A stretch of DNA of 64,000 nt from Bacillota bacterium (GTDB lineage Bacteria > Bacillota > Clostridia > DSM-8532): positions 5,508-69,507 of the forward strand of contig JAEWSN010000170.1 in NCBI GenBank assembly GCA_023459915.1, read 5' to 3'. The notes beneath the pieces were generated by a model. That model worked only from the letters and a program-made list of their open reading frames with translations, ran no database searches and was not told the origin of the DNA. The position numbers and the translations under genes are program-made. Below are positions 1 to 64,000 of this stretch, piece by piece; position 1 is the first letter of the stretch, and each line of letters opens with the position of its first letter.

Positions 1-466
1 CCCGTTTGTCGCCATCATCCCCGTTTGCGCGCTGCGCGCGGAGACGCGCGATCTCGTGATGGGCGAGGTGGAAAAACTGTTGCCGGAGGGGCAGCCCTAC
101 TTCCCGGAAGACACCCTGACCGATCAGCCTGAAAAGGTGATTGCACAGGAGATGATCCGGGAAAAAATACTCCAGCTGCTCTCCGACGAGGTACCGCACG
201 GCACGGGCGTCGAGGTGTTGCAATACAAGGAAAACGGCAACAACGGCGTTTTGGAGATCGACGCCAACATCTACTGCGAAAGGGATTCCCACAAGGGCAT
301 CCTCATCGGCAAGGGCGGCGTGATGCTCAAGCGCATCGGTTCCCTGGCGCGTCAGGACATCGAGCGGTTCACCGGCCGCAAGGTGTTTCTGCGACTGTGG
401 GTCAAGGTGCGGGAAGATTGGCGTGACAACGAGCTGACGCTCGGCGAGCTGGGGTATCGCTCATGA
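1..466 (+). CDS. era: GTPase Era, C-terminal part (5' end lies upstream of the window)
   Basis: The frame is open from the window edge. The KH-domain C-terminus (HKGILIGKGGVMLKRIGSLARQDIE...LWVKVREDWRDNE) is diagnostic of Era. The stop overlaps the next start (ATGA at 463-466). Confidence 0.9.
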   Translation, partial: PFVAIIPVCALRAETRDLVMGEVEKLLPEGQPYFPEDTLTDQPEKVIAQEMIREKILQLLSDEVPHGTGVEVLQYKENGNNGVLEIDANIYCERDSHKGILIGKGGVMLKRIGSLARQDIERFTGRKVFLRLWVKVREDWRDNELTLGELGYRS

Positions 467-1287
467 CGGTCAGAACCAAGGCGCTTGTGCTGCGGGCCAT
501 TCCCGTCGGGGACAATGACCGGCTGCTGACGATGCTCAGCGGGGAGCATGGGGTCATTTCGGTGTCCGCGCGCGGTGCGTCCCGGAGCGGCAGCCGCATG
601 GCGGCCATGGCGCAACCCCTCATGTACGGCGAGTTCATGCTGTTTCGCGGCAACACGCGGTTCAGCCTCAACAGCGGAGACATCCTCGCGTCCTTCTTCA
701 ACCTGGCGCTGGAACCGTCCAGGTACGAAATTGCCGTCCGGATGCTTGGCTACGCGGAGGACGCGGGCATGGTGCCGGAGGCGGCGTCCGAGGTGCTGAC
801 CCTCACGCTGCACATGCTCCGGCGGATGCTGCCGGACAACAAAGTCAGCCTGGCACCGGAGCTTGTCGCCGCGGCGTTCCAGCTCAAGCTTGCGCAGATA
901 GGGGGTCTGGCGCCGCATGTCACGGGTTGTGTCCGCTGCGGCACCACCGCCATCGACGAGATTCGGTTCAGCCAGGAGGCAGGCGGGTTTCTCTGTGAGG
1001 CCTGCCTGCCGGAAGACCCTTCCGCCGTCGGAATTTCACCCGGGGTGGCCAAGGCCATGCTGTATGTGATGTGCGCCCCCGTGGAAACCCTGTTCCGCTT
1101 CGATCTGGAACCGGCCGTGGCGGAGGCGTTCATTCGTCTGGTCACGGACTACATGGCCAGACGCTGGGAGTCCCGCCGCCGTCAGGGCCCGTCCCTGTAC
1201 GAAACGGGCAGCCTTCCAGAGGCGGTTCCGCGTGAAGCAGCGCAATCCCGGGAAGCGGCACCGCGCTGGCAGGCAGACCAAACGTGA
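463..1287 (+). CDS. recO: DNA repair protein RecO
   Basis: 274-aa ORF. It has an N-terminal OB-fold signature (TKALVLRAIPVGDNDRLLTMLSGEHGVISVSARGA) and a Cys4 zinc motif (CVRCG...CEAC). It shows the classic era-recO adjacency with an ATGA overlap. Confidence 0.9.
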   Translation: MTVRTKALVLRAIPVGDNDRLLTMLSGEHGVISVSARGASRSGSRMAAMAQPLMYGEFMLFRGNTRFSLNSGDILASFFNLALEPSRYEIAVRMLGYAEDAGMVPEAASEVLTLTLHMLRRMLPDNKVSLAPELVAAAFQLKLAQIGGLAPHVTGCVRCGTTAIDEIRFSQEAGGFLCEACLPEDPSAVGISPGVAKAMLYVMCAPVETLFRFDLEPAVAEAFIRLVTDYMARRWESRRRQGPSLYETGSLPEAVPREAAQSREAAPRWQADQT

Positions 1288-1343
1288 CACAACCGGATGG
1301 CCCATCGTGGCGAATAAACGGAAAAGCGTATCGAGGAGGCAAC

Positions 1344-1628
1344 ATGAAGCACTTGTTCAGTTCCGGTGAGATCATGAATCACCAGCACGAGAGAATGCTG
1401 GCGGAGGGAAAGCTCGTCGCCGAGACACTGGAATACGGAGAAGTGGGCGAGGGCACGGAATATGCCTGTCACGGCACGTTGGAGGGGAACCCGGTCACCG
1501 TGCGTTTCACGCTCGACACGGAAAGCCAGCAGCATGTCGATTTCCGTCATATGCTGGGCATACTGATGCAGAGCGACATCTATGAGGGGGTGTGGAACCC
1601 CGGATATGTGGTGGAACCGGTGCGCTGA
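1344..1628 (+). CDS. hypothetical 94-aa protein
   Basis: ATG at 1344 lies 4-5 nt after a GAGGAGG RBS. I recognise no family. The next gene starts 19 nt after its stop. Confidence 0.5.
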   Translation: MKHLFSSGEIMNHQHERMLAEGKLVAETLEYGEVGEGTEYACHGTLEGNPVTVRFTLDTESQQHVDFRHMLGILMQSDIYEGVWNPGYVVEPVR

Positions 1629-1647
1629 ACAGAGCAAGGAGGGCAGG

Positions 1648-2802
1648 GTGGACGAACAGAAGCTCCGGGGATTGCTGGCCATGGAGGAAGGCCCCAAGCT
1701 CGATTTCAAGGCCGAGCTCCATTTGTCCACGGAGGGCGCGAAAAAGGAACTGGTCAAGGATGTCATCGCCATGGCCAACACACGGGGCGGCCGGGGATAC
1801 ATCCTTTTCGGCGTGGAGGACAAAACCCGAAAACTGCTTGGCCTGCGGCGGAACAGTCCGCAGGAGGAACGCATCCAGCAAATTGTCTACAGCCGCAGCA
1901 ATCCGCCCGTACCCATCCAGGTTGAGATGGAACAGGTGGATGGTTGCAATGTGCTGGTGTTGACCGTTTTCAGGAGCCAGCACCGGCCGCACCAGATGCT
2001 GCAGACCGGTGCGTTCTACATTCGCCGCGGCTCCACGACGGATGTCGCCCGTCGGGATGAATTGGCGGGCATGCTCCAGGAGAACGGACTGTTCACCTTC
2101 GAGACCGTTCCCGTCACAAGCGCGGACACCGACGAGCTCGAGGCCGACAGGCTGGCGGCCTACGTCGGCAAGCTGCCCGCGGAGGCGCAGAGACCTTCCG
2201 AAACCTTGCTCGAGGCGCTGGGATTTCTGGCCGAACACGGCAATGGACATCTGGTGCCGACCATCGGCGGGCTGCTCCTGTTCGGCAGGCATCCGGAAGT
2301 CCATTTCCCGCAGCATCACATCCGCATCACCTGCGGTGAATGGGTTGAGGTGGTTCACGGCTGCATTCCGCGCATGCTTGATGACGCGCTGCGGATTGCC
2401 GGGCGGATGATAGGCGACTCAAGATGGCCGCTGGAGGCCCTTGAGGAAGCGCTGGCCAATGCCCTGGCACACCGGGACTATCTGGATTGGGGCCGGGGCA
2501 TCGAGGTGAACATTTCAGAAAAGCATGTGGAGGTGACCAATCCCGGCGCCATGCGCGACGGCAACGGCATGGTCCGCCGCTGGGACCGCAATGACGCCAC
2601 CCGCCGCAACCCCTGGCTGTACCAGCGGTTGCTGGGGATGGACGTGATGAACCGGTTCCATCGCACGCGGATGGGCGCCAAACGCATCATGCAGGAGCTG
2701 GAGCGGTACGGCCCGGTTCATTTCATCAATCTCGGGGATCGCAACCTGTTCAAGGTGGTCATGCCGGGGCCGGGTGAAAAAATGGATGCGGATATGCCGT
2801 AG
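1648..2802 (+). CDS. AlbA_2/Schlafen-type divergent-AAA putative DNA-binding protein with a RecG-like C-terminal (HATPase_c_4-like) half
   Basis: GTG at 1648 follows AAGGAGGG. The N-terminus (GPKLDFKAEL...ELVKDVIAMANTRGGRGYILFGVEDKTRKLLGL) matches the AlbA_2 'putative DNA-binding domain'. The remainder resembles the C-terminal part of RecG-like putative transcriptional regulators. Confidence 0.7.
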   Translation: MDEQKLRGLLAMEEGPKLDFKAELHLSTEGAKKELVKDVIAMANTRGGRGYILFGVEDKTRKLLGLRRNSPQEERIQQIVYSRSNPPVPIQVEMEQVDGCNVLVLTVFRSQHRPHQMLQTGAFYIRRGSTTDVARRDELAGMLQENGLFTFETVPVTSADTDELEADRLAAYVGKLPAEAQRPSETLLEALGFLAEHGNGHLVPTIGGLLLFGRHPEVHFPQHHIRITCGEWVEVVHGCIPRMLDDALRIAGRMIGDSRWPLEALEEALANALAHRDYLDWGRGIEVNISEKHVEVTNPGAMRDGNGMVRRWDRNDATRRNPWLYQRLLGMDVMNRFHRTRMGAKRIMQELERYGPVHFINLGDRNLFKVVMPGPGEKMDADMP

Positions 2803-2904
2803 CGGCAAGACAGACAGCCGGGCTTGCCCGCCACAGATGCCGCAATGGCAAGACAGACACCCGGGCTGATGCGACGCGTTTGCCGGACGGGCGGAGAGGG
2901 AAGC

Positions 2905-5154
2905 ATGAAACTGGAAGCCGGAGTTCGTGAAAAAATCGAGCAGGTGTTTGCGCTGGCCGTGTCACAGGGGCGCCGCATGCTCTACGAGTTCGAAGTGTAC
3001 GCGGTCCTGGAGGCGCTGGGCTTGTCCGCGCCCCGCTTCGCGTATGTGCGCGACATCCATGAGGTGGATGACGCGCTGCTCAAGCGGTTCAGCGGGCAGG
3101 CTGTCGTCAAGATTGTGTCTCCGGATCTCGCGCACAAGTCCAAATACGGCGGCGTGAAGCGCATCGATCACCTCGATCCGCTGTTCGTCCGGTTTGTGCT
3201 CCATCACATGCGGGAAGAGGTGCTCTCCCATTTCCCGCGCGACAGGCGGCCGGCCATCGACGGGTTTCTCATCGTCGAGACCATTCCGTTCACACAGGCG
3301 CTGGGGAATGAAATTCTCATCGGCGTCAAGGAGGACCCGTCCTTCGGCCCCGTGCTCACCCTGTCCAAGGGCGGCGATGACGCGGAGTTTTTCGCGGCCC
3401 ATTATGATCCGGCCAATCTGCTGATTGCGCCCATTGCGGAAGAAGAGGCGCTGTCGCTGGTCCGGGGCACGAAGATCCGGCACCGGTATGAGCAGATGGG
3501 CCGCAAGGAAGCCTGCGGCCAAATCGCGCACGCCCTGTTCGAGATTGGCCGGCTGGCGGGCACCTACGCGTTCACGGCGGAGGGCGCGCCGCCCTACCAC
3601 ATCCGGTCCATGGACATCAACCCGTTTGTCTTTGCGGACACCGGCAGATTTGTCGCGGTGGACGGCTTCCTGGAGTTCGCCCTGGCCGGAGAGCGGCCGG
3701 CGGAGCTGGTTCCGCTGTCGCGTGCCGGCCTGGAGGGATTCTTTTCGCCCAAGGGCATCGTGGTGGCCGGTGTCTCCAGTGACGCGGGGCGCTACAGCCT
3801 GGCCCGAAGCATCGTACAGCTGCTGCGGGACATCGGCCGGGAGGACATCCACTGTGTGAACCCCAAGGGCGGCACCGCGGTTGTCGGCAAATACACCTGC
3901 CCGCTGTACCCGTCCATGGCGGACATTCCCGAACCGTACGATCTCGTGGTCTATGCGGCGCCGGCAAAGAACACGCTGGCCTTCCTGGAAACCGTGCCCA
4001 ACGACAAGTCCGTGATTCTCATCTCCGGCATTCCGGCGGAAACCGGCTATCCGGAGTTCGCCGCGGAAATCCGCCGGCACCGCGCCCGCGGCCTGCGGTT
4101 TGTGGGGCCCAACTGCATGGGCATCTTCCTTGCGCCGGACGGGAGGCGTGCCGGTGTGAACACCCTGTTCATCGGGGAGGAACGGCTGCGCCTGTCCCAT
4201 GGCCCCTCAAGCAACACCGCGCTGTTCACGCAAAGCGGCGCCATGGGCATCACGTCCATCGAGCGCACGCAGAACCTGCCCATCTTTAAAACCATTGTCA
4301 GCTTTGGCAACAAGGTGGATGTGGACATCCCGGACCTGATGAACCATTTCGCCGCAGACCCGGACATCCGGCTGATGGCGATGTACATCGAAGGCCTCAA
4401 CGCGCATGAGGGCCGCCGGCTGTTTGAGGCGGCCAAGGCCATCGACAAACCGCTGATTGTCTACAAGGGCGGTCGGACGGAGGCGGGCGCGAAGGCGGCG
4501 GCCTCCCACACGGCCTCGATGTCCGGCAGCTATGACGTGTTCCGCGCCGGCTGCGTGCAGGCAGGCATCCTGCTGATGGAGGAGCTGACCGATTTCTACA
4601 ACCTGATGAAGGTGTTCGCCATGCAGGCCGACACGCCGCCCAAGGGCAGCCATGTCGGCGGCATTGTCAACGCCGGGCTCGACGCCACCATGGGGGCAGA
4701 CACCCTGGAATCGCTGTCCCAGGCGCAGCTGCACCCGGAGACAAGGGAACGGCTGGCCCGCATCAATACCCACGGACTGGTGGATCTCGGCACCTCGTTC
4801 CTGGACGTGACGCCCATGACCGATGACCGCATGTTTGTGGATTTTGTGGACGCGATTCTGTCGGATCCCGGTGTGGATTGCGCGTTTGTCGCGATTGTGC
4901 CGCATATCGAGAATCTCAAGACCACCGATGATGTGTGCCGGGAACCCGACGCGCTGGCGCCGATGCTGGTGGAGACGGTACGGCGGCACGGGAAGCCCGT
5001 CGTGGTGTCCATCAACTCGGGCAACCATTATCAGGAGCTGGTTCGGGTGTTCGAGGAGAACGGGCTGCCGGTGTATTCGGACATCCGCTCGGCCATCAAG
5101 GCGCTCGACGTGTTCACCGCCTGGCACATGCGCGCGGTGCAGTGCCGTCTTTAG
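2905..5154 (+). CDS. ADP-forming acyl/acetyl-CoA synthetase (NDP-forming), fused beta-alpha order
   Basis: ATG at 2905 follows GGAGAGGG. Domain order is an ATP-grasp part (VVKIVSPDLAHKSKYGGV), then a CoA-binding part (GIVVAGVSSD...), then a succinyl-CoA-ligase-like part with the phosphohistidine loop AAASHTASMSGS. Confidence 0.85.
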   Translation: MKLEAGVREKIEQVFALAVSQGRRMLYEFEVYAVLEALGLSAPRFAYVRDIHEVDDALLKRFSGQAVVKIVSPDLAHKSKYGGVKRIDHLDPLFVRFVLHHMREEVLSHFPRDRRPAIDGFLIVETIPFTQALGNEILIGVKEDPSFGPVLTLSKGGDDAEFFAAHYDPANLLIAPIAEEEALSLVRGTKIRHRYEQMGRKEACGQIAHALFEIGRLAGTYAFTAEGAPPYHIRSMDINPFVFADTGRFVAVDGFLEFALAGERPAELVPLSRAGLEGFFSPKGIVVAGVSSDAGRYSLARSIVQLLRDIGREDIHCVNPKGGTAVVGKYTCPLYPSMADIPEPYDLVVYAAPAKNTLAFLETVPNDKSVILISGIPAETGYPEFAAEIRRHRARGLRFVGPNCMGIFLAPDGRRAGVNTLFIGEERLRLSHGPSSNTALFTQSGAMGITSIERTQNLPIFKTIVSFGNKVDVDIPDLMNHFAADPDIRLMAMYIEGLNAHEGRRLFEAAKAIDKPLIVYKGGRTEAGAKAAASHTASMSGSYDVFRAGCVQAGILLMEELTDFYNLMKVFAMQADTPPKGSHVGGIVNAGLDATMGADTLESLSQAQLHPETRERLARINTHGLVDLGTSFLDVTPMTDDRMFVDFVDAILSDPGVDCAFVAIVPHIENLKTTDDVCREPDALAPMLVETVRRHGKPVVVSINSGNHYQELVRVFEENGLPVYSDIRSAIKALDVFTAWHMRAVQCRL

Positions 5155-5268
5155 TCTTCACGGCGTCTGAACTTGTGAAGACACACCTGCTCTATGGATT
5201 TCAGAAAACAATGGCCAAACTCGCCATTCTTTTCTGAAAAAGAGCAGGAAGTGTCTTCACGGCGTCTG
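5154..5268. repeat. long imperfect palindrome flanked by a 16-nt direct repeat
   Basis: GTCTTCACGGCGTCTG occurs at 5154-5169 and 5253-5268. Arms of about 40 nt at 5175-5214 and 5222-5260 are complementary with about 2 mismatches around a 7-nt loop (CAAACTC). The element starts at the stop codon of the upstream gene. Confidence 0.85.
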
Positions 5269-5272
5269 GGCT

Positions 5273-5301
5273 TTACAGATGTTTCCTCTCTGTGGTAGAA
5301 T
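5273..5301 (+). promoter_or_regulatory. candidate sigma-A promoter for the T-box/aroF-pheA operon
   Basis: TTACAG (5273-5278), 17-nt spacer, then TAGAAT (5296-5301) with a TGg extended -10. Confidence 0.45.
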
Positions 5302-5319
5302 GCAGAAAACATATCGGCA

Positions 5320-5616
5320 AACGCGATGACGGGGAAAAGTACCCAGACAAACCCTCCCAGGGAGAAGCGGTCCAGACTGAAAGCCGCTTTGAGGATACCT
5401 TTGGCGAAGTTCACCCCGGAGTGGTTCAGCGGAAAGAGGCATGGCCTCCGGTAGGTTGAAACGGAGCTTCCACCGTCACAGGGAAGAGGATATCGATTGG
5501 GTTGGCCGCCATGTGGCCGCGCCTGTTCCGTATCCGGCAAGTGCCCCGCCTCAGCGGGGAATCTGGGTGGTACCGCGGAGTCTTTCGTCCCTTGTTTGGG
5601 AGGAAAGGCTCTTTTT
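5320..5616 (+). promoter_or_regulatory. T-box leader (tRNA-sensing riboswitch), probable Phe specifier, with intrinsic terminator
   Basis: GCGATGA (5323-5329) and AAAAGTA (5335-5341) form the stem-I base motifs. The specifier-loop candidate is GAAG-TTC-A at 5406-5413, directly before CCCC that pairs with GGGG at 5331-5334. The invariant T-box sequence AATCTGGGTGGTACCGCGG lies at 5560-5578. The terminator stem is 5578-5591 with 5598-5611, followed by TTTTT at 5612-5616. Confidence 0.8.
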
Positions 5617-5641
5617 GATCGCGCTGAAGGAGGAAAAGGAC

Positions 5642-6655
5642 ATGATTGTGATTTTGAAACAGGGAATTGACAGGCAGCAGGTGGAGGACGTGTGCGCCTG
5701 GCTGGAGACGCAGTCAGTCAAGGCCAGCCCCATCTACGGCTCCGGCACGGTCATCATCGGGCTGGTCGGGGACACCTCGGGCATCGACATGGCCCAGGTG
5801 GAGATGCACGAGGCCGTTGAACGCGTCATGAAGGTGCAGGAACCGTACAAGAAGGCCAACCGCAAGTTCCACCCGGACGATTCGCTGGTGGGTGTGGGCG
5901 ACCATCTGTTCGGCGACAACCGGGTGCTGGTCATTGCCGGGCCCTGCTCGGTGGAATCCGAGGAGCAGATTGTGACGCTGGCCGAACAGGTCAAGGCGGC
6001 GGGCGCAACGGCGCTGCGGGGCGGGGCGTTCAAACCCCGAACCTCTCCCTACGCGTTCCAGGGGCTGCGTGCCGAGGGGCTGATGTATCTGAAGAAGGCC
6101 CGTGAGAAAACCGGCCTGCCCATTGTGTCTGAGATCACCAATCTCACGTACCTGGACATGTTCATGGAGTATGTGGATGTGGTGCAGGTGGGTGCCCGCA
6201 ACATGCAGAACTTTGAGATGCTCAAGGAGCTGGGACGTTCCGGCAAGGCGGTGCTGCTCAAGCGGGGCTTCGCCAATACGCTCGAGGAACTGCTGATGGC
6301 GGCCGAGTATGTGATGAGCATGGGCAATGAGCGCATCATCCTGTGCGAGCGCGGCATCCGCACCTTTGAAACCGCAACCAGGAACACGCTCGACGTTTCC
6401 GCTGTCCCCGTGCTCAAACGCCTGTCGCATCTGCCGGTGGTGGTGGATCCCAGTCACGCGGCCGGCATGGCCTGGCTGGTGGAACCGCTCTCGAAGGCGG
6501 CGGTGGCCGTCGGTGCGGACGGGCTGGAGGTTGAGGTGCACAACGATCCGGCACACGCGCTGTCGGACGGTCAGCAGTCCCTGACCCCGGAAGCCTTTGC
6601 CCAGCTGATGAAACGGCTGGCGCCGGTGGCGCAGGCGGTGGGGCGGACCCTGTGA
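5642..6655 (+). CDS. aroF: 3-deoxy-7-phosphoheptulonate (DAHP) synthase, type I-beta with N-terminal ferredoxin-like domain
   Basis: ATG at 5642 follows GAAGGAGG. The sequence MIVILKQG...GPCSVESEEQ...LRGGAFKPRTSPYAFQGL...LLKRGF...VVDPSHA resembles Thermotoga-type DAHPS. The upstream part of the track ORF (5441-5641) is the T-box leader. Confidence 0.9.
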   Translation: MIVILKQGIDRQQVEDVCAWLETQSVKASPIYGSGTVIIGLVGDTSGIDMAQVEMHEAVERVMKVQEPYKKANRKFHPDDSLVGVGDHLFGDNRVLVIAGPCSVESEEQIVTLAEQVKAAGATALRGGAFKPRTSPYAFQGLRAEGLMYLKKAREKTGLPIVSEITNLTYLDMFMEYVDVVQVGARNMQNFEMLKELGRSGKAVLLKRGFANTLEELLMAAEYVMSMGNERIILCERGIRTFETATRNTLDVSAVPVLKRLSHLPVVVDPSHAAGMAWLVEPLSKAAVAVGADGLEVEVHNDPAHALSDGQQSLTPEAFAQLMKRLAPVAQAVGRTL

Positions 6656-6689
6656 CGGATCGGCGCAACGCAAGGGAGACAGGAGGAAC

Positions 6690-7832
6690 ATGATGGAAGG
6701 AACCGAAGGACTGGCGCGGGAGATCGCGGCGTCGCTGGAGGCGTATCTGGAAACGCTGCGCAGGCAATGGGTTGCCACCGGCGCGGCAGTCATGGGTGGC
6801 AGCCGGGTGGCGGCCATGGATCGTTCCGCGCCCGGTGAAATGCCACTGCCGCCTTATGTGAAGCCGGCGCTCACCCCGCATTTGCAGAATCTCATCCGGC
6901 GTGTCAACGAGGTGATCCGCGAGCAGGCGTACACCGAACAGTTCGCCATGGATCCGGACTGGGCCTTCGGCCGCCGGGTGCTGCAGGCCAGGAGCCGCAC
7001 CCTGTCCATCCGGTCGGTGGCCTTTCTCGGGAAAACGGGATCGCATTCGCATCGGAGCGCGCTGCTGCAATATCCGGATGCGGACATGCATCCGGTTGCC
7101 TCGTTTGCCGAGGCCTGCCGGATGGTGCTGGCCGGGGAGGTGGACGCGGCGGTGCTGCCCATCGACAACTCCACCGCGGGAACCATCGGGGATGTCTACG
7201 ACCTGCTGCTGCGCCACGACCTGCATATTGTCAGGGGGGCGTCCCTGTCCATCCGCAATGTCCTGCTGGGCATTCCCGGCGCTTCCGTGGCGGATGTCCG
7301 GGAGGTGTGGACGCATCCCCAGCCCATTGTGCAGTGTGCCGGGTTCATCCGGGAAAAGGGGCTGCGCGCGGTGGCCATGGAGAGCACGGCGGTGGCCGCG
7401 GACGCGGTTTCAAAAGCCGGCGATCCGGCCGTGGCGGCCATCGGGTCAAGGGACGCGGCGCAGATGTATGGCCTGACCGTCCTGGCGGACGACATTGACG
7501 ACGCGCCGACCAACCAAACCCGCTTTGTCACGGTGGCCCGTGAGTTTGTCATCCCGCCGCTGGCCACCCGGGCCAGCCTGGTGTTCACCCTGCCACATGA
7601 AAGCGGGGCGTTGTCCGGGGTGCTGTCCCGGCTGGCGGACTTCGGGCTGAACGTGGCCAAGATTCAGTCCCGGCCCATTCCGCACCATGCCTGGGAATAC
7701 AGCTTCCATCTGGATTTCGAGAGCGGCGCGGACAATGTGAAGGCGCTCGAGGCACTGTACATGCTCGATCATGAACTGCCCTATCTGAAGCTGTTGGGAT
7801 GGTATCCCGAGCAGCTTGGCACGATGGGGTAG
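6690..7832 (+). CDS. pheA: prephenate dehydratase (PDT + ACT domains) with an unassigned N-terminal extension of about 100 aa
   Basis: AGGAGG RBS. PDT motifs are present (VAFLGKTGSHSH..., LPIDNSTAGTIGDVYDLL, NQTRFVTV), followed by an ACT domain (ESGALSGVLSRLADFGLNVAKIQSRP). Confidence 0.9.
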   Translation: MMEGTEGLAREIAASLEAYLETLRRQWVATGAAVMGGSRVAAMDRSAPGEMPLPPYVKPALTPHLQNLIRRVNEVIREQAYTEQFAMDPDWAFGRRVLQARSRTLSIRSVAFLGKTGSHSHRSALLQYPDADMHPVASFAEACRMVLAGEVDAAVLPIDNSTAGTIGDVYDLLLRHDLHIVRGASLSIRNVLLGIPGASVADVREVWTHPQPIVQCAGFIREKGLRAVAMESTAVAADAVSKAGDPAVAAIGSRDAAQMYGLTVLADDIDDAPTNQTRFVTVAREFVIPPLATRASLVFTLPHESGALSGVLSRLADFGLNVAKIQSRPIPHHAWEYSFHLDFESGADNVKALEALYMLDHELPYLKLLGWYPEQLGTMG

Positions 7833-7856
7833 CCGGGTTGTCGGGACAACAGAAAC

Positions 7857-7926
7857 TTACTCGAAAACTGAAACCGCTCGAACACAGAAACCACACGAAC
7901 ACAGAAAACCACTCGAAAAAAACAGA
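7857..7926. repeat. A/C-rich 17-18-nt tandem repeat after the pheA stop
   Basis: The run is ...CTCGAAAACTGAAA CCGCTCGAACACAGAAA CCACACGAACACAGAAAA CCACTCGAAAAAAACAGA. That is 3-4 degenerate units beginning about 25 nt after the pheA stop. Confidence 0.7.
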
Positions 7927-7958
7927 CCACCGGGACGCAATGCCCGGGGTCTGTTTTC
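7914..7958. terminator. bidirectional rho-independent terminator (pheA / oadG-like convergent)
   Basis: AAAAAAA-ACAGACC(A)CCGGG-loop-CCCGGGGTCTGT-TTTT. The stem is flanked by an A-run and a T-run. Confidence 0.8.
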
Positions 7959-7983
7959 ACGTAACACAAGCGGATGACGGCGG

Positions 7984-8139
7984 TCAGTCCTCCGTGCCTT
8001 CTTCGGAGGGCTTCTCCTTGATGCGATCGAGCAGGACAACGATGATATAGAACAGGATGAGGGCGCTGAACACGCCCACCAGTCCCAAGCCGGACACTTC
8101 AAGTCCCAGGAGGACATCTTGCCAGTTTGTATTGAACAT
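7984..8139 (-). CDS. OadG-like small membrane subunit (51 aa, below the ORF-track cutoff)
   Basis: Hand translation gives MFNTNWQDVLLGLEVSGLGLVGVFSALILFYIIVVLLDRIKEKPSEEGTED. It has a single TM segment plus a charged tail, as in gamma subunits of Na+-translocating decarboxylases. It lies downstream of the beta subunit on the same strand. Confidence 0.55.
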   Translation of the reverse strand: MFNTNWQDVLLGLEVSGLGLVGVFSALILFYIIVVLLDRIKEKPSEEGTED

Positions 8140-8263
8140 GGGAACCTACCTTTCCACAGGCCGTTGCCTGCTTGTTGTGCGGGTGGCGGGCCACCCGCGG
8201 GAATCCGTCCGGACCGGTTGCGCCGGACGGGTCATCAATGATGTCAATGCCGTCAAAACCGAA

Positions 8264-9430
8264 TCAAAGGCCGATGATTCGGCCAATCAACACCAGAATC
8301 ATGCTGCCGGCCACAACGGAACCCAGCTGGCCGGACACATTGGCGGCCACGGACTGCATGAGGATGAAGTTGGTGGGATCCTCGTCCTTGGCCATGCGCT
8401 GGATGACGCGGGAGGACATGGGGAAGGCGGAGATGCCGGCCGCGCCGACCATGGGATTGATTTTGTTTTTCAGGAACAGGTTGAGGAACTTGGCGAACAG
8501 CACGCCGCCCGCGGTGTCGAAGACGAAGGCGACCAGGCCCATCAGCATGATGAGCAGGGTTTCCCAGCGCAGGAAGGACGCGGCGCCCATGGTGGTGCCG
8601 ATGGTGATGCCCAGCAGCAGGGTGACCAGATTGGCCAGACTGGTCTGCGCGGTCTCGGAGAGCCGGTTGAGCACGCCGCATTCGCGCAGCAGGTTGCCGA
8701 ACATCAGCGCACCCACAAGCGCGACACTTTCCGGGGCGATGAAGCCGGCCACGGCGGTGATGAGAATGGGGAAGAGGATTTTTGCGGTCTTGGAAATTTT
8801 GCGCTGGTGGAAGTCCATCCGGATGAGCCGTTCGGACTTGGTGGTCAGCGCCTTGACAACCGGCGGCTGGATGATGGGCACCAGCGACATGTAGGAGTAG
8901 GCCGCGACCGTGATGGCCGCCACCATGCCGCGATCGAGCTTGAAGGCGTTGGCGACGAAGATGGAGGTGGGGCCGTCGGCCGCGCCGATGACGCCGATGG
9001 CGCCGGCTTCGGGCAGGTCGAAGCCCAGCAGCAGCGCCACCATCATGGTCGCGAAGATGCCGAACTGCGCGGCCGCGCCGAAGAAGAGCATCAGCGGGGT
9101 CTGGAACAGCGGCGCGAAGTCGATCATCGCGCCGACGGCGATGAAGATCAGCACGGGAAAGAGTTCGTTGGCGATGGTGTTTTCGTACAGGAATCCGAAG
9201 ACGCCGTCCTCTCCGGTGATGGTGTTCAGCGGAATGTTTGCCAGAATGGCGCCGAACCCGATGGGCAGCAGCAGGGCCGGTTCGTAGTCCTTCTTGATGG
9301 CCAGCCAGATGAGCACGCCGCCAATGACGAACATGATGATCATGCCGCCAAGGGAAAGGCCCAATTGGGAGGCGGTGCCGGAATCCCCGGAAATCAGCGC
9401 CTGGAACAAATCGGTCAGTTGCGAGAGCAT
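8264..9430 (-). CDS. Na+-translocating decarboxylase beta subunit (OadB/GcdB/MmdB family)
   Basis: ATG at 9430 (MLSQLTDLFQ...) follows AGGAGG. The polytopic sequence with ...GAADGPTSIFVA...INPMVGAAGISAFPMSSRV... is typical of the family. Confidence 0.9.
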   Translation of the reverse strand: MLSQLTDLFQALISGDSGTASQLGLSLGGMIIMFVIGGVLIWLAIKKDYEPALLLPIGFGAILANIPLNTITGEDGVFGFLYENTIANELFPVLIFIAVGAMIDFAPLFQTPLMLFFGAAAQFGIFATMMVALLLGFDLPEAGAIGVIGAADGPTSIFVANAFKLDRGMVAAITVAAYSYMSLVPIIQPPVVKALTTKSERLIRMDFHQRKISKTAKILFPILITAVAGFIAPESVALVGALMFGNLLRECGVLNRLSETAQTSLANLVTLLLGITIGTTMGAASFLRWETLLIMLMGLVAFVFDTAGGVLFAKFLNLFLKNKINPMVGAAGISAFPMSSRVIQRMAKDEDPTNFILMQSVAANVSGQLGSVVAGSMILVLIGRIIGL

Positions 9431-9533
9431 GATGTTTCCTCCTGTATCGCGGGGGGACATTGTGGGGGGAGATGTCATAAAACTTGCCAAAGGAAATAGT
9501 ATCACATGGCGGGGGGGTTCGTCATCGGGTCGA

Positions 9534-9562
9534 TTGTTCCAATCCGCCATCTGTGCCATAAT
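9534..9562 (+). promoter_or_regulatory. candidate promoter of the exonuclease-dNTPase-dnaG-rpoD operon
   Basis: TTGTTC (9534-9539), 17-nt spacer, then CATAAT (9557-9562). Confidence 0.4.
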
Positions 9563-9609
9563 CATGGGAGACCCGGACACATCCGGGCAGGGCGCACCAA
9601 GGAGGGCAC

Positions 9610-10125
9610 ATGCAGGGAATTCCCGGCAGTTTTGTGGCGTTCGATCTGGAAACCACCGGATTGAGGCCCGTTTACAATCAAATCATTGAAATCGGCGCGG
9701 TCAAGGTCATCGACGGACGCATCACGGAAACGTGGGAGCGGCTTGTCCATCCGGGCTGCCTCATTCCACCGGACATCACGCGGCTCACCGGCATCACCGA
9801 CGACATGGTGCGCGGCGCGGGCATGGTGGAGCAGGTTCTGCCGGACTTTTTCGATTTTGTGGCCGACCTGCCCCTGGCCGCGCACAACATCCGGTTCGAC
9901 ATGGGCTTTTTGCAGGCGGATGCCCGTCGCATGGGCCATACCGTGGGAAATCCCTGTGTGGACACCGTCCCGATTGCCAGACACTGCTTCCCCGGTCTCA
10001 TCAACCACAAGCTGGGCACTGTGGCGCGGCATCTCGGGGTGCTCGGGGACGCGGAGCACCGGGGCCTTGCGGACGCCACCGTGGTGGCCCGCATCATGCT
10101 GCACGCCCTCACGGGACCGCGTTGA
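9610..10125 (+). CDS. DnaQ/epsilon-like 3'-5' exonuclease
   Basis: Exo I (FVAFDLETTGL), Exo II (LAAHNIRFDMGFL) and Exo III (HRGLADA) motifs are present. AAGGAGGG RBS. Confidence 0.85.
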   Translation: MQGIPGSFVAFDLETTGLRPVYNQIIEIGAVKVIDGRITETWERLVHPGCLIPPDITRLTGITDDMVRGAGMVEQVLPDFFDFVADLPLAAHNIRFDMGFLQADARRMGHTVGNPCVDTVPIARHCFPGLINHKLGTVARHLGVLGDAEHRGLADATVVARIMLHALTGPR

Positions 10126-10134
10126 CGGGCACCC

Positions 10135-10171
10135 GGGGTCAGACCCCGGTGACGTACTGGGGTCTGACCCC
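10135..10171. repeat. REPIN-like palindrome pair: GGGGTCAGACCCC, 11 nt, GGGGTCTGACCCC
   Basis: The copies are at 10135-10147 and 10159-10171, with the 11-nt spacer GGTGACGTACT. Together they can form a perfect 13-bp hairpin. The pair lies between the exonuclease stop (10125) and the dNTPase start (10192). The same architecture occurs at 33324-33360 and 55566-55602. Confidence 0.9.
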
Positions 10172-10191
10172 CGGTGACATAAGGAGGAACC

Positions 10192-11193
10192 ATGGGTATC
10201 CGTGAAATGCTGGAACAAACGGAACAGCGCACGCTCGGCGAGTTTGCCATGCTCAGCGCCCGCAGCCGGGGTCGGGAGATCCCAGAGCCGCCCTGCGAGA
10301 TGCGGACCGCCTTTCAGCGTGACCGCGACCGCATCCTGTATGCCAAGGCGTTCCGCCGGCTCAAGCACAAAACCCAGGTGTTCATCTCTCCGGAGGGAGA
10401 CCATTACCGAACGCGCCTCACCCACACCCTGGAGGTCTCCCAGATCGCCAGAACCATCGCCAGGAGCCTGCGGCTCAACGAGGATCTGGTGGAGGCCATA
10501 TCGCTGGGGCACGATCTGGGGCACACGCCGTTCGGGCACGCGGGCGAGCGCGTGCTGGCCAACATCTGTCCGCTCGGGTTCCGGCACAACGAGCAGAGTG
10601 CCCGGGTCATTGAAATCCTGGAAAAGGATCGCAAGGGCCTGAACCTGACCTGGGAGGTCCGGAACGGCATCCGCTGCCACACCGGGCCGGAGCGGGCCGC
10701 CACCCTCGAGGGGCGGATTGTGAAGTTCGCGGACCGCATCGCCTACATCAATCACGACATCGAGGATGCCATTCTGGGCGGCGTCCTTTCCGAGGCCGAC
10801 ATTCCCAAATCCTGTGTGGACATACTCGGCGACACCTCCTCCACCCGCATCAACACCATGATCACCAGCCTGGTGCACGCCAGCGCGGGCAAAAACGAAA
10901 TCCTCATGGCGCCGCAGGTGCAGGAGGCCACCGACAAGCTGCGGAGCTTCATGTTCGAGCGCGTGTATGTGGGGTCCATCGCCAAGAAGGAGGAGGCCAA
11001 GGCGGAACAGCTGGTTTCCATCATCTACGAGACGCTGGTGCGGCATCCCGAGCTGCTGCCGCGTGACGATTTTGCCGCGATTGCCAAAGAAGGCCTCCAC
11101 CGCGTGGTCTGCGACTATGTCGCGGGCATGACCGATCCATTCGCGGTCCGCTTTTTCAGGGAACAATTTCTGCCAAAATCCTGGAATGGATAA
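10192..11193 (+). CDS. dGTPase-like dNTP triphosphohydrolase (HD domain)
   Basis: RTAFQRDRDRILYAKAFRRLKHKTQVF...YRTRLTHTLEVSQIAR...LGHDLGHTPFGHAGE. AAGGAGG RBS. Confidence 0.9.
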   Translation: MGIREMLEQTEQRTLGEFAMLSARSRGREIPEPPCEMRTAFQRDRDRILYAKAFRRLKHKTQVFISPEGDHYRTRLTHTLEVSQIARTIARSLRLNEDLVEAISLGHDLGHTPFGHAGERVLANICPLGFRHNEQSARVIEILEKDRKGLNLTWEVRNGIRCHTGPERAATLEGRIVKFADRIAYINHDIEDAILGGVLSEADIPKSCVDILGDTSSTRINTMITSLVHASAGKNEILMAPQVQEATDKLRSFMFERVYVGSIAKKEEAKAEQLVSIIYETLVRHPELLPRDDFAAIAKEGLHRVVCDYVAGMTDPFAVRFFREQFLPKSWNG

Positions 11194-11226
11194 AAAGGAT
11201 ATTCGCGTTGCGCGTCGAATATGCCT

Positions 11227-11304
11227 GTTGGGTTCATGAATGCCACGAACGCCCGGACCGGGTGGCGTGTGGGTTCATGAACCACGGGAACACCCGGATT
11301 GGCA
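11227..11304. repeat. roughly 38-40-nt direct duplication upstream of dnaG
   Basis: GTTGGGTTCATGAATGCCACGAACGCCCGGACC... and GTGTGGGTTCATGAACCACGGGAACACCCGGATT... lie head to tail. Confidence 0.7.
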
Positions 11305-13104
11305 TGGAAAGGGCGCGGATTGCTGTATTCTGAGGAAATCATCGAAGAGGTTCGCATTCGCAACGACATCGTGGGCGTTGTGTCCGGATACGTGCACCTG
11401 GAGCGGCGGGGACGCCACCTCATGGGGCTTTGTCCGTTCCATGGCGAAAAAACACCTTCTTTTTCCGTTGATCCGACAAAACAGCTCTTCTACTGTTTTG
11501 GTTGTCAGCGGGGCGGGAATGTGTTCCATTTTCTCATGGGCATCGAAAATCTCGATTTCCCGGAGGCCCTGCGCCAGCTGGCCGATCGCGCGAACATCCA
11601 GCTCCCGGAATCCGAGGACGAGGGCGAACGCGAGCGCGCGCGGCTCAAAAAGGACATCATCAACCTCAACCGGGAGGCCGCGCGGTTTTTTTATGCCAGC
11701 CTGGCGGGGCCGCAGGGCCGGGAAGCCCAGCAGTACCTCATCCGGCGCGGGCTGGCGGAAAAGACCATCCGCGCGTTCGGCCTGGGGTTTGCGCCGGACA
11801 GCTGGGACGGGCTCATCCGCACCCTCCGGGAAAAGGGGGCCGCCGACACGCTCATCGAGCAGGCCGGCCTGAGCGTGCAGAGCCGCAACGGGCTCCTTGA
11901 CCGGTTCCGGAACCGGGTCATGTTTCCCATTTTCGACATCCGCGGCAACATTGTCGCGTTTGGCGGACGGGTCATGGAAAAGCTGGAGCCCAAATACCTC
12001 AATTCGCCGGAAACGGCGCTGTACAGCAAAAGCAGGGAGCTGTACGCCATGAATTTCGCCCGCCACGCATCAAGCAAGCGCCTGGTGATGGTGGAGGGGT
12101 ACATGGATGTGATTTCCCTGCATCAGGCGGGTGTGGACACCGCCATCGCCTCGCTGGGCACCGCGCTGACCCAGCAGCAGGTATGGGTGCTCAAGAAGTA
12201 TGCGGAGGAGGTCATCCTGGCCTATGATGCCGACGCGGCCGGGCAGAACGCCATCCTGCGGGGCATCGAGCTGCTGGAGGCGGCGGATGTGCCGGTGCGG
12301 GTGCTGCAGATTCCCGATGGCAAGGATCCGGACGAATATGTCCGGACGCATGGTGCCGACAAGTTCCGCCACCTGATGGATCAGGCCATGTCCGTGCTCT
12401 CCTTTCGCCTGCTGCTCAAGCAGCGGGCCAATCCGGGGCAGGAGGTGGCGGATCGGGTGGCCCTGCTCACCGGCATGGCCGAGGTTTTGGCCTCGCACGA
12501 GAACGCGATAGAGCGCGAGATGAACATTGCGCGCATTGCCGGGGAGTACCACGTGTCCGCCGACGCGCTGCGCACGGAGGTGGACAAGCGGTTGCGGCGG
12601 CGGGATCGGTCGGCGGGCACCAACCGCGTCTCCCTGTCCGCACAGCGGCCAAGAGGCGTTGTGGACGGACCGGCGAGGAACCGGTACGACGAGGGGGAGC
12701 TGCTCCTGCTGTGCCTGCTGGCAAACGAGAACCGGCTGTTCGAGGAACTGCTGCTGCGGATGCCGCTGGAACAGTACCGCGGCGTGGTGTCGACACCGGT
12801 GGCGCACAAGCTGTATGAACGGCTGCAAACCCGCCGTGAGGCCACCCTGGCGGAGCTCGTGAACGATTTGCCGCCGGATGCGGCCTCGGCCATGATTCAC
12901 ATGGCGCAGACGCGCGGCATGGTGGACGACGCGGATCGGGCCGTGGCGGATTTGCTCAGGCGGCTTGAGCGGCTGGCGCTCGAAGACCGCAAGCAATGGA
13001 TTTTGGAAAGCATCCGGTCTGAAACGGATGTGACACGCAGAAGTGAGTTGGGCGTGGAACTCAATCGGGTCATCACCCGCTTGTCAGAAGCAATAAAAGG
13101 GTAA
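11299..13104 (+). CDS. dnaG: DNA primase
   Basis: Zinc ribbon [36 protein letters not shown] and [19 protein letters not shown]...AYDADAAGQ. The start is uncertain: TTG at 11299 or TTG at 11320, and there is no clear RBS. Confidence 0.9.
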
Positions 13105-13160
13105 ATACAGACAGTGGTGCCATATCTTTGGGGTATGGACAAGGGGAGAGGAAGTATTTC

Positions 13161-14693
13161 ATGGCGGAGACGACAAAAAAGCGCGCATCGACATCCAAAA
13201 AGGCGGCCCACAAGGAGCCCACGGTGGAACAGACCGCGGCGTTCGAGGCCGCGCTGGAGGCCGTGGCCAACAGCGGCCAGGCACAGGAGGAGGGCGGTTC
13301 GGCGCAGGCGCCCGAGGCGCAGGCCAGGGTGTCTGAAAAGCAGCCGCAGACAGGTGCCGCGGCATCCCGGGCGGCCGGCGGAAAAGGCGCGGCTGCCGGA
13401 AAAGACGCTGACGCTGGAAAAGATGCGGCCGCCGGAAAAGACGCTGACGCCGGAAAAGACGCGGCCGCCGAAACGACGGAAAAACCCGTGAAGAAAAAGG
13501 CGGACAAGAAAAAGCCCGCGGCGGGCAAGGACAAGCAGGCCAAACCGGAGACCGAAACGGGCGCGGAGGCTGCGCCGGCGGTCGACGGGCAGGTGCCGGC
13601 CGATCCCAAGACGGTGATGCTCAAGCTCATGGAAGAGGGAAAAGAGAAGGGGACGCTGACCTATCGGGAAATCGAGGAAGCGTTCGACCGGCTCGACATG
13701 ACCCCCGACCAGATTGAGAAGATCTATGAGGCCTTCGAGAAAATCGGGATTGATGTGGTGCCGGAGGTCTCCGATGACGACACCGACACCCCTGTTCTCG
13801 ACGAACCGGACATTGCCGGGGAGGATGAGCCGGAAACCATCGACATCTCCGTACCGGAGGGGGTCACCATTGACGACCCGGTCCGCATGTACCTCAAGGA
13901 AATCGGTAAGGTGCCGCTGTTGTCCAGCGAGGACGAAATCAGCCTTGCCCAGCGGATGGAGGAGGGCGACGAGGAAGCCAAGAAGCGTCTGGCCGAAGCC
14001 AACCTGCGCCTCGTGGTGTCCATTGCCAAGCGTTATGTGGGGCGCGGCATGCTGTTTCTCGACCTCATCCAGGAAGGCAACCTGGGCCTGATCAAGGCGG
14101 TGGAGAAGTTCAACTACCGCATGGGTTACAAGTTCAGCACCTATGCCACCTGGTGGATTCGTCAGGCCATCACCCGCGCCATCGCGGATCAGGCCCGCAC
14201 CATCCGCATTCCGGTGCACATGGTGGAAACCATCAACAAGCTCATCCGGGTTTCCCGCCAGCTGCTGCAGGAGCTGGGACGCGATCCCCTGCCCGAGGAA
14301 ATTGCCAAGGAAATGGGCATGACGGAGGAAAAGGTTCGTGAAATCATGAAGATTTCCCAGGAGCCGGTTTCCCTGGAAACGCCCATCGGCGAGGAGGAGG
14401 ACAGCCATCTCGGTGACTTCATCCCCGATGACGACGCGCCGGCGCCGGCGGAGTCCGCCGCGTTCACCCTGCTCAAGGAACAGCTCATCGATGTGCTCGA
14501 CACGCTGACCCCCCGCGAGGAAAAGGTGCTGCGGCTGCGGTTTGGTCTTGATGACGGCCGGGCGCGCACGCTGGAGGAGGTTGGCCGCGAGTTCAACGTC
14601 ACGCGGGAACGCATCCGGCAGATTGAGGCGAAGGCGCTGCGCAAATTGCGCCACCCCAGCCGCTCCAAGAAATTGAAGGATTTTCTGGACTGA
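13161..14693 (+). CDS. rpoD: primary RNA polymerase sigma factor
   Basis: ATG at 13161 follows an AGGGGAGAGGAAG RBS. Region 2 ([54 protein letters not shown]) and region 4.2 ([30 protein letters not shown]) are present. Confidence 0.95.
13377..13466 (+). repeat. in-frame 18-nt x5 tandem repeat inside rpoD region 1
   Basis: The units GGCGGAAAAGGCGCGGCT / GCCGGAAAAGACGCTGAC / GCTGGAAAAGATGCGGCC / GCCGGAAAAGACGCTGAC / GCCGGAAAAGACGCGGCC encode (G/A)GK(G/D)A(A/D) repeats. Confidence 0.9.
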
Positions 14694-14761
14694 GACCATC
14701 CGTTGTTATTCGGACTGAGACCATTCATTGTTTTCCGGACTGAGACCATCCGTTGATCCGG
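14687..14761. repeat. 25-nt x3 tandem repeat starting inside the last rpoD codons
   Basis: GGACTGAGACCATCCGTTGTTATTC / GGACTGAGACCATTCATTGTTTTCC / GGACTGAGACCATCCGTTGATCC(G). Unit 1 contains the rpoD stop (TGA 14691-14693). Confidence 0.9.
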
Positions 14762-14771
14762 GACACGTCAA

Positions 14772-14800
14772 CCCCCGCCCCATTAGGGCGGGGGTTTTTT
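14772..14800 (+). terminator. rho-independent terminator of the rpoD operon
   Basis: CCCCCGCCC-CATTA-GGGCGGGGG followed by TTTTTT. Confidence 0.9.
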
Positions 14801-14824
14801 ATGTCAATCAAGCGTTGTGTTGTT

Positions 14825-14853
14825 TTGACGTTCGGTTTCACCGGGCATACGCT
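14825..14853 (+). promoter_or_regulatory. weak candidate promoter of the pilus-like operon
   Basis: TTGACG (14825-14830), 17-nt spacer, then TACGCT (14848-14853). Confidence 0.3.
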
Positions 14854-14889
14854 GTCACCATGGCCTGTGAGGGAAGAAGGGGTGGCGGC

Positions 14890-16011
14890 ATGGCATTGAC
14901 GTTGATGCTGATCGATTCGGATGAGGCGTATCGCAAGAAGCTGCGCGCATGGACGCGGGTGCACCCGGAGCTTGGGATGACCCTTGTGGACAGGGCGGAG
15001 GCGCCGCAGGGCACGAAGGAAGGGGACCGTGCGGCATTGCCCGCGGACACCGTGCTGCTGCTTGGTGTGCGGCACGCGCCGCTTCCGGCCCAATGGCCGC
15101 CAAGCGGGTCGCGGCTGGTGCTGCTCGAGGAGAACGGCACGGTGGCCACGCTTCCCGGATGCGCCGCTTCCGGCGGAGAATGGCCAATTCTCAGAAAGTA
15201 TCAGCCCGCCACCCAGTTTTTCCAGTCACTGCTGCAGGTGGCGGCCGAAAAGGGCTGGCACCTGCCCCATGTCCCCGACGCCGCGCGCTGCCGCATGACG
15301 GTGCTGCTTCATCCGGCGGGAAGCGTCCATCTGGCGCCCGTCCTGCCCGTGCTGGCCGCGCTGTGCGCCCGAAAGGCGGAGACGGCCATCCTCTCGTTGA
15401 ATGCGGCCATGGAGACCGGGTTCTGGTACGCGGGAGACACCGGCGGCGGGCTCACCCGCATGGCCTACGAGGCGCAGCGCGCGCCCCGGATCGGCATGGA
15501 AGCATTGCGCAGGTGCCTGGTCCGGGACGAGGGAACAGGCGTTCACGTCCTTCACTCCGCCGAGCTCCCGGAGGACGCAGCGGCATTGCGGGCGGATACG
15601 GTGGCGGGCACGCTGCAGGCGTGCGGGGAGCTGGGAATGGAAATGCTGCTGGTGGACGGCGGGGACATGCTGTCCGCGCGCAATCTCCAGCTGGCGCTGG
15701 CGGCGGACCAGGTGTTGTTTGTGCTGCCGGCGGATCTGTACGGCGCGCACATGATGGCGCGCGTTGTCCAGCTTGACGGGAGGCTCAGGCGCACGGGATC
15801 CGGCTGCTGGCGGGACAATCAGCCGGTGCGGTGGCTTTTCACGGGAACGGACATGCCGGCCATCCGCTGCGCGCTGCCCGCGACCCATGCGGTCAAACCC
15901 TTGCCGCCCGCATATCCGGACGGACCGGTGTCGGACGGGTGGGAGGTTTCGGACGCGTTTCTGCGAAGCCTGCACGCCTTGGTGCCCTTTTGCGGGAGGT
16001 GTGCGTCATGA
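14890..16011 (+). CDS. TadZ/CpaE-like protein (REC-like N-terminus plus ParA/MinD-like fold) lacking a Walker A motif
   Basis: ATG at 14890 follows GAAGAAGGGG. The N-terminus MALTLMLIDSDEAYRKKLRAWT is receiver-like. The centre has RMTVLLHPAGSVHLAPVLPVLAALCARK where TadZ/MinD proteins carry KGGxGK(T/S)T. Later, LLVDGG...ADQVLFVLPADLYG resembles the Walker B/switch region. The stop overlaps the cpaF start (ATGA). Confidence 0.5.
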   Translation: MALTLMLIDSDEAYRKKLRAWTRVHPELGMTLVDRAEAPQGTKEGDRAALPADTVLLLGVRHAPLPAQWPPSGSRLVLLEENGTVATLPGCAASGGEWPILRKYQPATQFFQSLLQVAAEKGWHLPHVPDAARCRMTVLLHPAGSVHLAPVLPVLAALCARKAETAILSLNAAMETGFWYAGDTGGGLTRMAYEAQRAPRIGMEALRRCLVRDEGTGVHVLHSAELPEDAAALRADTVAGTLQACGELGMEMLLVDGGDMLSARNLQLALAADQVLFVLPADLYGAHMMARVVQLDGRLRRTGSGCWRDNQPVRWLFTGTDMPAIRCALPATHAVKPLPPAYPDGPVSDGWEVSDAFLRSLHALVPFCGRCAS

Positions 16012-17447
16012 TGACGGAACAGGCGTTTCGCGACTGGATACGACAGCTGCGCAAGGCGGCGGCCGGGTTGGCGGCGGCGGCGCAGTGGGAGGAAGACGCA
16101 CCGCCGGCTGCGCGGCAGGGGTTGGCCGGCGAAGCCGCCGGCCTGGATGTGGAAAGCCTGCGGGACACGCGGCTGCGGGAAGACATCCAGGGGCTGATGC
16201 TCGCCCATCCGATGGCATGCGCCGCTTCCGCGGAGGAAAAGCACCAGGCGGTGGAGTCGGTGTTCAACGCCATGCGGCGGATGGACGTGCTCGAACCGCT
16301 GCTGCGCGATCCGGAGACCACCGAGATCATGGTCAACGGGCCGGATCATGTGTTTGTGGAGCGCCACGGCCGGCTTGAGCAGACCACGGTCCGGTTCGAC
16401 AGTCCGGATCGGCTGATGGAACTGATTCAGCATCTGGCGGCACGGGTCAATCGAAACGTCAACGAATCCGAGCCCATTGTGGACGCGCGGCTGGCGGACG
16501 GCTCCCGGCTCAATGCCGTTCTGCCGCCGGTGGCGCTCGACGGGCCGCTGCTGACCATCCGGCGATTCCCGGAGAGGCCGCCGGGCATGGCCGAGCTCAT
16601 TGCGTCCGGCTCGCTGACCGAGGAGGCGGCCAACTATCTTGGCGTTCTGGTGAAGGCGCGGTACAACCTGTTCATCTGCGGCGGCACCGGCAGCGGCAAA
16701 ACCACCTTTCTCAATGTGCTTTCCGGGTTCATTCCGGACACGGAGCGCATTGTGACCCTGGAGGATTCCGCGGAGCTGAAGCTGGCGGGCATCCGGAACC
16801 TGGCCCGGCTCGAAACGCGAAACGCCAACATGGAAGGCCGCGGGGAAATCACGATGCAGCAGCTGATCCGCACATCGCTGCGCATGCGGCCGGATCGCAT
16901 CATCGTGGGGGAGGTGCGCGGCGCGGAGGCATTCGACATGCTGCAGGCCATGAACACGGGGCACGACGGCTCCATGTCGACCGGGCATGCCAATTCTCCG
17001 GCCGACATGCTGTACCGGCTTGAAACCATGGTGTCCATGGCGGCCGCCATTCCGCTCGACGCCATTCGCCGGCAAATTGCGTCGGCGGTGGACATCATCA
17101 TCTTTCTGCAAAGGCTGCGCGACCATTCCCGCCGCGTGGTTGAAATAGCGGAAGTCACCACCTGCGGCGCAGACGGGATCACGCTGGTGCCGCTGTTCCG
17201 GTTTCAGGAGGGTGGGACGGATACGGCGCCGGGGCAACCGGGCACAGAGACAGGCGGGCCGGGTACGGCGGCACATGCGGCTGGCGGACTGGCGTGTGTC
17301 AGGGTTATGGGCGACCTGAAGCGAACCGGGGCAACGCTTGCCCGCGTGGAGAAGCTGAGGCTGCGCGGGCTTGCGCTGCCGGAGACCGAGGTGGCTACGG
17401 GTGCGACTGTCGAACGGACGGCAGCCGTGCGTGTGCCGGTGGCATGA
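16008..17447 (+). CDS. cpaF: CpaF/TadA-type secretion ATPase (VirB11/GspE superfamily)
   Basis: EIMVNGPDHVFVERHGRLE, Walker A GGTGSGKTTFLN, Walker B/Asp box RIVTLEDSAEL, RPDRIIVGEVRG, and His box TGHDGSMSTGHAN. GGGAGG RBS. Confidence 0.9.
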   Translation: MMTEQAFRDWIRQLRKAAAGLAAAAQWEEDAPPAARQGLAGEAAGLDVESLRDTRLREDIQGLMLAHPMACAASAEEKHQAVESVFNAMRRMDVLEPLLRDPETTEIMVNGPDHVFVERHGRLEQTTVRFDSPDRLMELIQHLAARVNRNVNESEPIVDARLADGSRLNAVLPPVALDGPLLTIRRFPERPPGMAELIASGSLTEEAANYLGVLVKARYNLFICGGTGSGKTTFLNVLSGFIPDTERIVTLEDSAELKLAGIRNLARLETRNANMEGRGEITMQQLIRTSLRMRPDRIIVGEVRGAEAFDMLQAMNTGHDGSMSTGHANSPADMLYRLETMVSMAAAIPLDAIRRQIASAVDIIIFLQRLRDHSRRVVEIAEVTTCGADGITLVPLFRFQEGGTDTAPGQPGTETGGPGTAAHAAGGLACVRVMGDLKRTGATLARVEKLRLRGLALPETEVATGATVERTAAVRVPVA

Positions 17448-17459
17448 AGGAGGAAGCGG

Positions 17460-19133
17460 ATGTCATCTTTCAACCTGCCCCACCCATGGCAAGGCACAAG
17501 TGCCGACCCGGCGGCCAGCTACTGGTCGCGCCCGTTGAACCTCACGGAAACCGTGCTGGCGGGATGTGTCGGCATGACGCTGGTGATGTTTGCCGCACAG
17601 GTGTTCTACGCGTCCTGGACGGCCATGCTGCTGTTCGCGCCGTTGGGGTTGCTGGCCATCCCCTGGTGGCGTCAAAAACGCGCGGACAAACGCCGGGAGC
17701 AATTCCTGATGCAATACCAGGACATGCTGTACTACCTGTCGTCCGCCATGTCCGCGGGCAAAACCACGGAATCCGCCTTTGCCGAAGTGTCCAGATATCT
17801 CATGGCGCAATACGGCGGCATGGAGACCGATCTGCTGCTGGAACTGAAGCGGCTTGCCGCCAAACTGGCCATGCGTGAGCCGGTGGAGCGCATTCTCGCG
17901 GACATGGCGGTGCGGACGGGGCTGGAGGATGTCAGGCAGCTGTCGGAGGTCATTGCCATTGGGCGGAGATCCGGCGGAAATCTTGTCGAAATTCTTCAGC
18001 AATCCATTCGGGTGTTGCGGGAAAAGATTGGCATCCGGCGCGAAATGGAAACGGCCTGGGCCTCCAAAAAGCTTGAGCAGCGCATTCTGTGCGTGTCGCC
18101 GGTGGCGCTGATCTTCATGCTCAGGAGCGGAACGGACAGCTTCATGGCCCCCATGTATGAAACCGCCGCCGGACGCCTCATCATGACCCTTGCGCTGCTG
18201 CTCATCGTTGCCGGGTACGCCATCGGCGCGCATATGATGCGGCAACCGGATGCCTGCCTGCGGCAACGGCCGGTGCCGGCTCCTTTGTCCGGGCCGACCG
18301 GGATCACGCCGCGGGAAGTGGGTCGGATGCCCGCCACAGACCCACGGACGGCAGCGGATGTCTCCGGGGTGCTGCGGCACCTGCTGCAATCTGCCGGTCA
18401 TCTGCTGGCCAACCTTCTGCCGGCGCGTGTTCGCGCCTTTGAGCGGCGGCGCCTGATGCCGCGGGTGCTGCTGTTGCGCGGTCCGGCGGACGCGGGTACG
18501 GATTTTGAGCGGCATCTCGCGGACAAATGCCTGCATGCCTGTCTTGGGATGGGGCTGGGCGCCCTGCTGTGTCTGCTTGGACAGGCGCCGGGCTATCTGC
18601 CGCTCGGTCTGCCGGCCGGCGGGGTGCTGCTCTGGTTCCTGTCCGACCGCCAGCTCGAAACGGCTTACAAACAGCGTTGCGAACAGCTGGTGCTGGAGTT
18701 TCCCGGATTTGTCTGCCGGGTGGCGCTGCTCACCGGCGCCGGGCTGCATGTCCGGCAGGCCTTGTGCCGCATCGTTGCCGGCGCTTCCATGGCCCATGCG
18801 GTGCTGAACCGGGAAGTCGCGTCGGTGCTCTCGGAAATTGAGGGTGGACTGCCGGAGGCCCAGGCATGGACCGAGCTGGCGGAACGCTGCCGCATACGCG
18901 AGATCGCCTCGCTGTGCGGGGTGTTCATGCAACATGCCCGGCTGGGGCATGCCGGCCTGGCCGCCGAGCTCCGACAGATGGCATCTGACAGCTGGGACAA
19001 CCGCAAACACGCGGCCCGGCGTCTGGGGGAGGAGGCGTCCTCGAAGCTGATGCTGCCGATGGCCATTCTGTTTGTGGCGGTTTTGATGGTCAGCGTCGCG
19101 CCGGCGTTCCTCTCCATGTCCATGGCATTCTGA
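17460..19133 (+). CDS. fused TadB-TadC platform protein (two T2SSF-like halves in one 557-aa polypeptide)
   Basis: The first half (LSSAMSAGKTTESAF...IAIGRRSGGNLVEIL...) and the second half (FVCRVALLTGAGLHVRQAL...RLGHAGLAAELRQMASD...) each resemble a T2SSF/TadB-C unit flanked by TM segments. GAAGGAGG RBS. Confidence 0.75.
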   Translation: MSSFNLPHPWQGTSADPAASYWSRPLNLTETVLAGCVGMTLVMFAAQVFYASWTAMLLFAPLGLLAIPWWRQKRADKRREQFLMQYQDMLYYLSSAMSAGKTTESAFAEVSRYLMAQYGGMETDLLLELKRLAAKLAMREPVERILADMAVRTGLEDVRQLSEVIAIGRRSGGNLVEILQQSIRVLREKIGIRREMETAWASKKLEQRILCVSPVALIFMLRSGTDSFMAPMYETAAGRLIMTLALLLIVAGYAIGAHMMRQPDACLRQRPVPAPLSGPTGITPREVGRMPATDPRTAADVSGVLRHLLQSAGHLLANLLPARVRAFERRRLMPRVLLLRGPADAGTDFERHLADKCLHACLGMGLGALLCLLGQAPGYLPLGLPAGGVLLWFLSDRQLETAYKQRCEQLVLEFPGFVCRVALLTGAGLHVRQALCRIVAGASMAHAVLNREVASVLSEIEGGLPEAQAWTELAERCRIREIASLCGVFMQHARLGHAGLAAELRQMASDSWDNRKHAARRLGEEASSKLMLPMAILFVAVLMVSVAPAFLSMSMAF

Positions 19134-19199
19134 CCGGATACGGGCATAATTGGTACCGGCCGCTGCATGTCGTGGCCGAAGCGAAGGGGGGAAGGGCAG

Positions 19200-19916
19200 A
19201 TGGACAAGCGCCAGCAGAGACGACGTGGGCAATGCGGCACCGCGGGCTCCGCAACCCTGGAGTATGCGCTGCTGATGCCCCTGATCCTTTTCATTGTGTT
19301 GATGGTGTGTCAGCTGCTGTTGCTGCTGCGCGACATGGCGGTGCTGGAAGCCGCGCTGTGGCGTTCCCTGAACATGGCCGCCGGCAGTTGGCATCGGATG
19401 TCGGCTTCATGCCCCGTTGTCACCGACACGCAGGCAGCGGCGACGACCAGCCCGCGTGACATGTATTGGGAGCTGAAAAGCGTGCTGGGCGCGGATCAAA
19501 CGAAGTGCGACATCCTTGAGGCCGCCACGCACCAGTGGCTGCGTGAAGAACTGGAAACTGGCGGTGGGCACAAGGGAACCGCCATCGAATGCCTTCGGGT
19601 GGATGAACTGGCGGTTCGCGTGGATACGGGGAGGGGACTGCCGTTCGGGGTGATGCACGCGGAGGCGGTTGTGCCGGTGGGTGGTTTTGTTGGCCGGTGG
19701 GCACGGCGACTGTCATCCGGGAAGGGACTGTCGGTGACTGTCGACGCGGAAGTGCTGTTCGCGCAACCCCACGCGTTTGCCCAGGACATGGACTGGGCAC
19801 TGCAACTGCTGGCGGATTCTCCGATGGGCAAGGCGGAGAGCCCCATGACTGAAAAGGGAAAAGACTTCATCGCCACCATTCACGGCGTGCTGTCGGGTTC
19901 AAAACAAGGAGGATGA
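19200..19916 (+). CDS. TadE-like pseudopilin (Flp-type leader G-SATLEY)
   Basis: MDKRQQRRRGQCGTAG/SATLEYALLMPLILFIVLMV has a basic leader, then Gly, Glu at +5 and a hydrophobic helix, as in TadE/Flp-family substrates of TadV. Confidence 0.6.
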   Translation: MDKRQQRRRGQCGTAGSATLEYALLMPLILFIVLMVCQLLLLLRDMAVLEAALWRSLNMAAGSWHRMSASCPVVTDTQAAATTSPRDMYWELKSVLGADQTKCDILEAATHQWLREELETGGGHKGTAIECLRVDELAVRVDTGRGLPFGVMHAEAVVPVGGFVGRWARRLSSGKGLSVTVDAEVLFAQPHAFAQDMDWALQLLADSPMGKAESPMTEKGKDFIATIHGVLSGSKQGG

Positions 19917-19917
19917 C

Positions 19918-22900
19918 ATGGTGAAACGCGGGTTGGAGCCAAGGCGAAAGGAGGCGGCGCATCGTGACGGCATGCGCCATGGGAGCGTCACCATCTTTCT
20001 GTGTGTGCTGCTCTCCATACTTGTGCCCTTGACGCTCATTCTCACGGATTTGGTGCGACTCCGCATCGCCCGGGTGAAGGTGGACAACGCGGTCCGTCTG
20101 GCCGCCGAATCCATTTTGGCGGATTATGAGCGGCCCTTGCGCGACCAATATGGTGTGCTTGGGGTTTCACCCCGGTCAGGATCGGTTGAGGAAGCGGCGC
20201 TGCTGTCCATGCTGCGCGACAATCTGGAGCCGGTTCCGCAAGACGGATACGCCGATCCGTTTGGCCTGCGCGTGCAATCCGGACAGGTGTCGATGGGTGG
20301 TCCCCTGAATGCCCCCGACGCGCTCGCCCCGCAGCTTGCGGAGTACATGCGGTATCGCGCGCCGGTCAGCCTGGCTGCAGGATGGCTGGAAAAGCTGCGC
20401 TCCCTGGCGGGCGCGTCGCGACAGGTGGCATGTGTTGAGGCTGAAATGGCACTGGAGCGCACGCGCGCGTTGGCAAGGGAGAACCTTGTGTACTTGTTTT
20501 TTCTCAAGGAAACGCGGTTGGATCGTTTTGGCCGTGACGCGGCAGGTGATTCATTGGCGGCTTCAACCGAATCCGTGATGAAAAACCAGACGGAACGGGT
20601 GGAACAGGGGGTTTCGGCATATCGGGAAAGTGCCGCGGCGCTGGCGGAGAACCTGCCCCGTTATCGGGCCAAGCAGCAGAGCCTGTCGCTGGCCGCAGCG
20701 TCCGTGTCACATGCGGAGGATGTGCTGTCCCAGGCCAATGCGGTGCTTGCCGAGGCGAAAAGCGCTTGGGAACTGGCCGGCAGCGCGGAGACATCGTCGG
20801 CGGGTTCGGATGGCGCCACCACACCGGCGGATTCAGAGGGATTTACATCTTCGGCGGACTCGGATGGCGCCACCACGTCGGCGGAATCGGATGGCGCCAC
20901 CACACCGGCGGAGTCGGCCGCGGAGGCGGCCGCGCATGCCAAATACCTGGCGGCCATGACGTCGGTTTCCATCGCGGAATCCGCGCTGGCAAGCGAAACG
21001 CGTGCCCATGGGCAGGAACAGGCCGCGTTCTCCGCCTGGTGTGAAACCCAGTGGCAGCCCGTCGCCAATACCGCCAGCCAGGCCCTGCGCCAAATCGGGG
21101 AAGGGTTGGCGGAGCTGCTGGCGGCACACCAGTCGCTGTCGGGCCATCTGTTCCGGCAGGGACTGTATCTTGAAAAAGCATGCTTTCTTGCAACCGGTCT
21201 GACTGGAACGCTGGCGGAGGTGGCAGCGCAGACCGCCGATGCGGCACTGCTTGCCGAAAGTGTTTCCGGGCAGCAGTCCGGCGGCGCGCTCTCGGCGAGT
21301 GCCAGCAAAAAGCCGTCATATCCTGACGAACAGGAGATGGATCGCGCGCGACAGTTTCTCGCAGGGTTCCGGGAGCGGGTGGCGGTGCTGGCACGTGCGT
21401 CGTCGGAGCGCGGGCAAGCGGTGGAGAACGCGCTTGTGTCCATGACACAGATGACAGGCGCGTTTGATGCAATGGCCCGGGACCCGGCAGGACCGGCACG
21501 GGTGCCCGAACTGCCGGAATCTGTTTGCCAGCCCGTCCTTCCCGGAACATCGCTTGGCGCATCCCCGGACCTGAAAGTGGATTTCAGTCAGGCATGGCTG
21601 GCCGAAACGGGACACAAGACCATTGACATGGGGCAGCCGCCATCCGAACAGGAGCGCGCGGCTTATTGGGACTGGTTTGCCGGATGGTCCGGCGAACCGG
21701 TGGATTCAGCGGATGGCGCGCCGGAAACACAGGATGCCAACCGGAAGGAATCGGCGAAAACCCTTCGGGCCATTCGGGAGGCGGCAGGCGTCACCTCGGA
21801 AGGGGTTCGAAAAGGGGAGGAAAACGCCGAGGGAGGTGTCATCCCTGAATCCATCCGGGATGCGCTGCCCAGTGCCATGCTGGCCCGGGCCATGTCCCGG
21901 ACGGACAACCATCCGCTGGCGCAGGCGCGCACGGGCAACCGGCAGCTGGATGAAACCCATGCCAACGATTTCACCCAGGCCATGGGCAGGATGGCGGGGC
22001 TCGCCGGCACCTTTGACCAGTTGCTTTCGCAATCATCGGACGCGCTGCTGCGGGTTTTGTGGGAGGATGCGTACATGCTGGCGGCATTCACCAATGCAAC
22101 CACCCCTGCCGGGGGGATTCCCGGAGACATCGCGTGGGGCCGCAAGCTGGACGGAAATGTCTTCAAAAAGGGAGAAGTGGAGTACATTCTGTTTGGGCAA
22201 ATGGAGGAAGGCAAGAATCTGCTGATCATGAAGGGGGCGCTGTTCGGGACGCGGCTGGCCCTGAACCTGCTGCACATTCACGCGTCCGCGGCAAAGCGCG
22301 CGGCCACGCTCTCCCTCGCGACAACCCTTGCCGGATGGACGGCGTTTGGCATTCCCGCTGTGCAGCACTTTCTGATGCTTGCCTGGGCCGCCGCGGAGTC
22401 CTGCACGGATGTGGATCGGCTCCTCAAGGGAATGCCGGTGCCCGTCATCAAGACAGACGCAAACTGGTTCCTTTCCGTTGGCAGTCTGCGTCAGGAGCTG
22501 GTTCAGAACCTGGTGCTCGACCCGTTGAAGGGCCGTGTGGCAGGCGCCGCCGGCGCGGCAATCGGCAAAGCCGATCAGGCGGTTCGCGAGACAGTGGGGG
22601 GATGGATTGACGCGGCTGTGGATGGCGCGTTCGCGCCATTGGAAATCGAATGCGCGGACTTTGGCTCGGCAATGGCCGATCAGCTTTCATCGGGCACTGC
22701 CGACCTGCCTGCCGCGGTTTCCGGCGCGGTGACGGCCTTTGTCGCGTCCCTGCCCCAATCGGATCCGCAAGCCATGCTGGATCAGGGATTCTCCCAGGCG
22801 CTGGCAGCGTTTGCCGATTCGTTGCGGACCGTGTCCGCCACGTATCTCCAGGAGGCGGGAGTGGCGAAGGTGGTGTCGTTGCGGGAACAAGTCAAGGTCT

Positions 22901-23334
22901 TCATGAAATCGCAGGTGTTTGCCTCCGCATGTTATGCCAATCTGGTGGAATACGCCAAAACGACGGCCATGGGGCTGACGAACCGGGTGTTCGAGGACGT
23001 GTCAAAAGAGGCGGACAAGCTGTTTGGCCCGGCTGTTTCAACAGAAGGCTTCCGGGCCGACATCACCGCGCGCATGGCGACGATGGATTATCAGGAATAT
23101 CTGGCGCTGTTCCTGTTGCTGGTGCCCCCGGAGACCAAGACGGCCAGGGCGGCGGATCTGATGCAGCTCAATCTGCAGCGCGCGCTGCAGGATGCGTCTT
23201 TCCGGATGGCGGATCACTGCACGCAGATCCGGGTGGAGGCGACCGTGGTGATGTCTTTCTGGTTTCTGCCCGATGATTTGGGCGGCACACAGCCGCTGAA
23301 CGTCATCCAGGCAGCCTGGGAAACGGGGTATTGA
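19918..23334 (+). CDS. 1138-aa protein with a TadG/TadE-like N-terminal anchor and otherwise unassigned
   Basis: AAGGAGGA RBS. The N-terminus RHGSVTIFLCVLLSILVPLTLILTDLVRLRIARVKVDNAVRLAAE resembles the Tad (TadE/G) N-terminal domain. The rest is Ala/Leu/Glu/Gln-rich with no motif I can place. The ORF sits tightly between neighbours (2-nt gaps). Confidence 0.6.
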   Translation: MVKRGLEPRRKEAAHRDGMRHGSVTIFLCVLLSILVPLTLILTDLVRLRIARVKVDNAVRLAAESILADYERPLRDQYGVLGVSPRSGSVEEAALLSMLRDNLEPVPQDGYADPFGLRVQSGQVSMGGPLNAPDALAPQLAEYMRYRAPVSLAAGWLEKLRSLAGASRQVACVEAEMALERTRALARENLVYLFFLKETRLDRFGRDAAGDSLAASTESVMKNQTERVEQGVSAYRESAAALAENLPRYRAKQQSLSLAAASVSHAEDVLSQANAVLAEAKSAWELAGSAETSSAGSDGATTPADSEGFTSSADSDGATTSAESDGATTPAESAAEAAAHAKYLAAMTSVSIAESALASETRAHGQEQAAFSAWCETQWQPVANTASQALRQIGEGLAELLAAHQSLSGHLFRQGLYLEKACFLATGLTGTLAEVAAQTADAALLAESVSGQQSGGALSASASKKPSYPDEQEMDRARQFLAGFRERVAVLARASSERGQAVENALVSMTQMTGAFDAMARDPAGPARVPELPESVCQPVLPGTSLGASPDLKVDFSQAWLAETGHKTIDMGQPPSEQERAAYWDWFAGWSGEPVDSADGAPETQDANRKESAKTLRAIREAAGVTSEGVRKGEENAEGGVIPESIRDALPSAMLARAMSRTDNHPLAQARTGNRQLDETHANDFTQAMGRMAGLAGTFDQLLSQSSDALLRVLWEDAYMLAAFTNATTPAGGIPGDIAWGRKLDGNVFKKGEVEYILFGQMEEGKNLLIMKGALFGTRLALNLLHIHASAAKRAATLSLATTLAGWTAFGIPAVQHFLMLAWAAAESCTDVDRLLKGMPVPVIKTDANWFLSVGSLRQELVQNLVLDPLKGRVAGAAGAAIGKADQAVRETVGGWIDAAVDGAFAPLEIECADFGSAMADQLSSGTADLPAAVSGAVTAFVASLPQSDPQAMLDQGFSQALAAFADSLRTVSATYLQEAGVAKVVSLREQVKVFMKSQVFASACYANLVEYAKTTAMGLTNRVFEDVSKEADKLFGPAVSTEGFRADITARMATMDYQEYLALFLLLVPPETKTARAADLMQLNLQRALQDASFRMADHCTQIRVEATVVMSFWFLPDDLGGTQPLNVIQAAWETGY
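20800..20934 (+). repeat. in-frame 27-nt x5 tandem repeat inside the 1138-aa gene
   Basis: The units encode AGSDGATTP / ADSEGFTSS / ADSDGATTS / AESDGATTP / AESAAEAAA. They are codon-aligned. Confidence 0.9.
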
Positions 23335-23335
23335 C

Positions 23336-24718
23336 ATGGGACACACATCGCCGGAGAGCCACCGTTTGGTGACGCGGACAGACAGGCGTTTCAGAGGATC
23401 CCACAGAGAGCCGCGTTGCAGGGAGTCGCGTTGCAGAGAGCCGCGTTTAGGTGGCTGGTACAAAGGACGCAGGACGGCAGGGCAGCTGACCATCGAAGCG
23501 GCGGTGACGCTGCCCGCCTTCCTATTTGCCCTGCTCGCCCTGGCCTCCCTGGTCAGCTATCCGATGACCTGTTTGCGGATTGAGCGGGCGATGACAGATG
23601 CGGCGCAGCTTGTCAGCTTGTCCGGACATGCGCTTGACATGACAGGATGCGGAGCCATGGGCACCGCATGGGAGAACGCCGCGCACGGGGGCACGGTCAT
23701 CGGGGAGCCGCAGCTCACGGAGGTGGAGACGCTTCTGGAACAACTGGGCATGACAACGGATCAGAACAATCCTGTGCAACAGTTGCTTGGGCTGGTTCGC
23801 CAATTCAGCCGATCCTTCGCTTCAGAAGCGGGAGAACTGGTTGTAGAAGCGGTGCAGGCAGGGGTTGCGCAGCTTGTCGGCGAACTGGTGACCTGGCGGG
23901 TGGGTGCGCTGGCAGACGGAACCCGTGATGGGTATCATGCGCGGGATCCTTGGGCGGCACTTGGGGTGGTGGGCGGTGCCGACGGCGTCGATTTCAGCCG
24001 GACCACCTTGCAGCTGTCGTCGGGAGATTTGATGGTTGTGGCACGGTACCGGCTCCGACCGGTCAGGGGCTTCGGGCTGTTGCCGGCCATCCCCTGCCAG
24101 AGCCGTGTCCGTGTCAGGATCTGGGGGGCAGGGATGGGCCCGGTGCTGCGCGAACCGTTGTTCTTCCCGACGGGCGACGCACAGGCGGCGCAGGCGGCAG
24201 AGAGCCTGTGGAACCATGGCAGTGGCGCGACTCCCGCTTGGAATCGCGGGTTGCTGATTGAGCAGCGGGAAATCGATAAAATCGCGCGGGGAACAAGGTT
24301 TGGGGGAGACTGGTTTGTCGGCTCGGACACCATGCAGGCGGGATACGACGCATTGTCGGGCTCCGTCAACTCAAACCAGGTGCAGGTTTGGCAGGTCATG
24401 AGCCTGAATCCGATGCTCCCTTCCTATGACGGCCAGCCATCCGAAATTCGGCGCGCTATCCGCAGGCAGCTCGCGGCCATGCCCCCGCGTGGCGGCTTGG
24501 TGTCACATCCGGGTGACGGCACCCAACGAACGGTGCTTGTCAGACGAATTGTGCTCGTGGTGCCACAGAACACGCCCGAAACGATGGACGCGTTGATCGC
24601 GGACATGGCGATGGGACTGGCGGCGGAAGGTGCCGTGATTGAATTGGTCAGAGGGTACGGAAATTATGGAGATGATGGGGTTCCTGCCAGGATTGACACC
24701 GGTGCCTCGGGTGGATGA
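23336..24718 (+). CDS. 460-aa TadE-like protein (leader ...TAG-QLTIEAAVTLPAFLFALLAL)
   Basis: G-x4-E motif followed by a hydrophobic helix after a basic N-terminal stretch that includes a 15-nt x3 repeat (REPRCRESRCREPR). The start lies 2 nt after the preceding stop. Confidence 0.55.
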   Translation: MGHTSPESHRLVTRTDRRFRGSHREPRCRESRCREPRLGGWYKGRRTAGQLTIEAAVTLPAFLFALLALASLVSYPMTCLRIERAMTDAAQLVSLSGHALDMTGCGAMGTAWENAAHGGTVIGEPQLTEVETLLEQLGMTTDQNNPVQQLLGLVRQFSRSFASEAGELVVEAVQAGVAQLVGELVTWRVGALADGTRDGYHARDPWAALGVVGGADGVDFSRTTLQLSSGDLMVVARYRLRPVRGFGLLPAIPCQSRVRVRIWGAGMGPVLREPLFFPTGDAQAAQAAESLWNHGSGATPAWNRGLLIEQREIDKIARGTRFGGDWFVGSDTMQAGYDALSGSVNSNQVQVWQVMSLNPMLPSYDGQPSEIRRAIRRQLAAMPPRGGLVSHPGDGTQRTVLVRRIVLVVPQNTPETMDALIADMAMGLAAEGAVIELVRGYGNYGDDGVPARIDTGASGG

Positions 24719-24745
24719 AAAATCAGGGAATGGACGGAGGGTTTG

Positions 24746-26365
24746 ATGATGTCGGAGCAACCGAATGTGATGACGGCGCTGGGGCTGGAGCGGCCTGTTT
24801 TTTCGCAAATGGCCGGACAAGCCGTTTTTCAGGTGGATGTGGCGCAAACGCAGGGCATCCTTTCCTACCAGTGGCACATGCTTCAGGAGAACAGGCCCGC
24901 GGGGCTGTTGCCGCTGTCTTGTTATGAAGAGGCCGGCCAGGTGCGACTGTGCTGGCGTGTCACAGCCCTCCAGCCGCTGGCGGTGATGTTCGCGGGCCGG
25001 AGCTGGTCGGTCGGGGAGGTGATTGGGCTGATTCGGCAGCTGTATCAAATCCTTGTGCAGATGGATGTGTTGCTGCTCGACGCGGAACGGCTGCTGCTCG
25101 ACAACCGCTACATTCTGGTGGATCCCGGGCGCATGGCGCTTCATCTGGCGTACTGCCCCCTGATGGAAGCCGTGGAAAACCCCGACGCAATCCGACAGCT
25201 GTTGTTGCGCTGGCTCACCGCCGATTGTCAGCTGAACGGAAATGACAGGATGGACAGATTGTCCGCGCTGCTCCTGATGCTGCGCGACCCTTCCTTTCAC
25301 TGGCGCCGGCTGTCGGAGTTGTTTGGTGGTATCGGGTCGGGGGATGGGGGCAATGCGTCCTGTGATTTGGCGGACACATACGATGTTGCGGGACTGCAGA
25401 CGATATCATCTGCCACACCACCGGCCTCCTCACAAACCGCATCAGACACAGGATCACATGCTGGAACCACTATCCGCAATGCCTATGGGGTCAACTCCGG
25501 GGACAAGACGCCGGGAAAGCCCATTGCTTCCTTTACCCGTAAGGGATCCCGCACGGAAGAGGGGGCGGAACCCGGATGGCGGCCTGATTTGTGGCGCATC
25601 ATTCCTGTGCAGCTGATACTGGTTGTCAGCGTGGTGGCAGTGTACTCCGGCGGTATCCTGACGGCATACGGGCCGGACGGTACCATGGCGCGCGCGGGCA
25701 TGGCGCTGCTTGCCGTGGCACTGGAGTTCTGGGCGTTTGCCACGGGGAAGCAGCGTCCCAAGCCTGCCCCTGTGGGTCCCGTTTCCGCGGCACCCCGCCC
25801 AAGCAATGGGCTTGCAGCCGCTCAGGCACCTCCCTGCGGAACCGGTGTGACCAGAGCGGCCGCAACGCCGTCATTTCCGTCCCATGAACCGGACAACACG
25901 GCATGGCACACGGAATTCCCGTCCCATGAACCGGACAACACGGCATGGCACACAGAATTCCCGTCGCGCGAACCGGATGTCATATCGCAGGCGGCTCCGA
26001 TAATATCGCAACAGGAAGCGTGGATGGAAGAAACCTGCCTGCTTGCCGGAAAAGCCGGTCCCTGTCTGCGGTATGAACCGCAAGACGCGCCGCCGCAATG
26101 CATCACGGTTTCAAAAACGCCTTTCCTGATTGGACGCATGCGCGATCAGGTGGATGGCTGGCTGGCGCATCCCACAGTGGGAAAGCTTCATGCGGAAATC
26201 CGGCTTGAGAAAGGGATGCACACCCTGGTGGACCTGAATTCCAGAAACGGCACCCGGGTCAACGGACGGCCACTCACGCCGTATGAACCCTGCGCGCTCC
26301 ACCCCAATGATCAGATTCTGATTTCGGGGGAAACACTGGTTTTTCTGGAACAGGCGCAATCATGA
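24746..26365 (+). CDS. membrane protein with a C-terminal FHA domain
   Basis: ATG at 24746 follows GGACGGAGGG. There are central TM segments (WRIIPVQLILVVSVVAVYSGGIL..., MALLAVALEFWAFA). The C-terminus FLIGRMRDQVDGWLAHPTVGKLHAEIRLEKGMHTLVDLNSRNGTRVNGRPL...ILISGETLVF is a canonical FHA signature. Confidence 0.8.
   Translation: MMSEQPNVMTALGLERPVFSQMAGQAVFQVDVAQTQGILSYQWHMLQENRPAGLLPLSCYEEAGQVRLCWRVTALQPLAVMFAGRSWSVGEVIGLIRQLYQILVQMDVLLLDAERLLLDNRYILVDPGRMALHLAYCPLMEAVENPDAIRQLLLRWLTADCQLNGNDRMDRLSALLLMLRDPSFHWRRLSELFGGIGSGDGGNASCDLADTYDVAGLQTISSATPPASSQTASDTGSHAGTTIRNAYGVNSGDKTPGKPIASFTRKGSRTEEGAEPGWRPDLWRIIPVQLILVVSVVAVYSGGILTAYGPDGTMARAGMALLAVALEFWAFATGKQRPKPAPVGPVSAAPRPSNGLAAAQAPPCGTGVTRAAATPSFPSHEPDNTAWHTEFPSHEPDNTAWHTEFPSREPDVISQAAPIISQQEAWMEETCLLAGKAGPCLRYEPQDAPPQCITVSKTPFLIGRMRDQVDGWLAHPTVGKLHAEIRLEKGMHTLVDLNSRNGTRVNGRPLTPYEPCALHPNDQILISGETLVFLEQAQS
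25874..25978 (+). repeat. in-frame 42-nt x2.5 tandem repeat in the FHA protein linker
   Basis: FPSHEPDNTAWHTE / FPSHEPDNTAWHTE / FPSREPD. The two full units differ at only 2 of 42 nt. Confidence 0.9.
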
Positions 26366-26431
26366 TATAATGAGCCATGGAAGCGTCGCCGGGCGGGGCT
26401 TCCCAATTGTGCACGGATGGAGGGCGTATCG

Positions 26432-27538
26432 ATGGACGGGCGTTCTGACACGGAGCATCCAGAACAGAAGCAAGCGCAAGCGAAAAGAAACGGCCCCAAA
26501 GCCAGCCGGCCGGAGCTGCTGGAACTGTCGCTTTTCTGCCATCAGGTGTCCCTGGTTCTGAAATCCGGCATTCATCCCATCGAGGGCATTCCGCTGATTG
26601 CCTCGGAAGTGGCCAATCCGGCATTGAAGCAGGCGCTTGAGGATGCGGGAGAAGCCGTTGTCAAGGGCACACCGCTGCATCAGGCGCTGTCACAGACAGA
26701 TGTTTTTCCGCCTTATCTGGTTGCGATGACCCGTCTGGGAGAGTCCTCCGGGATGCTCGAACAGGTCATGGAACGCTTGAGCGCGTTCTACGAAAAGGAA
26801 GATCGCCTGCGCAAGCGCATCCGCAGCGCGCTGACGTATCCGCTGCTGCTTCTGGCGCTGATGCTGGGCGTCATCATCCTGCTCGTTTCACAGGTGCTGC
26901 CAATGTTTGCGGCCATTCTTTCCTCACTTGGCGGAGAATTGCCGGGGGCCACCCGCGCGATGCTGGGTGCCGGCACCTTCTTTGGGCAGTGGGGCTGGGT
27001 GCTGCTGCTGGCGCTGGTCGTGGTTGCCGCACTGATGTATTTCCGGACAAGAACGGAAAAGGGGCGGTTCGCCTGGGATGCGCGGAAACTGAAACTCCCG
27101 CTGGTTGGCAAGCTGTTTGTCAAGTCGGCGGCCGCCCGGTTCAGCGCGGGGCTTTCCGTTGTGCTGCAAAGCGGCATGGAATTGCAGGAAGGGCTCTCGC
27201 AGGTGGAAGCACTCGCAGACAACAGGAAGGTCCGGGCCATGATTGCCGAGGTGACCCGACAGGTCGGAGCCGGAGCGGATTTGGGAACGGCGCTCGGCAC
27301 GGTTGCCCTTTTCCCGCCGCTGTTCACGCGGATGATGCAGATTGGCCAGCGGACAGGCGAACTCGATCGCATGATGGAGAAAATCGCCTCCCTGTATGAA
27401 ACGGAAGTGGATCAATCCGCACAGCAACTGTCCAACACCATCGAACCGGTGCTGATTCTCATCCTGTCCGTTGTCATCGGTGTGGTGCTGCTGGCCGTCA
27501 TGCTGCCGCTGATCAACATCATGGGAACCATCGGCTGA
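26432..27538 (+). CDS. PilC/GspF-type type IV pilus platform protein
   Basis: Two T2SSF repeats are present (LVLKSGIHPIEGI...LGESSGMLEQVMERLSAFYE and VVLQSGMELQEGL...IGQRTGELDRMMEKIASLYE) with three TM regions. ATG at 26432 follows GGAGGG. The track ORF starts at 26417. Confidence 0.85.
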   Translation: MDGRSDTEHPEQKQAQAKRNGPKASRPELLELSLFCHQVSLVLKSGIHPIEGIPLIASEVANPALKQALEDAGEAVVKGTPLHQALSQTDVFPPYLVAMTRLGESSGMLEQVMERLSAFYEKEDRLRKRIRSALTYPLLLLALMLGVIILLVSQVLPMFAAILSSLGGELPGATRAMLGAGTFFGQWGWVLLLALVVVAALMYFRTRTEKGRFAWDARKLKLPLVGKLFVKSAAARFSAGLSVVLQSGMELQEGLSQVEALADNRKVRAMIAEVTRQVGAGADLGTALGTVALFPPLFTRMMQIGQRTGELDRMMEKIASLYETEVDQSAQQLSNTIEPVLILILSVVIGVVLLAVMLPLINIMGTIG

Positions 27539-27540
27539 CC

Positions 27541-27568
27541 CTGCATCCGCGAGGCAGCACGGATGCAG
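27541..27568 (+). other. intercistronic 9-bp stem-loop after the PilC-type platform gene
   Basis: CTGCATCCG-N10-CGGATGCAG begins 3 nt after the stop of the platform gene. No U-run follows. Confidence 0.6.
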
Positions 27569-27619
27569 TGACCTGATGACAAATCAAGTCTTGGATGGCC
27601 TGAAGGGAGGGGCGCCGGC

Positions 27620-27928
27620 ATGAAACGCGCAGACACAAATCTGTCAACCCAGCTTGTCTTGTTGGCAGTGGTGCTGGTGCTGCTGCTGGCGGCTGTTTTT
27701 GGCATGCGCAGCTTCTGGCGCGATGCCAACCCGGACAGGACGGAGGCGGTTGTGCAGGCCATCCGCAAGGCGTCTGTGCAATGCTACGCGCTCGAGGGTA
27801 GCTATCCGCCGGATGTCGCATATCTGGCGGAGCATTATGGGCTCGCGATCGACATGGAAAAATACGCGGTTCGATACGAGGTGTTCGCCTCAAACATCAT
27901 GCCGGAAATCGAGGTGCATGAGCGATGA
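27620..27928 (+). CDS. small N-terminally anchored protein (102 aa), unassigned
   Basis: GGGAGGGG RBS. MKRADTNLSTQLVLLAVVLVLLLAAVFG is a signal anchor with no G-x4-E motif. The stop overlaps the next start (ATGA). Confidence 0.55.
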   Translation: MKRADTNLSTQLVLLAVVLVLLLAAVFGMRSFWRDANPDRTEAVVQAIRKASVQCYALEGSYPPDVAYLAEHYGLAIDMEKYAVRYEVFASNIMPEIEVHER

Positions 27929-28446
27929 CGCGGTTGGGACGCCGAACGGCGGGAAAAACACAGACGGAAGTGCTGGCGGTGTTTTTGCTGCTCCTGTTGA
28001 TGGGGGTCAGCGTGTTCACCCTGGCTTCCTCCGGCGTTGCGGCTTATCAGCGTTCGGAGCGTGCGCGTTCGGTGCAGGGAGAGCTGCGTGTGGCCATGTC
28101 CTTCCTGCAGATGAAGGTGCGGCAGTCCGATCGCGCCGGCGGCATTTATCTGGCGCCGAATCCCGTCAATGGAACCACCGCGCTGGTGCTGGCCGAAGAC
28201 ATTGAAGGGGTATCGTATGAAACCTGGATTTATCATGACGAAGGCCATGTGAAGGAAGCGCTCATCCTGGCGGGAGAACCGTTCGACAACACGATGGCCT
28301 TTGATGTGGCACAGGTCGGCGAACTGACGCTGAACACCAACGCGCTGGGCACCGGACTGCTGATTCGCGCGGCGTCAGAGGATGAAAATGGACGGACATA
28401 CCAGGCGCAAACCAGCCTGGCGATTCGCAGCGGGGGTGTCCGATGA
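27925..28446 (+). CDS. pseudopilin-like protein (leader MTRLGRRTAG-KTQTEVLAVFLLLLLMG)
   Basis: Basic leader, Gly, Glu at +5 and a hydrophobic helix. ATGA overlaps on both sides. Confidence 0.6.
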   Translation: MTRLGRRTAGKTQTEVLAVFLLLLLMGVSVFTLASSGVAAYQRSERARSVQGELRVAMSFLQMKVRQSDRAGGIYLAPNPVNGTTALVLAEDIEGVSYETWIYHDEGHVKEALILAGEPFDNTMAFDVAQVGELTLNTNALGTGLLIRAASEDENGRTYQAQTSLAIRSGGVR

Positions 28447-29009
28447 GTTTTGGCGCCAAGACCCGCGCAAGGCTCGCGGGATTCTCCCTCATTGAAATGC
28501 TGATAGCCGTAACCGTGCTGGCCTTGCTCGGCACGGTTGTGATTCAGGTGTTCCTGACAGCGGATCGGATGAACCGGCAGGCGCTGGTGCTCGATCGCGC
28601 GGTTTCTCTGAGCGCGGATGTGGTGGAACGGCTCAAGGCGGGCATTCCCGAGCAGGATGTGGACAGGGGGTTCCTGACGCAGCTGTTCCCCGAATCGTTG
28701 ATTGATGCCACGGACACCGGCTGGCAGGTGGAAATGCTGCTCGATGACAGCCTGGTGTCCCTGCCGCCGCAGACCATTGTACGTGCCTCCCATCTCATGT
28801 TGCTGACCATTTCCGAGGATCCCCAGACGGACGGCTTGTCCAGCCTGGTTCATGTGGCCATACACGAGGCCGGTGATCCGCGGGCAATCCCGCGTGCGGG
28901 AGCGCCTTCCGGTCCATCGGAATCCGAAGAAACCTGGAAGGCCGAACCGCTGTTCGACTTGGATGCGGCCATTGCGGCTGGGTGTGACACCGGGGAGGTG
29001 ACGCCATGA
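28443..29009 (+). CDS. type IV prepilin-like protein with a canonical N-terminal methylation motif
   Basis: MSFGAKTRARLAG-FSLIEMLIAVTVLALLG fits the G/FxLxE class III signal. ATGA overlaps on both sides. Confidence 0.8.
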   Translation: MSFGAKTRARLAGFSLIEMLIAVTVLALLGTVVIQVFLTADRMNRQALVLDRAVSLSADVVERLKAGIPEQDVDRGFLTQLFPESLIDATDTGWQVEMLLDDSLVSLPPQTIVRASHLMLLTISEDPQTDGLSSLVHVAIHEAGDPRAIPRAGAPSGPSESEETWKAEPLFDLDAAIAAGCDTGEVTP

Positions 29010-29719
29010 CGCGGCAATCAACCGTCCCTTCCTGTCGTATGGCTCGCAGACCGCGTGGCGCGTCCTCCATCCTGGTTCTGATGGTGTTGTTGCTGCTGGT
29101 GTTTCTTGCCGTGCTGACATTTGTCACCACGGGGGCCAACCTGCGGTTGGCGAAGAAAAACGCGGAGACCATCCAATCCTGGTATCGGATGGACGCGGCA
29201 GGCGAACAGGCCGCCGCAAAAATCCTGCACGCGTTGCGCTACACGGATGAACAGGCGCAGGCCTGGCTGGATGGGAACGGGTTCCTTCAGCCCGGCCAGG
29301 AAGTGTTGCCGGAGAACATCCGGCAGCAGATCCGGGATCAGTGGATTCAGCTTGTGACGGATGACGAGCGTCAGGCTTTTCGGGAGGCCATCGCAGCGCC
29401 GGTTGGCACGATGTTTGCCGAACAGGCGGTTCGCCGCCTTTCCCTGCCCGGGGTGGAAGTCGTTCCGGCCGATCCGCAGATCCTTTTCCCTGCAGGCGCA
29501 CTGAATGTGCCGGCTGCCGCCGACACCGCGCTGTTCTTCCGCTTGCGGATGGAAGATCCGGAACAAATGTCAGCCGGTTCGCTGCAGGCGGTGTTGGTAT
29601 ACCTGCCCCCCGAAAGCCCCGGACAACAGAGCCATGTGCAGGTGCTGTCGTGGCGGCTGGTGCAGGAACCATTTGCGTATACAAACGGAATCACGTTGTG
29701 GGAAGGGATTGTCGAATGA
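29006..29719 (+). CDS. PilX_N/ComGG-like minor pilin-like protein
   Basis: RRPRGASSILVLMVLLLLVFLAVLTFVTTGANLRLAKKNAE has a hydrophobic N-terminus without Glu5. It is coupled to pilT by an ATGA overlap. Confidence 0.5.
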   Translation: MTRQSTVPSCRMARRPRGASSILVLMVLLLLVFLAVLTFVTTGANLRLAKKNAETIQSWYRMDAAGEQAAAKILHALRYTDEQAQAWLDGNGFLQPGQEVLPENIRQQIRDQWIQLVTDDERQAFREAIAAPVGTMFAEQAVRRLSLPGVEVVPADPQILFPAGALNVPAAADTALFFRLRMEDPEQMSAGSLQAVLVYLPPESPGQQSHVQVLSWRLVQEPFAYTNGITLWEGIVE

Positions 29720-30816
29720 ATTTGCCAGGTATCGAGGGAAGCAAGCAGCTTCCTGTCAGCGACATGCTGAAAAAGGCCAAGGACCTCCAGGCTTCCGACC
29801 TGCAATTGACCGTGGGAGTACCCCCCATCATCAAGGTCAATGGCGCGTGGATGACGCTCGGTCGGGAAATCCTCATGCCGGAGGACACGGAGCGGCTTGT
29901 CAGGGAACTGTTTCCCACGCAGGCGCAGTTGACGCGTTATCTGGAAGAGGGAGACTTTGATTTCTCCGTGTCCATTCCGCGCAGCGGCCGGTTCCGGGTC
30001 AACGCGTTCCTGCAGCGCGGCTCCATGGCCGCGGCGGTCCGGCTGGTTCACGCGGAGCTGCCGGATCCCATTGAACTGGGCATCCCGCAGGCAGTCATGG
30101 ACATGCACCAGTACAACAAGGGGCTGGTGCTGGTCACCGGACCCACGGGCAGCGGGAAATCCACCACCTTGTCCTGCCTCATCGATCGCATCAACAAAAC
30201 CAGAAACGGGCATATCCTGACCCTGGAAGAACCCATTGAATATCTGCACCGCCACAACCACTGCATTGTGAACCAGCGGGAAATTGGAGAGGATACCCGG
30301 GATTACGCGCGCGCGCTGCGATCCGCGCTGCGGGAATCACCGGATGTGATTCTGCTGGGCGAGATGCGCGACCTCGAAACCATGTCCATCGCCATGACGG
30401 CCGCGGAAACGGGCCATCTGGTTTTTTCCACACTCCATACGGTGGGAGCGTCCAAGACCATCGACCGCATCATTGATGTGTTTCCGCCGGGACAGCAGCA
30501 GCAGATTCGCATCCAGCTGTCCACGGTGCTTCAAGCCGTGGTGAGCCAGCAGCTGATCCCGTCGGCGGCCCGGGGCCGGGTGCCCGCGTTCGAGATCATG
30601 AAGATGAACAACGCCATGCGGAATCTCATCCGGGAAGCCAAAACGTATCAGATGGACACCGCCATTGCCACAGGCAAGACCACCGGCATGGTGTCCATGG
30701 ACGGGAGCCTTGCCGAATTGGTCGGGGATGGCCTCATCACACGGGAGGACGCGTTTGCGTACTGTGTGAACCCGGAAGTCCTGACCCGCCTGCTTGCCGG
30801 GCAGGAGAAACACTGA
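29716..30816 (+). CDS. pilT: PilT-type (retraction-type) type IV pilus ATPase
   Basis: Walker A GPTGSGKSTT, ILTLEEPIEY, Walker B VILLGEMRD, His box GHLVFSTLHT, and the PilT-signature-like AMRNLIREAK. About 366 aa with no GspE_N domain. Confidence 0.9.
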   Translation: MNLPGIEGSKQLPVSDMLKKAKDLQASDLQLTVGVPPIIKVNGAWMTLGREILMPEDTERLVRELFPTQAQLTRYLEEGDFDFSVSIPRSGRFRVNAFLQRGSMAAAVRLVHAELPDPIELGIPQAVMDMHQYNKGLVLVTGPTGSGKSTTLSCLIDRINKTRNGHILTLEEPIEYLHRHNHCIVNQREIGEDTRDYARALRSALRESPDVILLGEMRDLETMSIAMTAAETGHLVFSTLHTVGASKTIDRIIDVFPPGQQQQIRIQLSTVLQAVVSQQLIPSAARGRVPAFEIMKMNNAMRNLIREAKTYQMDTAIATGKTTGMVSMDGSLAELVGDGLITREDAFAYCVNPEVLTRLLAGQEKH

Positions 30817-31757
30817 TGCGGCATGTTTGGCAGGGTTGGCTTGTATCCAATGGTGGACTGCAAATCCCGAAATTTCTCGATCAGGTGGCGTGGCTGGAGG
30901 GAACCTTCAGGCAGCGACGCATGACATTGCGCCCGGTGCTCAACCACCAGTTGTCGGCGGCGGTTGTCGACAACCGGCCGGCGGTGGTGTTCGAGGGCGC
31001 GTGTCTGGATGCCCAGTCCCACGGATTGCCGGATTTTGTCCTGTTCTGGGACAAGGATGTCCGGCTGGCCCGGATGCTGGAACGGATGGGGCTGCGCCTG
31101 TTCAACACAGCGGAAACAATCGCCGTGTGTGATGACAAGAGCGCCACCCATCTGGCCTTGTCCGGCATGGGCATTCCGTTGCCGGATACGGTGGTGGCGC
31201 CCATGAATTTCCCCGGCCGCATACCAATACAGGACGATTTTGTCGTTCACGCGGAAGCCGTGCTGGGATACCCGATGGTTGTCAAGGAATCGTTTGGATC
31301 CTTTGGCGATCAGGTATATCTTGCCTCGAACCGGGAGGAGTTGCTCGCGCTGCATGCCCGCCTGGAAGCGACTCCCCATCTGGCACAGCGATACATCCGG
31401 ACAAGCAATGGACGGGATGTGCGGCTTCAGGTGGTGGGAGACCGTGTGGTGGCGGCCATGCTGCGGCAGTCGGCGACAGATTTCCGCGCCAACGTCTCTG
31501 CGGGGGGGCACATGTCCCCATTCAGTCCCCCGGCATCCTTTGTGGATCTTGCCGTCAGGGCGGCCCGGGCGGTTGGCGCCGATTTTGCCGGTGTGGACCT
31601 GCTGTTTGGCGCGGGGGAGCAGCCGATGGTCTGCGAAGTGAACTCGAACGCGCACATGCGCAACATCGAGCAATGCACCGGGGTGGATGTTCCTGCGGCC
31701 ATTGCGGATCACATCGCGCATTGCCTGGAAGCGGAACGCGCAGGCAACGTAAAATAG
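30816..31757 (+). CDS. RimK-family ATP-grasp ligase 1
   Basis: The start overlaps the pilT stop (TGATG). CDDKSATHLAL..., GYPMVVKESFGSFGDQVYL, DFRANVSAGG and CEVNSNAH are typical of RimK-like alpha-L-glutamate ligases. Confidence 0.8.
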   Translation: MRHVWQGWLVSNGGLQIPKFLDQVAWLEGTFRQRRMTLRPVLNHQLSAAVVDNRPAVVFEGACLDAQSHGLPDFVLFWDKDVRLARMLERMGLRLFNTAETIAVCDDKSATHLALSGMGIPLPDTVVAPMNFPGRIPIQDDFVVHAEAVLGYPMVVKESFGSFGDQVYLASNREELLALHARLEATPHLAQRYIRTSNGRDVRLQVVGDRVVAAMLRQSATDFRANVSAGGHMSPFSPPASFVDLAVRAARAVGADFAGVDLLFGAGEQPMVCEVNSNAHMRNIEQCTGVDVPAAIADHIAHCLEAERAGNVK

Positions 31758-31776
31758 CGCTTGGACCTGCCTTGAA

Positions 31777-31841
31777 CCAAGCATGGAAACCAGGCACGGA
31801 ACCCAGGCATGGAACCCAGGCATGGAACACAGGAACGGAAC
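31777..31841. repeat. 13-nt x5 tandem repeat between the two ATP-grasp genes
   Basis: CCAAGCATGGAAA / CCAGGCACGGAAC / CCAGGCATGGAAC / CCAGGCATGGAAC / ACAGGAACGGAAC. Each unit carries A(T/C)GGAA. The array ends 14 nt before the AGGGAGG RBS. Confidence 0.9.
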
Positions 31842-31867
31842 CCATTGCGTCTCTTAGGGAGGATTGT

Positions 31868-32758
31868 GTGACAACAGGAAAAACCGGCTGGCTGATATAC
31901 CGGCAAGCGGATTTGACAGTGAATCGGGTGTTTGCCAACAGACTGATCGCAGCGGCAGCGGCCCATGGGCTTCAGCTGCGGCTGGTGGTGCATGAGACCT
32001 TGCAGTTCGGTGTGGCCCCGGATGGGTTGTATGCGCGCGTTCCGGGTTTCCCCGAGACACCGGATTTCGCCATACAGCGTGCGGTGGATCCCTTTTTGGC
32101 CATGCATCTCGAAGCGATGGGCATTCGCGTGTTCAACCGGGCGGCCATCAGTGCCATGTGCAACGACAAGGCCTGGACCCATCAGGCGGTCAGCCGGCTT
32201 GCGGTGCCCATGCTCCCCACCGCGTTCACCGATACGCCCGGCATGCCGGCGCTGGCGCCCTCGCTGACATGGCCCGCAGTCATCAAGGCAGTGGGGGGGA
32301 GAAGCGGCAAGCAGGTGCACCTGGCGGCGGACAGGGAGGCGTATGAGCGGCTGTGCGGGGAATTGCCGGCCGGCCGGTACATCGTTCAGCCCCTCGGCGG
32401 CGTGCCCGGGGTTGATGTGCGGGTGTTTGTCATTGGCGGCCGCATTGTCGCGGCCATTCGCCGCGAGGCGGCCGCGACGGGGCAGGGTGGTTTCCGGGCG
32501 AATTTCTCCATGGGGGGTCAGGCCTCGGTCCATCTCCTGACCGAAATGCAGCGGGCGCTTGTGACACGGATTGCGGAAGCGTTTCCCTTCGACTACGTGG
32601 GCATCGATTTCCTGCTGGATGAACAACAGGCGTTCCTGTTCAATGAGATCGAGGACGCGGTGGGAAGCCGCACGCTGAGCATCTGCACGGATATCGACAT
32701 CGCGGATCTGTTCCTTGCGCACGTTCGCGCGTGTCTGGAGGCACGTCCCGGGGCGTGA
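31868..32758 (+). CDS. RimK-family ATP-grasp ligase 2
   Basis: GTG at 31868 follows AGGGAGG. CNDKAWTHQAV..., WPAVIKAVGGRSGKQVHL, GFRANFSMGG and FNEIEDA are present. It is a paralogue of the preceding gene. Confidence 0.8.
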   Translation: MTTGKTGWLIYRQADLTVNRVFANRLIAAAAAHGLQLRLVVHETLQFGVAPDGLYARVPGFPETPDFAIQRAVDPFLAMHLEAMGIRVFNRAAISAMCNDKAWTHQAVSRLAVPMLPTAFTDTPGMPALAPSLTWPAVIKAVGGRSGKQVHLAADREAYERLCGELPAGRYIVQPLGGVPGVDVRVFVIGGRIVAAIRREAAATGQGGFRANFSMGGQASVHLLTEMQRALVTRIAEAFPFDYVGIDFLLDEQQAFLFNEIEDAVGSRTLSICTDIDIADLFLAHVRACLEARPGA

Positions 32759-32790
32759 AAAAGGCTGCCTCCGGTGGAGACAGCCTTCTT
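32758..32790. terminator. bidirectional terminator (ATP-grasp 2 / hup convergent)
   Basis: AAA-AAGGCTGCCTCC-GGT-GGAGACAGCCTT-CTTGTT. The 12-bp stem has one G-U pair. Confidence 0.6.
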
Positions 32791-32818
32791 GTTGGAACCA
32801 TTGGGTCATGAACAGGTT

Positions 32819-33121
32819 TTACTTCTTCTTGGAAGCTTTCTTCTCCTTGACATTGACCTTTTCCTTCAGGTCCTTGCCGGCACGGAAAGCGGGCGCTTTG
32901 GAAGCGGGAATCTTGATTTTGGCTTTGGTCTGCGGGTTGACGCCTGTACGGGCGGCACGTGCCTTCACTTCAAATGTGCCGAACCCAACCAGCGTGACCT
33001 TTTCTCCCTTCGCCAGGGATTCCTCGACGCTCTCAACGAAACTGTTCAGGGCTGCTTCCGCGTCTTTCTTGCTCAGTTCGGTTTTCTGTGCGATACTCTG
33101 GACCAAATCGGCCTTATTCAT
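32819..33121 (-). CDS. hup: HU-type DNA-binding protein with a Lys-rich C-terminal tail
   Basis: MNKADLVQSIAQKTELSKKDAEAALNSFVESVEESLAKGEKVTLVGFGTFEVKARAARTGVNPQTKAKIKIPASKAPAFRAGKDLKE, plus the tail KVNVKEKKASKKK. The rest of the 206-aa track ORF is upstream read-through. Confidence 0.95.
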   Translation of the reverse strand: MNKADLVQSIAQKTELSKKDAEAALNSFVESVEESLAKGEKVTLVGFGTFEVKARAARTGVNPQTKAKIKIPASKAPAFRAGKDLKEKVNVKEKKASKKK

Positions 33122-33167
33122 GGCTGTTTCCCCTTTCAAATGGTTTTGTGGGAACGATTTCAGGACT

Positions 33168-33180
33168 ATTCTACCACAAA
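33168..33180 (-). promoter_or_regulatory. candidate extended -10 promoter of hup
   Basis: The minus strand reads TTTTGTGGTAGAAT. This is the same TGTGGTAGAAT as at the aroF promoter. It lies about 47 nt upstream of the hup ATG. Confidence 0.45.
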
Positions 33181-33323
33181 ACGGATGGATTACCATATCA
33201 AAAATCGCTTTTTTGGGGGTTTTTTTGTGAAAACAGGCTGATTTTGCGGAGAAAGGGCCAACGCCCGGACAGCACATCATGGGAATCCTGTTTACAAAAC
33301 ACTTTTTTGCACAAGTCACCAAG

Positions 33324-33360
33324 GGGGTCAGACCCCACAAGCTGATTGGGGTCTGACCCC
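33324..33360. repeat. REPIN-like palindrome pair: GGGGTCAGACCCC, 11 nt, GGGGTCTGACCCC
   Basis: The copies are at 33324-33336 and 33348-33360, with the spacer ACAAGCTGATT. The pair lies in the hup/glpK divergent intergenic region, 31 nt upstream of the glpK -35 candidate. Confidence 0.9.
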
Positions 33361-33390
33361 TTGCGCCACGCAGCGGCACCACCAAGCCAC

Positions 33391-33419
33391 TTGGCGATTC
33401 AAGAGTGGCGTAATACAAT
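33391..33419 (+). promoter_or_regulatory. candidate glpK promoter
   Basis: TTGGCG (33391-33396), 17-nt spacer, then TACAAT (33414-33419). Confidence 0.45.
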
Positions 33420-33454
33420 GGAGAAAAGATTCCGCGCACGCCCAGGAGGTTTTC

Positions 33455-34948
33455 ATGAAGGCCAGGCTGTTAGCACTCGATCAGGGGACCACAAGCTCCA
33501 GAGCGGTTTTGTACACCACGGACGGGGAGACACTGGCAATCCGCAGCCGCCCGCTGACCCAGCACTACCCGCGTCCGGGGTGGGTGGAGCAGGATGCGGA
33601 AGAGATTCTCGCCTCGCAGCTCGACGCCGTGCGGGAGGTGCTGTCCGTCACGGGAACCGAGGCCGCGGATGTTGCGGCCATCGGCATTACGAACCAGCGG
33701 GAAACGGTGGTCGTTTGGGATCGAAAAATAGGAAAGCCCGTTCACAACGCCATTGTATGGCAATGCCGCCGCACGTCGGATCTCTGCAACCGCTGGCGGG
33801 ACGAGGGCATTGAACCGATGCTGCGCGAGAAAACCGGGTTGCTGGCAGATGCCTATTTCTCCGGCACCAAAATCCATTGGCTGCTCGAGCACGTGCCGGG
33901 GCTTGCCGCGCGCGCGCAACGGGGAGAATTGCTGGCCGGCACCATTGACAGCTGGCTGGTGTGGCATCTCACGGGTGGCAAGACTCATGTCACCGATTGC
34001 TCCAACGCGTCGCGCACCCTGCTGTACAACATCCACACCCACCGGTGGGACGAGGAGCTCCTGTCCCTGATGGGCGTTCCGGCGTCCATGATGCCGCGTG
34101 TGGTGCCCTCTTCGGGACGTGTGGGAGAGACGGACCCTGCGCTGTTCGGCGCGGCGATTCCCATCTGCGGCATGGCGGGAGACCAGCAGGCGGCCCTGTA
34201 CGGGCAGGGCTGCCGTCTGCCGGGCAGTGTCAAGAACACCTATGGCACCGGCTGCTTCATCCTGATGAACACCGGAAACACACCGGTGAAATCGCAGAAC
34301 CGGTTGTTGACAACCATTGCATGGGATTTGGGAAAAGGTCCGGTCTATGCGCTCGAAGGCAGCATTTTCAACGCGGGATCGGCCATCCAGTGGCTTCGGG
34401 ACAGCCTGCAGCTCATCGCCAGCGCGCCGGAGGCGGATCGACTGGCGGAAAGCGTTCCCGATGCCGGCGGCGCGTTTTTTGTGCCCGCGTTCACCGGTCT
34501 GGGCGCGCCGCACTGGGACATGTATGCCCGCGGCGCGATATTCGGGCTGACCCGTGGCACCACAAGGGCCCACATGGCAAGGGCCGTGCTGGAATCCATC
34601 GCATACCAGTCGCGGGATGTGTTCGACGCCATGGTGCAGGATGCGCACCAGCCCATCCGCCAGCTTCGCGTGGATGGCGGCGCCAGCAACAGTGATGTGC
34701 TGATGCAGTTTCAGGCGGATCTCATCGGGCAGGAGGTGCTCCGCCCCCTCAACATCGAAACAACCGCGGCCGGCGCGGCCGCGCTGGCCGGTCTTGCGGC
34801 CGGGGTGATGTCCGCGGACGCGGAAGCACCCGGATGTGCGGTGGGGCGTGTGTTCCACCCGGCCATGGACAAAAAGGAGGCTTCCCGGTTACAGGAAGCC
34901 TGGCACAAGGCTGTGAAGCGCGCCATGAATTGGGAGGTGCCAAGCTGA
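33455..34948 (+). CDS. glpK: glycerol kinase
   Basis: LLALDQGTTSSRAVLY..., ITNQRETVVVWD..., CQWRRTSD-like region and GDQQAALYGQGC. 497 aa, full length. AGGAGG RBS. Confidence 0.95.
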   Translation: MKARLLALDQGTTSSRAVLYTTDGETLAIRSRPLTQHYPRPGWVEQDAEEILASQLDAVREVLSVTGTEAADVAAIGITNQRETVVVWDRKIGKPVHNAIVWQCRRTSDLCNRWRDEGIEPMLREKTGLLADAYFSGTKIHWLLEHVPGLAARAQRGELLAGTIDSWLVWHLTGGKTHVTDCSNASRTLLYNIHTHRWDEELLSLMGVPASMMPRVVPSSGRVGETDPALFGAAIPICGMAGDQQAALYGQGCRLPGSVKNTYGTGCFILMNTGNTPVKSQNRLLTTIAWDLGKGPVYALEGSIFNAGSAIQWLRDSLQLIASAPEADRLAESVPDAGGAFFVPAFTGLGAPHWDMYARGAIFGLTRGTTRAHMARAVLESIAYQSRDVFDAMVQDAHQPIRQLRVDGGASNSDVLMQFQADLIGQEVLRPLNIETTAAGAAALAGLAAGVMSADAEAPGCAVGRVFHPAMDKKEASRLQEAWHKAVKRAMNWEVPS

Positions 34949-35078
34949 AGGGCTTGAACGGGGACCGGCTGCTTGCCGGCCGGGCACCGTCACACCCGTG
35001 ATTCGTTGTGTCATGAACCGGCCATCCTGTTCCGTCACACCATGAATCGGGTGACGTGACCTGCCGTTTCGTGATTCG

Positions 35079-36098
35079 TCACTCGATGAGCCGGACTCCG
35101 TACAGACCGTAGTCCTCCTGGTCGGCGGAGGTTTCACCGGAGGTGACGCTGCGCACGAAGGTGCCGTGGACCACGCTGTCTTTCCCCGAGCCATCCACAC
35201 CGGTGAGAAAGAAGGAGGCGAAGCCTGTGATGGTCACGGTGGATCGGCCATTCACGTCGAGTGAGTCCACAATGACAATGGTGATGAGCCGGGGGCAATC
35301 GGGCTCGAACGACTCGGGTGTACAATGCGGGTTATGGGTGCAATCCTCGAGCAGTGTGGTCACGCCGGTTTCCGTGGGTCCGCTCATGTTTCCGGGTTCG
35401 GTGTCTATCTGGTCGCCGACCATGAGCCGGCCGTCAAAACCCTCCACGATGTTGTTCAGATAGGTTTTCGCGCCGGCGCCGCCGAGCTCAATCGCGCCGT
35501 AGTTGCCGGTCAACCCGTCTCCGCCGCCTTCCTTGAGCGTGTATTCGGCACCGATGACGAGCGGGATGTCCGCGATGGCAAACGGCCGGATGCCGCTGTT
35601 GACACCCATGACAGGCAGCACGCTGCCGGTGGCGCTGGCGCGTGCCATGCCGCCCTCGATGCCGATGAGCCGGGCAAATCCGTATGGAACGGGCTTTTCT
35701 GCGGAAAGCGACAGCGTTTTGGTGCTGTCATCGATTTGAATGTCATAGGTGACTTCCGGAAAGCCGTTCTTTTCAAGATAACTGGCGGCCATCAGGGATT
35801 CTGTTCCCGGGCGCTCCACATAGGCGCGGGCGGCGGCCAGTGTCGCCGCGTCCACCGCGTGGTTCAAACGCGCCTTTTCAATCGACAGCAAACCGATATC
35901 GGTGACCAGGGCGGCCGACAGTGCCAGTACGGTCAGCGATACCGCAAAAAAGACCATGGACATGCCGTGCTCGCTCCGCGCCATGGGGCGAAAAAGCCGG
36001 AACGCTTTCGCCACGCGGGACAGACGCCCTCCGGAAACAACGGCCGAAGCCGGCGCATGCTGTTTTCCATTCCCTGTATGCCGGTTCATGTATGCCAT
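35079..36098 (-). CDS. stand-alone TadG-like (Tad domain) protein
   Basis: ATG at 36098 (MAYMNRH...). The anchor plus MSMVFFAVSLTVLALSAALVTDIGLLSIEKARLNHAVDAATLAAARAY is a TadE/G-type N-terminal domain. The C-terminal part is Gly-rich (GNYGAIELGGAGAKTY...). Confidence 0.6.
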   Translation of the reverse strand: MAYMNRHTGNGKQHAPASAVVSGGRLSRVAKAFRLFRPMARSEHGMSMVFFAVSLTVLALSAALVTDIGLLSIEKARLNHAVDAATLAAARAYVERPGTESLMAASYLEKNGFPEVTYDIQIDDSTKTLSLSAEKPVPYGFARLIGIEGGMARASATGSVLPVMGVNSGIRPFAIADIPLVIGAEYTLKEGGGDGLTGNYGAIELGGAGAKTYLNNIVEGFDGRLMVGDQIDTEPGNMSGPTETGVTTLLEDCTHNPHCTPESFEPDCPRLITIVIVDSLDVNGRSTVTITGFASFFLTGVDGSGKDSVVHGTFVRSVTSGETSADQEDYGLYGVRLIE

Positions 36099-36440
36099 AT
36101 CGGACCAACCTTTCCCATCTCGTTTCCTGGACAGACCCCCATTCACCCCAACAGACGAAATGGCTGCGGCGGGAGGATGGAATGTCCCAATCCCATCATG
36201 CCACAATCCGCGTGTGTTTGGGACGCGCCGGGGTCATGGCCGGATGGGACTCCGGTCCCGTTTCTGTCCGAACCGGTTGCGATGCCCTATGGCTGTGTTC
36301 GGCAAGGTATACATTCCGTGACCCTGACGGTATAATGGAACTGCGTTTCGCCGAACCGGGCGGAACCTGTCCGCGCAGCCCGGATTGCACGTGCATGCAC
36401 CCAATCCGGAAGCGTGAACCTTTCAAGGCAGGAGTGAATC

Positions 36441-38144
36441 ATGAAGGAACAAAAGAACCGCGGAACCCGGCGCGCCCAACCCGGCAAGGCTTCGGTGCTG
36501 CTGCTGGCGGCGCTGGTCCTTGTCGCGGGAGCCCTGGCGCCGGCAGGCAGCGTCTTTTCCGGTACAACACAAGCCCGGGCGCTCACCCTCGCGGAAACCA
36601 TCCGGGTCGGCATTTACCATGGCAGAGACAATGTGGGCACGGTGTCGCTGCAGTCCAACACGGGGCTGTCGGTATCCGTCGCCATGCCGGACGGCACAAG
36701 GCTGTCCCTCCATGAACAGATGGACGCCGCGCCGGTCATTGTGCGCAAGGATGCCTGGTTTGTCCTGTCGCCGGATGGCACCGCACAGGAATACACGCCT
36801 TCCGCGGGCATGCCCTTTGCCGGTGTGGCATCCGGCCCCATCCATTTGCGCATCGGGGAGCTGTTCCCGGATGCCGTGACGGCCGCTGCGGCCGCCGCGC
36901 AATACCGACAGGCCGGTGTGCCGGCATATCCGGCGTATGAGGATGGCTGGCAGGTCTGGACGGGGATGTACCCGGACACGGAAACCGCGACCGCGGCCAA
37001 GCAATCGGTGGCCGACCTGTTGGGAACCTCCGCCATTGCGGTGCTCCCGGCCACCAACGCCAGGCTGTTTTTGCTCAACGCGTCTCTGGATGTGCTGTGC
37101 CTGTATGGGGGAACAAATGGCGGCCTTCGCGTCACGGCCCTGCAGGAGGCGGATCTGCTGCTTGTGAATGGACGCAGGTACCGCGGCGAGATGGAATTCC
37201 GGCGCTATGCGGACAGCGATCTCACGGCCATCAACATTCTGGGGATTGAACCGTATCTGTACGGCGTGGTGCCGGGAGAAATCGAGGCGCTTGCGCCCAC
37301 GGAGGCCATCAAGGCGCAGGCGGTCGCGGCGCGCACCTACGCGCTGAACAACATCGGCCGGTATGCCAAATGGGGCTTCGATCTCACGGACACCACCGAA
37401 TCCCAGGTGTACCACGGGTACGAGGGCGAGAAGGTGCAGACCAACCTGGCCGTGGACGCGACACGGGGCCAGAAGGCCCTGTATCAGGGCGAATTGGCCA
37501 GCCTGTTCTACTTCAGCTCCAGTGGCGGCAGAACCGAGGACAACGCGAATGTGTGGGGCACGCCGCTGCCATACCTGCGAAGCGTGGAAGACCCGTACGA
37601 GGCAAAGACTTCCTACAACTACTATTGGCAAAAGGTGCTGTCCGCCGCGGACGTGGAGCGCTATCTGACGGCTGCCGGCGTGAATCTCGGCCGTGTCAGC
37701 GGCATGTCGATTGTGGAGACCTCCCTGTCGGGTCGTGTGGTGAAGCTGCGCATCACCGGCACGGAAAGCAGCATGACCTTCCAGCGCGAAGCCTGCCGCA
37801 CCATCTTTGAGCTGCCCAGCCAGCTGTATGCGCTGGGCGGCTCGGACAGCCTGTCCATCATGGGCGCCGATGGCAGCGTCACCAAGCAGAATCCCGGAGG
37901 GCTGACGGCGGTCGGCGCGTCCGGCACGGGAACCATCGCGACGGGCGTCGCCGCGGTTGCCATCGGCGCCGATGGCGCGCTTTCGTACACCGGCACCGCG
38001 GCCGGCGACATGTTCGTGTTGACCGGACGGGGCTGGGGCCACGGCGTGGGCATGAGCCAGGAGGGCGCAAAGGGCTTTGCCAGAAACGGGTACACCTACA
38101 CCCAGATTCTGCAGCACTATTTTCCCGGTGTGACCATTGAATGA
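36441..38144 (+). CDS. SpoIID/LytB-domain protein (lytic transglycosylase / amidase enhancer family)
   Basis: Signal peptide. LEPYLYGVVPGEI..., KAQAVAARTYAL..., SQVYHGY..., FYFSSSGGRTED, and a C-terminal GRGWGHGVGMSQEGA. Confidence 0.85.
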   Translation: MKEQKNRGTRRAQPGKASVLLLAALVLVAGALAPAGSVFSGTTQARALTLAETIRVGIYHGRDNVGTVSLQSNTGLSVSVAMPDGTRLSLHEQMDAAPVIVRKDAWFVLSPDGTAQEYTPSAGMPFAGVASGPIHLRIGELFPDAVTAAAAAAQYRQAGVPAYPAYEDGWQVWTGMYPDTETATAAKQSVADLLGTSAIAVLPATNARLFLLNASLDVLCLYGGTNGGLRVTALQEADLLLVNGRRYRGEMEFRRYADSDLTAINILGIEPYLYGVVPGEIEALAPTEAIKAQAVAARTYALNNIGRYAKWGFDLTDTTESQVYHGYEGEKVQTNLAVDATRGQKALYQGELASLFYFSSSGGRTEDNANVWGTPLPYLRSVEDPYEAKTSYNYYWQKVLSAADVERYLTAAGVNLGRVSGMSIVETSLSGRVVKLRITGTESSMTFQREACRTIFELPSQLYALGGSDSLSIMGADGSVTKQNPGGLTAVGASGTGTIATGVAAVAIGADGALSYTGTAAGDMFVLTGRGWGHGVGMSQEGAKGFARNGYTYTQILQHYFPGVTIE

Positions 38145-38181
38145 ACCGGAACATCACGATTTGTTCCGATGGGGAGTATGT

Positions 38182-38670
38182 ATGAAAAAGAAAGACTGGC
38201 TGGGCTGGGGTGCGCTCCTGGTGGTGCTGCTGGGCCTTGATCAATGGACAAAACTGTTTTTTTCCGCGAATCGCGCGGATTTTCAGGAGCGGGAGATCAT
38301 TCCCGACTTTTTTTATCTCACCTACCTGGAAAACCGTGGGGCCGCCTTCAGCCTGCTGCAGAATTTCCGCTGGGGATTCGTGGTGATCACGGTAATCGCC
38401 CTGGCGGTCATGGCGCGGTTTTTCCTGATGTACAAAACGCCCATCGCCAGGCTCTCGCTGGTGTTTCTGATGGCCGGCGCGGCCGGAAACCTCATAGACC
38501 GTGCCTGGCAGGGCTTTGTGGTGGACTTTTTGCATTTTTATCCCTTCGGGTACGACTTTCCCGTATTCAATGTCGCGGATGTCTGCATCAATGTCGGCGC
38601 GGCGCTGATGGTCATCTGGCTGCTGTTCATGTACAGGGAACCGGAGGCTGCCGATGCGAAAAAAACGTGA
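38182..38670 (+). CDS. lspA: lipoprotein signal peptidase II
   Basis: ATG at 38182 follows GGGGAG. DQWTK..., NRGAAFS, AGNLIDR and FNVADVCINVG are the conserved LspA boxes. Confidence 0.9.
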   Translation: MKKKDWLGWGALLVVLLGLDQWTKLFFSANRADFQEREIIPDFFYLTYLENRGAAFSLLQNFRWGFVVITVIALAVMARFFLMYKTPIARLSLVFLMAGAAGNLIDRAWQGFVVDFLHFYPFGYDFPVFNVADVCINVGAALMVIWLLFMYREPEAADAKKT

Positions 38671-39697
38671 ACAGCCTTCGGAGCCGAACAACCCCGCGCC
38701 CATGATGGCGCGGGAGAAGGAGACCGGATTGGTTGAAATATCGGAATGGATGGATGAAAACGACCTGCCGGCGGAGATTCCCTCGGCGGAGGTCACACGC
38801 GTCTGGTCCGGACAGTGCCAAACAGACGGTGAGCGGCTGGACAGCTGGCTGTCCGGCACATTGCCCGAACTGTCCAGAAGCCGGGTGGCGCAGCTGCTCG
38901 GCCAGGGACTCGGCACAGTGGACGGCAAGCCGGCGAAGCCCGGCCTGAAGCTGCGGCAGGGTCAGCAGGTGGTGTTGACCATTCCCGGGCTCGTCCCGCT
39001 GGACGTGGTGCCCCAGGACATCCCGATCCGGATTGTGTATGAGGATGACGACATCCTGGTCGTCGACAAACCCAAAGGGTTGGTGGTGCACCCCGCACCG
39101 GGGCATCCCGACGGCACGCTGGTCAACGCGCTGATGTTCCATTGCAGGGACAGGCTGTCCAACATCAACGGTGTGATCCGCCCGGGGATTGTCCACCGGA
39201 TTGATCGCGACACCTCCGGCCTGCTGGTGGTGGCCAAGACCAACCTGGCGCACCAGCGCCTGTCCGACGACCTCCGCCGGCACGATGTGGTCAGAACCTA
39301 TCTGGCGGTTGTGGACGGGCGGGTGAAGCAGGACGAGGGAACCATCAGCCTACCCATCGGCAGACATCCGGTGGATCGCAAGCGGATGTCCGTCCACACC
39401 CGGAGCGGCCGGGATGCCGTGACGCATTACCGGGTGCTGACGCCGTATCACGCGCATACACTGGTGGAATGCCGGCTCGAGACGGGGCGGACACATCAAA
39501 TCCGGGTCCACATGGCCAGCCTCGGGAATCCGGTCACCGGCGATCCCGTTTACGGCAAGGCATGCCGGCTCATGAACACGCAGGGACAGGCGCTGCACGC
39601 GTTCCGGCTTGAACTGACCCATCCCGTCACGGGGGAACGGATGTCTTTCGAGACGCCGTACCCGGACTGGCTTGTCACGCTGTTGCAACGGTTGTGA
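38654..39697 (+). CDS. rluD: RluA-family 23S rRNA pseudouridine synthase (RluD-like)
   Basis: S4 domain (ERLDSWL...SRSRVAQLL), then DILVVDKPKGLVVHP and HRIDRDTSGLLVVAK. The start is ambiguous (38654 or 38702). Confidence 0.9.
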   Translation: MRKKREQPSEPNNPAPMMAREKETGLVEISEWMDENDLPAEIPSAEVTRVWSGQCQTDGERLDSWLSGTLPELSRSRVAQLLGQGLGTVDGKPAKPGLKLRQGQQVVLTIPGLVPLDVVPQDIPIRIVYEDDDILVVDKPKGLVVHPAPGHPDGTLVNALMFHCRDRLSNINGVIRPGIVHRIDRDTSGLLVVAKTNLAHQRLSDDLRRHDVVRTYLAVVDGRVKQDEGTISLPIGRHPVDRKRMSVHTRSGRDAVTHYRVLTPYHAHTLVECRLETGRTHQIRVHMASLGNPVTGDPVYGKACRLMNTQGQALHAFRLELTHPVTGERMSFETPYPDWLVTLLQRL

Positions 39698-39705
39698 CGA
39701 CACAG

Positions 39706-39735
39706 GTGACACAAGCCGCGGCCACGGTGTATAAT
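39706..39735 (+). promoter_or_regulatory. candidate promoter with extended -10
   Basis: GTGACA (39706-39711), 18-nt spacer, then TGtTATAAT (39727-39735). Confidence 0.45.
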
Positions 39736-39805
39736 GGCCATTGGCCCTTGTTGCGCGGACAGGCACTGTCAGCGCATCCGGGCAAAGTGTGCAAGAGGTG
39801 TGGAC

Positions 39806-40018
39806 ATGAAAACTGAACATGTGGCCTTTATCCTGGACAGTGTGCCCGATGAAACCGTCGTGGCGGCCGTCACCGAGGCGCTGACCCGGATGAATGGTGT
39901 TTTTGAGGTGTTTGTGGATGCCGACAGCCGCCGCATTGCCGTGGAATACGACGCGGAGCGGATGGATCTGGCGGTGCTGCGCGGCACCATCGAGGATGTG
40001 GGCTGCCGGGTGCGCTGA
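39806..40018 (+). CDS. 70-aa HMA-fold-like protein lacking the CxxC metal site
   Basis: MKTEHVAFILDSV...VFEVFVDADSRRIAVEYDAERMDLAVLRGTIEDVGCRV follows the beta-alpha-beta-beta-alpha-beta pattern of heavy-metal-associated domains, but there is no CxxC. Confidence 0.4.
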   Translation: MKTEHVAFILDSVPDETVVAAVTEALTRMNGVFEVFVDADSRRIAVEYDAERMDLAVLRGTIEDVGCRVR

Positions 40019-40163
40019 GAATGCGGCTCCGGGCTTCCGTCTGCGAAAGCAGCGCGGAGCCGGACTGCCAACTGTGCAGAGAACGCGGAACCGGACTCCC
40101 GGTTGCGCTTGCAAAGCGGCTCCGGGCTTCCGGGTGCCGGAACCGTCATGGAGGAGAATTGGA
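40019..40163. repeat. repeat-dense intergenic spacer
   Basis: GCGGCTCCGGGCTTCCG occurs at 40023-40039 and 40116-40132. GCGGA(G/A)CCGGACT(G/C)CC occurs at 40054-40069 and 40085-40100. Confidence 0.85.
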
Positions 40164-40541
40164 TTGAACCTGTTGGGAAACCTTGTCTGGCTTATATTTG
40201 GGGGTCTTGTGGCCGCGGTGCTGTGGGTGCTGGCCGGCTTGTTGTCGTGCCTCACCATTGTGGGCATCCCCTTTGGGTTTCAATGCTTCAAGATCGCCGG
40301 GTTCGTCCTGATGCCGTTCGGCCGGGAAGTGGAAATCGGCCGGTTCGGTGTGGGCGGCCTCATTGGCAACATCCTGTGGATTTTGTTGCTGGGATGGGAG
40401 TTGGCGGTCACGCACGCGGTACTGGGCGTGCTGCTGTCCATCACCCTGATTGGCATTCCATTTGGCCGGCAGCATTTCAAGATGGCCGGGCTGGCACTGG
40501 TTCCTTTTGGCGCGCGGGTTCGTCCGGCGGCCTGGCAGTAG
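40164..40541 (+). CDS. yccF: YccF-family inner membrane protein
   Basis: TTG at 40164 lies 7 nt after GGAGGAG. There are two copies of the YccF motif (LGNLVWLIFGG...IVGIPFGFQCFKIAGFVLMPFG and IGNILWILLLGW...LIGIPFGRQHFKMAGLALVPFG). Confidence 0.8.
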   Translation: MNLLGNLVWLIFGGLVAAVLWVLAGLLSCLTIVGIPFGFQCFKIAGFVLMPFGREVEIGRFGVGGLIGNILWILLLGWELAVTHAVLGVLLSITLIGIPFGRQHFKMAGLALVPFGARVRPAAWQ

Positions 40542-40551
40542 GAGGAGATGA

Positions 40552-41166
40552 ATGGTTGGTGTGATGGGCGGAACCTTCGACCCCATACATGACGGGCATT
40601 TGCGGCTTGCCGAGCACATCGCCGAGGAGTATTCCCTGCAGGCGGTTGTGTTCATGCCGGCCGGCACGCCGCCGCACAAGGCCGGTCAGCGCATCCTCTC
40701 CGCCGCCCACCGCCTGGAAATGACACGCCTGGCCATCATGGACAATCCGCGGTTCAGGCTTTCAGACCTGGAGTGCAAACGGGAAGGCTATTCCTATACG
40801 GTCGACACGCTGGAACGCCTCCATCAGTCCGGCTCCGGCCCCCTGGCCCTGCTGCTGGGCGCGGATTCGGTGGTGCAGATGCACCAGTGGTATCAGCCTG
40901 CGGACATTTTGCGGCAGGCCATGGTCATCGCCGCGCCAAGACCGGATACCGACATGGTGCGCCTTCAGGCGGCCATCCAGGTGCTGAAGGCGGATTTCGG
41001 CGGAGACATCCGCGTGTCCACCGCCACCGCCATGCCGCACGCGTCCACCGAAATCCGCGCGCTCGCCGCCCGGGGACGAAGCATCCGGTACCTGGTGCCG
41101 GAACCGGTGCGCAGGTATATCGAGGAGAACAGGCTGTATCAATCCTCGGGGGAGGATGTGCCATGA
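40552..41166 (+). CDS. nadD: nicotinate-nucleotide adenylyltransferase
   Basis: GVMGGTFDPIHDGHL...FMPAGTPPHK...SSTEIR-like STEIRAL. Confidence 0.95.
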   Translation: MVGVMGGTFDPIHDGHLRLAEHIAEEYSLQAVVFMPAGTPPHKAGQRILSAAHRLEMTRLAIMDNPRFRLSDLECKREGYSYTVDTLERLHQSGSGPLALLLGADSVVQMHQWYQPADILRQAMVIAAPRPDTDMVRLQAAIQVLKADFGGDIRVSTATAMPHASTEIRALAARGRSIRYLVPEPVRRYIEENRLYQSSGEDVP

Positions 41167-41753
41167 AAGAGACGCTGGCGGAAATCCGCGCGTACATCAA
41201 GGGGAAGCTCAAGCCCGAACGGTATCGCCATTCCATCGGTGTGATGGAGACGGCGCGCGAGCTCGCGGTCCGGTATGGGGAGGATCCCATGCGGGCCCAG
41301 CTGGCCGGCATTTTGCACGATTGCGGCAAACAGTACGGTCACGAGGAATCCCTGCGGCTGATGGATGCCATCGGGTATGTGCCCAACGAGGTGGAGCGGT
41401 TCAGCCCCACGCTGCTGCATGGCCGCATCGGCGCCCTGCTCGCGCGGGAGCGTTTTGCCATCGGGGACGACGGGATCTTGTCCGCCATCGCGTGCCACAC
41501 CACAGGCAAGGTCGGCATGGACCTGCTCGACAAAATCATCTATGTGGCAGACTATATCGAGCCCAACCGTGACGGCGACTGGGTGTATCCCATGCGGACC
41601 ATGGCGTTCCGCGATTTGGACGGCTGTCTCATCCTGTGTGCGGACAGCACCCTGACCTATGAGATGAAAAAGGGGAACCCCATCCATCCCGACACCCTCC
41701 GCATGCGCAACGCGATGCTGATTGCGCGGAAAGGAGCCGCAGATGCTCCATGA
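41163..41753 (+). CDS. yqeK: YqeK HD-domain bis(5'-nucleosyl)-tetraphosphatase
   Basis: ATGA overlap with nadD. RYRHSIGVMETA..., GILHDCGK..., HGRIGA..., IACHTTG..., IYVADYIEPNR. Confidence 0.9.
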   Translation: MKETLAEIRAYIKGKLKPERYRHSIGVMETARELAVRYGEDPMRAQLAGILHDCGKQYGHEESLRLMDAIGYVPNEVERFSPTLLHGRIGALLARERFAIGDDGILSAIACHTTGKVGMDLLDKIIYVADYIEPNRDGDWVYPMRTMAFRDLDGCLILCADSTLTYEMKKGNPIHPDTLRMRNAMLIARKGAADAP

Positions 41754-42447
41754 GCTGATGAGGCAGTTTGCGCCGGCCGCCCTTGGCGGGCAGATGCTGC
41801 GGCTGCTGGTGGCGGGCATCCTTGCCGGCGTGATTGGTTATGAACGGGAGTTTTCCTCCCGCAAGCCCGCCGGGTTTCGCACCCACATTCTGGTGGGCCT
41901 TGGTTCCGCGCTTGTGATGATGACCTCGGAATTTGCGGCACAGTCCTTTCCCGACGCCAATCTGGATCCCACGCGCATCGGCGCGCAGGTGGTCAGCGGC
42001 ATCGGCTTTCTGGGCGCGGGCGCCATTCTGCGTTCCGGCTTTTCGGTCAAGGGGCTCACCACGGCGGCCAGCCTCTGGGCGGTGGCCTGTGTCGGCATAG
42101 CCAGCGGCATCGGGTACTACGCGGGAGCCGCGCTGGCCACCCTGCTGGTTTTTCTGGTGCTTACCCTGCTCAAGGTGCTCGAGGACAAGCTGGCGCTGAA
42201 AGTCAATCACGCGGAGCTTCAAATCGAGGCCCGGAGCGGATGTGTGGTCATCGGAGAGATTCAGAAGATTTTCACCCGGATGGCCTGTACCATCCGGGAA
42301 CTCCATGTCGAGGATGACGGCGCGGACAACATCCAGCAAATCCGGTGTGTCTTCGAAATGGGAAAGGGCTTTGGGGAACGGTCGCGCATCGGGGAGCTCA
42401 CCGCGGAGATTCAGCGGATTGAGGGCGTTCAGCGCGTGTACACATGA
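41743..42447 (+). CDS. MgtC/SapB-family membrane protein with a C-terminal ACT-like domain
   Basis: LLVAGILAGVIGYEREFSSRKPAGFRTHILVGLGSAL...GAQVVSGIGFLGAGAIL is the MgtC signature. Confidence 0.85.
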   Translation: MLHELMRQFAPAALGGQMLRLLVAGILAGVIGYEREFSSRKPAGFRTHILVGLGSALVMMTSEFAAQSFPDANLDPTRIGAQVVSGIGFLGAGAILRSGFSVKGLTTAASLWAVACVGIASGIGYYAGAALATLLVFLVLTLLKVLEDKLALKVNHAELQIEARSGCVVIGEIQKIFTRMACTIRELHVEDDGADNIQQIRCVFEMGKGFGERSRIGELTAEIQRIEGVQRVYT

Positions 42448-42458
42448 AGGAGGCGGGC

Positions 42459-43238
42459 ATGGCACAACAAGCAGGCGTGGACACGCCGTTGACAGAACCG
42501 GCACAGCCGCAGGACGTGAATACGCCGCTGGCAGGCATTTCACAGACAGACCGGCCGCAACGCGAGGAATGCAACCCGTCGCAAGCGGAATCCGCAGCGC
42601 AGACAGAATCCGCATCGCAGGCGGAAACAGCGCCTGCCAAGCGGGGATTCTTCCGCGAGCTGGTGGAATGGGTGCTGTACATCGTGGCGGCCTTTGTGCT
42701 GGCCTCGCTGATTCAAAGCGAGGTGTTCGCGCTGACCGAGGTCAACATGAGTTCCATGGAATCCACCCTGCTGCCGCAGGACAAGCTGGTGATGAACAAG
42801 CTGGCCTACCGTTTCGGTGAGCCGGACCGGGGCGACATCCTCATTTTCCTCAAGGATGAGCCAACCGACGGCTTTGTGCGCCGCATGTCCGTCTATCTCA
42901 GCGACGTGACGATGAAGTTCCAGGGAGAATTTCGCCGCAACCGGCTCATCAAGCGCGTCATCGCGCTGCCCGGCGAGACGGTGGAAATCCGGAACAACCA
43001 GGTGTTTGTCAACGGGGAACTGCTGGACGAGCCCTATGCCCGGGTGGATCCGGACGCGGGCGAGGTGGTCAACGGTGAACTTGCGTTGATGACCATTCCG
43101 GAAAACATGATTTTCGTCATGGGCGACAATCGCGGGAAAAGTCTGGACAGCCGCAGTTTCGGGTGCATCTCGCTCGATACGGTGGAGGGCCGGGCCGTGC
43201 TGCGGGTGGCGCCGATTGCGGCCTTTGGAAAACTGTAA
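42459..43238 (+). CDS. lepB: signal peptidase I
   Basis: ATG at 42459 follows GAAGGAGG. The catalytic boxes are [25 protein letters not shown] and [11 protein letters not shown]. Confidence 0.9.
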
Positions 43239-43251
43239 AGGAGAACGGGGA

Positions 43252-44298
43252 ATGGGGAAAACGCTGATTGAGCTGAAGGATTTGACCAAATCCTATGGCG
43301 GCAACACGGTTGTCGACCGGGTGAATCTCACCATTCGTGAAAACGAGTTCGTGACACTGCTTGGCCCGAGTGGTTGTGGCAAGACAACCACGCTGCGCAT
43401 GATCGGCGGCTTCGAGGAGCCCGATTCGGGAAAAATCCTGTTCGACGGGCAGGATCTGGTGCCCGTGCCGCCCTACCGGCGCAACATCAACACCGTGTTC
43501 CAGCGGTATGCCCTGTTTCCCCACCTGAACGTGTTCGAGAACATCGCGTTCGGCCTGCACATCAAGAAGCTGCCCAAGGAGGACATCCGCGCCCGCGTCG
43601 CGAAGATGCTCAAGCTCGTTGACCTGGAAGGGTTTGAAAAACGCAATGTGGATTCGCTCAGCGGCGGACAGCAGCAGCGGGTCGCGATTGCGCGCGCGCT
43701 GGTGAACCAGCCCAAGGTGCTCCTGCTCGACGAGCCGCTGGGCGCGCTGGATTTGAAACTGCGCAAGGAGATGCAGATAGAGCTGCTGGACATGCAGCGC
43801 TCGGTGGGCATCACCTTCATCTACGTCACCCACGACCAGGAGGAGGCCCTCACCATGTCCGACACGGTGGTGGTCATGAACCAGGGCGTCATCCAGCAGA
43901 TCGGCACGCCTGTGGACATCTACAACGAGCCGGTGAACCGCTTTGTGGCGGATTTCATCGGGGAGAGCAACATCATCGAGGCGGTGATGCCGCGCGACCG
44001 GGAAGTGGTGTTCGACGGCGTTTCCTTCCCCTGCGTGGACGAGGGCTTTGCCCCCAACGAGGAAGTGGATCTGGTGATTCGTCCCGAGGACATCCGCATC
44101 ACGACCAATCCGGACGAGGGACAGCTGCAGGGCACGGTCACATCTGTCGTGTTCAAGGGCGTTCACTATGAGATGCTGATCGAGACGGATCATCGTGAGT
44201 TTTTGGTGCAGCGGACCGTCTCCTTCCCGGAGGGAAGCCGGGTGGGCATGGTGGTGCAGCCGGCCGACATCCAGGTCATGAAGCGGGGAGGGGCGTAG
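43252..44298 (+). CDS. potA: spermidine/putrescine ABC transporter ATPase
   Basis: Walker [10 protein letters not shown], signature [15 protein letters not shown], Walker B LLLDEP, and a C-terminal TOBE-like domain. Confidence 0.9.
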
Positions 44299-45144
44299 AT
44301 GAAGGCTCGCATGCGTCTATTGTCCCTGCCATACGGTGCCTGGCTGGTTGTGTTCGTCACCCTGCCGCTGGTGCTGGTGTTGCTGTACGGCATCACCAGC
44401 GGAGACATCCACGATGTGTCCACCTGGCGGTTCACGCTGGAAAACTTCGCCCGCTTCGGCGAGCCGATTTACATCAAGGTCATGGTGGACTCCCTGTGGC
44501 TGGCGGTTGTCAGCACGCTGGTGTGCCTGGTGCTGGGCTACCCGGTGGCCATGATCATCGCCCGAACCAACCTGCGGTACCGGAACCTGCTGCTGATGCT
44601 GTTTTTGGTGCCGATGTGGATGAACTTCCTGCTGCGCACCTACGCCTGGATGTCGCTGCTGTCTCCCAACGGCCTCATCAACCGGTTTTTGGAGGCACTG
44701 AGCCTGCCGAAGCTCACCATCATGCCCGGCCAGGGCGCGGTGCTGCTGGGCATGGTCTACAATTTCCTGCCGTTCATGGTGCTGCCCATCTACACCTCGC
44801 TGTCCAAGCTGGATGTGAACCTGCTGCAGGCTGCCGCGGATTTGGGCGCGAACCGGTTTCTCACGTTCTGGAAAGTGATATTCCCGTTGTCCATTCCGGG
44901 CATTGTCTCCGGCATCACCATGGTGTTCATGCCGGCCGTCAGCACCTTTGTCATCTCCTCGCTGCTCGGCGGCAGCAAAACCGTGCTCATCGGCGATGTG
45001 ATAGAGCAGCAGTTCACCTATGAGCGCAACTGGCATTTCGGCTCGTCCCTGTCCATCATCCTGATGGTGGTGATTCTGCTGTCCATGGCCGTGATGTCAC
45101 GGATAGACCGCAACGCGGGCGGAAGCGGAGGTGAGGCGACATGA
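44299..45144 (+). CDS. potB: spermidine/putrescine ABC permease
   Basis: Six-TM BPD_transp_1 permease with an EAA loop (AAADLGANRFLTFWKVIFP). It starts directly after the potA stop. Confidence 0.85.
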   Translation: MKARMRLLSLPYGAWLVVFVTLPLVLVLLYGITSGDIHDVSTWRFTLENFARFGEPIYIKVMVDSLWLAVVSTLVCLVLGYPVAMIIARTNLRYRNLLLMLFLVPMWMNFLLRTYAWMSLLSPNGLINRFLEALSLPKLTIMPGQGAVLLGMVYNFLPFMVLPIYTSLSKLDVNLLQAAADLGANRFLTFWKVIFPLSIPGIVSGITMVFMPAVSTFVISSLLGGSKTVLIGDVIEQQFTYERNWHFGSSLSIILMVVILLSMAVMSRIDRNAGGSGGEAT

Positions 45145-45920
45145 TGCGGTTCATCAAACAGGCATACCTCGGCATCATCTTTCTGTTCCTGTATGCGCCC
45201 ATCATTGTGCTGATCGCGTTTTCCTTCAACAACTCCAAATCGCGCAGCCAGTGGGGCGGGTTCACCTTCAAATGGTATCTGGAGATGATTGGCGACCGGC
45301 AGATTCAGGAGGCCCTGACCTACACGGTCATCATCGCCGTCGCCTCCACGCTCCTCTCCACCATTTTCGGGACGGTGTCCGCCATCGGCATCCACAATCT
45401 CCGCCGGGGGTCAAAGGCGGCCTATCTGAACCTGAACAACCTGCCGGTGCTCAACCCGGACATCATCACGGGTGTGGCCCTGATGACCCTGTTCATCTTC
45501 ACGGGATTGCCGCTGGGGCCGGTCACCATGCTGCTGGCGCACATTGTGTTCAGCACCCCGTACGTCATTCTGGCCGTGCTGCCCAAGCTGCGGCAGATGA
45601 ACCGGTTCACGGCCGAGGCCGCCATGGATCTCGGTGCCACGCCGGCGATGGCCCTGCGCAAGGTGATTCTGCCGGAAATCGCCCCGGGCATTGTCAGCGG
45701 GGCGCTGATGGCGTTCACCATGTCCATCGACGACTTTGTCATCAGCTTCTTCACCGCGGGAACCGAGGCCACCAACCTGTCCATCCTCATCTATTCCATG
45801 GCCAAGCGGGGCGTGAAGCCTTCCATCAACGCATTGAGCACCGTGATGTTCCTGACGGTGCTGATATTGCTGCTGATCATCAACCACAAGAGTGAAAAAG
45901 GAGAGGAATTGCTGCTATGA
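45141..45920 (+). CDS. potC: spermidine/putrescine ABC permease
   Basis: EAA loop EAAMDLGATPAMALRKVILP. ATGA overlaps on both sides. Confidence 0.85.
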   Translation: MMRFIKQAYLGIIFLFLYAPIIVLIAFSFNNSKSRSQWGGFTFKWYLEMIGDRQIQEALTYTVIIAVASTLLSTIFGTVSAIGIHNLRRGSKAAYLNLNNLPVLNPDIITGVALMTLFIFTGLPLGPVTMLLAHIVFSTPYVILAVLPKLRQMNRFTAEAAMDLGATPAMALRKVILPEIAPGIVSGALMAFTMSIDDFVISFFTAGTEATNLSILIYSMAKRGVKPSINALSTVMFLTVLILLLIINHKSEKGEELLL

Positions 45921-46978
45921 AAAGAAAACCCATTGCCCTGCTGGTGCTGCTGATGCTGGCACTGCTGCTGCCCACCCTTTCGGGCTGCGGTGACAAGGTC
46001 ACCCTCAACGTGTTCAACTGGGGGGAGTACATCGACGAGGACCTCATCGACAAGTTCGAGGAGGAAACCGGCATCTCCGTCAACTACAAAACCTATGACA
46101 CCAACGAAACCCTGCTGGCCAAAATGGAAGCCGGCGGCAGCAGCTTCGACGTGGTGTTTCCCTCGGACTACGCCATTTCTGAAATGATCAAGCGCGACAT
46201 GCTGCAGCCGCTCGACTATGCCAACATTCCCAACTTCAAGTATATTGACGAGAGCACCAAGAACCAGGCGTATGACCCCGGCAACAAGTATTCCATCCCG
46301 TATTTCTGGGGCACCATCGGCATCCTGTACAACAAGGAAATGGTGACCGAGCCGATTGAGAGCTGGGACATCCTCTGGGATGAGCAGTACAAGGGCATGA
46401 TTCTGATGAAGAAGGACGTCCGCGATTCCATGGGCGTGGCGCTCAAACGACTGGGCTATTCGGTGAACAGCACGGACGAGGCCGAGCTGCGGGAGGCCAA
46501 GGACAGCCTGGTGGCCCAGAAGGAGCTCATCAACGGCTATTACGGTGACGAAATCAAGGACATGATCGCCAATGGCGACGCGGCCATGGGCGTCACCTAC
46601 TCGGGCGACCCGATGGATCTGTACTGGGACGAGTCGGCGGATTTCAGCTACATCGGCTACGCCATACCCAAGGAGGGAACCAACCTGTGGTATGACGCCA
46701 TGGTCATTCCCAAGAGCTCACAGCACAAGAAGGAGGCTGAGGCCTTCATCGACTTCATGCTCGAACCGGAGAACGCATTTCAGAACTCCAACGCCGTGGG
46801 CTACACCACACCGAATGTCGAGGCGCTGGCCCGCATGAAGGAAGAGAATCCCGAGATTTTTGAGATGGACGCGTATTGGCCGTCCCAGGAAACGCTCGCC
46901 AAGAGCGAGGTCTATGTGGATCTCGGCGAGTTCAAGACCCTGTACAACCAGCTGTGGATGGAAGCGCGCGTGGAGTGA
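45917..46978 (+). CDS. potD: spermidine/putrescine-binding lipoprotein
   Basis: Lipobox LLPTLSGCGD. PotD-like LNVFNWGEYID..., YFWGTIGILYN... Confidence 0.85.
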   Translation: MKRKPIALLVLLMLALLLPTLSGCGDKVTLNVFNWGEYIDEDLIDKFEEETGISVNYKTYDTNETLLAKMEAGGSSFDVVFPSDYAISEMIKRDMLQPLDYANIPNFKYIDESTKNQAYDPGNKYSIPYFWGTIGILYNKEMVTEPIESWDILWDEQYKGMILMKKDVRDSMGVALKRLGYSVNSTDEAELREAKDSLVAQKELINGYYGDEIKDMIANGDAAMGVTYSGDPMDLYWDESADFSYIGYAIPKEGTNLWYDAMVIPKSSQHKKEAEAFIDFMLEPENAFQNSNAVGYTTPNVEALARMKEENPEIFEMDAYWPSQETLAKSEVYVDLGEFKTLYNQLWMEARVE

Positions 46979-46983
46979 TTGCG

Positions 46984-47027
46984 CGCCGCGCAGCCGTGTC
47001 CAAGGATGGCGCGGCGGAAGTTTTTTT
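46984..47027 (+). terminator. probable terminator after potD
   Basis: CGCCGCGC-N17-GCGCGGCG, then GAAG-TTTTTTT. Confidence 0.5.
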
Positions 47028-47071
47028 CGGGGTCATGGCGTCTGTCCACCGCATAAGGAGAGGAGCCTCAC

Positions 47072-48547
47072 GTGACGTTTTCCCTCACACAGGCAATCCG
47101 TGACGCGCTGGCACGGGAGAAGCTGGGGTTTCACATGCCGGGACATGCCGGCGGCCTCGGGCTTCCGGACTGGCTGCCGCGCGCGGCCGGCCTGCTGGAC
47201 ACCACCGAGCTGCCGCACACCGACAATCTCGCGCAGCCCGAAACCATGCTGCGGGCGGCCCAGAAACGGGCCGCCCGCCTTTTTGGCGCCGCCCGGACGC
47301 ATTTTCTGGTCAACGGCGCCACCGGCGGCATCCTCGCGATGGTGCAAGCCACGGTTGGTCCCGGTGACGTGCTGCTGGTGGGGCGGGATTGTCATCGGTC
47401 CGTCCTTGCTGCGGTGCGGCTGGCCGGCGCGACGCCGTTGTTTGTGAATGCGGCGCGCGGGCTGGCCGAGACTGCGCCAACCCTGCCGGTCGGCCCGTCC
47501 GCACAGGACTGGTTGCAGGCGGTGGCGGCGCATCCCGAAGCGCGCGCGCTCCTGATCACCAGACCCAATTATTACGGTGCCGCCGTGGACCTGGTGGAAA
47601 TTGTCCGCGCCGCACACGCGCGGGAGATGCGGGTGCTGGTGGATGAGGCGCATGGCGCGCATTTTGTCGCATCAAATCTCTTCCCGGAACCCGCATTGGC
47701 CTGCGGTGCCGATTTGGTGGTGCAGAGCCTGCACAAGACCTTGCCGGCTCCCTCGCAGACCGCCCTGCTCCATGAATCCGCCGGCTGGCCGGGCCCGCGT
47801 CCGGGACTGCCTGTTGCCACCGTGGCCGAGGCGGTGGGCCAATTCCAGACCTCCAGCCCGTCCTGGATGCTGCTGGCCTTGATGGACGAAGCGGTGGGGT
47901 GGTTGGAATCCAGCGGGGCGGATGCGTACCGAAAGCTCCTGGGATCAATGGAACAACTGCGCATGCCGGCGGATAACCCGCCTGGGTTGACCGTGTTGGG
48001 TGAAGCGCAGGTGCCAACTGGATTTCGCAAGGACCCCACCCGGCTGGTGCTTCACGCGCGGCAGCAGGGAACCCTGTTGTCAAACCTGTTGTGGCAGGAA
48101 TATGGCATCGCGGTGGAAATGGCGGATCCGGAACATGTGGTCCTCATCACAACGCCATTTCACACCGAAGAGGATTTTCAATACCTGTCCACCGCGCTGG
48201 CCGGGGTGATGCCGGGCTTGCGGCAGGATGTCGCATCGCCACCCGAACCAGCCTTGTCACCCAAACCAGTATTGCCGCCGGAACCAATCCTGCCGCCGGA
48301 ACAGGTGTTACCATTGGCACAGGCGCTTTGCCGGCCGCGGGAGCGCGTGCCCCTGACCGGGGCCGTCGGCAGAATTGCCGCCGCGCCGGTGGTGCCCTAT
48401 CCGCCCGGCATCGCGGCCATTGTCCCCGGCGAACGGTATGACGCGGCGCTGGTGGCGTCCCTATGCCGGCTGCGGGCTGCCGGGGTGTCACTCAACGGCA
48501 TGGATGGCGACGCGGTTTGGTGTGTGCGCGAACCGGACGAAACATGA
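47072..48547 (+). CDS. Orn/Lys/Arg decarboxylase-family PLP enzyme (YaaO-like)
   Basis: GTG at 47072 follows AAGGAGAGGAG. FHMPGHAGG..., and SLHKTLPAPSQTA contains the PLP lysine. Its position immediately upstream of tmk matches Bacillus yaaO. Confidence 0.8.
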   Translation: MTFSLTQAIRDALAREKLGFHMPGHAGGLGLPDWLPRAAGLLDTTELPHTDNLAQPETMLRAAQKRAARLFGAARTHFLVNGATGGILAMVQATVGPGDVLLVGRDCHRSVLAAVRLAGATPLFVNAARGLAETAPTLPVGPSAQDWLQAVAAHPEARALLITRPNYYGAAVDLVEIVRAAHAREMRVLVDEAHGAHFVASNLFPEPALACGADLVVQSLHKTLPAPSQTALLHESAGWPGPRPGLPVATVAEAVGQFQTSSPSWMLLALMDEAVGWLESSGADAYRKLLGSMEQLRMPADNPPGLTVLGEAQVPTGFRKDPTRLVLHARQQGTLLSNLLWQEYGIAVEMADPEHVVLITTPFHTEEDFQYLSTALAGVMPGLRQDVASPPEPALSPKPVLPPEPILPPEQVLPLAQALCRPRERVPLTGAVGRIAAAPVVPYPPGIAAIVPGERYDAALVASLCRLRAAGVSLNGMDGDAVWCVREPDET

Positions 48548-48600
48548 GTCTTCCGGCAACCCGCTGCCGCACACCAACCCGCTGCCGCACAGCTCATGTT
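48541..48600. repeat. 17-nt x2 direct repeat bracketed by an 8-nt inverted repeat
   Basis: CAACCCGCTGCCGCACA occurs at 48557-48573 and 48575-48591. The flanks AACATGAG (48541-48548) and CTCATGTT (48593-48600) are complementary. The element overlaps the decarboxylase stop. Confidence 0.85.
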
Positions 48601-48695
48601 TTCCTGTATACTGAATAGGCATGAAAAGTCCGCCTGCCTTCCGCCGCTTGGCGGAATGGGCGCGCTGTTCACGATTTGCATGGGAGAGGGAACGG

Positions 48696-49376
48696 ATGTC
48701 GCAACAGCAGTCGCAAAACAATCAAATGGAATACGGCAAGCGGGGCCTGTTTGTCAGCTTTGAAGGCAATGACGGCTCTGGAAAAACCACGCAGATACAA
48801 CGGCTGACGGCCTGGCTCCAGTCCCATGGCCGTGAGGTGTTGCTGCTGCGCGAACCCGGCGGTACCCGGATTGGCGAAAAAATCCGGGAGATGCTGCTCG
48901 ACAAGGCGCACCACGAAATGGCGGCGGTGACGGAGATGCTGCTGTACGCCGCATCCCGCGCACAGCTGGTGCACACCGTCATTCGCCCGGCCGTGGAGGC
49001 GGGGGCGATTGTGATTTGTGACCGGTTTGTGGATTCAAGCTATGCTTATCAGGGATTCGGCCGGCAACTGGGGCTTCAGACGGTTCGAAACGCCAACGCG
49101 CCGGCCATAGGGGACCTGATGCCGCATCGCACGTATTTTCTGGATTTGGATGCCGACCTGTCGATGGCGCGCCGGCAGGCCTCCGGTCTGGAAACGGATC
49201 GGCTCGAAAACGAGGCCATGGCGTTTCACCGCCGGGCATACGAGGGATATCTGGAACTGTGCGCGCTCGAGCCGGAACGGATTTGCCGGGTGCCCGTGAT
49301 GGACGGGGATACGCAGCGCACGCCCGAGGATGTGGCTGCGCAAATCCAGAAAGACCTGTTGCCGCTGTTGACCTGA
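48696..49376 (+). CDS. tmk: thymidylate kinase
   Basis: ATG at 48696 follows GGGAGAGGG. P-loop FEGNDGSGKTTQ, LREPGGT, and DRFVDSSYAYQG. Confidence 0.95.
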   Translation: MSQQQSQNNQMEYGKRGLFVSFEGNDGSGKTTQIQRLTAWLQSHGREVLLLREPGGTRIGEKIREMLLDKAHHEMAAVTEMLLYAASRAQLVHTVIRPAVEAGAIVICDRFVDSSYAYQGFGRQLGLQTVRNANAPAIGDLMPHRTYFLDLDADLSMARRQASGLETDRLENEAMAFHRRAYEGYLELCALEPERICRVPVMDGDTQRTPEDVAAQIQKDLLPLLT

Positions 49377-49396
49377 ACGCCAGTGGTTCGATTGCC

Positions 49397-49452
49397 CGCT
49401 GGCCGGATACCGCTGACCGGATACCACTGACCGGATACCACAGTCCGGATAA
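49397..49452. repeat. 14-nt x4 tandem repeat after tmk
   Basis: CGCTGGCCGGATAC / CGCTGACCGGATAC / CACTGACCGGATAC / CACAGTCCGGATAA. The array begins 21 nt after the tmk stop. Confidence 0.9.
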
Positions 49453-49575
49453 CTTTGCCCGAATCGTCACGGACCAGATATCGCTGAAATGGTCGCAATG
49501 CTGGCATGCCAATGATTTGCCGATATATCATGTGAGACATGGGACGCAGGATATGCAGGTGGAAAGGGGTGTCCA

Positions 49576-50043
49576 ATGGCAATTCGCATAGAAGGAACGG
49601 GGAACCGCAGAACAACACCCCATCCCCTCACGCCGGAGGGTGGTGGGGCACATCAGCCGGTTCAGGAATCCAGTGGCGCCGCGTTCAGCTCGCAGCTCCG
49701 ACAGTCCTTCGGGCAATCCCAGGAGGAACGGCTCACGAAGATGGCCATGGAGATTGAGGCGCAGGGCAAGCGGCTTTCCGGCCGTGTGGACATTGGGGAG
49801 TTGAAGGCGTACAAGCGGCTCGTCGCGGATTTTCTCGAAGAGGCGGTGAACGGGTTCGGCAAATTCTCCAAGGAGAGTTTTCTGGATCGGCGTGGCCGGC
49901 ATCGCGTGTATGCAACGGTGAAGACCATCAACGAGAAGCTGGAAACACTGACACAGGAAGTGCTCAAGGCCGAGAAGGACAATTTGGCCATTGCTGGCCG
50001 CATTGAGGACATTCGGGGGCTGGTGCTCGATTTGCTGCTGTAG
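49576..50043 (+). CDS. YaaR-like DUF327-family protein
   Basis: GAAAGGGG RBS. ...LKAYKRLVADFLEEAVNGFGKFSKESFLDRRGRHRVYATVKTINEKLETLTQEVL resembles DUF327. Its position between tmk and holB matches Bacillus yaaR. Confidence 0.75.
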   Translation: MAIRIEGTGNRRTTPHPLTPEGGGAHQPVQESSGAAFSSQLRQSFGQSQEERLTKMAMEIEAQGKRLSGRVDIGELKAYKRLVADFLEEAVNGFGKFSKESFLDRRGRHRVYATVKTINEKLETLTQEVLKAEKDNLAIAGRIEDIRGLVLDLLL

Positions 50044-50127
50044 CGTGGCAGTTTTTTTGTGCAGCATGTTGGCAGCCATTCATTCCTTTATGACGCTGTT
50101 ATATAATCATGGAAGAGAGATGGGGAA

Positions 50128-50403
50128 ATGGGTGAGTTGACTCGTATCGATGGCATGAAGATCAAAATGTATCCATTCGATACGCAAAAACACAAAGAGC
50201 CACATTTTCATGTTATTTTGGCAAATGGGAAATCTGTTTCTGTATCAATTGCAGATGGCAGTGTCCTCGAGGGCAAGTTGGAAAGAAGAGATAAAGAGCT
50301 GGTTATGGGCTGGATGTTCATACACAGAGAAGAACTATGGGATCGTTGGAATAAAGCTGTGGCGGGAAATTTCATTGAGAAGATTCCGACCCGTGAGATA
50401 TAA
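50128..50403 (+). CDS. DUF4160-family protein
   Basis: GMKIKMYPFDTQKHKEPHFHVILANGKSVSVSI resembles the DUF4160 core (...H.PPHFH...). It lies in a visibly AT-rich segment. Confidence 0.65.
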   Translation: MGELTRIDGMKIKMYPFDTQKHKEPHFHVILANGKSVSVSIADGSVLEGKLERRDKELVMGWMFIHREELWDRWNKAVAGNFIEKIPTREI

Positions 50404-50418
50404 AGATTGGAGGTTTCT

Positions 50419-50676
50419 ATGCAGAGCCCAAGGGTTACGGCGGCCAGAAGAATAGAGCAACGCAAACTGGCAATTACATTTGAAAATGGAGAGACCCGTA
50501 TATTCGATATGCTTCCGTACTTGAGTTTTCCTGTGTTCAAACCCTTGACGGATGAAGACGAATTTACGTCGTTTTCAATTGTTGACGGAACCATTGAATG
50601 GTCGTGTGGAGCAGATCTTAGCCCGGATACTTTCTATATGGAGAGTCAACCCCTTGACTCCAAGGCCGTTATGTAA
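50419..50676 (+). CDS. DUF2442-family protein
   Basis: ATG at 50419 follows GGAGG. KLAITFENGETRIFDMLPYL...FSIVDGTIEWSCGADLSPDTFY resembles DUF2442, the usual partner of DUF4160. Confidence 0.65.
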   Translation: MQSPRVTAARRIEQRKLAITFENGETRIFDMLPYLSFPVFKPLTDEDEFTSFSIVDGTIEWSCGADLSPDTFYMESQPLDSKAVM

Positions 50677-50790
50677 AATAGACCGCGAACTTGCTGATCT
50701 GTTTTGCCAAATGGCTACGACTGCGAATAGCGCATCTTCAAAAGACGGGTTGCGACTGCAGGCTGTCAGGGTTTACGGGAGAGAAATGGC

Positions 50791-51789
50791 GTGACGGGAT
50801 TTGCCGATATTGTGGGACAGGAACGACTGAAGGAACGCCTGGCGGGCATGCTCGCCGAGGGCGTTCCCGGTCATGCCTATGTGTTCACCGGCGCGCAGGG
50901 AATGGGCAAGCGGACGCTGGCCAACGCGTTCGGTGCAGGCTGGATCTGCGAGGCGGAAGCGACCAATGGGGTCAGACCCCCTGTTCCGTGCGGGCAGTGC
51001 CGGGGATGCCGCCTGTATGCCTCCGGCACGAACCCGGACGTATACCGCGTGGTGCCGGATGGAAAGAAAATTGCCATCGAGGCGATTCGCGACATGCAGG
51101 GAAGATTGTCTGAAAAGGCCATGTTCGGTCGGCGGCTCTGTCTCATCGAGGAGGCGGAGAAGATGAACGAGGCGGCACAGAACGCCCTGCTCAAAACGCT
51201 GGAGGAACCGCCGGAACAGACGTTGCTGCTGCTGACGACTTCCGGGTTCGACGCGCTGATGGCCACCATCCGATCCCGCCTGGTCCGCCTGCCGCTCGAT
51301 GGCTATACCCACGAGGAGCTCAACCGCATCATTGCCGGGAATGGGGCGGGAGTCGCGGACGCTTTTCTGGCTGCATTCTCCCAGGGGATTCCCGGCAGGG
51401 CCATGGATTTGCTGCAAAGCCAAACCCTTGCCAGGCACCGGGAACTGGTGCTGGGCTTGTTGCCGCAGGGCAGGCCGGTGCCGGGAGAATCCGGGGTTTC
51501 CACGCTGTGGGAGTATCTGGGCGGGCAGCGTGAGGCGTTTGCGGAAGTCGCGGATTTGCTGCAGGGTCTCCTGCGCGATTTGCTGGCGGTTCACGAGGGC
51601 GCGACGGGTCGGTTGATTAACACCGACAAAACCGATACAATGAGAAAGGTTGTGCAATCCCGGTCACGGGAGGACTGGATCAACGCCATCGAACAGGTGG
51701 ATGTCATCCGCCAGTCCGTGCGCGAGAACCTGAACTACCAGCTTGCAGTGGACGCGCTCGGCGCGACCCTGATGCCGCTGTTCGCGTGA
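50791..51789 (+). CDS. holB: DNA polymerase III delta' subunit
   Basis: GTG at 50791 follows GGGAGAG. HAYVFTGAQGMGKRTLA, the zinc module PCGQCRGC, and NALLKTLEEPP. Confidence 0.9.
   Translation: MTGFADIVGQERLKERLAGMLAEGVPGHAYVFTGAQGMGKRTLANAFGAGWICEAEATNGVRPPVPCGQCRGCRLYASGTNPDVYRVVPDGKKIAIEAIRDMQGRLSEKAMFGRRLCLIEEAEKMNEAAQNALLKTLEEPPEQTLLLLTTSGFDALMATIRSRLVRLPLDGYTHEELNRIIAGNGAGVADAFLAAFSQGIPGRAMDLLQSQTLARHRELVLGLLPQGRPVPGESGVSTLWEYLGGQREAFAEVADLLQGLLRDLLAVHEGATGRLINTDKTDTMRKVVQSRSREDWINAIEQVDVIRQSVRENLNYQLAVDALGATLMPLFA
50968..50980. repeat. single GGGGTCAGACCCC copy inside holB
   Basis: It is read as N-G-V-R-P-P, immediately before the PCGQCRGC zinc motif. Confidence 0.8.
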
Positions 51790-51809
51790 ACTGCAGATGT
51801 GTCCGTGCA

Positions 51810-51884
51810 ACGGCAACCGTGAAGATGGTGACTATGAAGGTGGTCACCGTGAAGACGGCAACCGTGAAGACGGTAACCTGTGCT
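51810..51884. repeat. 15-nt x5 tandem repeat between holB and ricT
   Basis: ACGGCAACCGTGAAG / ATGGTGACTATGAAG / GTGGTCACCGTGAAG / ACGGCAACCGTGAAG / ACGGTAACCTGTGCT. The array begins 21 nt after the holB stop. Confidence 0.9.
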
Positions 51885-51915
51885 GTTGTGTCAAGGCGTT
51901 CCATAAGGAGGAAGA

Positions 51916-53172
51916 ATGGCCATTGTAGTGGGCGTCCGGTTTCGGACTGCCGGAAAGATATACGATTTCAGCCCGGAGGGGGAAACCTACCAGAAGGGCG
52001 ATCATGTCATTGTGGAGACCGCGCGCGGTGTGGAATGCGGCGAGGTGCAGACCGGCAACCACGAGGTACCTGACACCGCGGTGGTTCAGCCGCTGAAGCC
52101 GGTGTCCCGGCGGGCCACGGCAGACGATGTGGCGCGAAACGAGGCCAACCGCCGCAAGGAGAAGGAAGCCCGGGAGATCTGTCTGGAGCGGATTCGCCGC
52201 CACAATCTGGAGATGAAGCTCATCGATGTCGAATACACCTTCGACAATTCCAAAATCCTGTTCTATTTCACCGCGGACGGCCGGGTCGATTTCCGGGATC
52301 TTGTGAAGGATCTCGCCTCCGTTTTCCGCACCCGCATTGAGCTGCGGCAAATCGGTGTGCGCGATGAAGCCAAGATGATGGGCGCCATCGGCACCTGCGG
52401 CCGGGAATTGTGCTGTTCCACATTCCTGTCGGAGTTTCATCCGGTGTCCATCAAGATGGCCAAGGAGCAGTCGCTTTCGCTCAATCCCACCAAAATATCC
52501 GGTACCTGCGGCCGCCTGATGTGCTGTCTCAAGTATGAAAATGAAGCCTACGAATACCTGCACAAGCGTTCGCCGCGCATCGACGCCATTGTCTCCACGC
52601 CCCAGGGGCAGGGAACGGTGGTGGGTGTGAACCTGCTGCGCGAATCTGTCCGGGTGCGGCTCGACACCGAAACCGGCAACGAGCTGCTGGAAGTCAAGGT
52701 GGACGATCTGGAGATCATCAAGGACGGCGGCAAGCGCCATGGCGGCGATCGCGCCGCGCCGCGCCGCGAATCCAACCAGTCCCGGGACGCAAAGCCGGCA
52801 GACGACGCCAATGGCGCGCCGGCCGCGAACGAGGATGGCGGCCGGAACCGGCGCGACCGGGGACGTTCCGGTCGCGATGGCGGCAGAAACCGTGACCGCC
52901 GCCGCAATGGGGAACAGGAGAACGGTGACGCGGCTTCAACCATGTCCGCGACATCACCAGCACCCGCGACCCAAACGTCGGCCCCTGCAGCACAAGCTGC
53001 CGCGCCGGCGCCAACGCCGATGGCAGCCCCCACGGAAGCATCTGCAGCAGCCTCTGCGGCAGCTCCTGCGACAGCCTCTGCAGCAGCCCCTGCGACAGTC
53101 CTCGAAGCAGCACCGCTGATAGACTGGAATGATGCGGTGATTGAGGAGCCTCCGGAAACTTCTGCGGAATGA
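51916..53172 (+). CDS. ricT: PSP1-domain protein RicT/YaaT with a long low-complexity C-terminal tail
   Basis: AAGGAGG RBS. VGVRFRTAGKIYDF..., DVEYTFDNSKILFYFTADGRVDFRDLVKDLASVFRTRIELRQIG, and the Cys cluster GTCGRELCC...GTCGRLMCCLKYE. The last 130 aa or so are Arg/Asp/Ala-rich. Confidence 0.9.
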   Translation: MAIVVGVRFRTAGKIYDFSPEGETYQKGDHVIVETARGVECGEVQTGNHEVPDTAVVQPLKPVSRRATADDVARNEANRRKEKEAREICLERIRRHNLEMKLIDVEYTFDNSKILFYFTADGRVDFRDLVKDLASVFRTRIELRQIGVRDEAKMMGAIGTCGRELCCSTFLSEFHPVSIKMAKEQSLSLNPTKISGTCGRLMCCLKYENEAYEYLHKRSPRIDAIVSTPQGQGTVVGVNLLRESVRVRLDTETGNELLEVKVDDLEIIKDGGKRHGGDRAAPRRESNQSRDAKPADDANGAPAANEDGGRNRRDRGRSGRDGGRNRDRRRNGEQENGDAASTMSATSPAPATQTSAPAAQAAAPAPTPMAAPTEASAAASAAAPATASAAAPATVLEAAPLIDWNDAVIEEPPETSAE

Positions 53173-53225
53173 GTTCCCGAGCATATGCGAATTAGCAAAT
53201 AATACCAAATATGCTTTGATTTGTA

Positions 53226-53254
53226 TTGACAGAGACCCCCACATGGGATACCAT
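53226..53254 (+). promoter_or_regulatory. strong-looking promoter of the ferredoxin gene
   Basis: TTGACA (53226-53231), 17-nt spacer, then TACCAT (53249-53254). An AT-rich stretch lies upstream. Confidence 0.55.
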
Positions 53255-53304
53255 GATCAGCGGAGACAATATCCACGCTTACCCACCATCAGGAGGAACA
53301 CGAA

Positions 53305-53475
53305 ATGGCATACGTAATCAACGACGATTGCATCAACTGTGGCGCTTGCGAACCGGAATGCCCGGTCAGCTGCATCACGGCCGGAGACACGAAGTACGTC
53401 ATCGACGAAGACGCCTGCATCGATTGCGGCGCTTGCGCGAGTGTCTGCCCGGTTGGCGCCCCCAACCCCAAGTAA
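53305..53475 (+). CDS. clostridial-type 2x[4Fe-4S] ferredoxin (56 aa, below the ORF-track cutoff)
   Basis: Hand translation gives MAYVINDDCINCGACEPECPVSCITAGDTKYVIDEDACIDCGACASVCPVGAPNPK, which contains two CxxCxxCxxxCP motifs. The AGGAGG RBS lies 8 nt upstream. Confidence 0.9.
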   Translation: MAYVINDDCINCGACEPECPVSCITAGDTKYVIDEDACIDCGACASVCPVGAPNPK

Positions 53476-53490
53476 GCTTGCGGAAGAGAG

Positions 53491-53517
53491 AAAAACCGCC
53501 GTACGGCGGTTTTTTTC
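53491..53517 (+). terminator. rho-independent terminator after the ferredoxin gene
   Basis: AAAAACCGCCGTACGGCGGTTTTTTT. Confidence 0.85.
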
Positions 53518-53559
53518 TATATACGGCAGAAATGACGGCGCTTGCGCCAAGAGGATGTC

Positions 53560-54396
53560 ATGCCCTACAATCCACATCCAGACAACTGCATGCAAGGCGC
53601 CTGTTCGCCCGCAGCCGGCGAAACGCCGCATTCCTGCCGGTGGACCATGGGGCTGGTGCCCGTCCATCCGGATGAGACGCTGGAATGGCTCACACCGGAC
53701 GGCATGGCGGTGATTCAGAAGAAACAGGGATTCCGCTTTGGTACGGACGCGCTGGCGCTCGCGCGGTTCGCGCTTTCTCACCTGCGTCGGGGAAACGGAA
53801 AGAAGCCATTGGCCAGCGTGTTGGATCTCGGCACCGGCAGCGGCATCCTGCCCCTGCTGCTCGCCCGCGACACTCCGGCCACGCAGGTGACCGGCATTGA
53901 GATTCAGCCGGAGATGGCCAACATGGCCAGCCGATCCGTCATCGGGAACACGCTTTCCCACAGGATATGCATTGTCGAAGGAGATCTCAAATCCGCGGGG
54001 AGCCTCATCGGCCGCGGTTCACAGGATTTGGTGCTGTCCAACCCGCCCTATCAGCCCATCGGTGCCGCGCTGCGCAGCGGGCGGGAGGGGGTGGATGCCG
54101 CCAGGCACGAGGTGTTCTGCACCCTGGCCGATGTGGTGGCGCAGGCTTCGGCCTGTCTGCGGCCCGGCGGCGCGTTCTGCCTTGTCCACAAGCCCGAGCG
54201 GCTCACCGAGCTGATGCTGCTGCTGAACCGGGAGGGGCTGGAGCCCAAGCAACTGCAGTTTTTGCACCCGCACGCGGGCAAGCCGCCGTCGCTGATGCTG
54301 GTGCGCGCGCTGCGCGGCGGCCGGCGGGGGCTTCATGTGCTGCCGCCCCTGTTGCGGGAACCGCAGAAAGGAACAACACATGGCCATTGCGATTGA
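53560..54396 (+). CDS. SAM-dependent N6-adenine methyltransferase, tRNA1(Val) m6A37 (YfiC/TrmN6)-like
   Basis: FRFGTDALALA..., SAM motif VLDLGTGSGILPLLLA, and catalytic NPPY (LSNPPYQP). The start is taken as ATG 53560, after the terminator. Confidence 0.75.
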   Translation: MPYNPHPDNCMQGACSPAAGETPHSCRWTMGLVPVHPDETLEWLTPDGMAVIQKKQGFRFGTDALALARFALSHLRRGNGKKPLASVLDLGTGSGILPLLLARDTPATQVTGIEIQPEMANMASRSVIGNTLSHRICIVEGDLKSAGSLIGRGSQDLVLSNPPYQPIGAALRSGREGVDAARHEVFCTLADVVAQASACLRPGGAFCLVHKPERLTELMLLLNREGLEPKQLQFLHPHAGKPPSLMLVRALRGGRRGLHVLPPLLREPQKGTTHGHCD

Positions 54397-54946
54397 ACTG
54401 CCGCTGACCAGGGCGGCGTTGAAGACCCTCAAGGCGGGAGACGAGGTGCTGCTCAGCGGCGTGCTGTACACCGGACGCGACGCGGCGCACAAGCGCATGA
54501 TCGCCTGTCTGGACGCAGGTGAGCCCCTGCCGGTGGACCTGCGGGATCAGGTCATCTATTATGTCGGGCCATGCCCCGCGCCGCCCGGGAAGCCCATCGG
54601 TTCGGCCGGACCGACCACCAGCGGCCGCATGGACGCGTACACGCCCCGGTTGCTCGATCTCGGCCTGGCCGGCATGATTGGCAAGGGGCTGCGCGATGAC
54701 GCCGTCAAGGAGGCCATTGTCCGCAACGGCGCCGTGTATTTCGGCGCGATAGGCGGCGCGGCCGCCCTGATTGCCCAGCGTGTGGCGCAGGCCGAGGTGG
54801 TGGCGTTTCACGATTTGGGAACCGAGGCCATCCACCGGCTGGTCGTGAAGGACTTCCCCGTGTTTGTGGTCATCGACGCCGACGGAAACGATCTGTACGA
54901 AACGGGAAGAGCCGCCGCGGCGGCAGCCCTGAAAGGAAACACATGA
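54380..54946 (+). CDS. Fe-S hydro-lyase beta subunit (class I fumarate hydratase / tartrate dehydratase C-terminal domain)
   Basis: LLSGVLYTGRDAAHKRM..., YYVGPCPAPPGKPIGSAGPTTSGRMD..., GMIGKG..., YFGAIGGAAAL... No alpha subunit is adjacent. Confidence 0.8.
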   Translation: MAIAIELPLTRAALKTLKAGDEVLLSGVLYTGRDAAHKRMIACLDAGEPLPVDLRDQVIYYVGPCPAPPGKPIGSAGPTTSGRMDAYTPRLLDLGLAGMIGKGLRDDAVKEAIVRNGAVYFGAIGGAAALIAQRVAQAEVVAFHDLGTEAIHRLVVKDFPVFVVIDADGNDLYETGRAAAAAALKGNT

Positions 54947-55665
54947 AGCATGAAGCATGGCACCATCTGTTCGGAACAGCCCGGGTGGTGATTTTCGCCG
55001 GCCACTACGGCAGCGGCAAATCCGAGATATCGGTCCAATACGCCCGCCTGATGGCCGAAACCGGCCGCCGGGTGCTGCTGGCGGACATGGACATTGTCAA
55101 TCCCTTCTTCAGAAGCCTGGATGCGCGGACGCTGCTCGAAGCCGAGGGTGTCCATGTGGTGGCGCCGCTGTTCGCGAACACAAATGTGGATGTGCCGGCG
55201 CTTGTGCCGGAAATCACCAGCGCGCTGCACAATCCGGACACCCTGGTGGTGCTGGATGTGGGCGGGGATGGAGACGGCGCGCGGGTGCTGGGCCGCTACC
55301 ACCGCGATCTGAAAGCGGACGAGCTGGCGATGGTGTTCATTTTCAACGCGTCCCGGCCGCTCACCAGAACCGCGGAGACCGCCGCGGTGCAGATGCAGGA
55401 GATTGCGTTTGCGTCCCGGCAGCGGTTCACGCACATCCTCAACAATACACATCTGCTGGACGAAACCACGGACGCGCTGGTGGCGCAGGGGGAGCGTGAG
55501 GCGCAGGCGCTGGCGGAGAAGACCGGGGTGCCGCTGGCCGGCACTGTGGTGGCCGTGGATGAGCCGGGGTCTGACCCCATGAGTGGACTGGGGTCTGACC
55601 CCTTCGATCGCCTGATGGCCGACGCCTTGCCGCTGCGCCGCACGCTGGGTGTCCACTTCGGTTGA
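54943..55665 (+). CDS. P-loop NTPase of unknown function (MinD/Mrp-like fold)
   Basis: VVIFAGHYGSGKSEISV, then LLADMDIVNP and VVLDVGGDGDG. ATGA overlap with the preceding gene. The C-terminal 35 aa contain the REPIN-like element. Confidence 0.65.
   Translation: MKHEAWHHLFGTARVVIFAGHYGSGKSEISVQYARLMAETGRRVLLADMDIVNPFFRSLDARTLLEAEGVHVVAPLFANTNVDVPALVPEITSALHNPDTLVVLDVGGDGDGARVLGRYHRDLKADELAMVFIFNASRPLTRTAETAAVQMQEIAFASRQRFTHILNNTHLLDETTDALVAQGEREAQALAEKTGVPLAGTVVAVDEPGSDPMSGLGSDPFDRLMADALPLRRTLGVHFG
55566..55602. repeat. REPIN-like pair GGGGTCTGACCCC, 11 nt, GGGGTCTGACCCC inside a CDS
   Basis: The copies are at 55566-55578 and 55590-55602, with the spacer ATGAGTGGACT. It is read in frame as PGSDPMSGLGSDPF. 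Confidence 0.9.
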
Positions 55666-55748
55666 CAGGGGCCCCCCTGGGACATAGAATTGTTTGGACG
55701 GACTTTTTCCCGAATGGGACGGACTTATTCCCGTAAAGGAGCAAAAAC

Positions 55749-55955
55749 ATGGCAAAAGTGACATTTCAAGTGGAGCGCTGCAAGAACTGCGGTTTGTGCA
55801 TCAGCGTCTGTCCCAAGAAAATCATCCATGTGGACAGGGATTTTCTGAACGCCAAAGGGTATCATCCGGCCCGGGTGACGGAAATGGACAAATGCATCGG
55901 CTGCGCGTTCTGCGCCACCATCTGCCCGGATTGCGTCATTGTGGTCGAGAAGTAA
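55749..55955 (+). CDS. 2-oxoacid:ferredoxin oxidoreductase delta subunit (2x[4Fe-4S])
   Basis: CKNCGLCISVCP and CIGCAFCATICP. AAGGAG RBS. Confidence 0.85.
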   Translation: MAKVTFQVERCKNCGLCISVCPKKIIHVDRDFLNAKGYHPARVTEMDKCIGCAFCATICPDCVIVVEK

Positions 55956-55968
55956 GGAGGGTTCCCCC

Positions 55969-57024
55969 ATGGGAGAAAAACTGCTGATGAAGGGGAATGA
56001 GGTGATTGCGGAAGCCGCGTTGCGCGCGGGTTGCCGCCATTACTTCGGCTATCCCATCACCCCGCAGACCGAAATTGCCCATTACATGGCCAAGCGCATG
56101 CCCCAGGAGGGCGGCGTGTTTCTGCAGGCGGAGAGTGAAGTGTCCGCCATCAACATGGTCTATGGCGCCTCTTCCGCGGGTCGCCGGGTCATGACCTCGT
56201 CGTCCAGTCCGGGCGTCAGCCTCAAGCAGGAGGGCATTTCCTACCTGGCCGGCGCGCGCCTGCCGGCGGTCATCGTCAACATCATGCGCGCGGGCCCGGG
56301 CCTTGGCGGCATCCAGCCGGCGCAGGGAGACTATTTCCAGGCGGTCAAGGGCGGCGGCCATGGCGACTACCGGCTCATCACACTCGCGCCGGCCTCGGTT
56401 CAGGAGCTGTACGAGCTCACCGTGGACGCGTTCAACCTCGCGGACAAGTACCGCAACGTGGTGATGCTGCTCGGCGACGGCATGCTGGGCCAGATGATGG
56501 AAGTGGTGCGGTTCCGGGACGAGGAGCCCGTTGTGCTCGAGGAAAAGCCCTGGGCCACCGTGGGCACCGACATGAAGCGCGAGCACAACACCACGGCTTC
56601 CATCCACCTCGATCCGGCCGTGCTGGAGCGGTGGAACGAGGAGCGACAGGGTCAGTACCGCGTCATGGAAGAAATGGAGCAGCGGTACGAGCTGATGAAC
56701 ACGGACGGCGCCGATGTGGTGCTGGTTGCGTACGGGTCTGTGGCCCGCATCGCGAAGAACGTCATCAAGGCGGCGGAAAAGGAAGGCATCAAGCTGGGGC
56801 TGTTGCGGCCCATCACGCTCTGGCCGTTCCCCACAAAGGCGTTCGAGCAGGTATTGCCGCAGACGAAGGCTTTCCTGGTGGTGGAAATGAGCGCCGGACA
56901 GATGCTGGAAGATGTGCGGCTCACCGTTGAGGGCCGTCGCCCGGTGTTCTTCCACGGACGCATGGGTGGCATGATTCCCACCGTCACGGACATCATGGCG
57001 AAGGTTCGCGAAATCATCGGATGA
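55969..57024 (+). CDS. 2-oxoacid:ferredoxin oxidoreductase alpha subunit
   Basis: ATG at 55969 follows AAGGAGGG. LMKGNEVIAEAALRAGCRHYFGYPITPQTEI..., ESEVSAINMVYGAS..., TSSSSPGVSL. Confidence 0.9.
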   Translation: MGEKLLMKGNEVIAEAALRAGCRHYFGYPITPQTEIAHYMAKRMPQEGGVFLQAESEVSAINMVYGASSAGRRVMTSSSSPGVSLKQEGISYLAGARLPAVIVNIMRAGPGLGGIQPAQGDYFQAVKGGGHGDYRLITLAPASVQELYELTVDAFNLADKYRNVVMLLGDGMLGQMMEVVRFRDEEPVVLEEKPWATVGTDMKREHNTTASIHLDPAVLERWNEERQGQYRVMEEMEQRYELMNTDGADVVLVAYGSVARIAKNVIKAAEKEGIKLGLLRPITLWPFPTKAFEQVLPQTKAFLVVEMSAGQMLEDVRLTVEGRRPVFFHGRMGGMIPTVTDIMAKVREIIG

Positions 57025-57116
57025 GGATGACCCGTCAAGGGAATACGAGATCATCGGATGAGGAAGACCTGAAAAGGTTCGCGAAATCATCGGGTGAGGA
57101 TGACCTGACAAGGAGG
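57001..57116. repeat. triplicated copy of the alpha-subunit 3' end filling the alpha-beta spacer
   Basis: AAGGTTCGCGAAATCATCGGATGAGGATGACC (57001-57032) includes the real stop. A partial copy GAGATCATCGGATGAGGAAGACC lies at 57047-57069. A further copy AAGGTTCGCGAAATCATCGGGTGAGGATGACC lies at 57075-57106. Confidence 0.9.
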
Positions 57117-57124
57117 CGATTTTC

Positions 57125-57871
57125 ATGGCGATTGTAGCGCAAAGACCGCACGCGTTGCGGGATATTCCGCTTCATTACTGCCCCGGCTGCACCCATGGCA
57201 TTTCCCACCGGCTGGTGGCGGAGGTGCTGGACGAGCTGGGCATTGAGGGAGAAACCATCGGCGTCTCGTCGGTGGGCTGCTCCTACAACAATTACGACTA
57301 TTTCAACTGTGACATGGTGCAGGCCGCCCACGGGCGCGCGCCCGCGGTTGCGACCGGCATCAAGCGCAGCCTGCCGAATCGTGTTGTGTTCACCTACCAG
57401 GGCGACGGCGATCTCGCCGCCATCGGCACCGCGGAAATTGTGCATGCCGCGGCCCGTGGGGAGAACATCACGGTGGTGTTCATCAACAACACCATCTACG
57501 GCATGACCTCCGGCCAGATGGCGCCGACCACCCTGCTGGGCCAGGTGACCACCACCTCGCCGGGCGGCCGCAACGCCAAGGACCACGGCAACCCCATCCG
57601 CGTCAGCGAAATGCTGGCCACGCTCGATGGCCCCGCGTATATTGAGCGCGTGTCCCTGCACGACATCAAGCACATCCGCCAGGCAAAGGCGGCGCTGAAG
57701 AAGGCGTTCCGGCTGCAAAAGGAGGGGAAGGGCTTCACCATGGTGGAGCTGCTCTCCACCTGTCCCACCAACTGGGGACTGGATCCCATCGAATCCATGC
57801 AGCGGGTGGCCAACGAGCTGATTCCGCACTACCCGCTCGGCGTGTTTGTGGACTGTGAGAAGGAGGGTTGA
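57125..57871 (+). CDS. 2-oxoacid:ferredoxin oxidoreductase beta (TPP-binding) subunit
   Basis: YCPGCTHG..., GDGDLAAIG..., FINNTIYGMTSGQ. AAGGAGG RBS. Confidence 0.9.
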   Translation: MAIVAQRPHALRDIPLHYCPGCTHGISHRLVAEVLDELGIEGETIGVSSVGCSYNNYDYFNCDMVQAAHGRAPAVATGIKRSLPNRVVFTYQGDGDLAAIGTAEIVHAAARGENITVVFINNTIYGMTSGQMAPTTLLGQVTTTSPGGRNAKDHGNPIRVSEMLATLDGPAYIERVSLHDIKHIRQAKAALKKAFRLQKEGKGFTMVELLSTCPTNWGLDPIESMQRVANELIPHYPLGVFVDCEKEG

Positions 57872-57873
57872 CC

Positions 57874-58413
57874 ATGCACCACGAAATCATCATTGCCGGA
57901 TTTGGTGGTCAGGGCATCCTGTCCGCCGGCCGCCTGCTCGCCTACGCGGGCATGCTCGACGGACGCGAGGTCTCCTGGCTTCCCTCGTATGGGCCGGAAA
58001 TGCGTGGCGGCACCGCCAACAGCATGATTGTCATTTCCGACGAACCGGTCGCGTCGCCCATTTTTCAGGCCTGCACCTCGCTGCTGGTCATGAACAACCC
58101 GTCCATGGCCAAGTTCGAGGGCCAGGTGGAGCCGGGCGGCGTCATTGTCTATGACAGCGCCATCATCACGGTGAAGCCCAAGCGTACGGATGTGAAGGCC
58201 TTCGGCATTCCTGCCACCATGATGGCTTCGGAGATGAACGAGCTGACGTATTCCAATGTGTTCCTGCTGGGCAAGCTCATCGGCGAAACCGGCTGCGTCA
58301 CCCGCGAAAGCTTTGAACAGGCGCTCTACGGCGTGCTGCCCAAGCGCAAGCACGGCATGATTCCAGAAGAAATGCTGGTGCTCGACCGCGGCATGGCGTA
58401 TGCTGCGGTGTGA
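57874..58413 (+). CDS. 2-oxoacid:ferredoxin oxidoreductase gamma subunit
   Basis: IIIAGFGGQGILSAG..., SYGPEMRGGTA. ATG at 57874 follows AAGGAGGG. Confidence 0.9.
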   Translation: MHHEIIIAGFGGQGILSAGRLLAYAGMLDGREVSWLPSYGPEMRGGTANSMIVISDEPVASPIFQACTSLLVMNNPSMAKFEGQVEPGGVIVYDSAIITVKPKRTDVKAFGIPATMMASEMNELTYSNVFLLGKLIGETGCVTRESFEQALYGVLPKRKHGMIPEEMLVLDRGMAYAAV

Positions 58414-58436
58414 GCAACAATATAACGCCAATAAGA

Positions 58437-58478
58437 GATGGCCCACGTTGTGTATCAAGACGTGGGTCATCTTTTTTT
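58437..58478 (+). terminator. rho-independent terminator of the oxidoreductase operon
   Basis: GATGGCCCACGT-loop-ACGTGGGTCATC followed by TTTTTTT. Confidence 0.8.
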
Positions 58479-58583
58479 GTGCGCGCGACGGTGCGCGCGA
58501 GATGGTAATTTGTACCGCATTAGGTTACAAAAATCGTATTCCTTTCCACACTTTCAAGTCTTGCAAACAACAATCATGCTAAT

Positions 58584-59084
58584 TCAGGATTGTGAGGTCT
58601 CAATCCCCAGCGCATGTGCCACCGCGCGGTTCCGCTTCAGGAACAGCAGCAGCGGAAGTCCCAACAGGAAGCAGGCACCGGCCTCGCCCAGTGCAAACCA
58701 GCCGAGGGAAAGAACATACGGCAGGCTGCGGTCGAACAGGAACCAGATGTAGCTGCCCACCACCAGCGTGTTTACAATGACCGGCGGCAGCGGCGCGAGC
58801 CAGATTCGGCGGCGCACCAGCCAGGTGAGCCAGGCGGCCAGCAGGGTGGCCAGGCTGCCGAAGACAATGTCCACCCAGCCGAATCCGCCCAGGATGTTCG
58901 AGAGCAGGCAGCCGATGAACAGGCCCGGAATGGCGGCCGGCATCACGGCGGGCAGAACGGTGAGCGCTTCGGAGACACGGAATTGCACAATGCCGAACGA
59001 GATGGGTTGGAGCAGCAGCGTCAGTGCCGCGTAGATGGCCGCGATCAGCGCGCCTTGAACCAGATTGCGTGTGGAAGATTTCAT
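58584..59084 (-). CDS. queT: queuosine-precursor transporter QueT
   Basis: ATG at 59084 (MKSSTRNLVQGALIAAIYAALTLLLQPISFGIVQFRVSEALTVLP...). This is a QueT/COG4708-type ECF S-component-like membrane protein. Confidence 0.8.
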   Translation of the reverse strand: MKSSTRNLVQGALIAAIYAALTLLLQPISFGIVQFRVSEALTVLPAVMPAAIPGLFIGCLLSNILGGFGWVDIVFGSLATLLAAWLTWLVRRRIWLAPLPPVIVNTLVVGSYIWFLFDRSLPYVLSLGWFALGEAGACFLLGLPLLLFLKRNRAVAHALGIETSQS

Positions 59085-59260
59085 GATTCCTTTCCAGGGC
59101 AAAACCCCGCCGGCTTTGGTCTGGCGTTGCCGGAAACGCCATAGTTTTGGTTGGCACCGGTGTTGCCGTGTGCCTGCCAGGAGTTTGCGAACTGGCAGCC
59201 TGCCCGCCCTTGGTTCTGTCATTGCCCGCCCATGTGGGTGGGTGGCGGAACAAGGGGAAA
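59085..59260 (-). promoter_or_regulatory. long structured 5' leader of queT; possible preQ1 riboswitch, class undetermined
   Basis: About 170 nt of GC-rich leader with several hairpins: CTGCCAG-N11-CTGGCAG, GGCGTT-TCCGGC-AACGCC, and an A-rich tract CCAACCAAAACTATGG. UUUCC in a loop is complementary to the GGAAAGGA RBS. queT genes are commonly preQ1-regulated, but I could not match a known consensus by eye. Confidence 0.3.
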
Positions 59261-59311
59261 ACAGACTTGACCATTCTAAGGGATGACGGGGAAAACCGCA
59301 AGACCGGTTTG

Positions 59312-59340
59312 TTGTACTCGCACAAATACAAGCATATACT
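59312..59340 (+). promoter_or_regulatory. candidate nfeD-floA promoter
   Basis: TTGTAC (59312-59317), 17-nt spacer, then TATACT (59335-59340). Confidence 0.35.
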
Positions 59341-59415
59341 GGAGATGGAAGAATCTGGTTCCATGAGCGCGCATCATCTGCGGATGCGCGTCATGGCCGG
59401 ACAAGGAGTGAACCG

Positions 59416-59925
59416 ATGGAACTGTTCAGTTTTGTGGAAGGAATTGCGACGCTTCAAATCGTTTTGTTTGCCGTCGGCATGCTGCTGCTTGTGGTGGAAG
59501 CGTTCAACCCCGGATTCGGGATTGCCGGCGGACTCGGCCTTGCGCTGATGGTTGTCGGGATCATCCTCACCGCGAGAAACGCATTTGAAGCCATGGTCAT
59601 GGTGGTGCTGCTGCTTTTGCTTTTGGCGCTGCTGCTTTTTCTTGTTTTGCGCTCCGCCAGGGGCGGCATGCTGTACCGCGGGCTCATCCTGAAGGCTGCA
59701 GCCACCCGGCAGGAGGGATTTGCCGCGGTGCCGGAGGACACAACACTGGTAGGCAAGGAGGGGGTTGTACTCACACAACATCGCCCCGCCGGAACCGGTG
59801 AGATAGACGGCCAGCGCATGGACATTGTTTCAGAAGGCGCGTTCATCGCGACGGGAACACGCATCCGGGTGGTGCGAGTGGAAGAGCGTCGCATTGTGGT
59901 GGCGCCGATTCGACAAGCAACTTGA
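59416..59925 (+). CDS. NfeD-family membrane protein
   Basis: N-terminal TM bundle plus a C-terminal OB-like domain (LVGKEGVVLTQHRPAGTGEIDGQRMDIVSEGAFIATGTRIRVVRVEERRIVV). It precedes floA, as in Bacillus yqeZ-yqfA. Confidence 0.8.
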   Translation: MELFSFVEGIATLQIVLFAVGMLLLVVEAFNPGFGIAGGLGLALMVVGIILTARNAFEAMVMVVLLLLLLALLLFLVLRSARGGMLYRGLILKAAATRQEGFAAVPEDTTLVGKEGVVLTQHRPAGTGEIDGQRMDIVSEGAFIATGTRIRVVRVEERRIVVAPIRQAT

Positions 59926-60047
59926 CGGCCTGCGGGAGATGAGGTTGGTCCGGTTCCCGAATCGAAGGCTTGTCTGCGAATGAATGACTGTCATTGATAA
60001 GGTTGGTCCGGTGCCTGAAACCGGATGTCTGGAAGGAGTATTCATTT

Positions 60048-60958
60048 ATGGGCGGAGAGCTGATTGGATATGCGCTTATCGTCGGGGCGGTCATTGTCGC
60101 CCTGTCCCTGTTTTTCAGTTTTGTCCCGGTTGGGCTGTGGATATCGGCCGCGGCGGCGGCTGTCAAGGTCGGGTTGTTCAATCTCGTCGGCATGCGGCTG
60201 CGCCGCGTTGTGCCCACGCGGGTGGTCAATCCGCTGATCAAGGCCGTCAAGGCCGGATTGGATGTGAACATCAACCAGCTGGAGGCCCACTTTCTTGCCG
60301 GCGGCAATGTGGACAAGGTGGTCAACGCGCTCATTGCCGCGCAGCGCGCAAACATCCCGCTTGTGTTCGAGCGGGCGGCCGCCATCGATCTCGCCGGCCG
60401 GGATGTGCTCGAAGCCGTGCAGATGAGCGTCAATCCCAAGGTCATTGAAACCCCGCTTGTGCCGGCGAGCAGACCATCATCGCCCGTGTCGGGGAGGGTA
60501 TTGTCACCACCATCGGTTCGGCCCAGACGCACAAGGATGTGCTGGAGAATCCGGATCGCATCTCCAAGACCGTGCTCGACAAGGGTCTGGATGCCGGCAC
60601 GGCATTTGAAATCCTCTCCATCGACATCGCGGATGTGGATGTGGGCAGGAACATCGGGGCCCAGCTGCAGACGGATCAGGCGGAAGCGGACAAGCGGATT
60701 GCCCAGGCCAAGGCGGAGGAACGCCGCGCCATGGCGGTTGCCCGGGAACAGGAAATGAAGGCGGCCGTCGTGGAAATGCGCGCCAAGGTGGTCGAAGCCG
60801 AGGCGGAGGTGCCGCGGGCCATGGCTCAGGCTTTCCGTGAGGGACACTTGGGTGTCATGGACTACTACAACATGCAGAACGTGATTTCGGACACACAGAT
60901 GCGCAGCACCATTGCGGGAACCGGAAAGCCGGAAACCGCGTCGCCGGAAGGCAAGTGA
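60048..60958 (+). pseudogene. floA: flotillin-like FloA (YqfA/UPF0365) interrupted by an internal deletion and frameshift
   Basis: Frame 0 (60048-60460) gives [12 protein letters not shown]...[16 protein letters not shown], then becomes nonsense. Frame +2 from 60461 gives [62 protein letters not shown]...MDYYNMQNV to the stop at 60958. As I recall Bacillus FloA, about 28 aa ([22 protein letters not shown].RLVGG) are missing at the junction. Confidence 0.7.
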
Positions 60959-61011
60959 GGAAGCGCCGGAAGGCCGGTAAAACCAGGCCGAATTGAAGGG
61001 AGACATTGTGT

Positions 61012-61233
61012 ATGTCTGAACCCGTTGTGCCAGCAAATACGCCCCAGAGTGTGACCCCGCCCCGTGCCCCACGGCCGAATCGCGCCCCGGCAAGGGCGAA
61101 AAAGGCGGAGCCCGCCGGACGCTCCCTGTCGGAACGGTTGCTGGATTTGTCCAGGGACCGCATGGTGGACGGCATCATTCTGTCGGAGGTGTTGGGAAAA
61201 CCGGTCTCGATGCGTCGCAGAACGCGCCGGTAA
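61012..61233 (+). CDS. hypothetical 73-aa basic protein
   Basis: ATG at 61012 lies 9 nt after GAAGGGAG. The N-terminus is Pro/Arg-rich and the C-terminus reads ...DGIILSEVLGKPVSMRRRTRR. I recognise no family. Confidence 0.35.
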   Translation: MSEPVVPANTPQSVTPPRAPRPNRAPARAKKAEPAGRSLSERLLDLSRDRMVDGIILSEVLGKPVSMRRRTRR

Positions 61234-61252
61234 GGTGTCATGCCTTTTGTTT

Positions 61253-61336
61253 CGTGGCATAGTTTGTGTCACAGCTTGTGTCACAGCTTGTTGCACAGTT
61301 TGTGGCATGGTTTGTGGCATGGCTTGTGGCATGGCG
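61253..61336. repeat. 12-nt x7 tandem repeat
   Basis: CGTGGCATAGTT / TGTGTCACAGCT / TGTGTCACAGCT / TGTTGCACAGTT / TGTGGCATGGTT / TGTGGCATGGCT / TGTGGCATGGCG. The array begins 20 nt after the stop at 61233. Confidence 0.9.
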
Positions 61337-61491
61337 CTTGGGCGCATGATAGGGTTCTGTTTTGACAAATGGACAGGTTGATCTGTGAGGAGGCTTCTTC
61401 CGCTGCGAGTTGTGGCGGGGGGAGCCTTTTCGTTTATGAACGGCCCGTATGGGCTGGGACATGATTCCTTCCCGGGAGACAGGCGCAACTG

Positions 61492-61500
61492 TGCTATAAT
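61492..61500 (+). promoter_or_regulatory. candidate extended -10 promoter (TGcTATAAT) upstream of the HD-domain gene
   Basis: TGCTATAAT at 61492-61500, about 70 nt before the ATG at 61570. There is no good -35. Confidence 0.4.
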
Positions 61501-61569
61501 GAGGGTGGTTTTGGGATGGCTTCGGCTCCAGAAGCGGGGTTTCGGGTCGCGGCCGGGAAGGGGTAAACC

Positions 61570-62121
61570 ATGGAACGACAGGTTGCCTGGGAAGAACTGA
61601 CCCTTCGGGTTCAATCACCCAATCTGTTGCGGTTCAGCCTTGCGGTGGAGGCCATCATGCGCGCGCTGGCCCTGAAGCAGAACGAGGAACCCGACCAATG
61701 GGGCCTGGCCGGCCTGCTCCACGCCATTGATGTGGAGCGCACGCGCGACGAACCCGCGCTCCGGGGCGTGCTTGCAACAGAAATTCTGGAGAATCTCGAA
61801 GCGGATCCCACCATCATCCACGCCGTGGCGTCCAGCCATGACGAGACACGCAGGCCAAGGCGCCGGGCCATCGACAAGGCGCTGCCCATCGCGCGGGTGG
61901 CGGCGGATCTGCTGCTGGGCGCCGCGCTCGATCACCCTGAAAAATGCCTGGGGGTTCTCTCCGTGGAGGGACTGCTCAAGCGCCATGAGGCATTGCGGGC
62001 CGAGGGCGACAAGAAGCGCCGCGTCATGGAGACCGCGGATGCCCTGGGGTTGTCCGTGCCGCAGATCTATGAGCTGTCACTCGGGGCCATGATGGCCATT
62101 GAGGATGAACTGGGGCTGTAA
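61570..62121 (+). CDS. HD-domain-like protein with degenerate metal-binding residues
   Basis: ...LLRFSLAVEAIMRALALKQNEEPDQWGLAGLLHAIDVERT... aligns to the small HD phosphohydrolase family (typically KHSLAVE...GLLHDIDYE). Here His is replaced by Phe and the HD motif reads HA. Confidence 0.65.
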   Translation: MERQVAWEELTLRVQSPNLLRFSLAVEAIMRALALKQNEEPDQWGLAGLLHAIDVERTRDEPALRGVLATEILENLEADPTIIHAVASSHDETRRPRRRAIDKALPIARVAADLLLGAALDHPEKCLGVLSVEGLLKRHEALRAEGDKKRRVMETADALGLSVPQIYELSLGAMMAIEDELGL

Positions 62122-62173
62122 CGCGCTTATGGCCCGGTGTTTTCATCATGGCGCGACCTGGAAGGAGTACCGG

Positions 62174-64000
62174 ATGAGCAACAAGGCTGATCTGTCAGAC
62201 AAACCGCAGGGACGGTTTTCCGCCAACCCGCGTGGGTTTGGGTTCATTGTGCCGCAGACGGGCGGTGAGGATTTATATGTGTCCCCGGAAGACACCCTGG
62301 GGGCCATGAACGGGGATACCGTCCATTACAAGCCCATCCGGAGCTCCGGCGGCGGGCGGAGCCGGTCTTTTTCCGATGACCGGGAACGCCGGGAGGCCGT
62401 GGTCATCGGCATCGCCGAACGCGCGCACCAGCGGGTGGTCGGCACCTTCACGGCCCTGAAAAAGGGCGGGTTCGTGACGCCGGACGACCGCAAGCTGCCG
62501 GAGGATGTCCGCATCCCCGAGGGATTCACCATGAACGCGCTCGATGGCCAGAAGGTGGTGGTGTCCCTCACCCGCTGGCCGGACGGCACGCGCGCCGCGG
62601 AGGGGGAAGTGCTGGTGGTGCTTGGTTCGCAGACGGATCCGGACGTGCATGTGCTCTCCGTGCTGTGGCAGAACGAAATCCCCATCGACTTTTCCGAGGC
62701 GGCGCTGGTGCAGGCGGCAAAGCTGCCGGAAGTGCCAAATCCGGAAGACTTCGGGGGCCGTCGGGATCTGCGGAATCTCCTGATGGTCACCATCGACGGC
62801 GAGGACGCGCGCGATCTCGATGACGCGGTGTCCCTGGAACGGCTGGCGGACGGCACGCTGCGGCTGGGCGTCCATATCGCGGATGTCACGCATTATGTGC
62901 GGGAGGGCACCCCGCTGGATCAGGACGCGTTCGAACGCGGCACCAGTGTCTATCTGCCGGATCGTGTCATCCCCATGCTGCCGGAGGCGCTTTCCAACGG
63001 CCTTTGCAGCCTCACGGCGCGGGTGCCGCGGCTGGCGTTCACCGTCACGATGGATGTGAACCCGGCCGGCGAGGTGGTGGGTCACGATCTGTTTGAAAGC
63101 GTGCTGCTCATTGACGAGCGGATGACGTACACAGCGGTTCGGGCATTGCTCGAGGACAACGGCGGGACGCGCGGGGACAACGACGGGACGCGCGGGGACA
63201 ACGACGGGACGCGCGAGGACAACGATGGGACGCGCGAGGACAATGATGGGCCGCTTCAGGCGCGGTACGCCAATGTGCTGCCCATGCTGCGCGATTTGGC
63301 GGAGCTGGCAGCGCGCCGGCGCGCCCTGCGCAAAAAACGCGGATCCATAGATTTTGCGTTCGACGAGGCGAAGATCGTCACCGACGGGGACGGCCATCCC
63401 GTGGACATTGTGCGGGTGGTTCCCAATGTGGCCACCAACCTCATCGAGGAATGCATGCTGCTGTGCAACGAAACGGTGTCCGAGCATTTCACGAAGCTGG
63501 GCATCCCGTTTGTCTACCGGGTGCATGAGGACCCGGACCCGGAGAAGATACAGACGCTTCGGGCGCTGCTGGCGCAGTTCGGCTACCGGCTGCCGCATCC
63601 CGAGGAGGTGCACCCGCAGGATCTGCAGGGCATTCTGGAGCAAATCAAGGGCAAGCCCGAGGAGAAGACCGTGGGCATGATGATGCTGCGGTCCCTGCAA
63701 AAGGCGCGGTACAGCCAGGAGCACATTTGGCATTTTGGACTGGCGGCGCCGTATTACTCGCATTTCACCTCGCCCATCCGGCGGTATCCGGATTTGCAGA
63801 TTCACCGCATCATGAAGGACACCCTGCACGGTGTCATGGACGACAAGCGGCGCGCGCACTACCGAGCGCTGCTGCCGGAGGCCGCCAAGCACTGCTCGGA
63901 GCGCGAACGCGCGGCCGACGAGGCGGAACGCACCTGCACCGACCGGATGAAGGCCGAATACATGCAGGCCCATCTGGGCGAGACCTTTGATGGCATTGTG
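62174..64000 (+). CDS. rnr: ribonuclease R (3' end beyond the window)
   Basis: ATG at 62174 follows GGAAGGAG. The frame is open to the window end. Cold-shock-like N-terminus (GRFSANPRGFGFIVP) and RNB motifs (TIDGEDARDLDDAVS, HIADVTHYV, SVYLPDRVIPMLP, FTSPIRRYPDLQIHR). The ORF track does not list it because it has no stop in the window. Confidence 0.9.
   Translation, partial: MSNKADLSDKPQGRFSANPRGFGFIVPQTGGEDLYVSPEDTLGAMNGDTVHYKPIRSSGGGRSRSFSDDRERREAVVIGIAERAHQRVVGTFTALKKGGFVTPDDRKLPEDVRIPEGFTMNALDGQKVVVSLTRWPDGTRAAEGEVLVVLGSQTDPDVHVLSVLWQNEIPIDFSEAALVQAAKLPEVPNPEDFGGRRDLRNLLMVTIDGEDARDLDDAVSLERLADGTLRLGVHIADVTHYVREGTPLDQDAFERGTSVYLPDRVIPMLPEALSNGLCSLTARVPRLAFTVTMDVNPAGEVVGHDLFESVLLIDERMTYTAVRALLEDNGGTRGDNDGTRGDNDGTREDNDGTREDNDGPLQARYANVLPMLRDLAELAARRRALRKKRGSIDFAFDEAKIVTDGDGHPVDIVRVVPNVATNLIEECMLLCNETVSEHFTKLGIPFVYRVHEDPDPEKIQTLRALLAQFGYRLPHPEEVHPQDLQGILEQIKGKPEEKTVGMMMLRSLQKARYSQEHIWHFGLAAPYYSHFTSPIRRYPDLQIHRIMKDTLHGVMDDKRRAHYRALLPEAAKHCSERERAADEAERTCTDRMKAEYMQAHLGETFDGIV
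63155..63250 (+). repeat. in-frame 21-nt x4.5 tandem repeat inside rnr
   Basis: The units GACAACGGCGGGACGCGCGGG / GACAACGACGGGACGCGCGGG / GACAACGACGGGACGCGCGAG / GACAACGATGGGACGCGCGAG / GACAATGATGGG... encode DNGGTRG DNDGTRG DNDGTRE DNDGTRE DNDG. Confidence 0.9.

Follow-up and report, generated by a model that had tools for sequence, protein, structure and literature searches.

Does a run of genes in which a Tad-type set is followed directly by a PilC–PilT set encode one filament machine or two? The question is raised by the 64,000-nucleotide stretch of Bacillota DNA analysed here (the window), in which 15 plus-strand open reading frames (g1–g15) lie between 14890 and 32758. A preliminary description had treated them as one wired operon specifying a single Tad-plus-PilT machine. 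The reading favoured here, with moderate confidence, is that two separable type IV filament modules have been joined head to tail in this one lineage, and that the 18-kb cluster ends with a pair of RimK-type ligases.

Cluster layout and the Tad module

All 15 ORFs were confirmed by an ORF and junction check of the window, as were the overlaps reported for them: 4-base ATGA overlaps at 16008, 27925, 28443, 29006 and 29716, and a 1-base TGATG overlap at 30816. The remaining intergenic gaps within the cluster are 1–110 nt. In agreement with the preliminary description, a terminator scan found no terminator inside the cluster, the sole strong one being that of rpoD at its upstream boundary (Table 1). 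The terminator placed downstream does exist as a hairpin, but the T-run lies on the minus strand, so that the hairpin is predicted mainly to terminate the minus-strand HU gene (32819–33121) and to be weak as a plus-strand terminator. The genes flanking the cluster are housekeeping genes. Beyond glpK lies a lone minus-strand TadG-like gene that keeps its synteny in relatives and may be part of the Tad system.

Table 1. Features of the cluster and its surroundings, in window coordinates
Feature	Position	Strand	Remarks
rpoD intrinsic terminator	14770..14796	+	upstream cluster boundary; 11-bp stem, 9 GC pairs, then TTTTTAT
g1, 373 aa	14890..16011	+	TadZ/CpaE position; degenerate P-loop
g2, CpaF/TadA ATPase, 479 aa	16008..17447	+	T2SSE 203 bits; Walker A, Walker B and His box visible in the sequence
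g3, TadB+TadC in a single ORF, 557 aa	17460..19133	+	two T2SSF stretches
g4, TadE-like pseudopilin, 238 aa	19200..19916	+	G/SATLEY; PF07811 23.4 bits (cut-off 22.9)
g5, DUF5702 membrane-anchored protein, 1138 aa	19918..23334	+	PF18960 144 bits; Ala/Ser/Thr-rich insert
g6, TadE-type N-terminus, 460 aa	23336..24718	+	G/QLTIE (G-x4-E motif); PF07811 14.8 bits, under cut-off
g7, DUF6382 + two TM helices + FHA	24746..26365	+	last Tad-module gene; PF19909 70 bits; PF00498 53 bits
Extended -10 promoter-like box TGATATAAT	26363..26371	+	perfect match; overlaps g7 stop codon; 45–60 nt upstream of pilC
g8, PilC/GspF-type platform, 368 aa	26432..27538	+	T2SSF twice, 179 bits; alternative start 26417
g9, bitopic protein, 102 aa	27620..27928	+	cassette marker family; invariant CYAxEGxYP..L.YL...YG; without G(-1)/E5 signal
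g10, DUF4860 pilin-like protein, 173 aa	27925..28446	+	G/KTQTE (G-x4-E motif); PF16152 63 bits
g11, prepilin-type minor pilin, 188 aa	28443..29009	+	G/FSLIE; PF07963 (N_methyl) 24.6 bits; TIGR02532 above cut-off
g12, anchored protein, 237 aa	29006..29719	+	G/ASSIL, no E5; position kept in all cassettes
g13, PilT-family ATPase, 366 aa	29716..30816	+	TIGR01420 427 bits (cut-off 319)
g14, RimK-family ATP-grasp ligase	30816..31757	+	TIGR00768 184 bits (cut-off 143)
g15, second RimK-like ligase	31868..32758	+	TIGR00768 135.5 bits, just under 143.4; PF08443 74 bits
Hairpin	32763..32785	.	downstream boundary; read from sequence; T-run on minus strand; not listed by terminator scan
Lone TadG-like gene	35079..36233	-	beyond glpK; PF13400 26.9 bits; 73% identity to L001 copy; present in L051

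The first seven genes (module A) make up a Clostridial Tad/T4c locus: its motor is CpaF and its platform TadB/TadC, and it further encodes TadE-like pseudopilins, a DUF5702 protein and a DUF6382–FHA membrane regulator. The motor, g2, is CpaF/TadA as first proposed, scoring 324 bits to Caulobacter CpaF (8rkd) and 314 bits to TIGR03819, under the equivalog cut-off of 373. The single-polypeptide TadB+TadC is likewise supported by the two T2SSF halves of g3; it is fused also in L004, and encoded by separate genes in L001, L008 and L051. The suggestion that g1 is TadZ-like fits its position; otherwise it has one weak match (TIGR03815, E=0.002), with no match in Pfam or the PDB, no significant BLASTP similarity to the TadZ-like protein of the Tad locus L052 and an AF2 model of pLDDT 38. 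Among the three proteins described as having TadE/TadG-type N-termini, g4 exceeds the TadE cut-off and g6 matches weakly, whereas g5 proves to be a DUF5702 protein homologous to the 483-aa one of L052. The position of g4 is that occupied by Flp in L052. The FHA membrane protein g7 has the same architecture as TsfJ (PMC11217815), and a DUF6382–FHA gene also closes the stand-alone Tad locus L052.

The absence of an Flp pilin, PilB and prepilin peptidase, reported at the outset, extends to the entire window. No Flp-like ORF was found there or in the related loci L001, L004, L008 and L051 by a scan which does detect the L052 pilin; tblastn and a motif scan gave no match to an A24 peptidase in the window; and no additional PilB-type T2SSE ATPase is present, g2 and g13 being the only T2SSE proteins.

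The PilC–PilT cassette and its promoter-like box

Module B (g8–g13) begins with the platform gene pilC, whose product matches the PilC/GspF family as had been stated. Its NCBIfam scores are all under the respective cut-offs (GspF 271 bits, PilC 263 bits, ComGB 132 bits against 240), and its start is probably at 26432; the resulting length of 368 aa is also that of P0001, which is 98% identical. Four small anchored proteins follow, two of them (g10 and g11) with the G-x4-E motif, in line with the earlier account. The first, g9, has no Pfam family by profile search, although its family comprises 1,284 clusters at 50% identity; a marker protein of about 1,300 clusters is thus without a Pfam model. 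Its AF2 model (pLDDT 90) has a long N-terminal helix and a small alpha/beta head, and a fold search returned the pilin PilA4 at a top TM-score of 0.54, none of the matches being significant. Within the cassette g10 and g11 carry G(-1)/E5 and g9 has a pilin-like shape without the signal, but none of the three stands out as the major subunit. For g12 no Pfam or PDB family was matched; its position and N-terminus suggest that it may be PilX/ComGG-like. Similar leader motifs (RRTAG/..) are seen in g6 and g10. None of the 15 cluster proteins has a Pfam or NCBIfam match to PilM, PilN or PilO, and g9 is too small for such a role.

The ATPase g13 is a canonical PilT, aligning over its full length with Aquifex aeolicus PilT (2ewv) at 358 bits. 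With only 129 bits for ComGA (cut-off 300) and 135 for PilB (cut-off 676), assignment to either of these was rejected, and the description of a PilT-type ATPase stands. Walker A, Walker B, the Asp box, the His box and the AMRNLIRE motif (AIRNLIRE-type) are retained in 39/39 cassette PilTs. Of the two ligases that follow, both already described as RimK-like, g14 is above the TIGR00768 cut-off and g15 just under it.

Between g7 and g8 lies a conserved box that the preliminary description had missed. The 9-mer TGATATAAT occurs once in the window, against 0.01 expected, and is the sole conserved block in the g7–pilC spacer across six related loci. It is found in identical form upstream of pilC in L051, L001, L004, L006 and L007 as well as in the stand-alone cassettes L012, L016 and L044; a near-identical box precedes pilC in L019 and L042. 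The cassette is accordingly predicted to keep its own promoter at 26363–26371. Since no terminator separates the modules, read-through from g1–g7 into g8–g13 is also possible.

Distribution of the two modules

The joined order (rpoD, Tad genes, PilC to PilT, two RimK genes, glpK and the minus-strand TadG-like gene) recurs in L001/L005, L004, L008 and L051, which answers the question of gene-order conservation in relatives raised in the preliminary description. Partial copies are found in L006 and L007, and the join is limited to this lineage of seven related loci. Across the joined relatives PilC identity falls to 55% and that of the FHA protein to about 27–46%. In no member does the locus hold Flp or either of the A24 genes.

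Elsewhere each module occurs alone. The six-gene block (PilC, the ~100-aa protein, DUF4860, N_methyl pilin, PilX-like protein and PilT) stands by itself in ~30 other Clostridia and Eggerthellaceae loci (L009–L049), in unrelated contexts and with no other pil gene within 10 kb; a RimK-family ligase after PilT is absent from these cassettes, that linkage being limited to the present lineage. Complete genomes with the cassette include Ruthenibacterium lactatiformans 585-1, Bittarella massiliensis, Allofournierella massiliensis DSM 100451 and OW818693.1. In the ~30 loci PilT is the sole secretion ATPase within ±10 kb, and each of the 25 whose upstream sequence reaches 5 kb or more has a single T2SSE ATPase, PilT. 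The G(-1)/E5 prepilin signal has been lost from the majority of the small proteins in many cassettes. PilT identity is 71–77% in the joined lineage and declines smoothly through 48–70% among the stand-alone cassettes, which hold most of the diversity. Module B is a compact cassette of six genes, encoding PilC, four small anchored proteins of pilin-like type and a PilT-clade ATPase, that many Clostridia inherit as one unit; it appears to be undescribed so far.

Tad loci of this type likewise occur alone: L052 and L053 each hold Flp1_like, a pair of A24 genes, DUF5702 and DUF6382–FHA, and in L060 A24, DUF5702 and FHA were detected. Compared with these, module A of the present lineage no longer has genes for an Flp1-like pilin or A24 peptidases. 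A further 80 metagenomic Tad loci, those whose CpaF is closest, carry none of PilC, g9 and PilT.

Relation between the modules and likeness to known systems

Because the cassette stands alone in many Clostridia and keeps its own predicted promoter, the Tad and PilC–PilT sets are more likely to be neighbours than parts of one hybrid machine. Each module may build a separate filament or pseudopilus, and g4, g6, g10 and g11 (all with G(-1)/E5) would be processed by a prepilin peptidase whose gene lies beyond the window. PilT would dock on its cognate PilC as the dedicated, possibly only, motor of the cassette machine, powering the dynamics of a short filament composed of g9–g12. On gene content, however, neither module looks complete alone: module A is without a major pilin, and module B without a recognisable extension ATPase or canonical major pilin, which counts against two independent machines. 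So does the persistence of the join across diverged relatives, on a single strand and uninterrupted by a terminator, which could reflect selection for co-expression. The modules may be functionally coupled in this lineage.

In a hybrid machine of the kind first proposed, CpaF and TadB/C would extend a filament of TadE-like and cassette pilin-like proteins, which PilT and PilC would then retract, compensating for the loss of Flp. The conserved co-linearity favours this, as do the loss of Flp and A24 from the Tad half only where the cassette adjoins and the similar leader motifs of g6 and g10. It is nevertheless quite improbable: both modules are autonomous elsewhere, the box lies before pilC, and 0/80 Tad loci carry the cassette, findings that also tell against the single wired operon first proposed. 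Moreover, Tad pili need no PilT, Caulobacter CpaF being bifunctional (PMC6920026), and the Tad neighbour does not explain the missing extension ATPase, because cassettes far from Tad genes lack one too. A bolder proposal, also distinctly improbable, takes the cassette for a minimal type IV filament machine that is self-sufficient and so far undescribed, with a PilT-clade sole motor, and that has been recruited here to an Flp-less Tad module so that CpaF extends and PilT retracts one filament; if true, that filament would be a genuine Tad/T4a hybrid.

In the C. difficile pil cluster and other monoderm T4aP loci the distal genes run from minor pilins to pilT, an order that the cassette resembles. 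It might be not a complete machine but an accessory module for retraction and priming, made up of PilT, a second PilC and minor pilins, that serves a canonical type IVa system (PilA, PilB, PilD, PilMNO) encoded elsewhere, its adjacency to Tad genes being incidental. That the cassette has no PilB, PilD or canonical major pilin agrees with this, as does the behaviour of PilT: in all studied systems cells can be piliated without it, and the pili on which it acts are built by PilB (PMC6916266). Yet the cassette has its own platform within a fixed six-gene unit, ~30 loci have no other pil gene within 10 kb, and the loss of G(-1)/E5 from most small proteins in many cassettes fits a PilD-dependent pilus poorly; this reading is considered unlikely. 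That the Tad half is instead a decaying or repurposed remnant making no pilus, with the cassette as the only working filament system of the cluster, would accord with the disappearance of Flp and both A24 genes throughout the lineage and with the degenerate P-loop of g1. All seven Tad ORFs are nonetheless intact and syntenic in several species at 27–50% protein identity, and the catalytic motifs of CpaF are retained; purifying selection is therefore indicated, and such a remnant is highly improbable.

On the preferred reading of two separable modules, each has its own relatives among known systems. Module A shares with monoderm Tad (type IVc) loci, such as B. breve tad, L052 and L060, a CpaF/TadA, a TadB/TadC pair, TadE-type pseudopilins and a gene in the TadZ position, and with Clostridial loci of the L052 type the DUF5702 and DUF6382–FHA proteins. 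It differs in that neither the locus nor the window holds an Flp/Flp1-like pilin or an A24 peptidase, in its fused TadB/TadC, in a DUF5702 protein expanded to 1138 aa and in the PilC–PilT cassette directly after it. A missing peptidase is not unusual for a monoderm Tad locus, since B. breve encodes its own at a separate locus from tad (PMC6916266).

The cassette has in common with the monoderm T4aP loci of Streptococcus sanguinis, Clostridioides difficile and C. perfringens a PilC-type platform and small pilin-like proteins followed by a canonical PilT. Unlike them, it is without PilB, PilM/N/O, PilD and a canonical major pilin, and its first small protein, g9, has neither a prepilin signal nor a Pfam model. 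With the ComG operon (comGA–GG) it shares compactness, one ATPase of ~360 aa, one platform of ~350 aa and four or five small pilin-like proteins, including a ~100-aa protein directly after the platform gene (ComGC there, g9 here). Its ATPase, however, is of the PilT clade, far below the ComGA cut-off, and stands at the end of the operon rather than the start; its platform is under the ComGB cut-off, and g9 does not have the prepilin motif of ComGC. The one-motor idea is drawn here from gene content within ±10 kb, whereas its nearest parallels are proteobacterial and experimentally studied: Caulobacter CpaF, a bifunctional ATPase (PMC6920026), and Vibrio cholerae PilT, which promotes extension of the MSHA pilus (PMC9815625), offer precedents for one ATPase aiding both directions, as a PilB-less PilC–PilT cassette would need.

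Layout of the cluster

The window has a G+C content of ~62% and carries nearly all of its genes on the plus strand. The fifteen ORFs reported in the preliminary description, here g1–g15, are real; they comprise a Tad module (g1–g7), a cassette running from pilC to pilT (g8–g13) and two adjacent RimK-type ATP-grasp ligase genes (g14 and g15). Their junctions were described exactly: six are overlaps of stop and start codons, and the remaining gaps are 1–110 nt. A terminator scan placed one strong site after rpoD and, as had been claimed, no convincing terminator within the cluster. The terminator proposed downstream is present as a hairpin, but its T-run lies on the minus strand, and it is therefore only a weak terminator for the plus strand. 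It is shared with the converging gene for an HU-like DNA-binding protein, which it ends. The flanks consist of housekeeping genes except for a lone TadG-like gene (PF13400), 2.3 kb past the cluster and beyond glpK, which is 73% identical to the copy in the related joined locus L001, a conservation much higher than that of the Tad pseudopilins; L001 and L051 have it in a syntenic position.

Several repeats and one RNA element were also observed. The rpoD stop codon is spanned by three tandem 25-nt copies of TTTTCTGGACTGAGACCATCCGTTG, immediately ahead of the rpoD terminator; this repeat has a 13-mer core that is present 3 times against 0.05 expected. The N-terminal region of rpoD holds a repeat of an 11-residue type, and an RNase R-like ORF contains the short peptide repeat GTRGDNDGTRGDNDGTREDNDGTREDND. 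No riboswitch or other known RNA was found near the cluster with Rfam, whose sole match in the window was a T-box leader (99.7 bits) upstream of genes for DAHP synthase and prephenate dehydratase.

Coordinates of features in and around the cluster (window positions)
Feature	Position	Strand
T-box leader	5317–5595	
Tandem 25-nt repeats	14681–14755	
rpoD terminator	14770–14796	
Cluster g1–g15	14890–32758	+
ATGA overlaps	16008, 27925, 28443, 29006, 29716	+
TGATG overlap	30816	+
g5 (DUF5702)	19918–23334	+
g7 (DUF6382–FHA)	24746–26365	+
Extended -10 element	26363–26371	
g8 (pilC), probable start	26432	+
g14 and g15 (RimK-type)	30816–32758	+
Hairpin	32763–32785	
HU-like gene	32819–33121	-
TadG-like gene	35079–36233	-
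RNase R-like ORF	62093–64000	

Genes of the Tad module and the cassette

The first gene, g1, is at most a candidate TadZ: it has no Pfam or PDB match and one weak NCBIfam match, and its single-sequence AF2 model was of unusable quality (pLDDT 37.8). The second gene encodes a CpaF/TadA ATPase (T2SSE, 203 bits; Caulobacter CpaF 8rkd, 324 bits). In g3 two T2SSF halves lie within a single ORF, a fusion also found in L004; they are two genes in L001, L008 and L051. The g4 protein exceeds the threshold of the TadE model, while g6, with a G/x4E N-terminus, has a sub-threshold TadE match. The DUF5702 protein g5 is 1138 aa long, compared to 483 aa in L052, a Tad locus without an adjacent cassette; a central segment rich in Ala/Ser/Thr and bearing repeats (SDGATT..) accounts for the difference, and the size is conserved throughout the joined lineage (1116–1140 aa). 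In g7 a DUF6382 domain is followed by two TM helices and an FHA domain, and a direct peptide repeat (FPSHEPDNTAWHTE) occurs twice. This is the architecture of TsfJ of T7SSf loci, which are T7SS variants (PMC11217815), and in the literature searched DUF6382 is mentioned for T7SS variants only. FHA proteins of this type also form the last gene of stand-alone Clostridial Tad loci.

The cassette begins with the PilC/GspF platform g8; an exact database look-up of the 373-aa PilC gave no match, the databases using a 368-aa start. Both g10 (DUF4860) and g11 (an N_methyl pilin) carry G(-1)/E5, and g12 has the G with E5 absent. Neither the g10-like nor the g12-like family has a relevant PDB sequence match, and the g12-like set has no Pfam family. 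In more distant cassettes G(-1)/E5 is lost from most of the small proteins. The identification of g13 as a PilT-type ATPase holds, in that it is a canonical PilT by TIGR01420 (427 bits, cut-off 319) and by a full-length match to A. aeolicus PilT (358 bits); NCBIfam and PDB scores rule out PilB or ComGA (ComGA 129 vs 300, PilB 135 vs 676). Walker A, Walker B, the Asp box and the AIRNLIRE-type motif are kept in 39/39 cassette PilTs, and the His box in nearly all.

The most conserved of the small proteins is the 102-aa g9, the marker protein of the cassette, in which the motif CYAxEGxYP..L.YL...YG is invariant and a prepilin signal is absent. No Pfam family or PDB sequence match was found for it, and its named homologues are all annotated as hypothetical, except one labelled DUF4231; a full profile search gave 1,284 clusters at 50% identity. 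An AF2 model (pLDDT 90) consists of a long N-terminal helix and a small alpha/beta head. The top TM-scores were to type IV pilins (PilA4, 0.54), but with Foldseek E > 1 none was significant, and assignment to a known pilin was rejected.

Translational coupling joins the first RimK gene to pilT in the window; the two are 165–200 nt apart in L001 and L051. Only one RimK-type gene is present in L008, and none in stand-alone cassettes. Many of the latter (Lachnospiraceae, Oscillospiraceae) seem to have a transglutaminase-like gene right before them. It was confirmed by Pfam (PF01841, DUF553) upstream of pilC in L049 only (8965–9939 of that locus); similar 3' coding sequence suggests its presence upstream of pilC in L018, L022–L024, L027, L029, L036 and L045. 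It may be a seventh cassette gene.

Joined and stand-alone loci

Loci were collected with a 15-sequence PilC alignment, a 35-sequence one being too diverse. The gene order (rpoD, g1–g7, PilC to PilT, RimK genes, HU, glpK and the minus-strand TadG-like gene) recurs in full in L051, L001/L005, L004 and L008, and in part in L006 and L007; the join is thus conserved within one lineage. Across the joined loci identity falls to 55% for PilC and to about 27–46% for the FHA protein.

Outside this lineage the two halves occur apart. The cassette, in the order PilC, g9-like, DUF4860-like, N_methyl-like, PilX-like and PilT, is found in unrelated contexts, among them MAGs of Peptostreptococcaceae, Lachnospiraceae and Eggerthellaceae, and Ruthenibacterium, Bittarella, Allofournierella and Gemmiger. 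In all 25 stand-alone loci whose upstream sequence extends for 5 kb or more, PilT is the sole T2SSE-type ATPase. Stand-alone Tad loci of the same type as g1–g7 are L052 and L053 (A24, TadZ-like, CpaF, TadB, TadC, Flp1_like, DUF5702, TadE-like, A24, TadE-like, DUF6382–FHA), and L060 is similar. PilC, g9 and PilT were each absent downstream in all 80 of the metagenomic Tad loci whose CpaF is nearest (42–60% identity).

One machine or two modules

The preliminary description envisaged a single machine, extended by TadA and retracted by PilT. This is possible, and the conserved adjacency of the Tad genes and the cassette speaks for it, as does the fact that Flp and A24 have been lost precisely in the loci with an adjoining cassette. 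The reported absence of an Flp-like ORF, A24 peptidase and PilB was borne out, and PilMNO is likewise absent from the 64-kb window. Regex and tblastn searches detected no concealed Flp or A24 gene in the window or in syntenic relatives; in L052, used as a control, the same scans recover the Flp1-like pilin and the two A24 genes. Where L052 has its Flp gene, the joined lineage has TadE directly after TadC. Nevertheless, each module is autonomous elsewhere, CpaF in Caulobacter is already bidirectional (PMC6920026), and the cassette has a conserved predicted promoter of its own. A perfect extended -10 element, TGATATAAT, overlaps the g7 stop codon 45–60 nt before pilC and is found a single time in the window, where 0.01 occurrences are expected. 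The 9-mer is the sole conserved block in the otherwise unalignable g7–pilC spacers of L051, L001, L004, L006 and L007, and is found, exact or with one change, upstream of the stand-alone cassettes L012, L016, L019, L042 and L044. This pattern argues for a predicted promoter that arrived with the cassette and was retained; transcription from upstream may also read through. The best-supported reading is therefore of two autonomous type IV filament modules joined in one lineage, and the single-machine proposal was not upheld. No occurrence of the cassette includes PilB; the cassette's PilT would therefore be either the sole motor, for which there are partial precedents (PMC6920026, PMC9815625), or reliant on a separate pil system encoded at another site in the genome.

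Comparison with known filament systems

The compact PilC–PilT cassette is the more interesting part of the cluster. The classification of type IV filament systems follows the pairing of ATPase and platform, and PilT is regarded as serving only in the retraction of pili that PilB has built. A six-gene unit with PilC and PilT and without PilB, PilD or PilMNO is found widely among Clostridia from the gut and the environment. The arrangement is not described in the literature searched on PilT, Tad and Clostridia, and DUF4860 and DUF5702 are not mentioned in the searchable literature. If the modules are independent, the result chiefly corrects an expectation: a hybrid machine does not follow from gene adjacency and overlaps between stop and start codons. 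In its joined form, next to a Tad locus that has lost its pilin and peptidase, the cassette offers a concrete place to examine part-sharing between two filament systems. Should the cassette be functional on its own, it would provide a natural example of a filament driven solely by a PilT-clade motor.

What the first reader, a model, noticed from the sequence alone, without database searches (positions are those of the whole stretch)
19918..23334. 1138-aa giant with only a TadG-type anchor recognisable
It is the largest gene of the operon. The first 60 aa or so (basic stretch, GSVTIFLCVLLSILVPLTLIL, then LVRLRIARVKVDNAVRLAAE) look like the Tad/TadG N-terminal domain. The remaining 1050 aa or so are Ala/Leu/Glu/Gln-rich with no motif I can assign. 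There is one hypervariable-looking 27-nt x5 repeat (AxSDGATTP) and a late hydrophobic stretch (LATTLAGWTAFGIPAVQHFLMLAWAAA). There are also conserved-looking motifs (GEVEYILFG, MDYQEYLALFLLLVPPE). It could be a tip adhesin, a ruler or scaffold, or a secreted substrate.
Basis: partly seen in the sequence, partly recalled or inferred. Interest (0 to 1): 0.6.

Follow-up and report, generated by a model that had tools for sequence, protein, structure and literature searches.

The report
Giant tip-type minor pilin (DUF5702)
The 1138-aa gene is real and belongs to a widespread uncharacterised family (Pfam DUF5702); it is most likely the apical TadG/CpaL-type minor pilin of a Tad-like machine in Clostridia whose operon encodes no Flp pilin.

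Summary
The ORF at 19918-23334 (+), 1138 aa, is real and is not a fusion artefact. All 24 same-family genomes searched carry an open frame with the same split DUF5702 match; frames not cut by a contig end are 940-1162 aa.

Three modules are conserved:
- an N-terminal TadG-type anchor with invariant Gly-1 and Phe+5, so no Glu+5;
- a helical DUF5702 core;
- a C-terminal module ending in an invariant Tyr.

The spacers between them vary in length. In the AF2 model they form two long helical hairpins. The 27-nt repeat sits in the disordered loop between the two long helices of hairpin 1. Near-identical strains carry one or two fewer units.

Both flanking genes carry G/xxxxE prepilin motifs in 20/20 loci. 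This matches the published PilI/PilJ + PilK (CpaJ/CpaK + CpaL) tip-complex logic, including C-terminal beta-strands that must pair with the single N-domain strand in the model.

The gene always sits next to TadB and TadC, usually CpaF, and a DUF6382-FHA protein. The operon has no Flp pilin. No fold relative was found in the PDB. I read it as an apical minor pilin (confidence 0.6). Earlier scan notes exist only for this same window.

The parts
19918..23334 (+). Giant DUF5702 gene, 1138 aa plus stop
   Evidence: Open frame. Shine-Dalgarno AAGGAGG at 19906-19912. Pfam PF18960 at E 7.3e-42. Open frames with the same split match in 24/24 same-family genomes.
19918..19983 (+). Basic class-III-like leader, M1-G22, ending at the invariant Gly
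   Evidence: G22 is invariant in 19- and 26-sequence alignments. Cleavage by a prepilin peptidase is inferred and was not tested.
19984..20121 (+). Pilin-type alpha1 helix (aa 23-68) with the hydrophobic anchor at 24-42. Position +5 is an invariant Phe (F27), not Glu.
   Evidence: Hydropathy peak 2.85. AF2 helix 22-68. F27 invariant. PF13400 Tad hit at aa 22-59 and in 15/22 homologues.
20269..20304 (+). The only beta-strand of the N-terminal module (aa 118-129)
   Evidence: AF2/DSSP gives an unbroken E at 118-129. The only other strands in the model long enough to pair with it are 1101-1111 and 1129-1137.
20365..21480 (+). Variable helical hairpin 1 (aa 150-521), with helices 150-199, 213-288, 333-449 and 471-521. 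The longest helix, 117 aa, is about 17 nm.
   Evidence: AF2 secondary structure. The spacer from the N module to the core ranges from 81 to 742 aa in 151 homologues.
20797..20917 (+). In-frame 27-nt tandem repeat (9-aa S/D/G/A/T-rich units) in the disordered loop between the two long helices of hairpin 1. Copy number varies between strains.
   Evidence: Tandem Repeats Finder. AF2 pLDDT below 50 at aa 290-333. A 99%-identical relative lacks exactly 54 nt and a 94%-identical relative lacks 27 nt.
22006..22494 (+). DUF5702 core (aa 697-859), including the GEVEYILFG motif
   Evidence: Pfam profile positions 53-201. Invariant E753, E755, Y756, G760, N767, R779, D831, G838. AF2 pLDDT mostly 72-90, one block at 61.
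22288..22425 (+). Conserved hydrophobic helix-turn-helix (aa 791-836; LATTLAGWTAFGIPAVQHFLMLAWAAAES)
   Evidence: AF2 helices 791-804 and 811-836. A801, G806, W807, P813, E827 and D831 are invariant in 26 sequences. Hydropathy is below the transmembrane threshold.
22477..23025 (+). Helical hairpin 2 (aa 854-1036), an insertion inside the DUF5702 domain
   Evidence: It lies between Pfam profile positions 201 and 218. AF2 helices 854-925, 929-944, 950-1001 and 1004-1036. The spacer is bimodal: at most 50 aa in 51 homologues and 150-300 aa in 100.
23077..23331 (+). C-terminal module (aa 1054-1138): the MDYQEYLALFLLL helix, then strands 1101-1111 and 1129-1137, ending in the invariant Tyr-COOH
   Evidence: Pfam profile positions 218-274. 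Y1058, L1066 and Y1138 are invariant. The protein ends exactly at this module in 103/151 homologues, and the last two residues are GY in 99. The strands' pLDDT falls from 69-91 to 46-54 when the N-terminal 671 aa are left out.
19167..19916 (+). Upstream TadE-like minor pilin (249 aa) with the prepilin motif G/SATLEY
   Evidence: Pfam TadE at E 7e-5. Sequence. The same G/xxxxE motif in the upstream gene of 19 of the 20 related loci checked.
23336..24718 (+). Downstream 460-aa pilin-like protein with G/QLTIEAA (Glu+5)
   Evidence: Sequence. A G/xxxxE motif in the downstream gene of 20/20 related loci. No Pfam hit.
14728..19133 (+). Motor and platform: a TadZ/CpaE-like gene (14728-16011), the CpaF ATPase (within 15831-17447) and a fused TadB-TadC (17460-19133)
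   Evidence: Pfam T2SSE at E 7e-60 and T2SSF. TIGR03819 TadA family at 1.5e-93; the match to the CpaE-like model is weak. Synteny in relatives.
24743..26365 (+). DUF6382 + FHA protein, conserved downstream partner
   Evidence: Pfam DUF6382 at 3e-19 and FHA at 3.8e-14. Found downstream of DUF5702 in relatives at every taxonomic depth sampled.

Best explanation
The gene encodes the apical (PilK/GspK/TadG/CpaL-class) minor pilin of a Tad-like type IV filament machine of Clostridia whose operon has no Flp pilin.

Proposed working:
1. The protein enters the membrane N-in/C-out through its pilin-type alpha1 segment.
2. The 22-aa basic leader is probably removed after the invariant Gly22 by the genome's A24 prepilin peptidase. 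This step is inferred.
3. Position +5 is an invariant Phe, not Glu. It therefore needs no subunit above it and sits at the very top of the filament.
4. Its last two beta-strands, ending in the invariant Tyr-COOH, fold back onto the single strand of the N-terminal module and complete a small pilin-like sheet. This is shown only in the AF2 model.
5. The helical DUF5702 core packs with these parts as a conserved body. That packing is inferred.
6. Two helical hairpins of variable length project from the body. The longer one is about 17 nm, and the copy-number-variable S/D/G/T-rich repeat lies in its connecting loop.
7. With the two flanking Glu+5 minor pilins it would form the initiation and tip complex on the TadB/TadC platform, driven by CpaF. 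The DUF6382-FHA protein probably regulates this.

What lies beneath the tip is unknown. It could be a polymer of the TadE-like protein, Flp from the second locus, or only a short pseudopilus that pushes this protein through the cell wall.
For: The gene:
- It is real and conserved: 24/24 same-family genomes have an open frame with the same split DUF5702 match, 940-1162 aa where not cut by a contig end. There are 3826 clusters at 50% identity with E<=1e-3.

The N-terminus:
- PF13400 (TadE/G-like) hits 15/22 homologues.
- G22 and F27 are invariant. The G...F(+5) pattern also holds in 5 of 6 phylum-level distant members.

The flanking genes:
- The downstream gene carries G/xxxxE in 20/20 loci and the upstream gene in 19 of 20.
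- Published model: PilK homologues invariably lack Glu+5 and are apical. TadG/CpaL supplies a C-terminal beta-strand to its own N-terminal pilin-like domain, and its middle ~470 aa are dispensable (PMC13533445). TadE/F/G homologues form heterotrimeric tips with the large TadG as backbone (PMC12075869).

The AF2 model (pLDDT 74):
- It has a 47-aa alpha1 helix and one unbroken N-domain strand at 118-129. The only other strands long enough to partner it are 1101-1111 and 1129-1137.
- Confidence in those strands falls to 46-54 when the N-terminal part is removed.

Family-wide architecture:
- The N, core and C modules co-occur in 151/155 homologues, with spacers of variable length.
- The chain ends exactly at the C module in 103/151, and the last residues are GY in 99.

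Context:
- TadB and TadC are adjacent in every locus with enough flank. CpaF is adjacent in most and is present elsewhere in the genome where it is not.
Against: - The window's own N-terminus is below the PF13400 cut-off, 18.2 against 22.3 bits.
- The operon has no major Flp pilin and no prepilin peptidase. Only 8/24 same-family genomes have a detectable Flp anywhere, so a filament for this tip to cap has not been shown.
- The strand pairing is deduced from the DSSP string of one medium-confidence model. I could not inspect coordinates, and no multimer model was possible.
- The fragment model used a different, smaller alignment, so its pLDDT drop is only indirect evidence.
- The strongly conserved polar and hydrophobic core (E753, E755, Y756, N767, R779, D831 and the hydrophobic hairpin) is not explained by a purely structural tip role.
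- There is no vWA or other adhesin domain.
Confidence: 0.6

Rival explanations
1. It is a static envelope component and not a filament subunit. The N-terminal segment would be an uncleaved signal anchor. The long coiled-coil hairpins would span the thick monoderm cell wall as a scaffold, ruler or conduit for the Tad-like machine. This would stand in for the RcpC/secretin-type parts that monoderms lack.
For: - There is no Flp pilin in the operon, and no Flp is detectable in 16/24 same-family genomes that all carry the gene.
- The helices of 76-117 aa are roughly 11-17 nm long, on the scale of a Gram-positive wall.
- The window's own N-terminus is sub-threshold for Tad.
- The hairpin lengths vary widely between lineages.
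Against: - Invariant Gly-1 and a pilin-type alpha1 would not be needed for a plain anchor.
- The gene is always sandwiched between two Glu+5 prepilin-like genes.
- The conserved C-terminal strand and terminal Tyr match the published tip-complex licensing logic.
Confidence: 0.2
2. It is a tip-displayed membrane-active effector. The conserved hydrophobic helix-turn-helix at the end of long helical bundles would insert into a target membrane on contact, as in ClyA/AhlB/MakA-type alpha-pore-formers. The machine would then be a contact-dependent weapon or docking device, as in the Myxococcus Kil system.
For: - The hydrophobic hairpin at aa 791-836 is highly conserved, with invariant A801, G806, W807, P813, E827 and D831 in 26 sequences.
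- The architecture is all-helical and elongated.
- The non-significant Foldseek hits include AhlB, MakA and ClyA.
- Tad-like Kil pili kill on contact and are rich in FHA proteins (PMC8460266; PMC12075869).
Against: - The Foldseek matches are not significant (E 0.4-4, TM below 0.2) and come mixed with ABC exporters and SMC arms, that is, generic long helices.
- The hydrophobic hairpin may simply be the buried core of the domain.
- No immunity or toxin genes were recognised among the operon products scanned.
Confidence: 0.07
3. It is an assembly or frameshift artefact that fuses several genes, or a secreted substrate with no role in the machine. I reject this reading.
For: The genome is a fragmented MAG of 272 contigs, 84.7% complete. 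The middle of the protein is low in complexity.
Against: - Open frames with the same split match are found in 24/24 same-family genomes, including two single-contig genomes, with no internal stops.
- Two independent metagenome assemblies give 94-99% identical full-length proteins.
- The N, core and C modules co-occur in 151/155 homologues.
- GC3 is 72%, in frame throughout.
- The pilin-type anchor argues against a free secreted substrate.
Confidence: 0.02

Closest known systems
CpaL / TadG (Caulobacter crescentus CpaL; TadG of Aggregatibacter and Pseudomonas Tad loci)
   Same: - A large minor-pilin-like protein encoded with two smaller minor pilins in a CpaF/TadB/TadC locus.
- A TadE/G-type N-terminal hydrophobic helix with no Glu+5.
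- A big, variable middle region.
- An extreme C-terminal beta-strand that returns to the N-terminal pilin-like domain (PMC13533445; here).
   Different: - About twice the size of CpaL (~600 aa).
- The middle is all-helical, with two long hairpins and the DUF5702 core, and has no detectable similarity to any solved structure.
- No vWA or adhesin domain was detected.
- The host is a monoderm.
- The operon has no Flp pilin, secretin, RcpC or prepilin peptidase.
KilN (TadG-like backbone of the Myxococcus xanthus KilLMN tip complexes)
   Same: - A three-gene set of TadE/TadF/TadG-like minor pilins.
[quoted passage not shown]
- The system is associated with FHA-domain proteins (PMC8460266).
   Different: - No sequence relationship beyond the anchor was tested or found.
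- Kil has a defined major pilin (KilP) and a secretin.
- KilN's extra domain contains a large beta-scaffold, whereas this protein is almost entirely helical.
GspK / PilK (apical minor pseudopilin of type II secretion systems and type IVa pili)
   Same: - Lacks Glu+5.
- Caps a trimer with two Glu+5 partners.
- The C-terminal beta-strand completes its own sheet, with a large alpha-domain inserted between sheet and strand (PMC13533445).
   Different: - A different filament subclass.
- There is no detectable sequence or fold match.
- The insertion here is about 970 aa, against about 180 aa in GspK.
Pfam DUF5702 (PF18960)
   Same: Member by the curated threshold, 143.7 bits against 26.
   Different: - The canonical domain is contiguous, at profile positions 5-275 in proteins of 476-561 aa.
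- Here it is split by a ~195-aa helical hairpin and preceded by a ~500-aa hairpin.
- The family has no described function, and no paper in the library mentions it.

Membership tests
Pfam DUF5702 (PF18960) | Whole-protein score above the curated gathering cut-off (26 bits) | tested here: met
   143.7 bits, E 7.3e-42, in two stretches: aa 697-859 and aa ~1054-1110.
TadG/CpaL-class apical minor pilin | TadE/G-type N-terminal hydrophobic domain (Pfam PF13400 Tad) | tested here: inconclusive
   The window protein scores 18.2 bits against a cut-off of 22.3, E 0.003. Of 22 homologues' N-termini, 15 match, best E 4.8e-6.
TadG/CpaL-class apical minor pilin | Gly at -1 of the class III leader and no Glu at +5 (the PilK/GspK hallmark) | tested here: met
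   G22 and F27 are invariant in 19- and 26-sequence alignments. The pattern holds in 5 of 6 phylum-level distant members.
TadG/CpaL-class apical minor pilin | Encoded with two smaller minor pilins that keep Glu+5 (PilI/PilJ, CpaJ/CpaK, TadE/TadF equivalents) | tested here: met
   Upstream G/SATLEY and downstream G/QLTIEA in the window. The motif is in the downstream gene of 20/20 related loci and the upstream gene of 19 of 20.
TadG/CpaL-class apical minor pilin | The extreme C-terminal beta-strand adds to the beta-sheet of its own N-terminal pilin-like domain | tested here: met
   Met in the model only. In the AF2 DSSP string the unbroken strand 118-129 can pair only with 1101-1111 and 1129-1137. 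The C-terminal strands lose confidence without the N-terminal part. The C-terminus is conserved and terminal in 103/151 homologues. Coordinates could not be inspected.
TadG/CpaL-class apical minor pilin | Processing by the prepilin peptidase, and location at the filament tip | not testable with these tools
   An A24 peptidase exists elsewhere in the genome, at C242:1466-1846. No biochemical data exist.
Canonical Tad/Flp (type IVc) pilus locus | CpaF/TadA ATPase plus TadB and TadC platform proteins | tested here: met
   T2SSE at E 7e-60, TIGR03819 at 1.5e-93, and T2SSF in two halves. Conserved synteny.
Canonical Tad/Flp (type IVc) pilus locus | Flp major pilin and TadV prepilin peptidase encoded in the locus | tested here: not met
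   The only Flp (PF04964) hit over the Pfam cut-off in the genome is on contig C30, inside a second, canonical Tad locus. The A24 peptidase is on C242. Only 8/24 same-family genomes have a detectable Flp.
ClyA/AhlB/MakA-type alpha-pore-forming toxins | Significant fold similarity to the helical tail and hydrophobic head architecture | tested here: not met
   Foldseek best E is 0.25-0.4 and TM is below 0.2. These hits rank alongside ABC exporters and SMC arms.

The most novel reading that the evidence does not exclude
The DUF5702 locus is not an adhesive pilus. It is a Tad-derived piston without Flp that pushes a ~17-nm helical "spear" through the Gram-positive wall. The conserved hydrophobic helix-turn-helix and the invariant acidic/aromatic core of that spear would engage or insert into a neighbouring cell's envelope. 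This would be a monoderm, contact-dependent cell-cell interaction device, analogous in use to the Myxococcus Kil system but with a new effector fold, gated by phosphothreonine signalling through the DUF6382-FHA partner.
Probability: 0.07. Interest if true: 0.85.

Novelty: new variant of a known kind. Interest (0 to 1): 0.5.

Why it matters
DUF5702 is a large family with no assigned function: 3826 clusters at 50% identity. It was found in all 24 sampled genomes of this Clostridia family. No paper in the searched library mentions it.

Placing it as the PilK/CpaL-class apical subunit would do three things:
- It gives the family a testable role.
- It extends the recently proposed beta-strand-addition licensing rule for type IV filaments to monoderm Tad-like machines.
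- It defines a subtype made of CpaF, TadB, TadC, three pilin-like proteins and DUF6382-FHA, with no Flp pilin in the operon. What filament this subtype builds, if any, is open.

The strain-variable repeat in the hairpin loop points to a surface-exposed site under diversifying pressure.

Tried and rejected
Searches that found nothing:
- NCBIfam and PHROGs scans of the giant gave no hits.
- PDB sequence searches gave nothing significant, with the single protein or with profiles of the N-terminal and C-terminal halves.
- Foldseek against the PDB, with the full model and with a 672-1138 fragment model, gave no match better than E 0.25, only generic long-helix proteins.

Tools that worked poorly or not at all:
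- The three word-indexed homologue searches returned only 3-6 proteins each, because low-complexity words swamped the candidates. The exhaustive representative search was needed instead.
With closer alignments it gave only unnamed "Clostridia/Bacillota bacterium" MAGs and bioreactor metagenome contigs, so the organism could not be named more precisely.
- A mutual-information covariation test for contacts between the N strand and the C strands was dominated by indel and phylogenetic artefacts. I discarded it.

Ideas considered and dropped:
- M19 as the true start. Its Shine-Dalgarno spacing is 17 nt, against 5 nt for M1.
- A link between the invariant C-terminal Tyr and the downstream RimK ligases. 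The ligases co-occur only in close relatives.
- A lytic-transglycosylase reading of the AAAES motif. No HMM or fold search supports it.

Full report
**1. The observation**

The + strand frame 19918-23334 is open for 1138 codons. It is preceded by AAGGAGG five bases upstream of the ATG, directly after the stop of the upstream gene. Other basic facts:
- GC3 is 72%.
- There is one strong hydrophobic segment, aa 24-42.
- Tandem Repeats Finder reports a 27-nt unit, 4.5 copies, at 20797-20917. It is in frame and encodes SAGSDGATT-like units.

The statement that nothing but the anchor is recognisable does not hold. Pfam DUF5702 (PF18960) matches at E 7.3e-42. Scanning sub-fragments shows that the match is split. 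Profile positions 53-201 fall on aa 697-859 and positions 218-274 on aa ~1054-1110. About 195 aa are therefore inserted inside the domain. The first 200 aa give only a sub-threshold hit to PF13400, "Tad, TadE/G-like" (18 bits; cut-off 22.3).

**2. The gene is real and conserved**

- The genome is a 272-contig MAG, 84.7% complete, with one DUF5702 gene.
- All 24 other genomes of the same family have an open frame with the same split match and no internal stops. Frames not cut by a contig end are 940-1162 aa. Two of these genomes are single-contig.
- In an even sample of the phylum, only 9 of 294 high-quality genomes have the family.
- An exhaustive HMMER scan of 1.84 billion representatives found 3826 clusters at E<=1e-3 and 1614 at E<=1e-10, mostly 750-1250 aa long.
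- Two independent metagenome assemblies encode 99%- and 94%-identical full-length proteins.

A fusion artefact is excluded.

**3. Architecture**

Alignments of 19 and 26 homologues show three conserved modules separated by variable regions.

| Module | Residues | Conserved features |
|---|---|---|
| N | ~20-170 | RGSxTVF..., DLxR, YxRPLxEQYG, FMKYRAP; invariant G22, F27, Y146 |
| Core | ~700-860 | LYxNEYIxSAFKN, KGEVEYILFG, the hydrophobic LATxxAGWTxFGVPVVQxFLxxxWAAAES; invariant E753, E755, Y756, G760, N767, R779, D831, G838 |
| C | ~1052-1138 | YxDYLRLxLL, ADLIQLN; two terminal strands ending in the invariant Tyr |

HMMs of the three modules find all three in 151 of 155 homologues. In that set:
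- The spacer from N to core is 81-742 aa, median 420.
- The spacer from core to C is bimodal: at most 50 aa in 51 proteins and 150-300 aa in 100.
- The chain ends exactly at the C module in 103 of 151.
- The last two residues are GY in 99.

The AF2 model (26-sequence alignment; pLDDT 74.3, pTM 0.55) gives the following, in order along the chain:
- a 47-residue alpha1 helix (22-68);
- one unbroken strand (118-129);
- helices 150-199 and 213-288;
- a disordered segment, 290-333, which is exactly the repeat;
- a 117-residue helix (333-449) and helix 471-521;
- a well-predicted helical core (684-836);
- a second set of long helices (854-925, 929-944, 950-1001, 1004-1036);
- helices 1058-1090;
- strands 1101-1111 and 1129-1137.

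I read the two variable spacers as antiparallel helical hairpins that leave and return to a conserved body. The repeat lies in the loop at the far end of the longer hairpin, whose 117-aa helix is about 17 nm long. This reading is an inference from secondary structure. I could not see coordinates.

**4. Why an apical minor pilin**

- *The N-terminus.* Fifteen of 22 homologues' N-termini match PF13400, best E 4.8e-6.
- *Gly-1 and Phe+5.* The Gly before the hydrophobic helix and the Phe at +5 are invariant. The same pattern appears in 5 of 6 phylum-level distant members.
- *The flanking genes.* The gene upstream (249 aa; Pfam TadE) reads G/SATLEY. The gene downstream (460 aa) reads G/QLTIEA. In 20 related loci the downstream gene always has a G/xxxxE motif, and the upstream gene has one in 19. 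The result is a trio of class-III-leader proteins, two with Glu+5 and one without.
- *Published models.* PMC13533445 reports that PilK homologues invariably lack Glu+5 and are the most apical subunit. It also reports that TadG/CpaL acts like GspK by giving its extreme C-terminal beta-strand to the sheet of its own N-terminal pilin-like domain, and that the ~470-aa middle of CpaL is dispensable. PMC12075869 shows TadE/F/G-like trimers ("Tips") with the large TadG-like protein as backbone, carrying a domain of unknown fold.
- *The model agrees.* Strand 118-129 is unbroken in DSSP, so it cannot pair with itself. The only other strands long enough to pair with it are 1101-1111 and 1129-1137. The C-terminal strands therefore return to the N module.
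- *The fragment control.* When aa 672-1138 are modelled alone, the pLDDT of those strands falls from 69-91 to 46-54. This is indirect, because the alignment also differed.

**5. Context**

Thirty-two related loci with flanks of 3-10 kb (29 metagenome contigs and 3 MAG contigs) were compared with the operon:
- All but one short, uninformative contig carry tadB/tadC next to the giant.
- Wherever the contig extends far enough, they show the order cpaF, tadB/tadC, (TadE-like), DUF5702, 460-aa homologue, DUF6382/FHA.

Six phylum-level distant loci show the same order. They include short DUF5702 proteins of 476-561 aa with a contiguous domain.

In the 16 loci from the relatives survey, the giant, tadB/tadC and the downstream partners are present wherever the contig allows. 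Three genomes from two genera have no cpaF beside tadB. Those genomes, and two more from the same genera, each carry a 60-65% identical cpaF elsewhere.

TadB and TadC are separate genes in most relatives. They are fused in the window, in its 94%-identical relative and in one other MAG.

The operon has no Flp pilin and no prepilin peptidase:
- The only Flp gene over the Pfam cut-off in the genome lies in a second, canonical Tad locus on contig C30. That locus has Flp (G/QGMVEY), TadE, an RcpC-sized ORF, a receiver-domain TadZ-like ORF, CpaF, TadB and TadC. The assignments are by position and motif only.
- The A24 peptidase lies on C242.
- Only 8 of 24 same-family genomes have a detectable Flp, while all 24 have DUF5702.

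Imam et al. already noted Gram-positive tad operons with TadE-like proteins but no Flp (PMC3244431). DUF6382+FHA proteins are also components (TseJ/TsfJ) of type VII secretion variants in Bacillota (bioRxiv 10.1101/2024.01.30.577966). That fits a regulatory adaptor role.

**6. The repeat**

The 99%-identical relative lacks exactly 54 nt, two units. The 94%-identical relative lacks 27 nt, one unit. The flanks are otherwise collinear. Copy number therefore varies between near-identical strains. The position in the disordered loop between the two long helices fits an exposed, fast-changing site.

**7. What stays unknown**

- No solved structure resembles the protein, by sequence or by fold.
- The function of the conserved polar cluster and of the hydrophobic helix-turn-helix in the core is unexplained.
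- It is not shown whether a filament exists under this tip, or what it is made of.
- Leader cleavage, tip location and adhesion are all inferred.

**8. Verdict**

- The best explanation is a PilK/CpaL-class apical minor pilin built on the DUF5702 body (confidence 0.6).
- The main rival is a static wall-spanning scaffold (0.2).
- Novelty: a new variant of a known kind.
- Interest: 0.5.

Noticed in passing
window 17460-19133 (+): TadB and TadC are fused into one 557-aa protein here. They are also fused in the 94%-identical relative (L074) and in one other MAG (L033/L035). In all other relatives examined, including a same-genus complete genome, they are separate genes.
   Followed up: partly
window 35079-36206 (-): An orphan 375-aa ORF has an N-terminal PF13400 Tad (TadE/G-like) domain above the Pfam cut-off (27 bits, E 5.6e-6). 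It lies on the opposite strand, outside the operon, between an FGGY sugar kinase and a SpoIID gene. It may be a further TadG-like minor pilin.
   Followed up: partly
own genome, contig C30:~5100-11750 (-): A second, canonical Tad locus: Flp pilin (84 aa, G/QGMVEY), TadE-like protein (158 aa), a 281-aa RcpC/CpaB-sized ORF, a receiver-domain TadZ-like ORF, CpaF (49% identical to the window's), TadB and TadC. The organism therefore has two distinct Tad-type machines. Assignments are by position and motif only.
   Followed up: partly
window 24743-26365 (+): This protein has the DUF6382 + FHA architecture described for TseJ/TsfJ of type VII secretion variants T7SSe/f in Bacillota. It is a conserved partner of DUF5702 loci at every taxonomic depth sampled. 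This suggests a shared phosphothreonine-dependent regulatory adaptor for unrelated envelope machines.
   Followed up: partly
L017, L029, L030 (genomes G015, G009, G016): In three genomes from two genera of the same family, cpaF is not next to tadB/tadC/DUF5702. A 60-65% identical copy lies elsewhere; in the complete genome G015 it is 73 kb away.
   Followed up: yes
window 26417-32758 (+): The downstream PilC / four pilin-like genes / PilT-like ATPase / two RimK ligases block follows the DUF5702 locus only in the closest relatives (L015/L031 and L033). It does not follow it in other genera of the family, so it is probably a separate module that became adjacent recently.
   Followed up: partly
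L025 (G037:C46:12169-12312): In one distant relative a weak Flp-like small ORF (E 0.005) sits between tadC and the DUF5702 gene. Some members of this locus type may therefore keep a small pilin.
   Followed up: no
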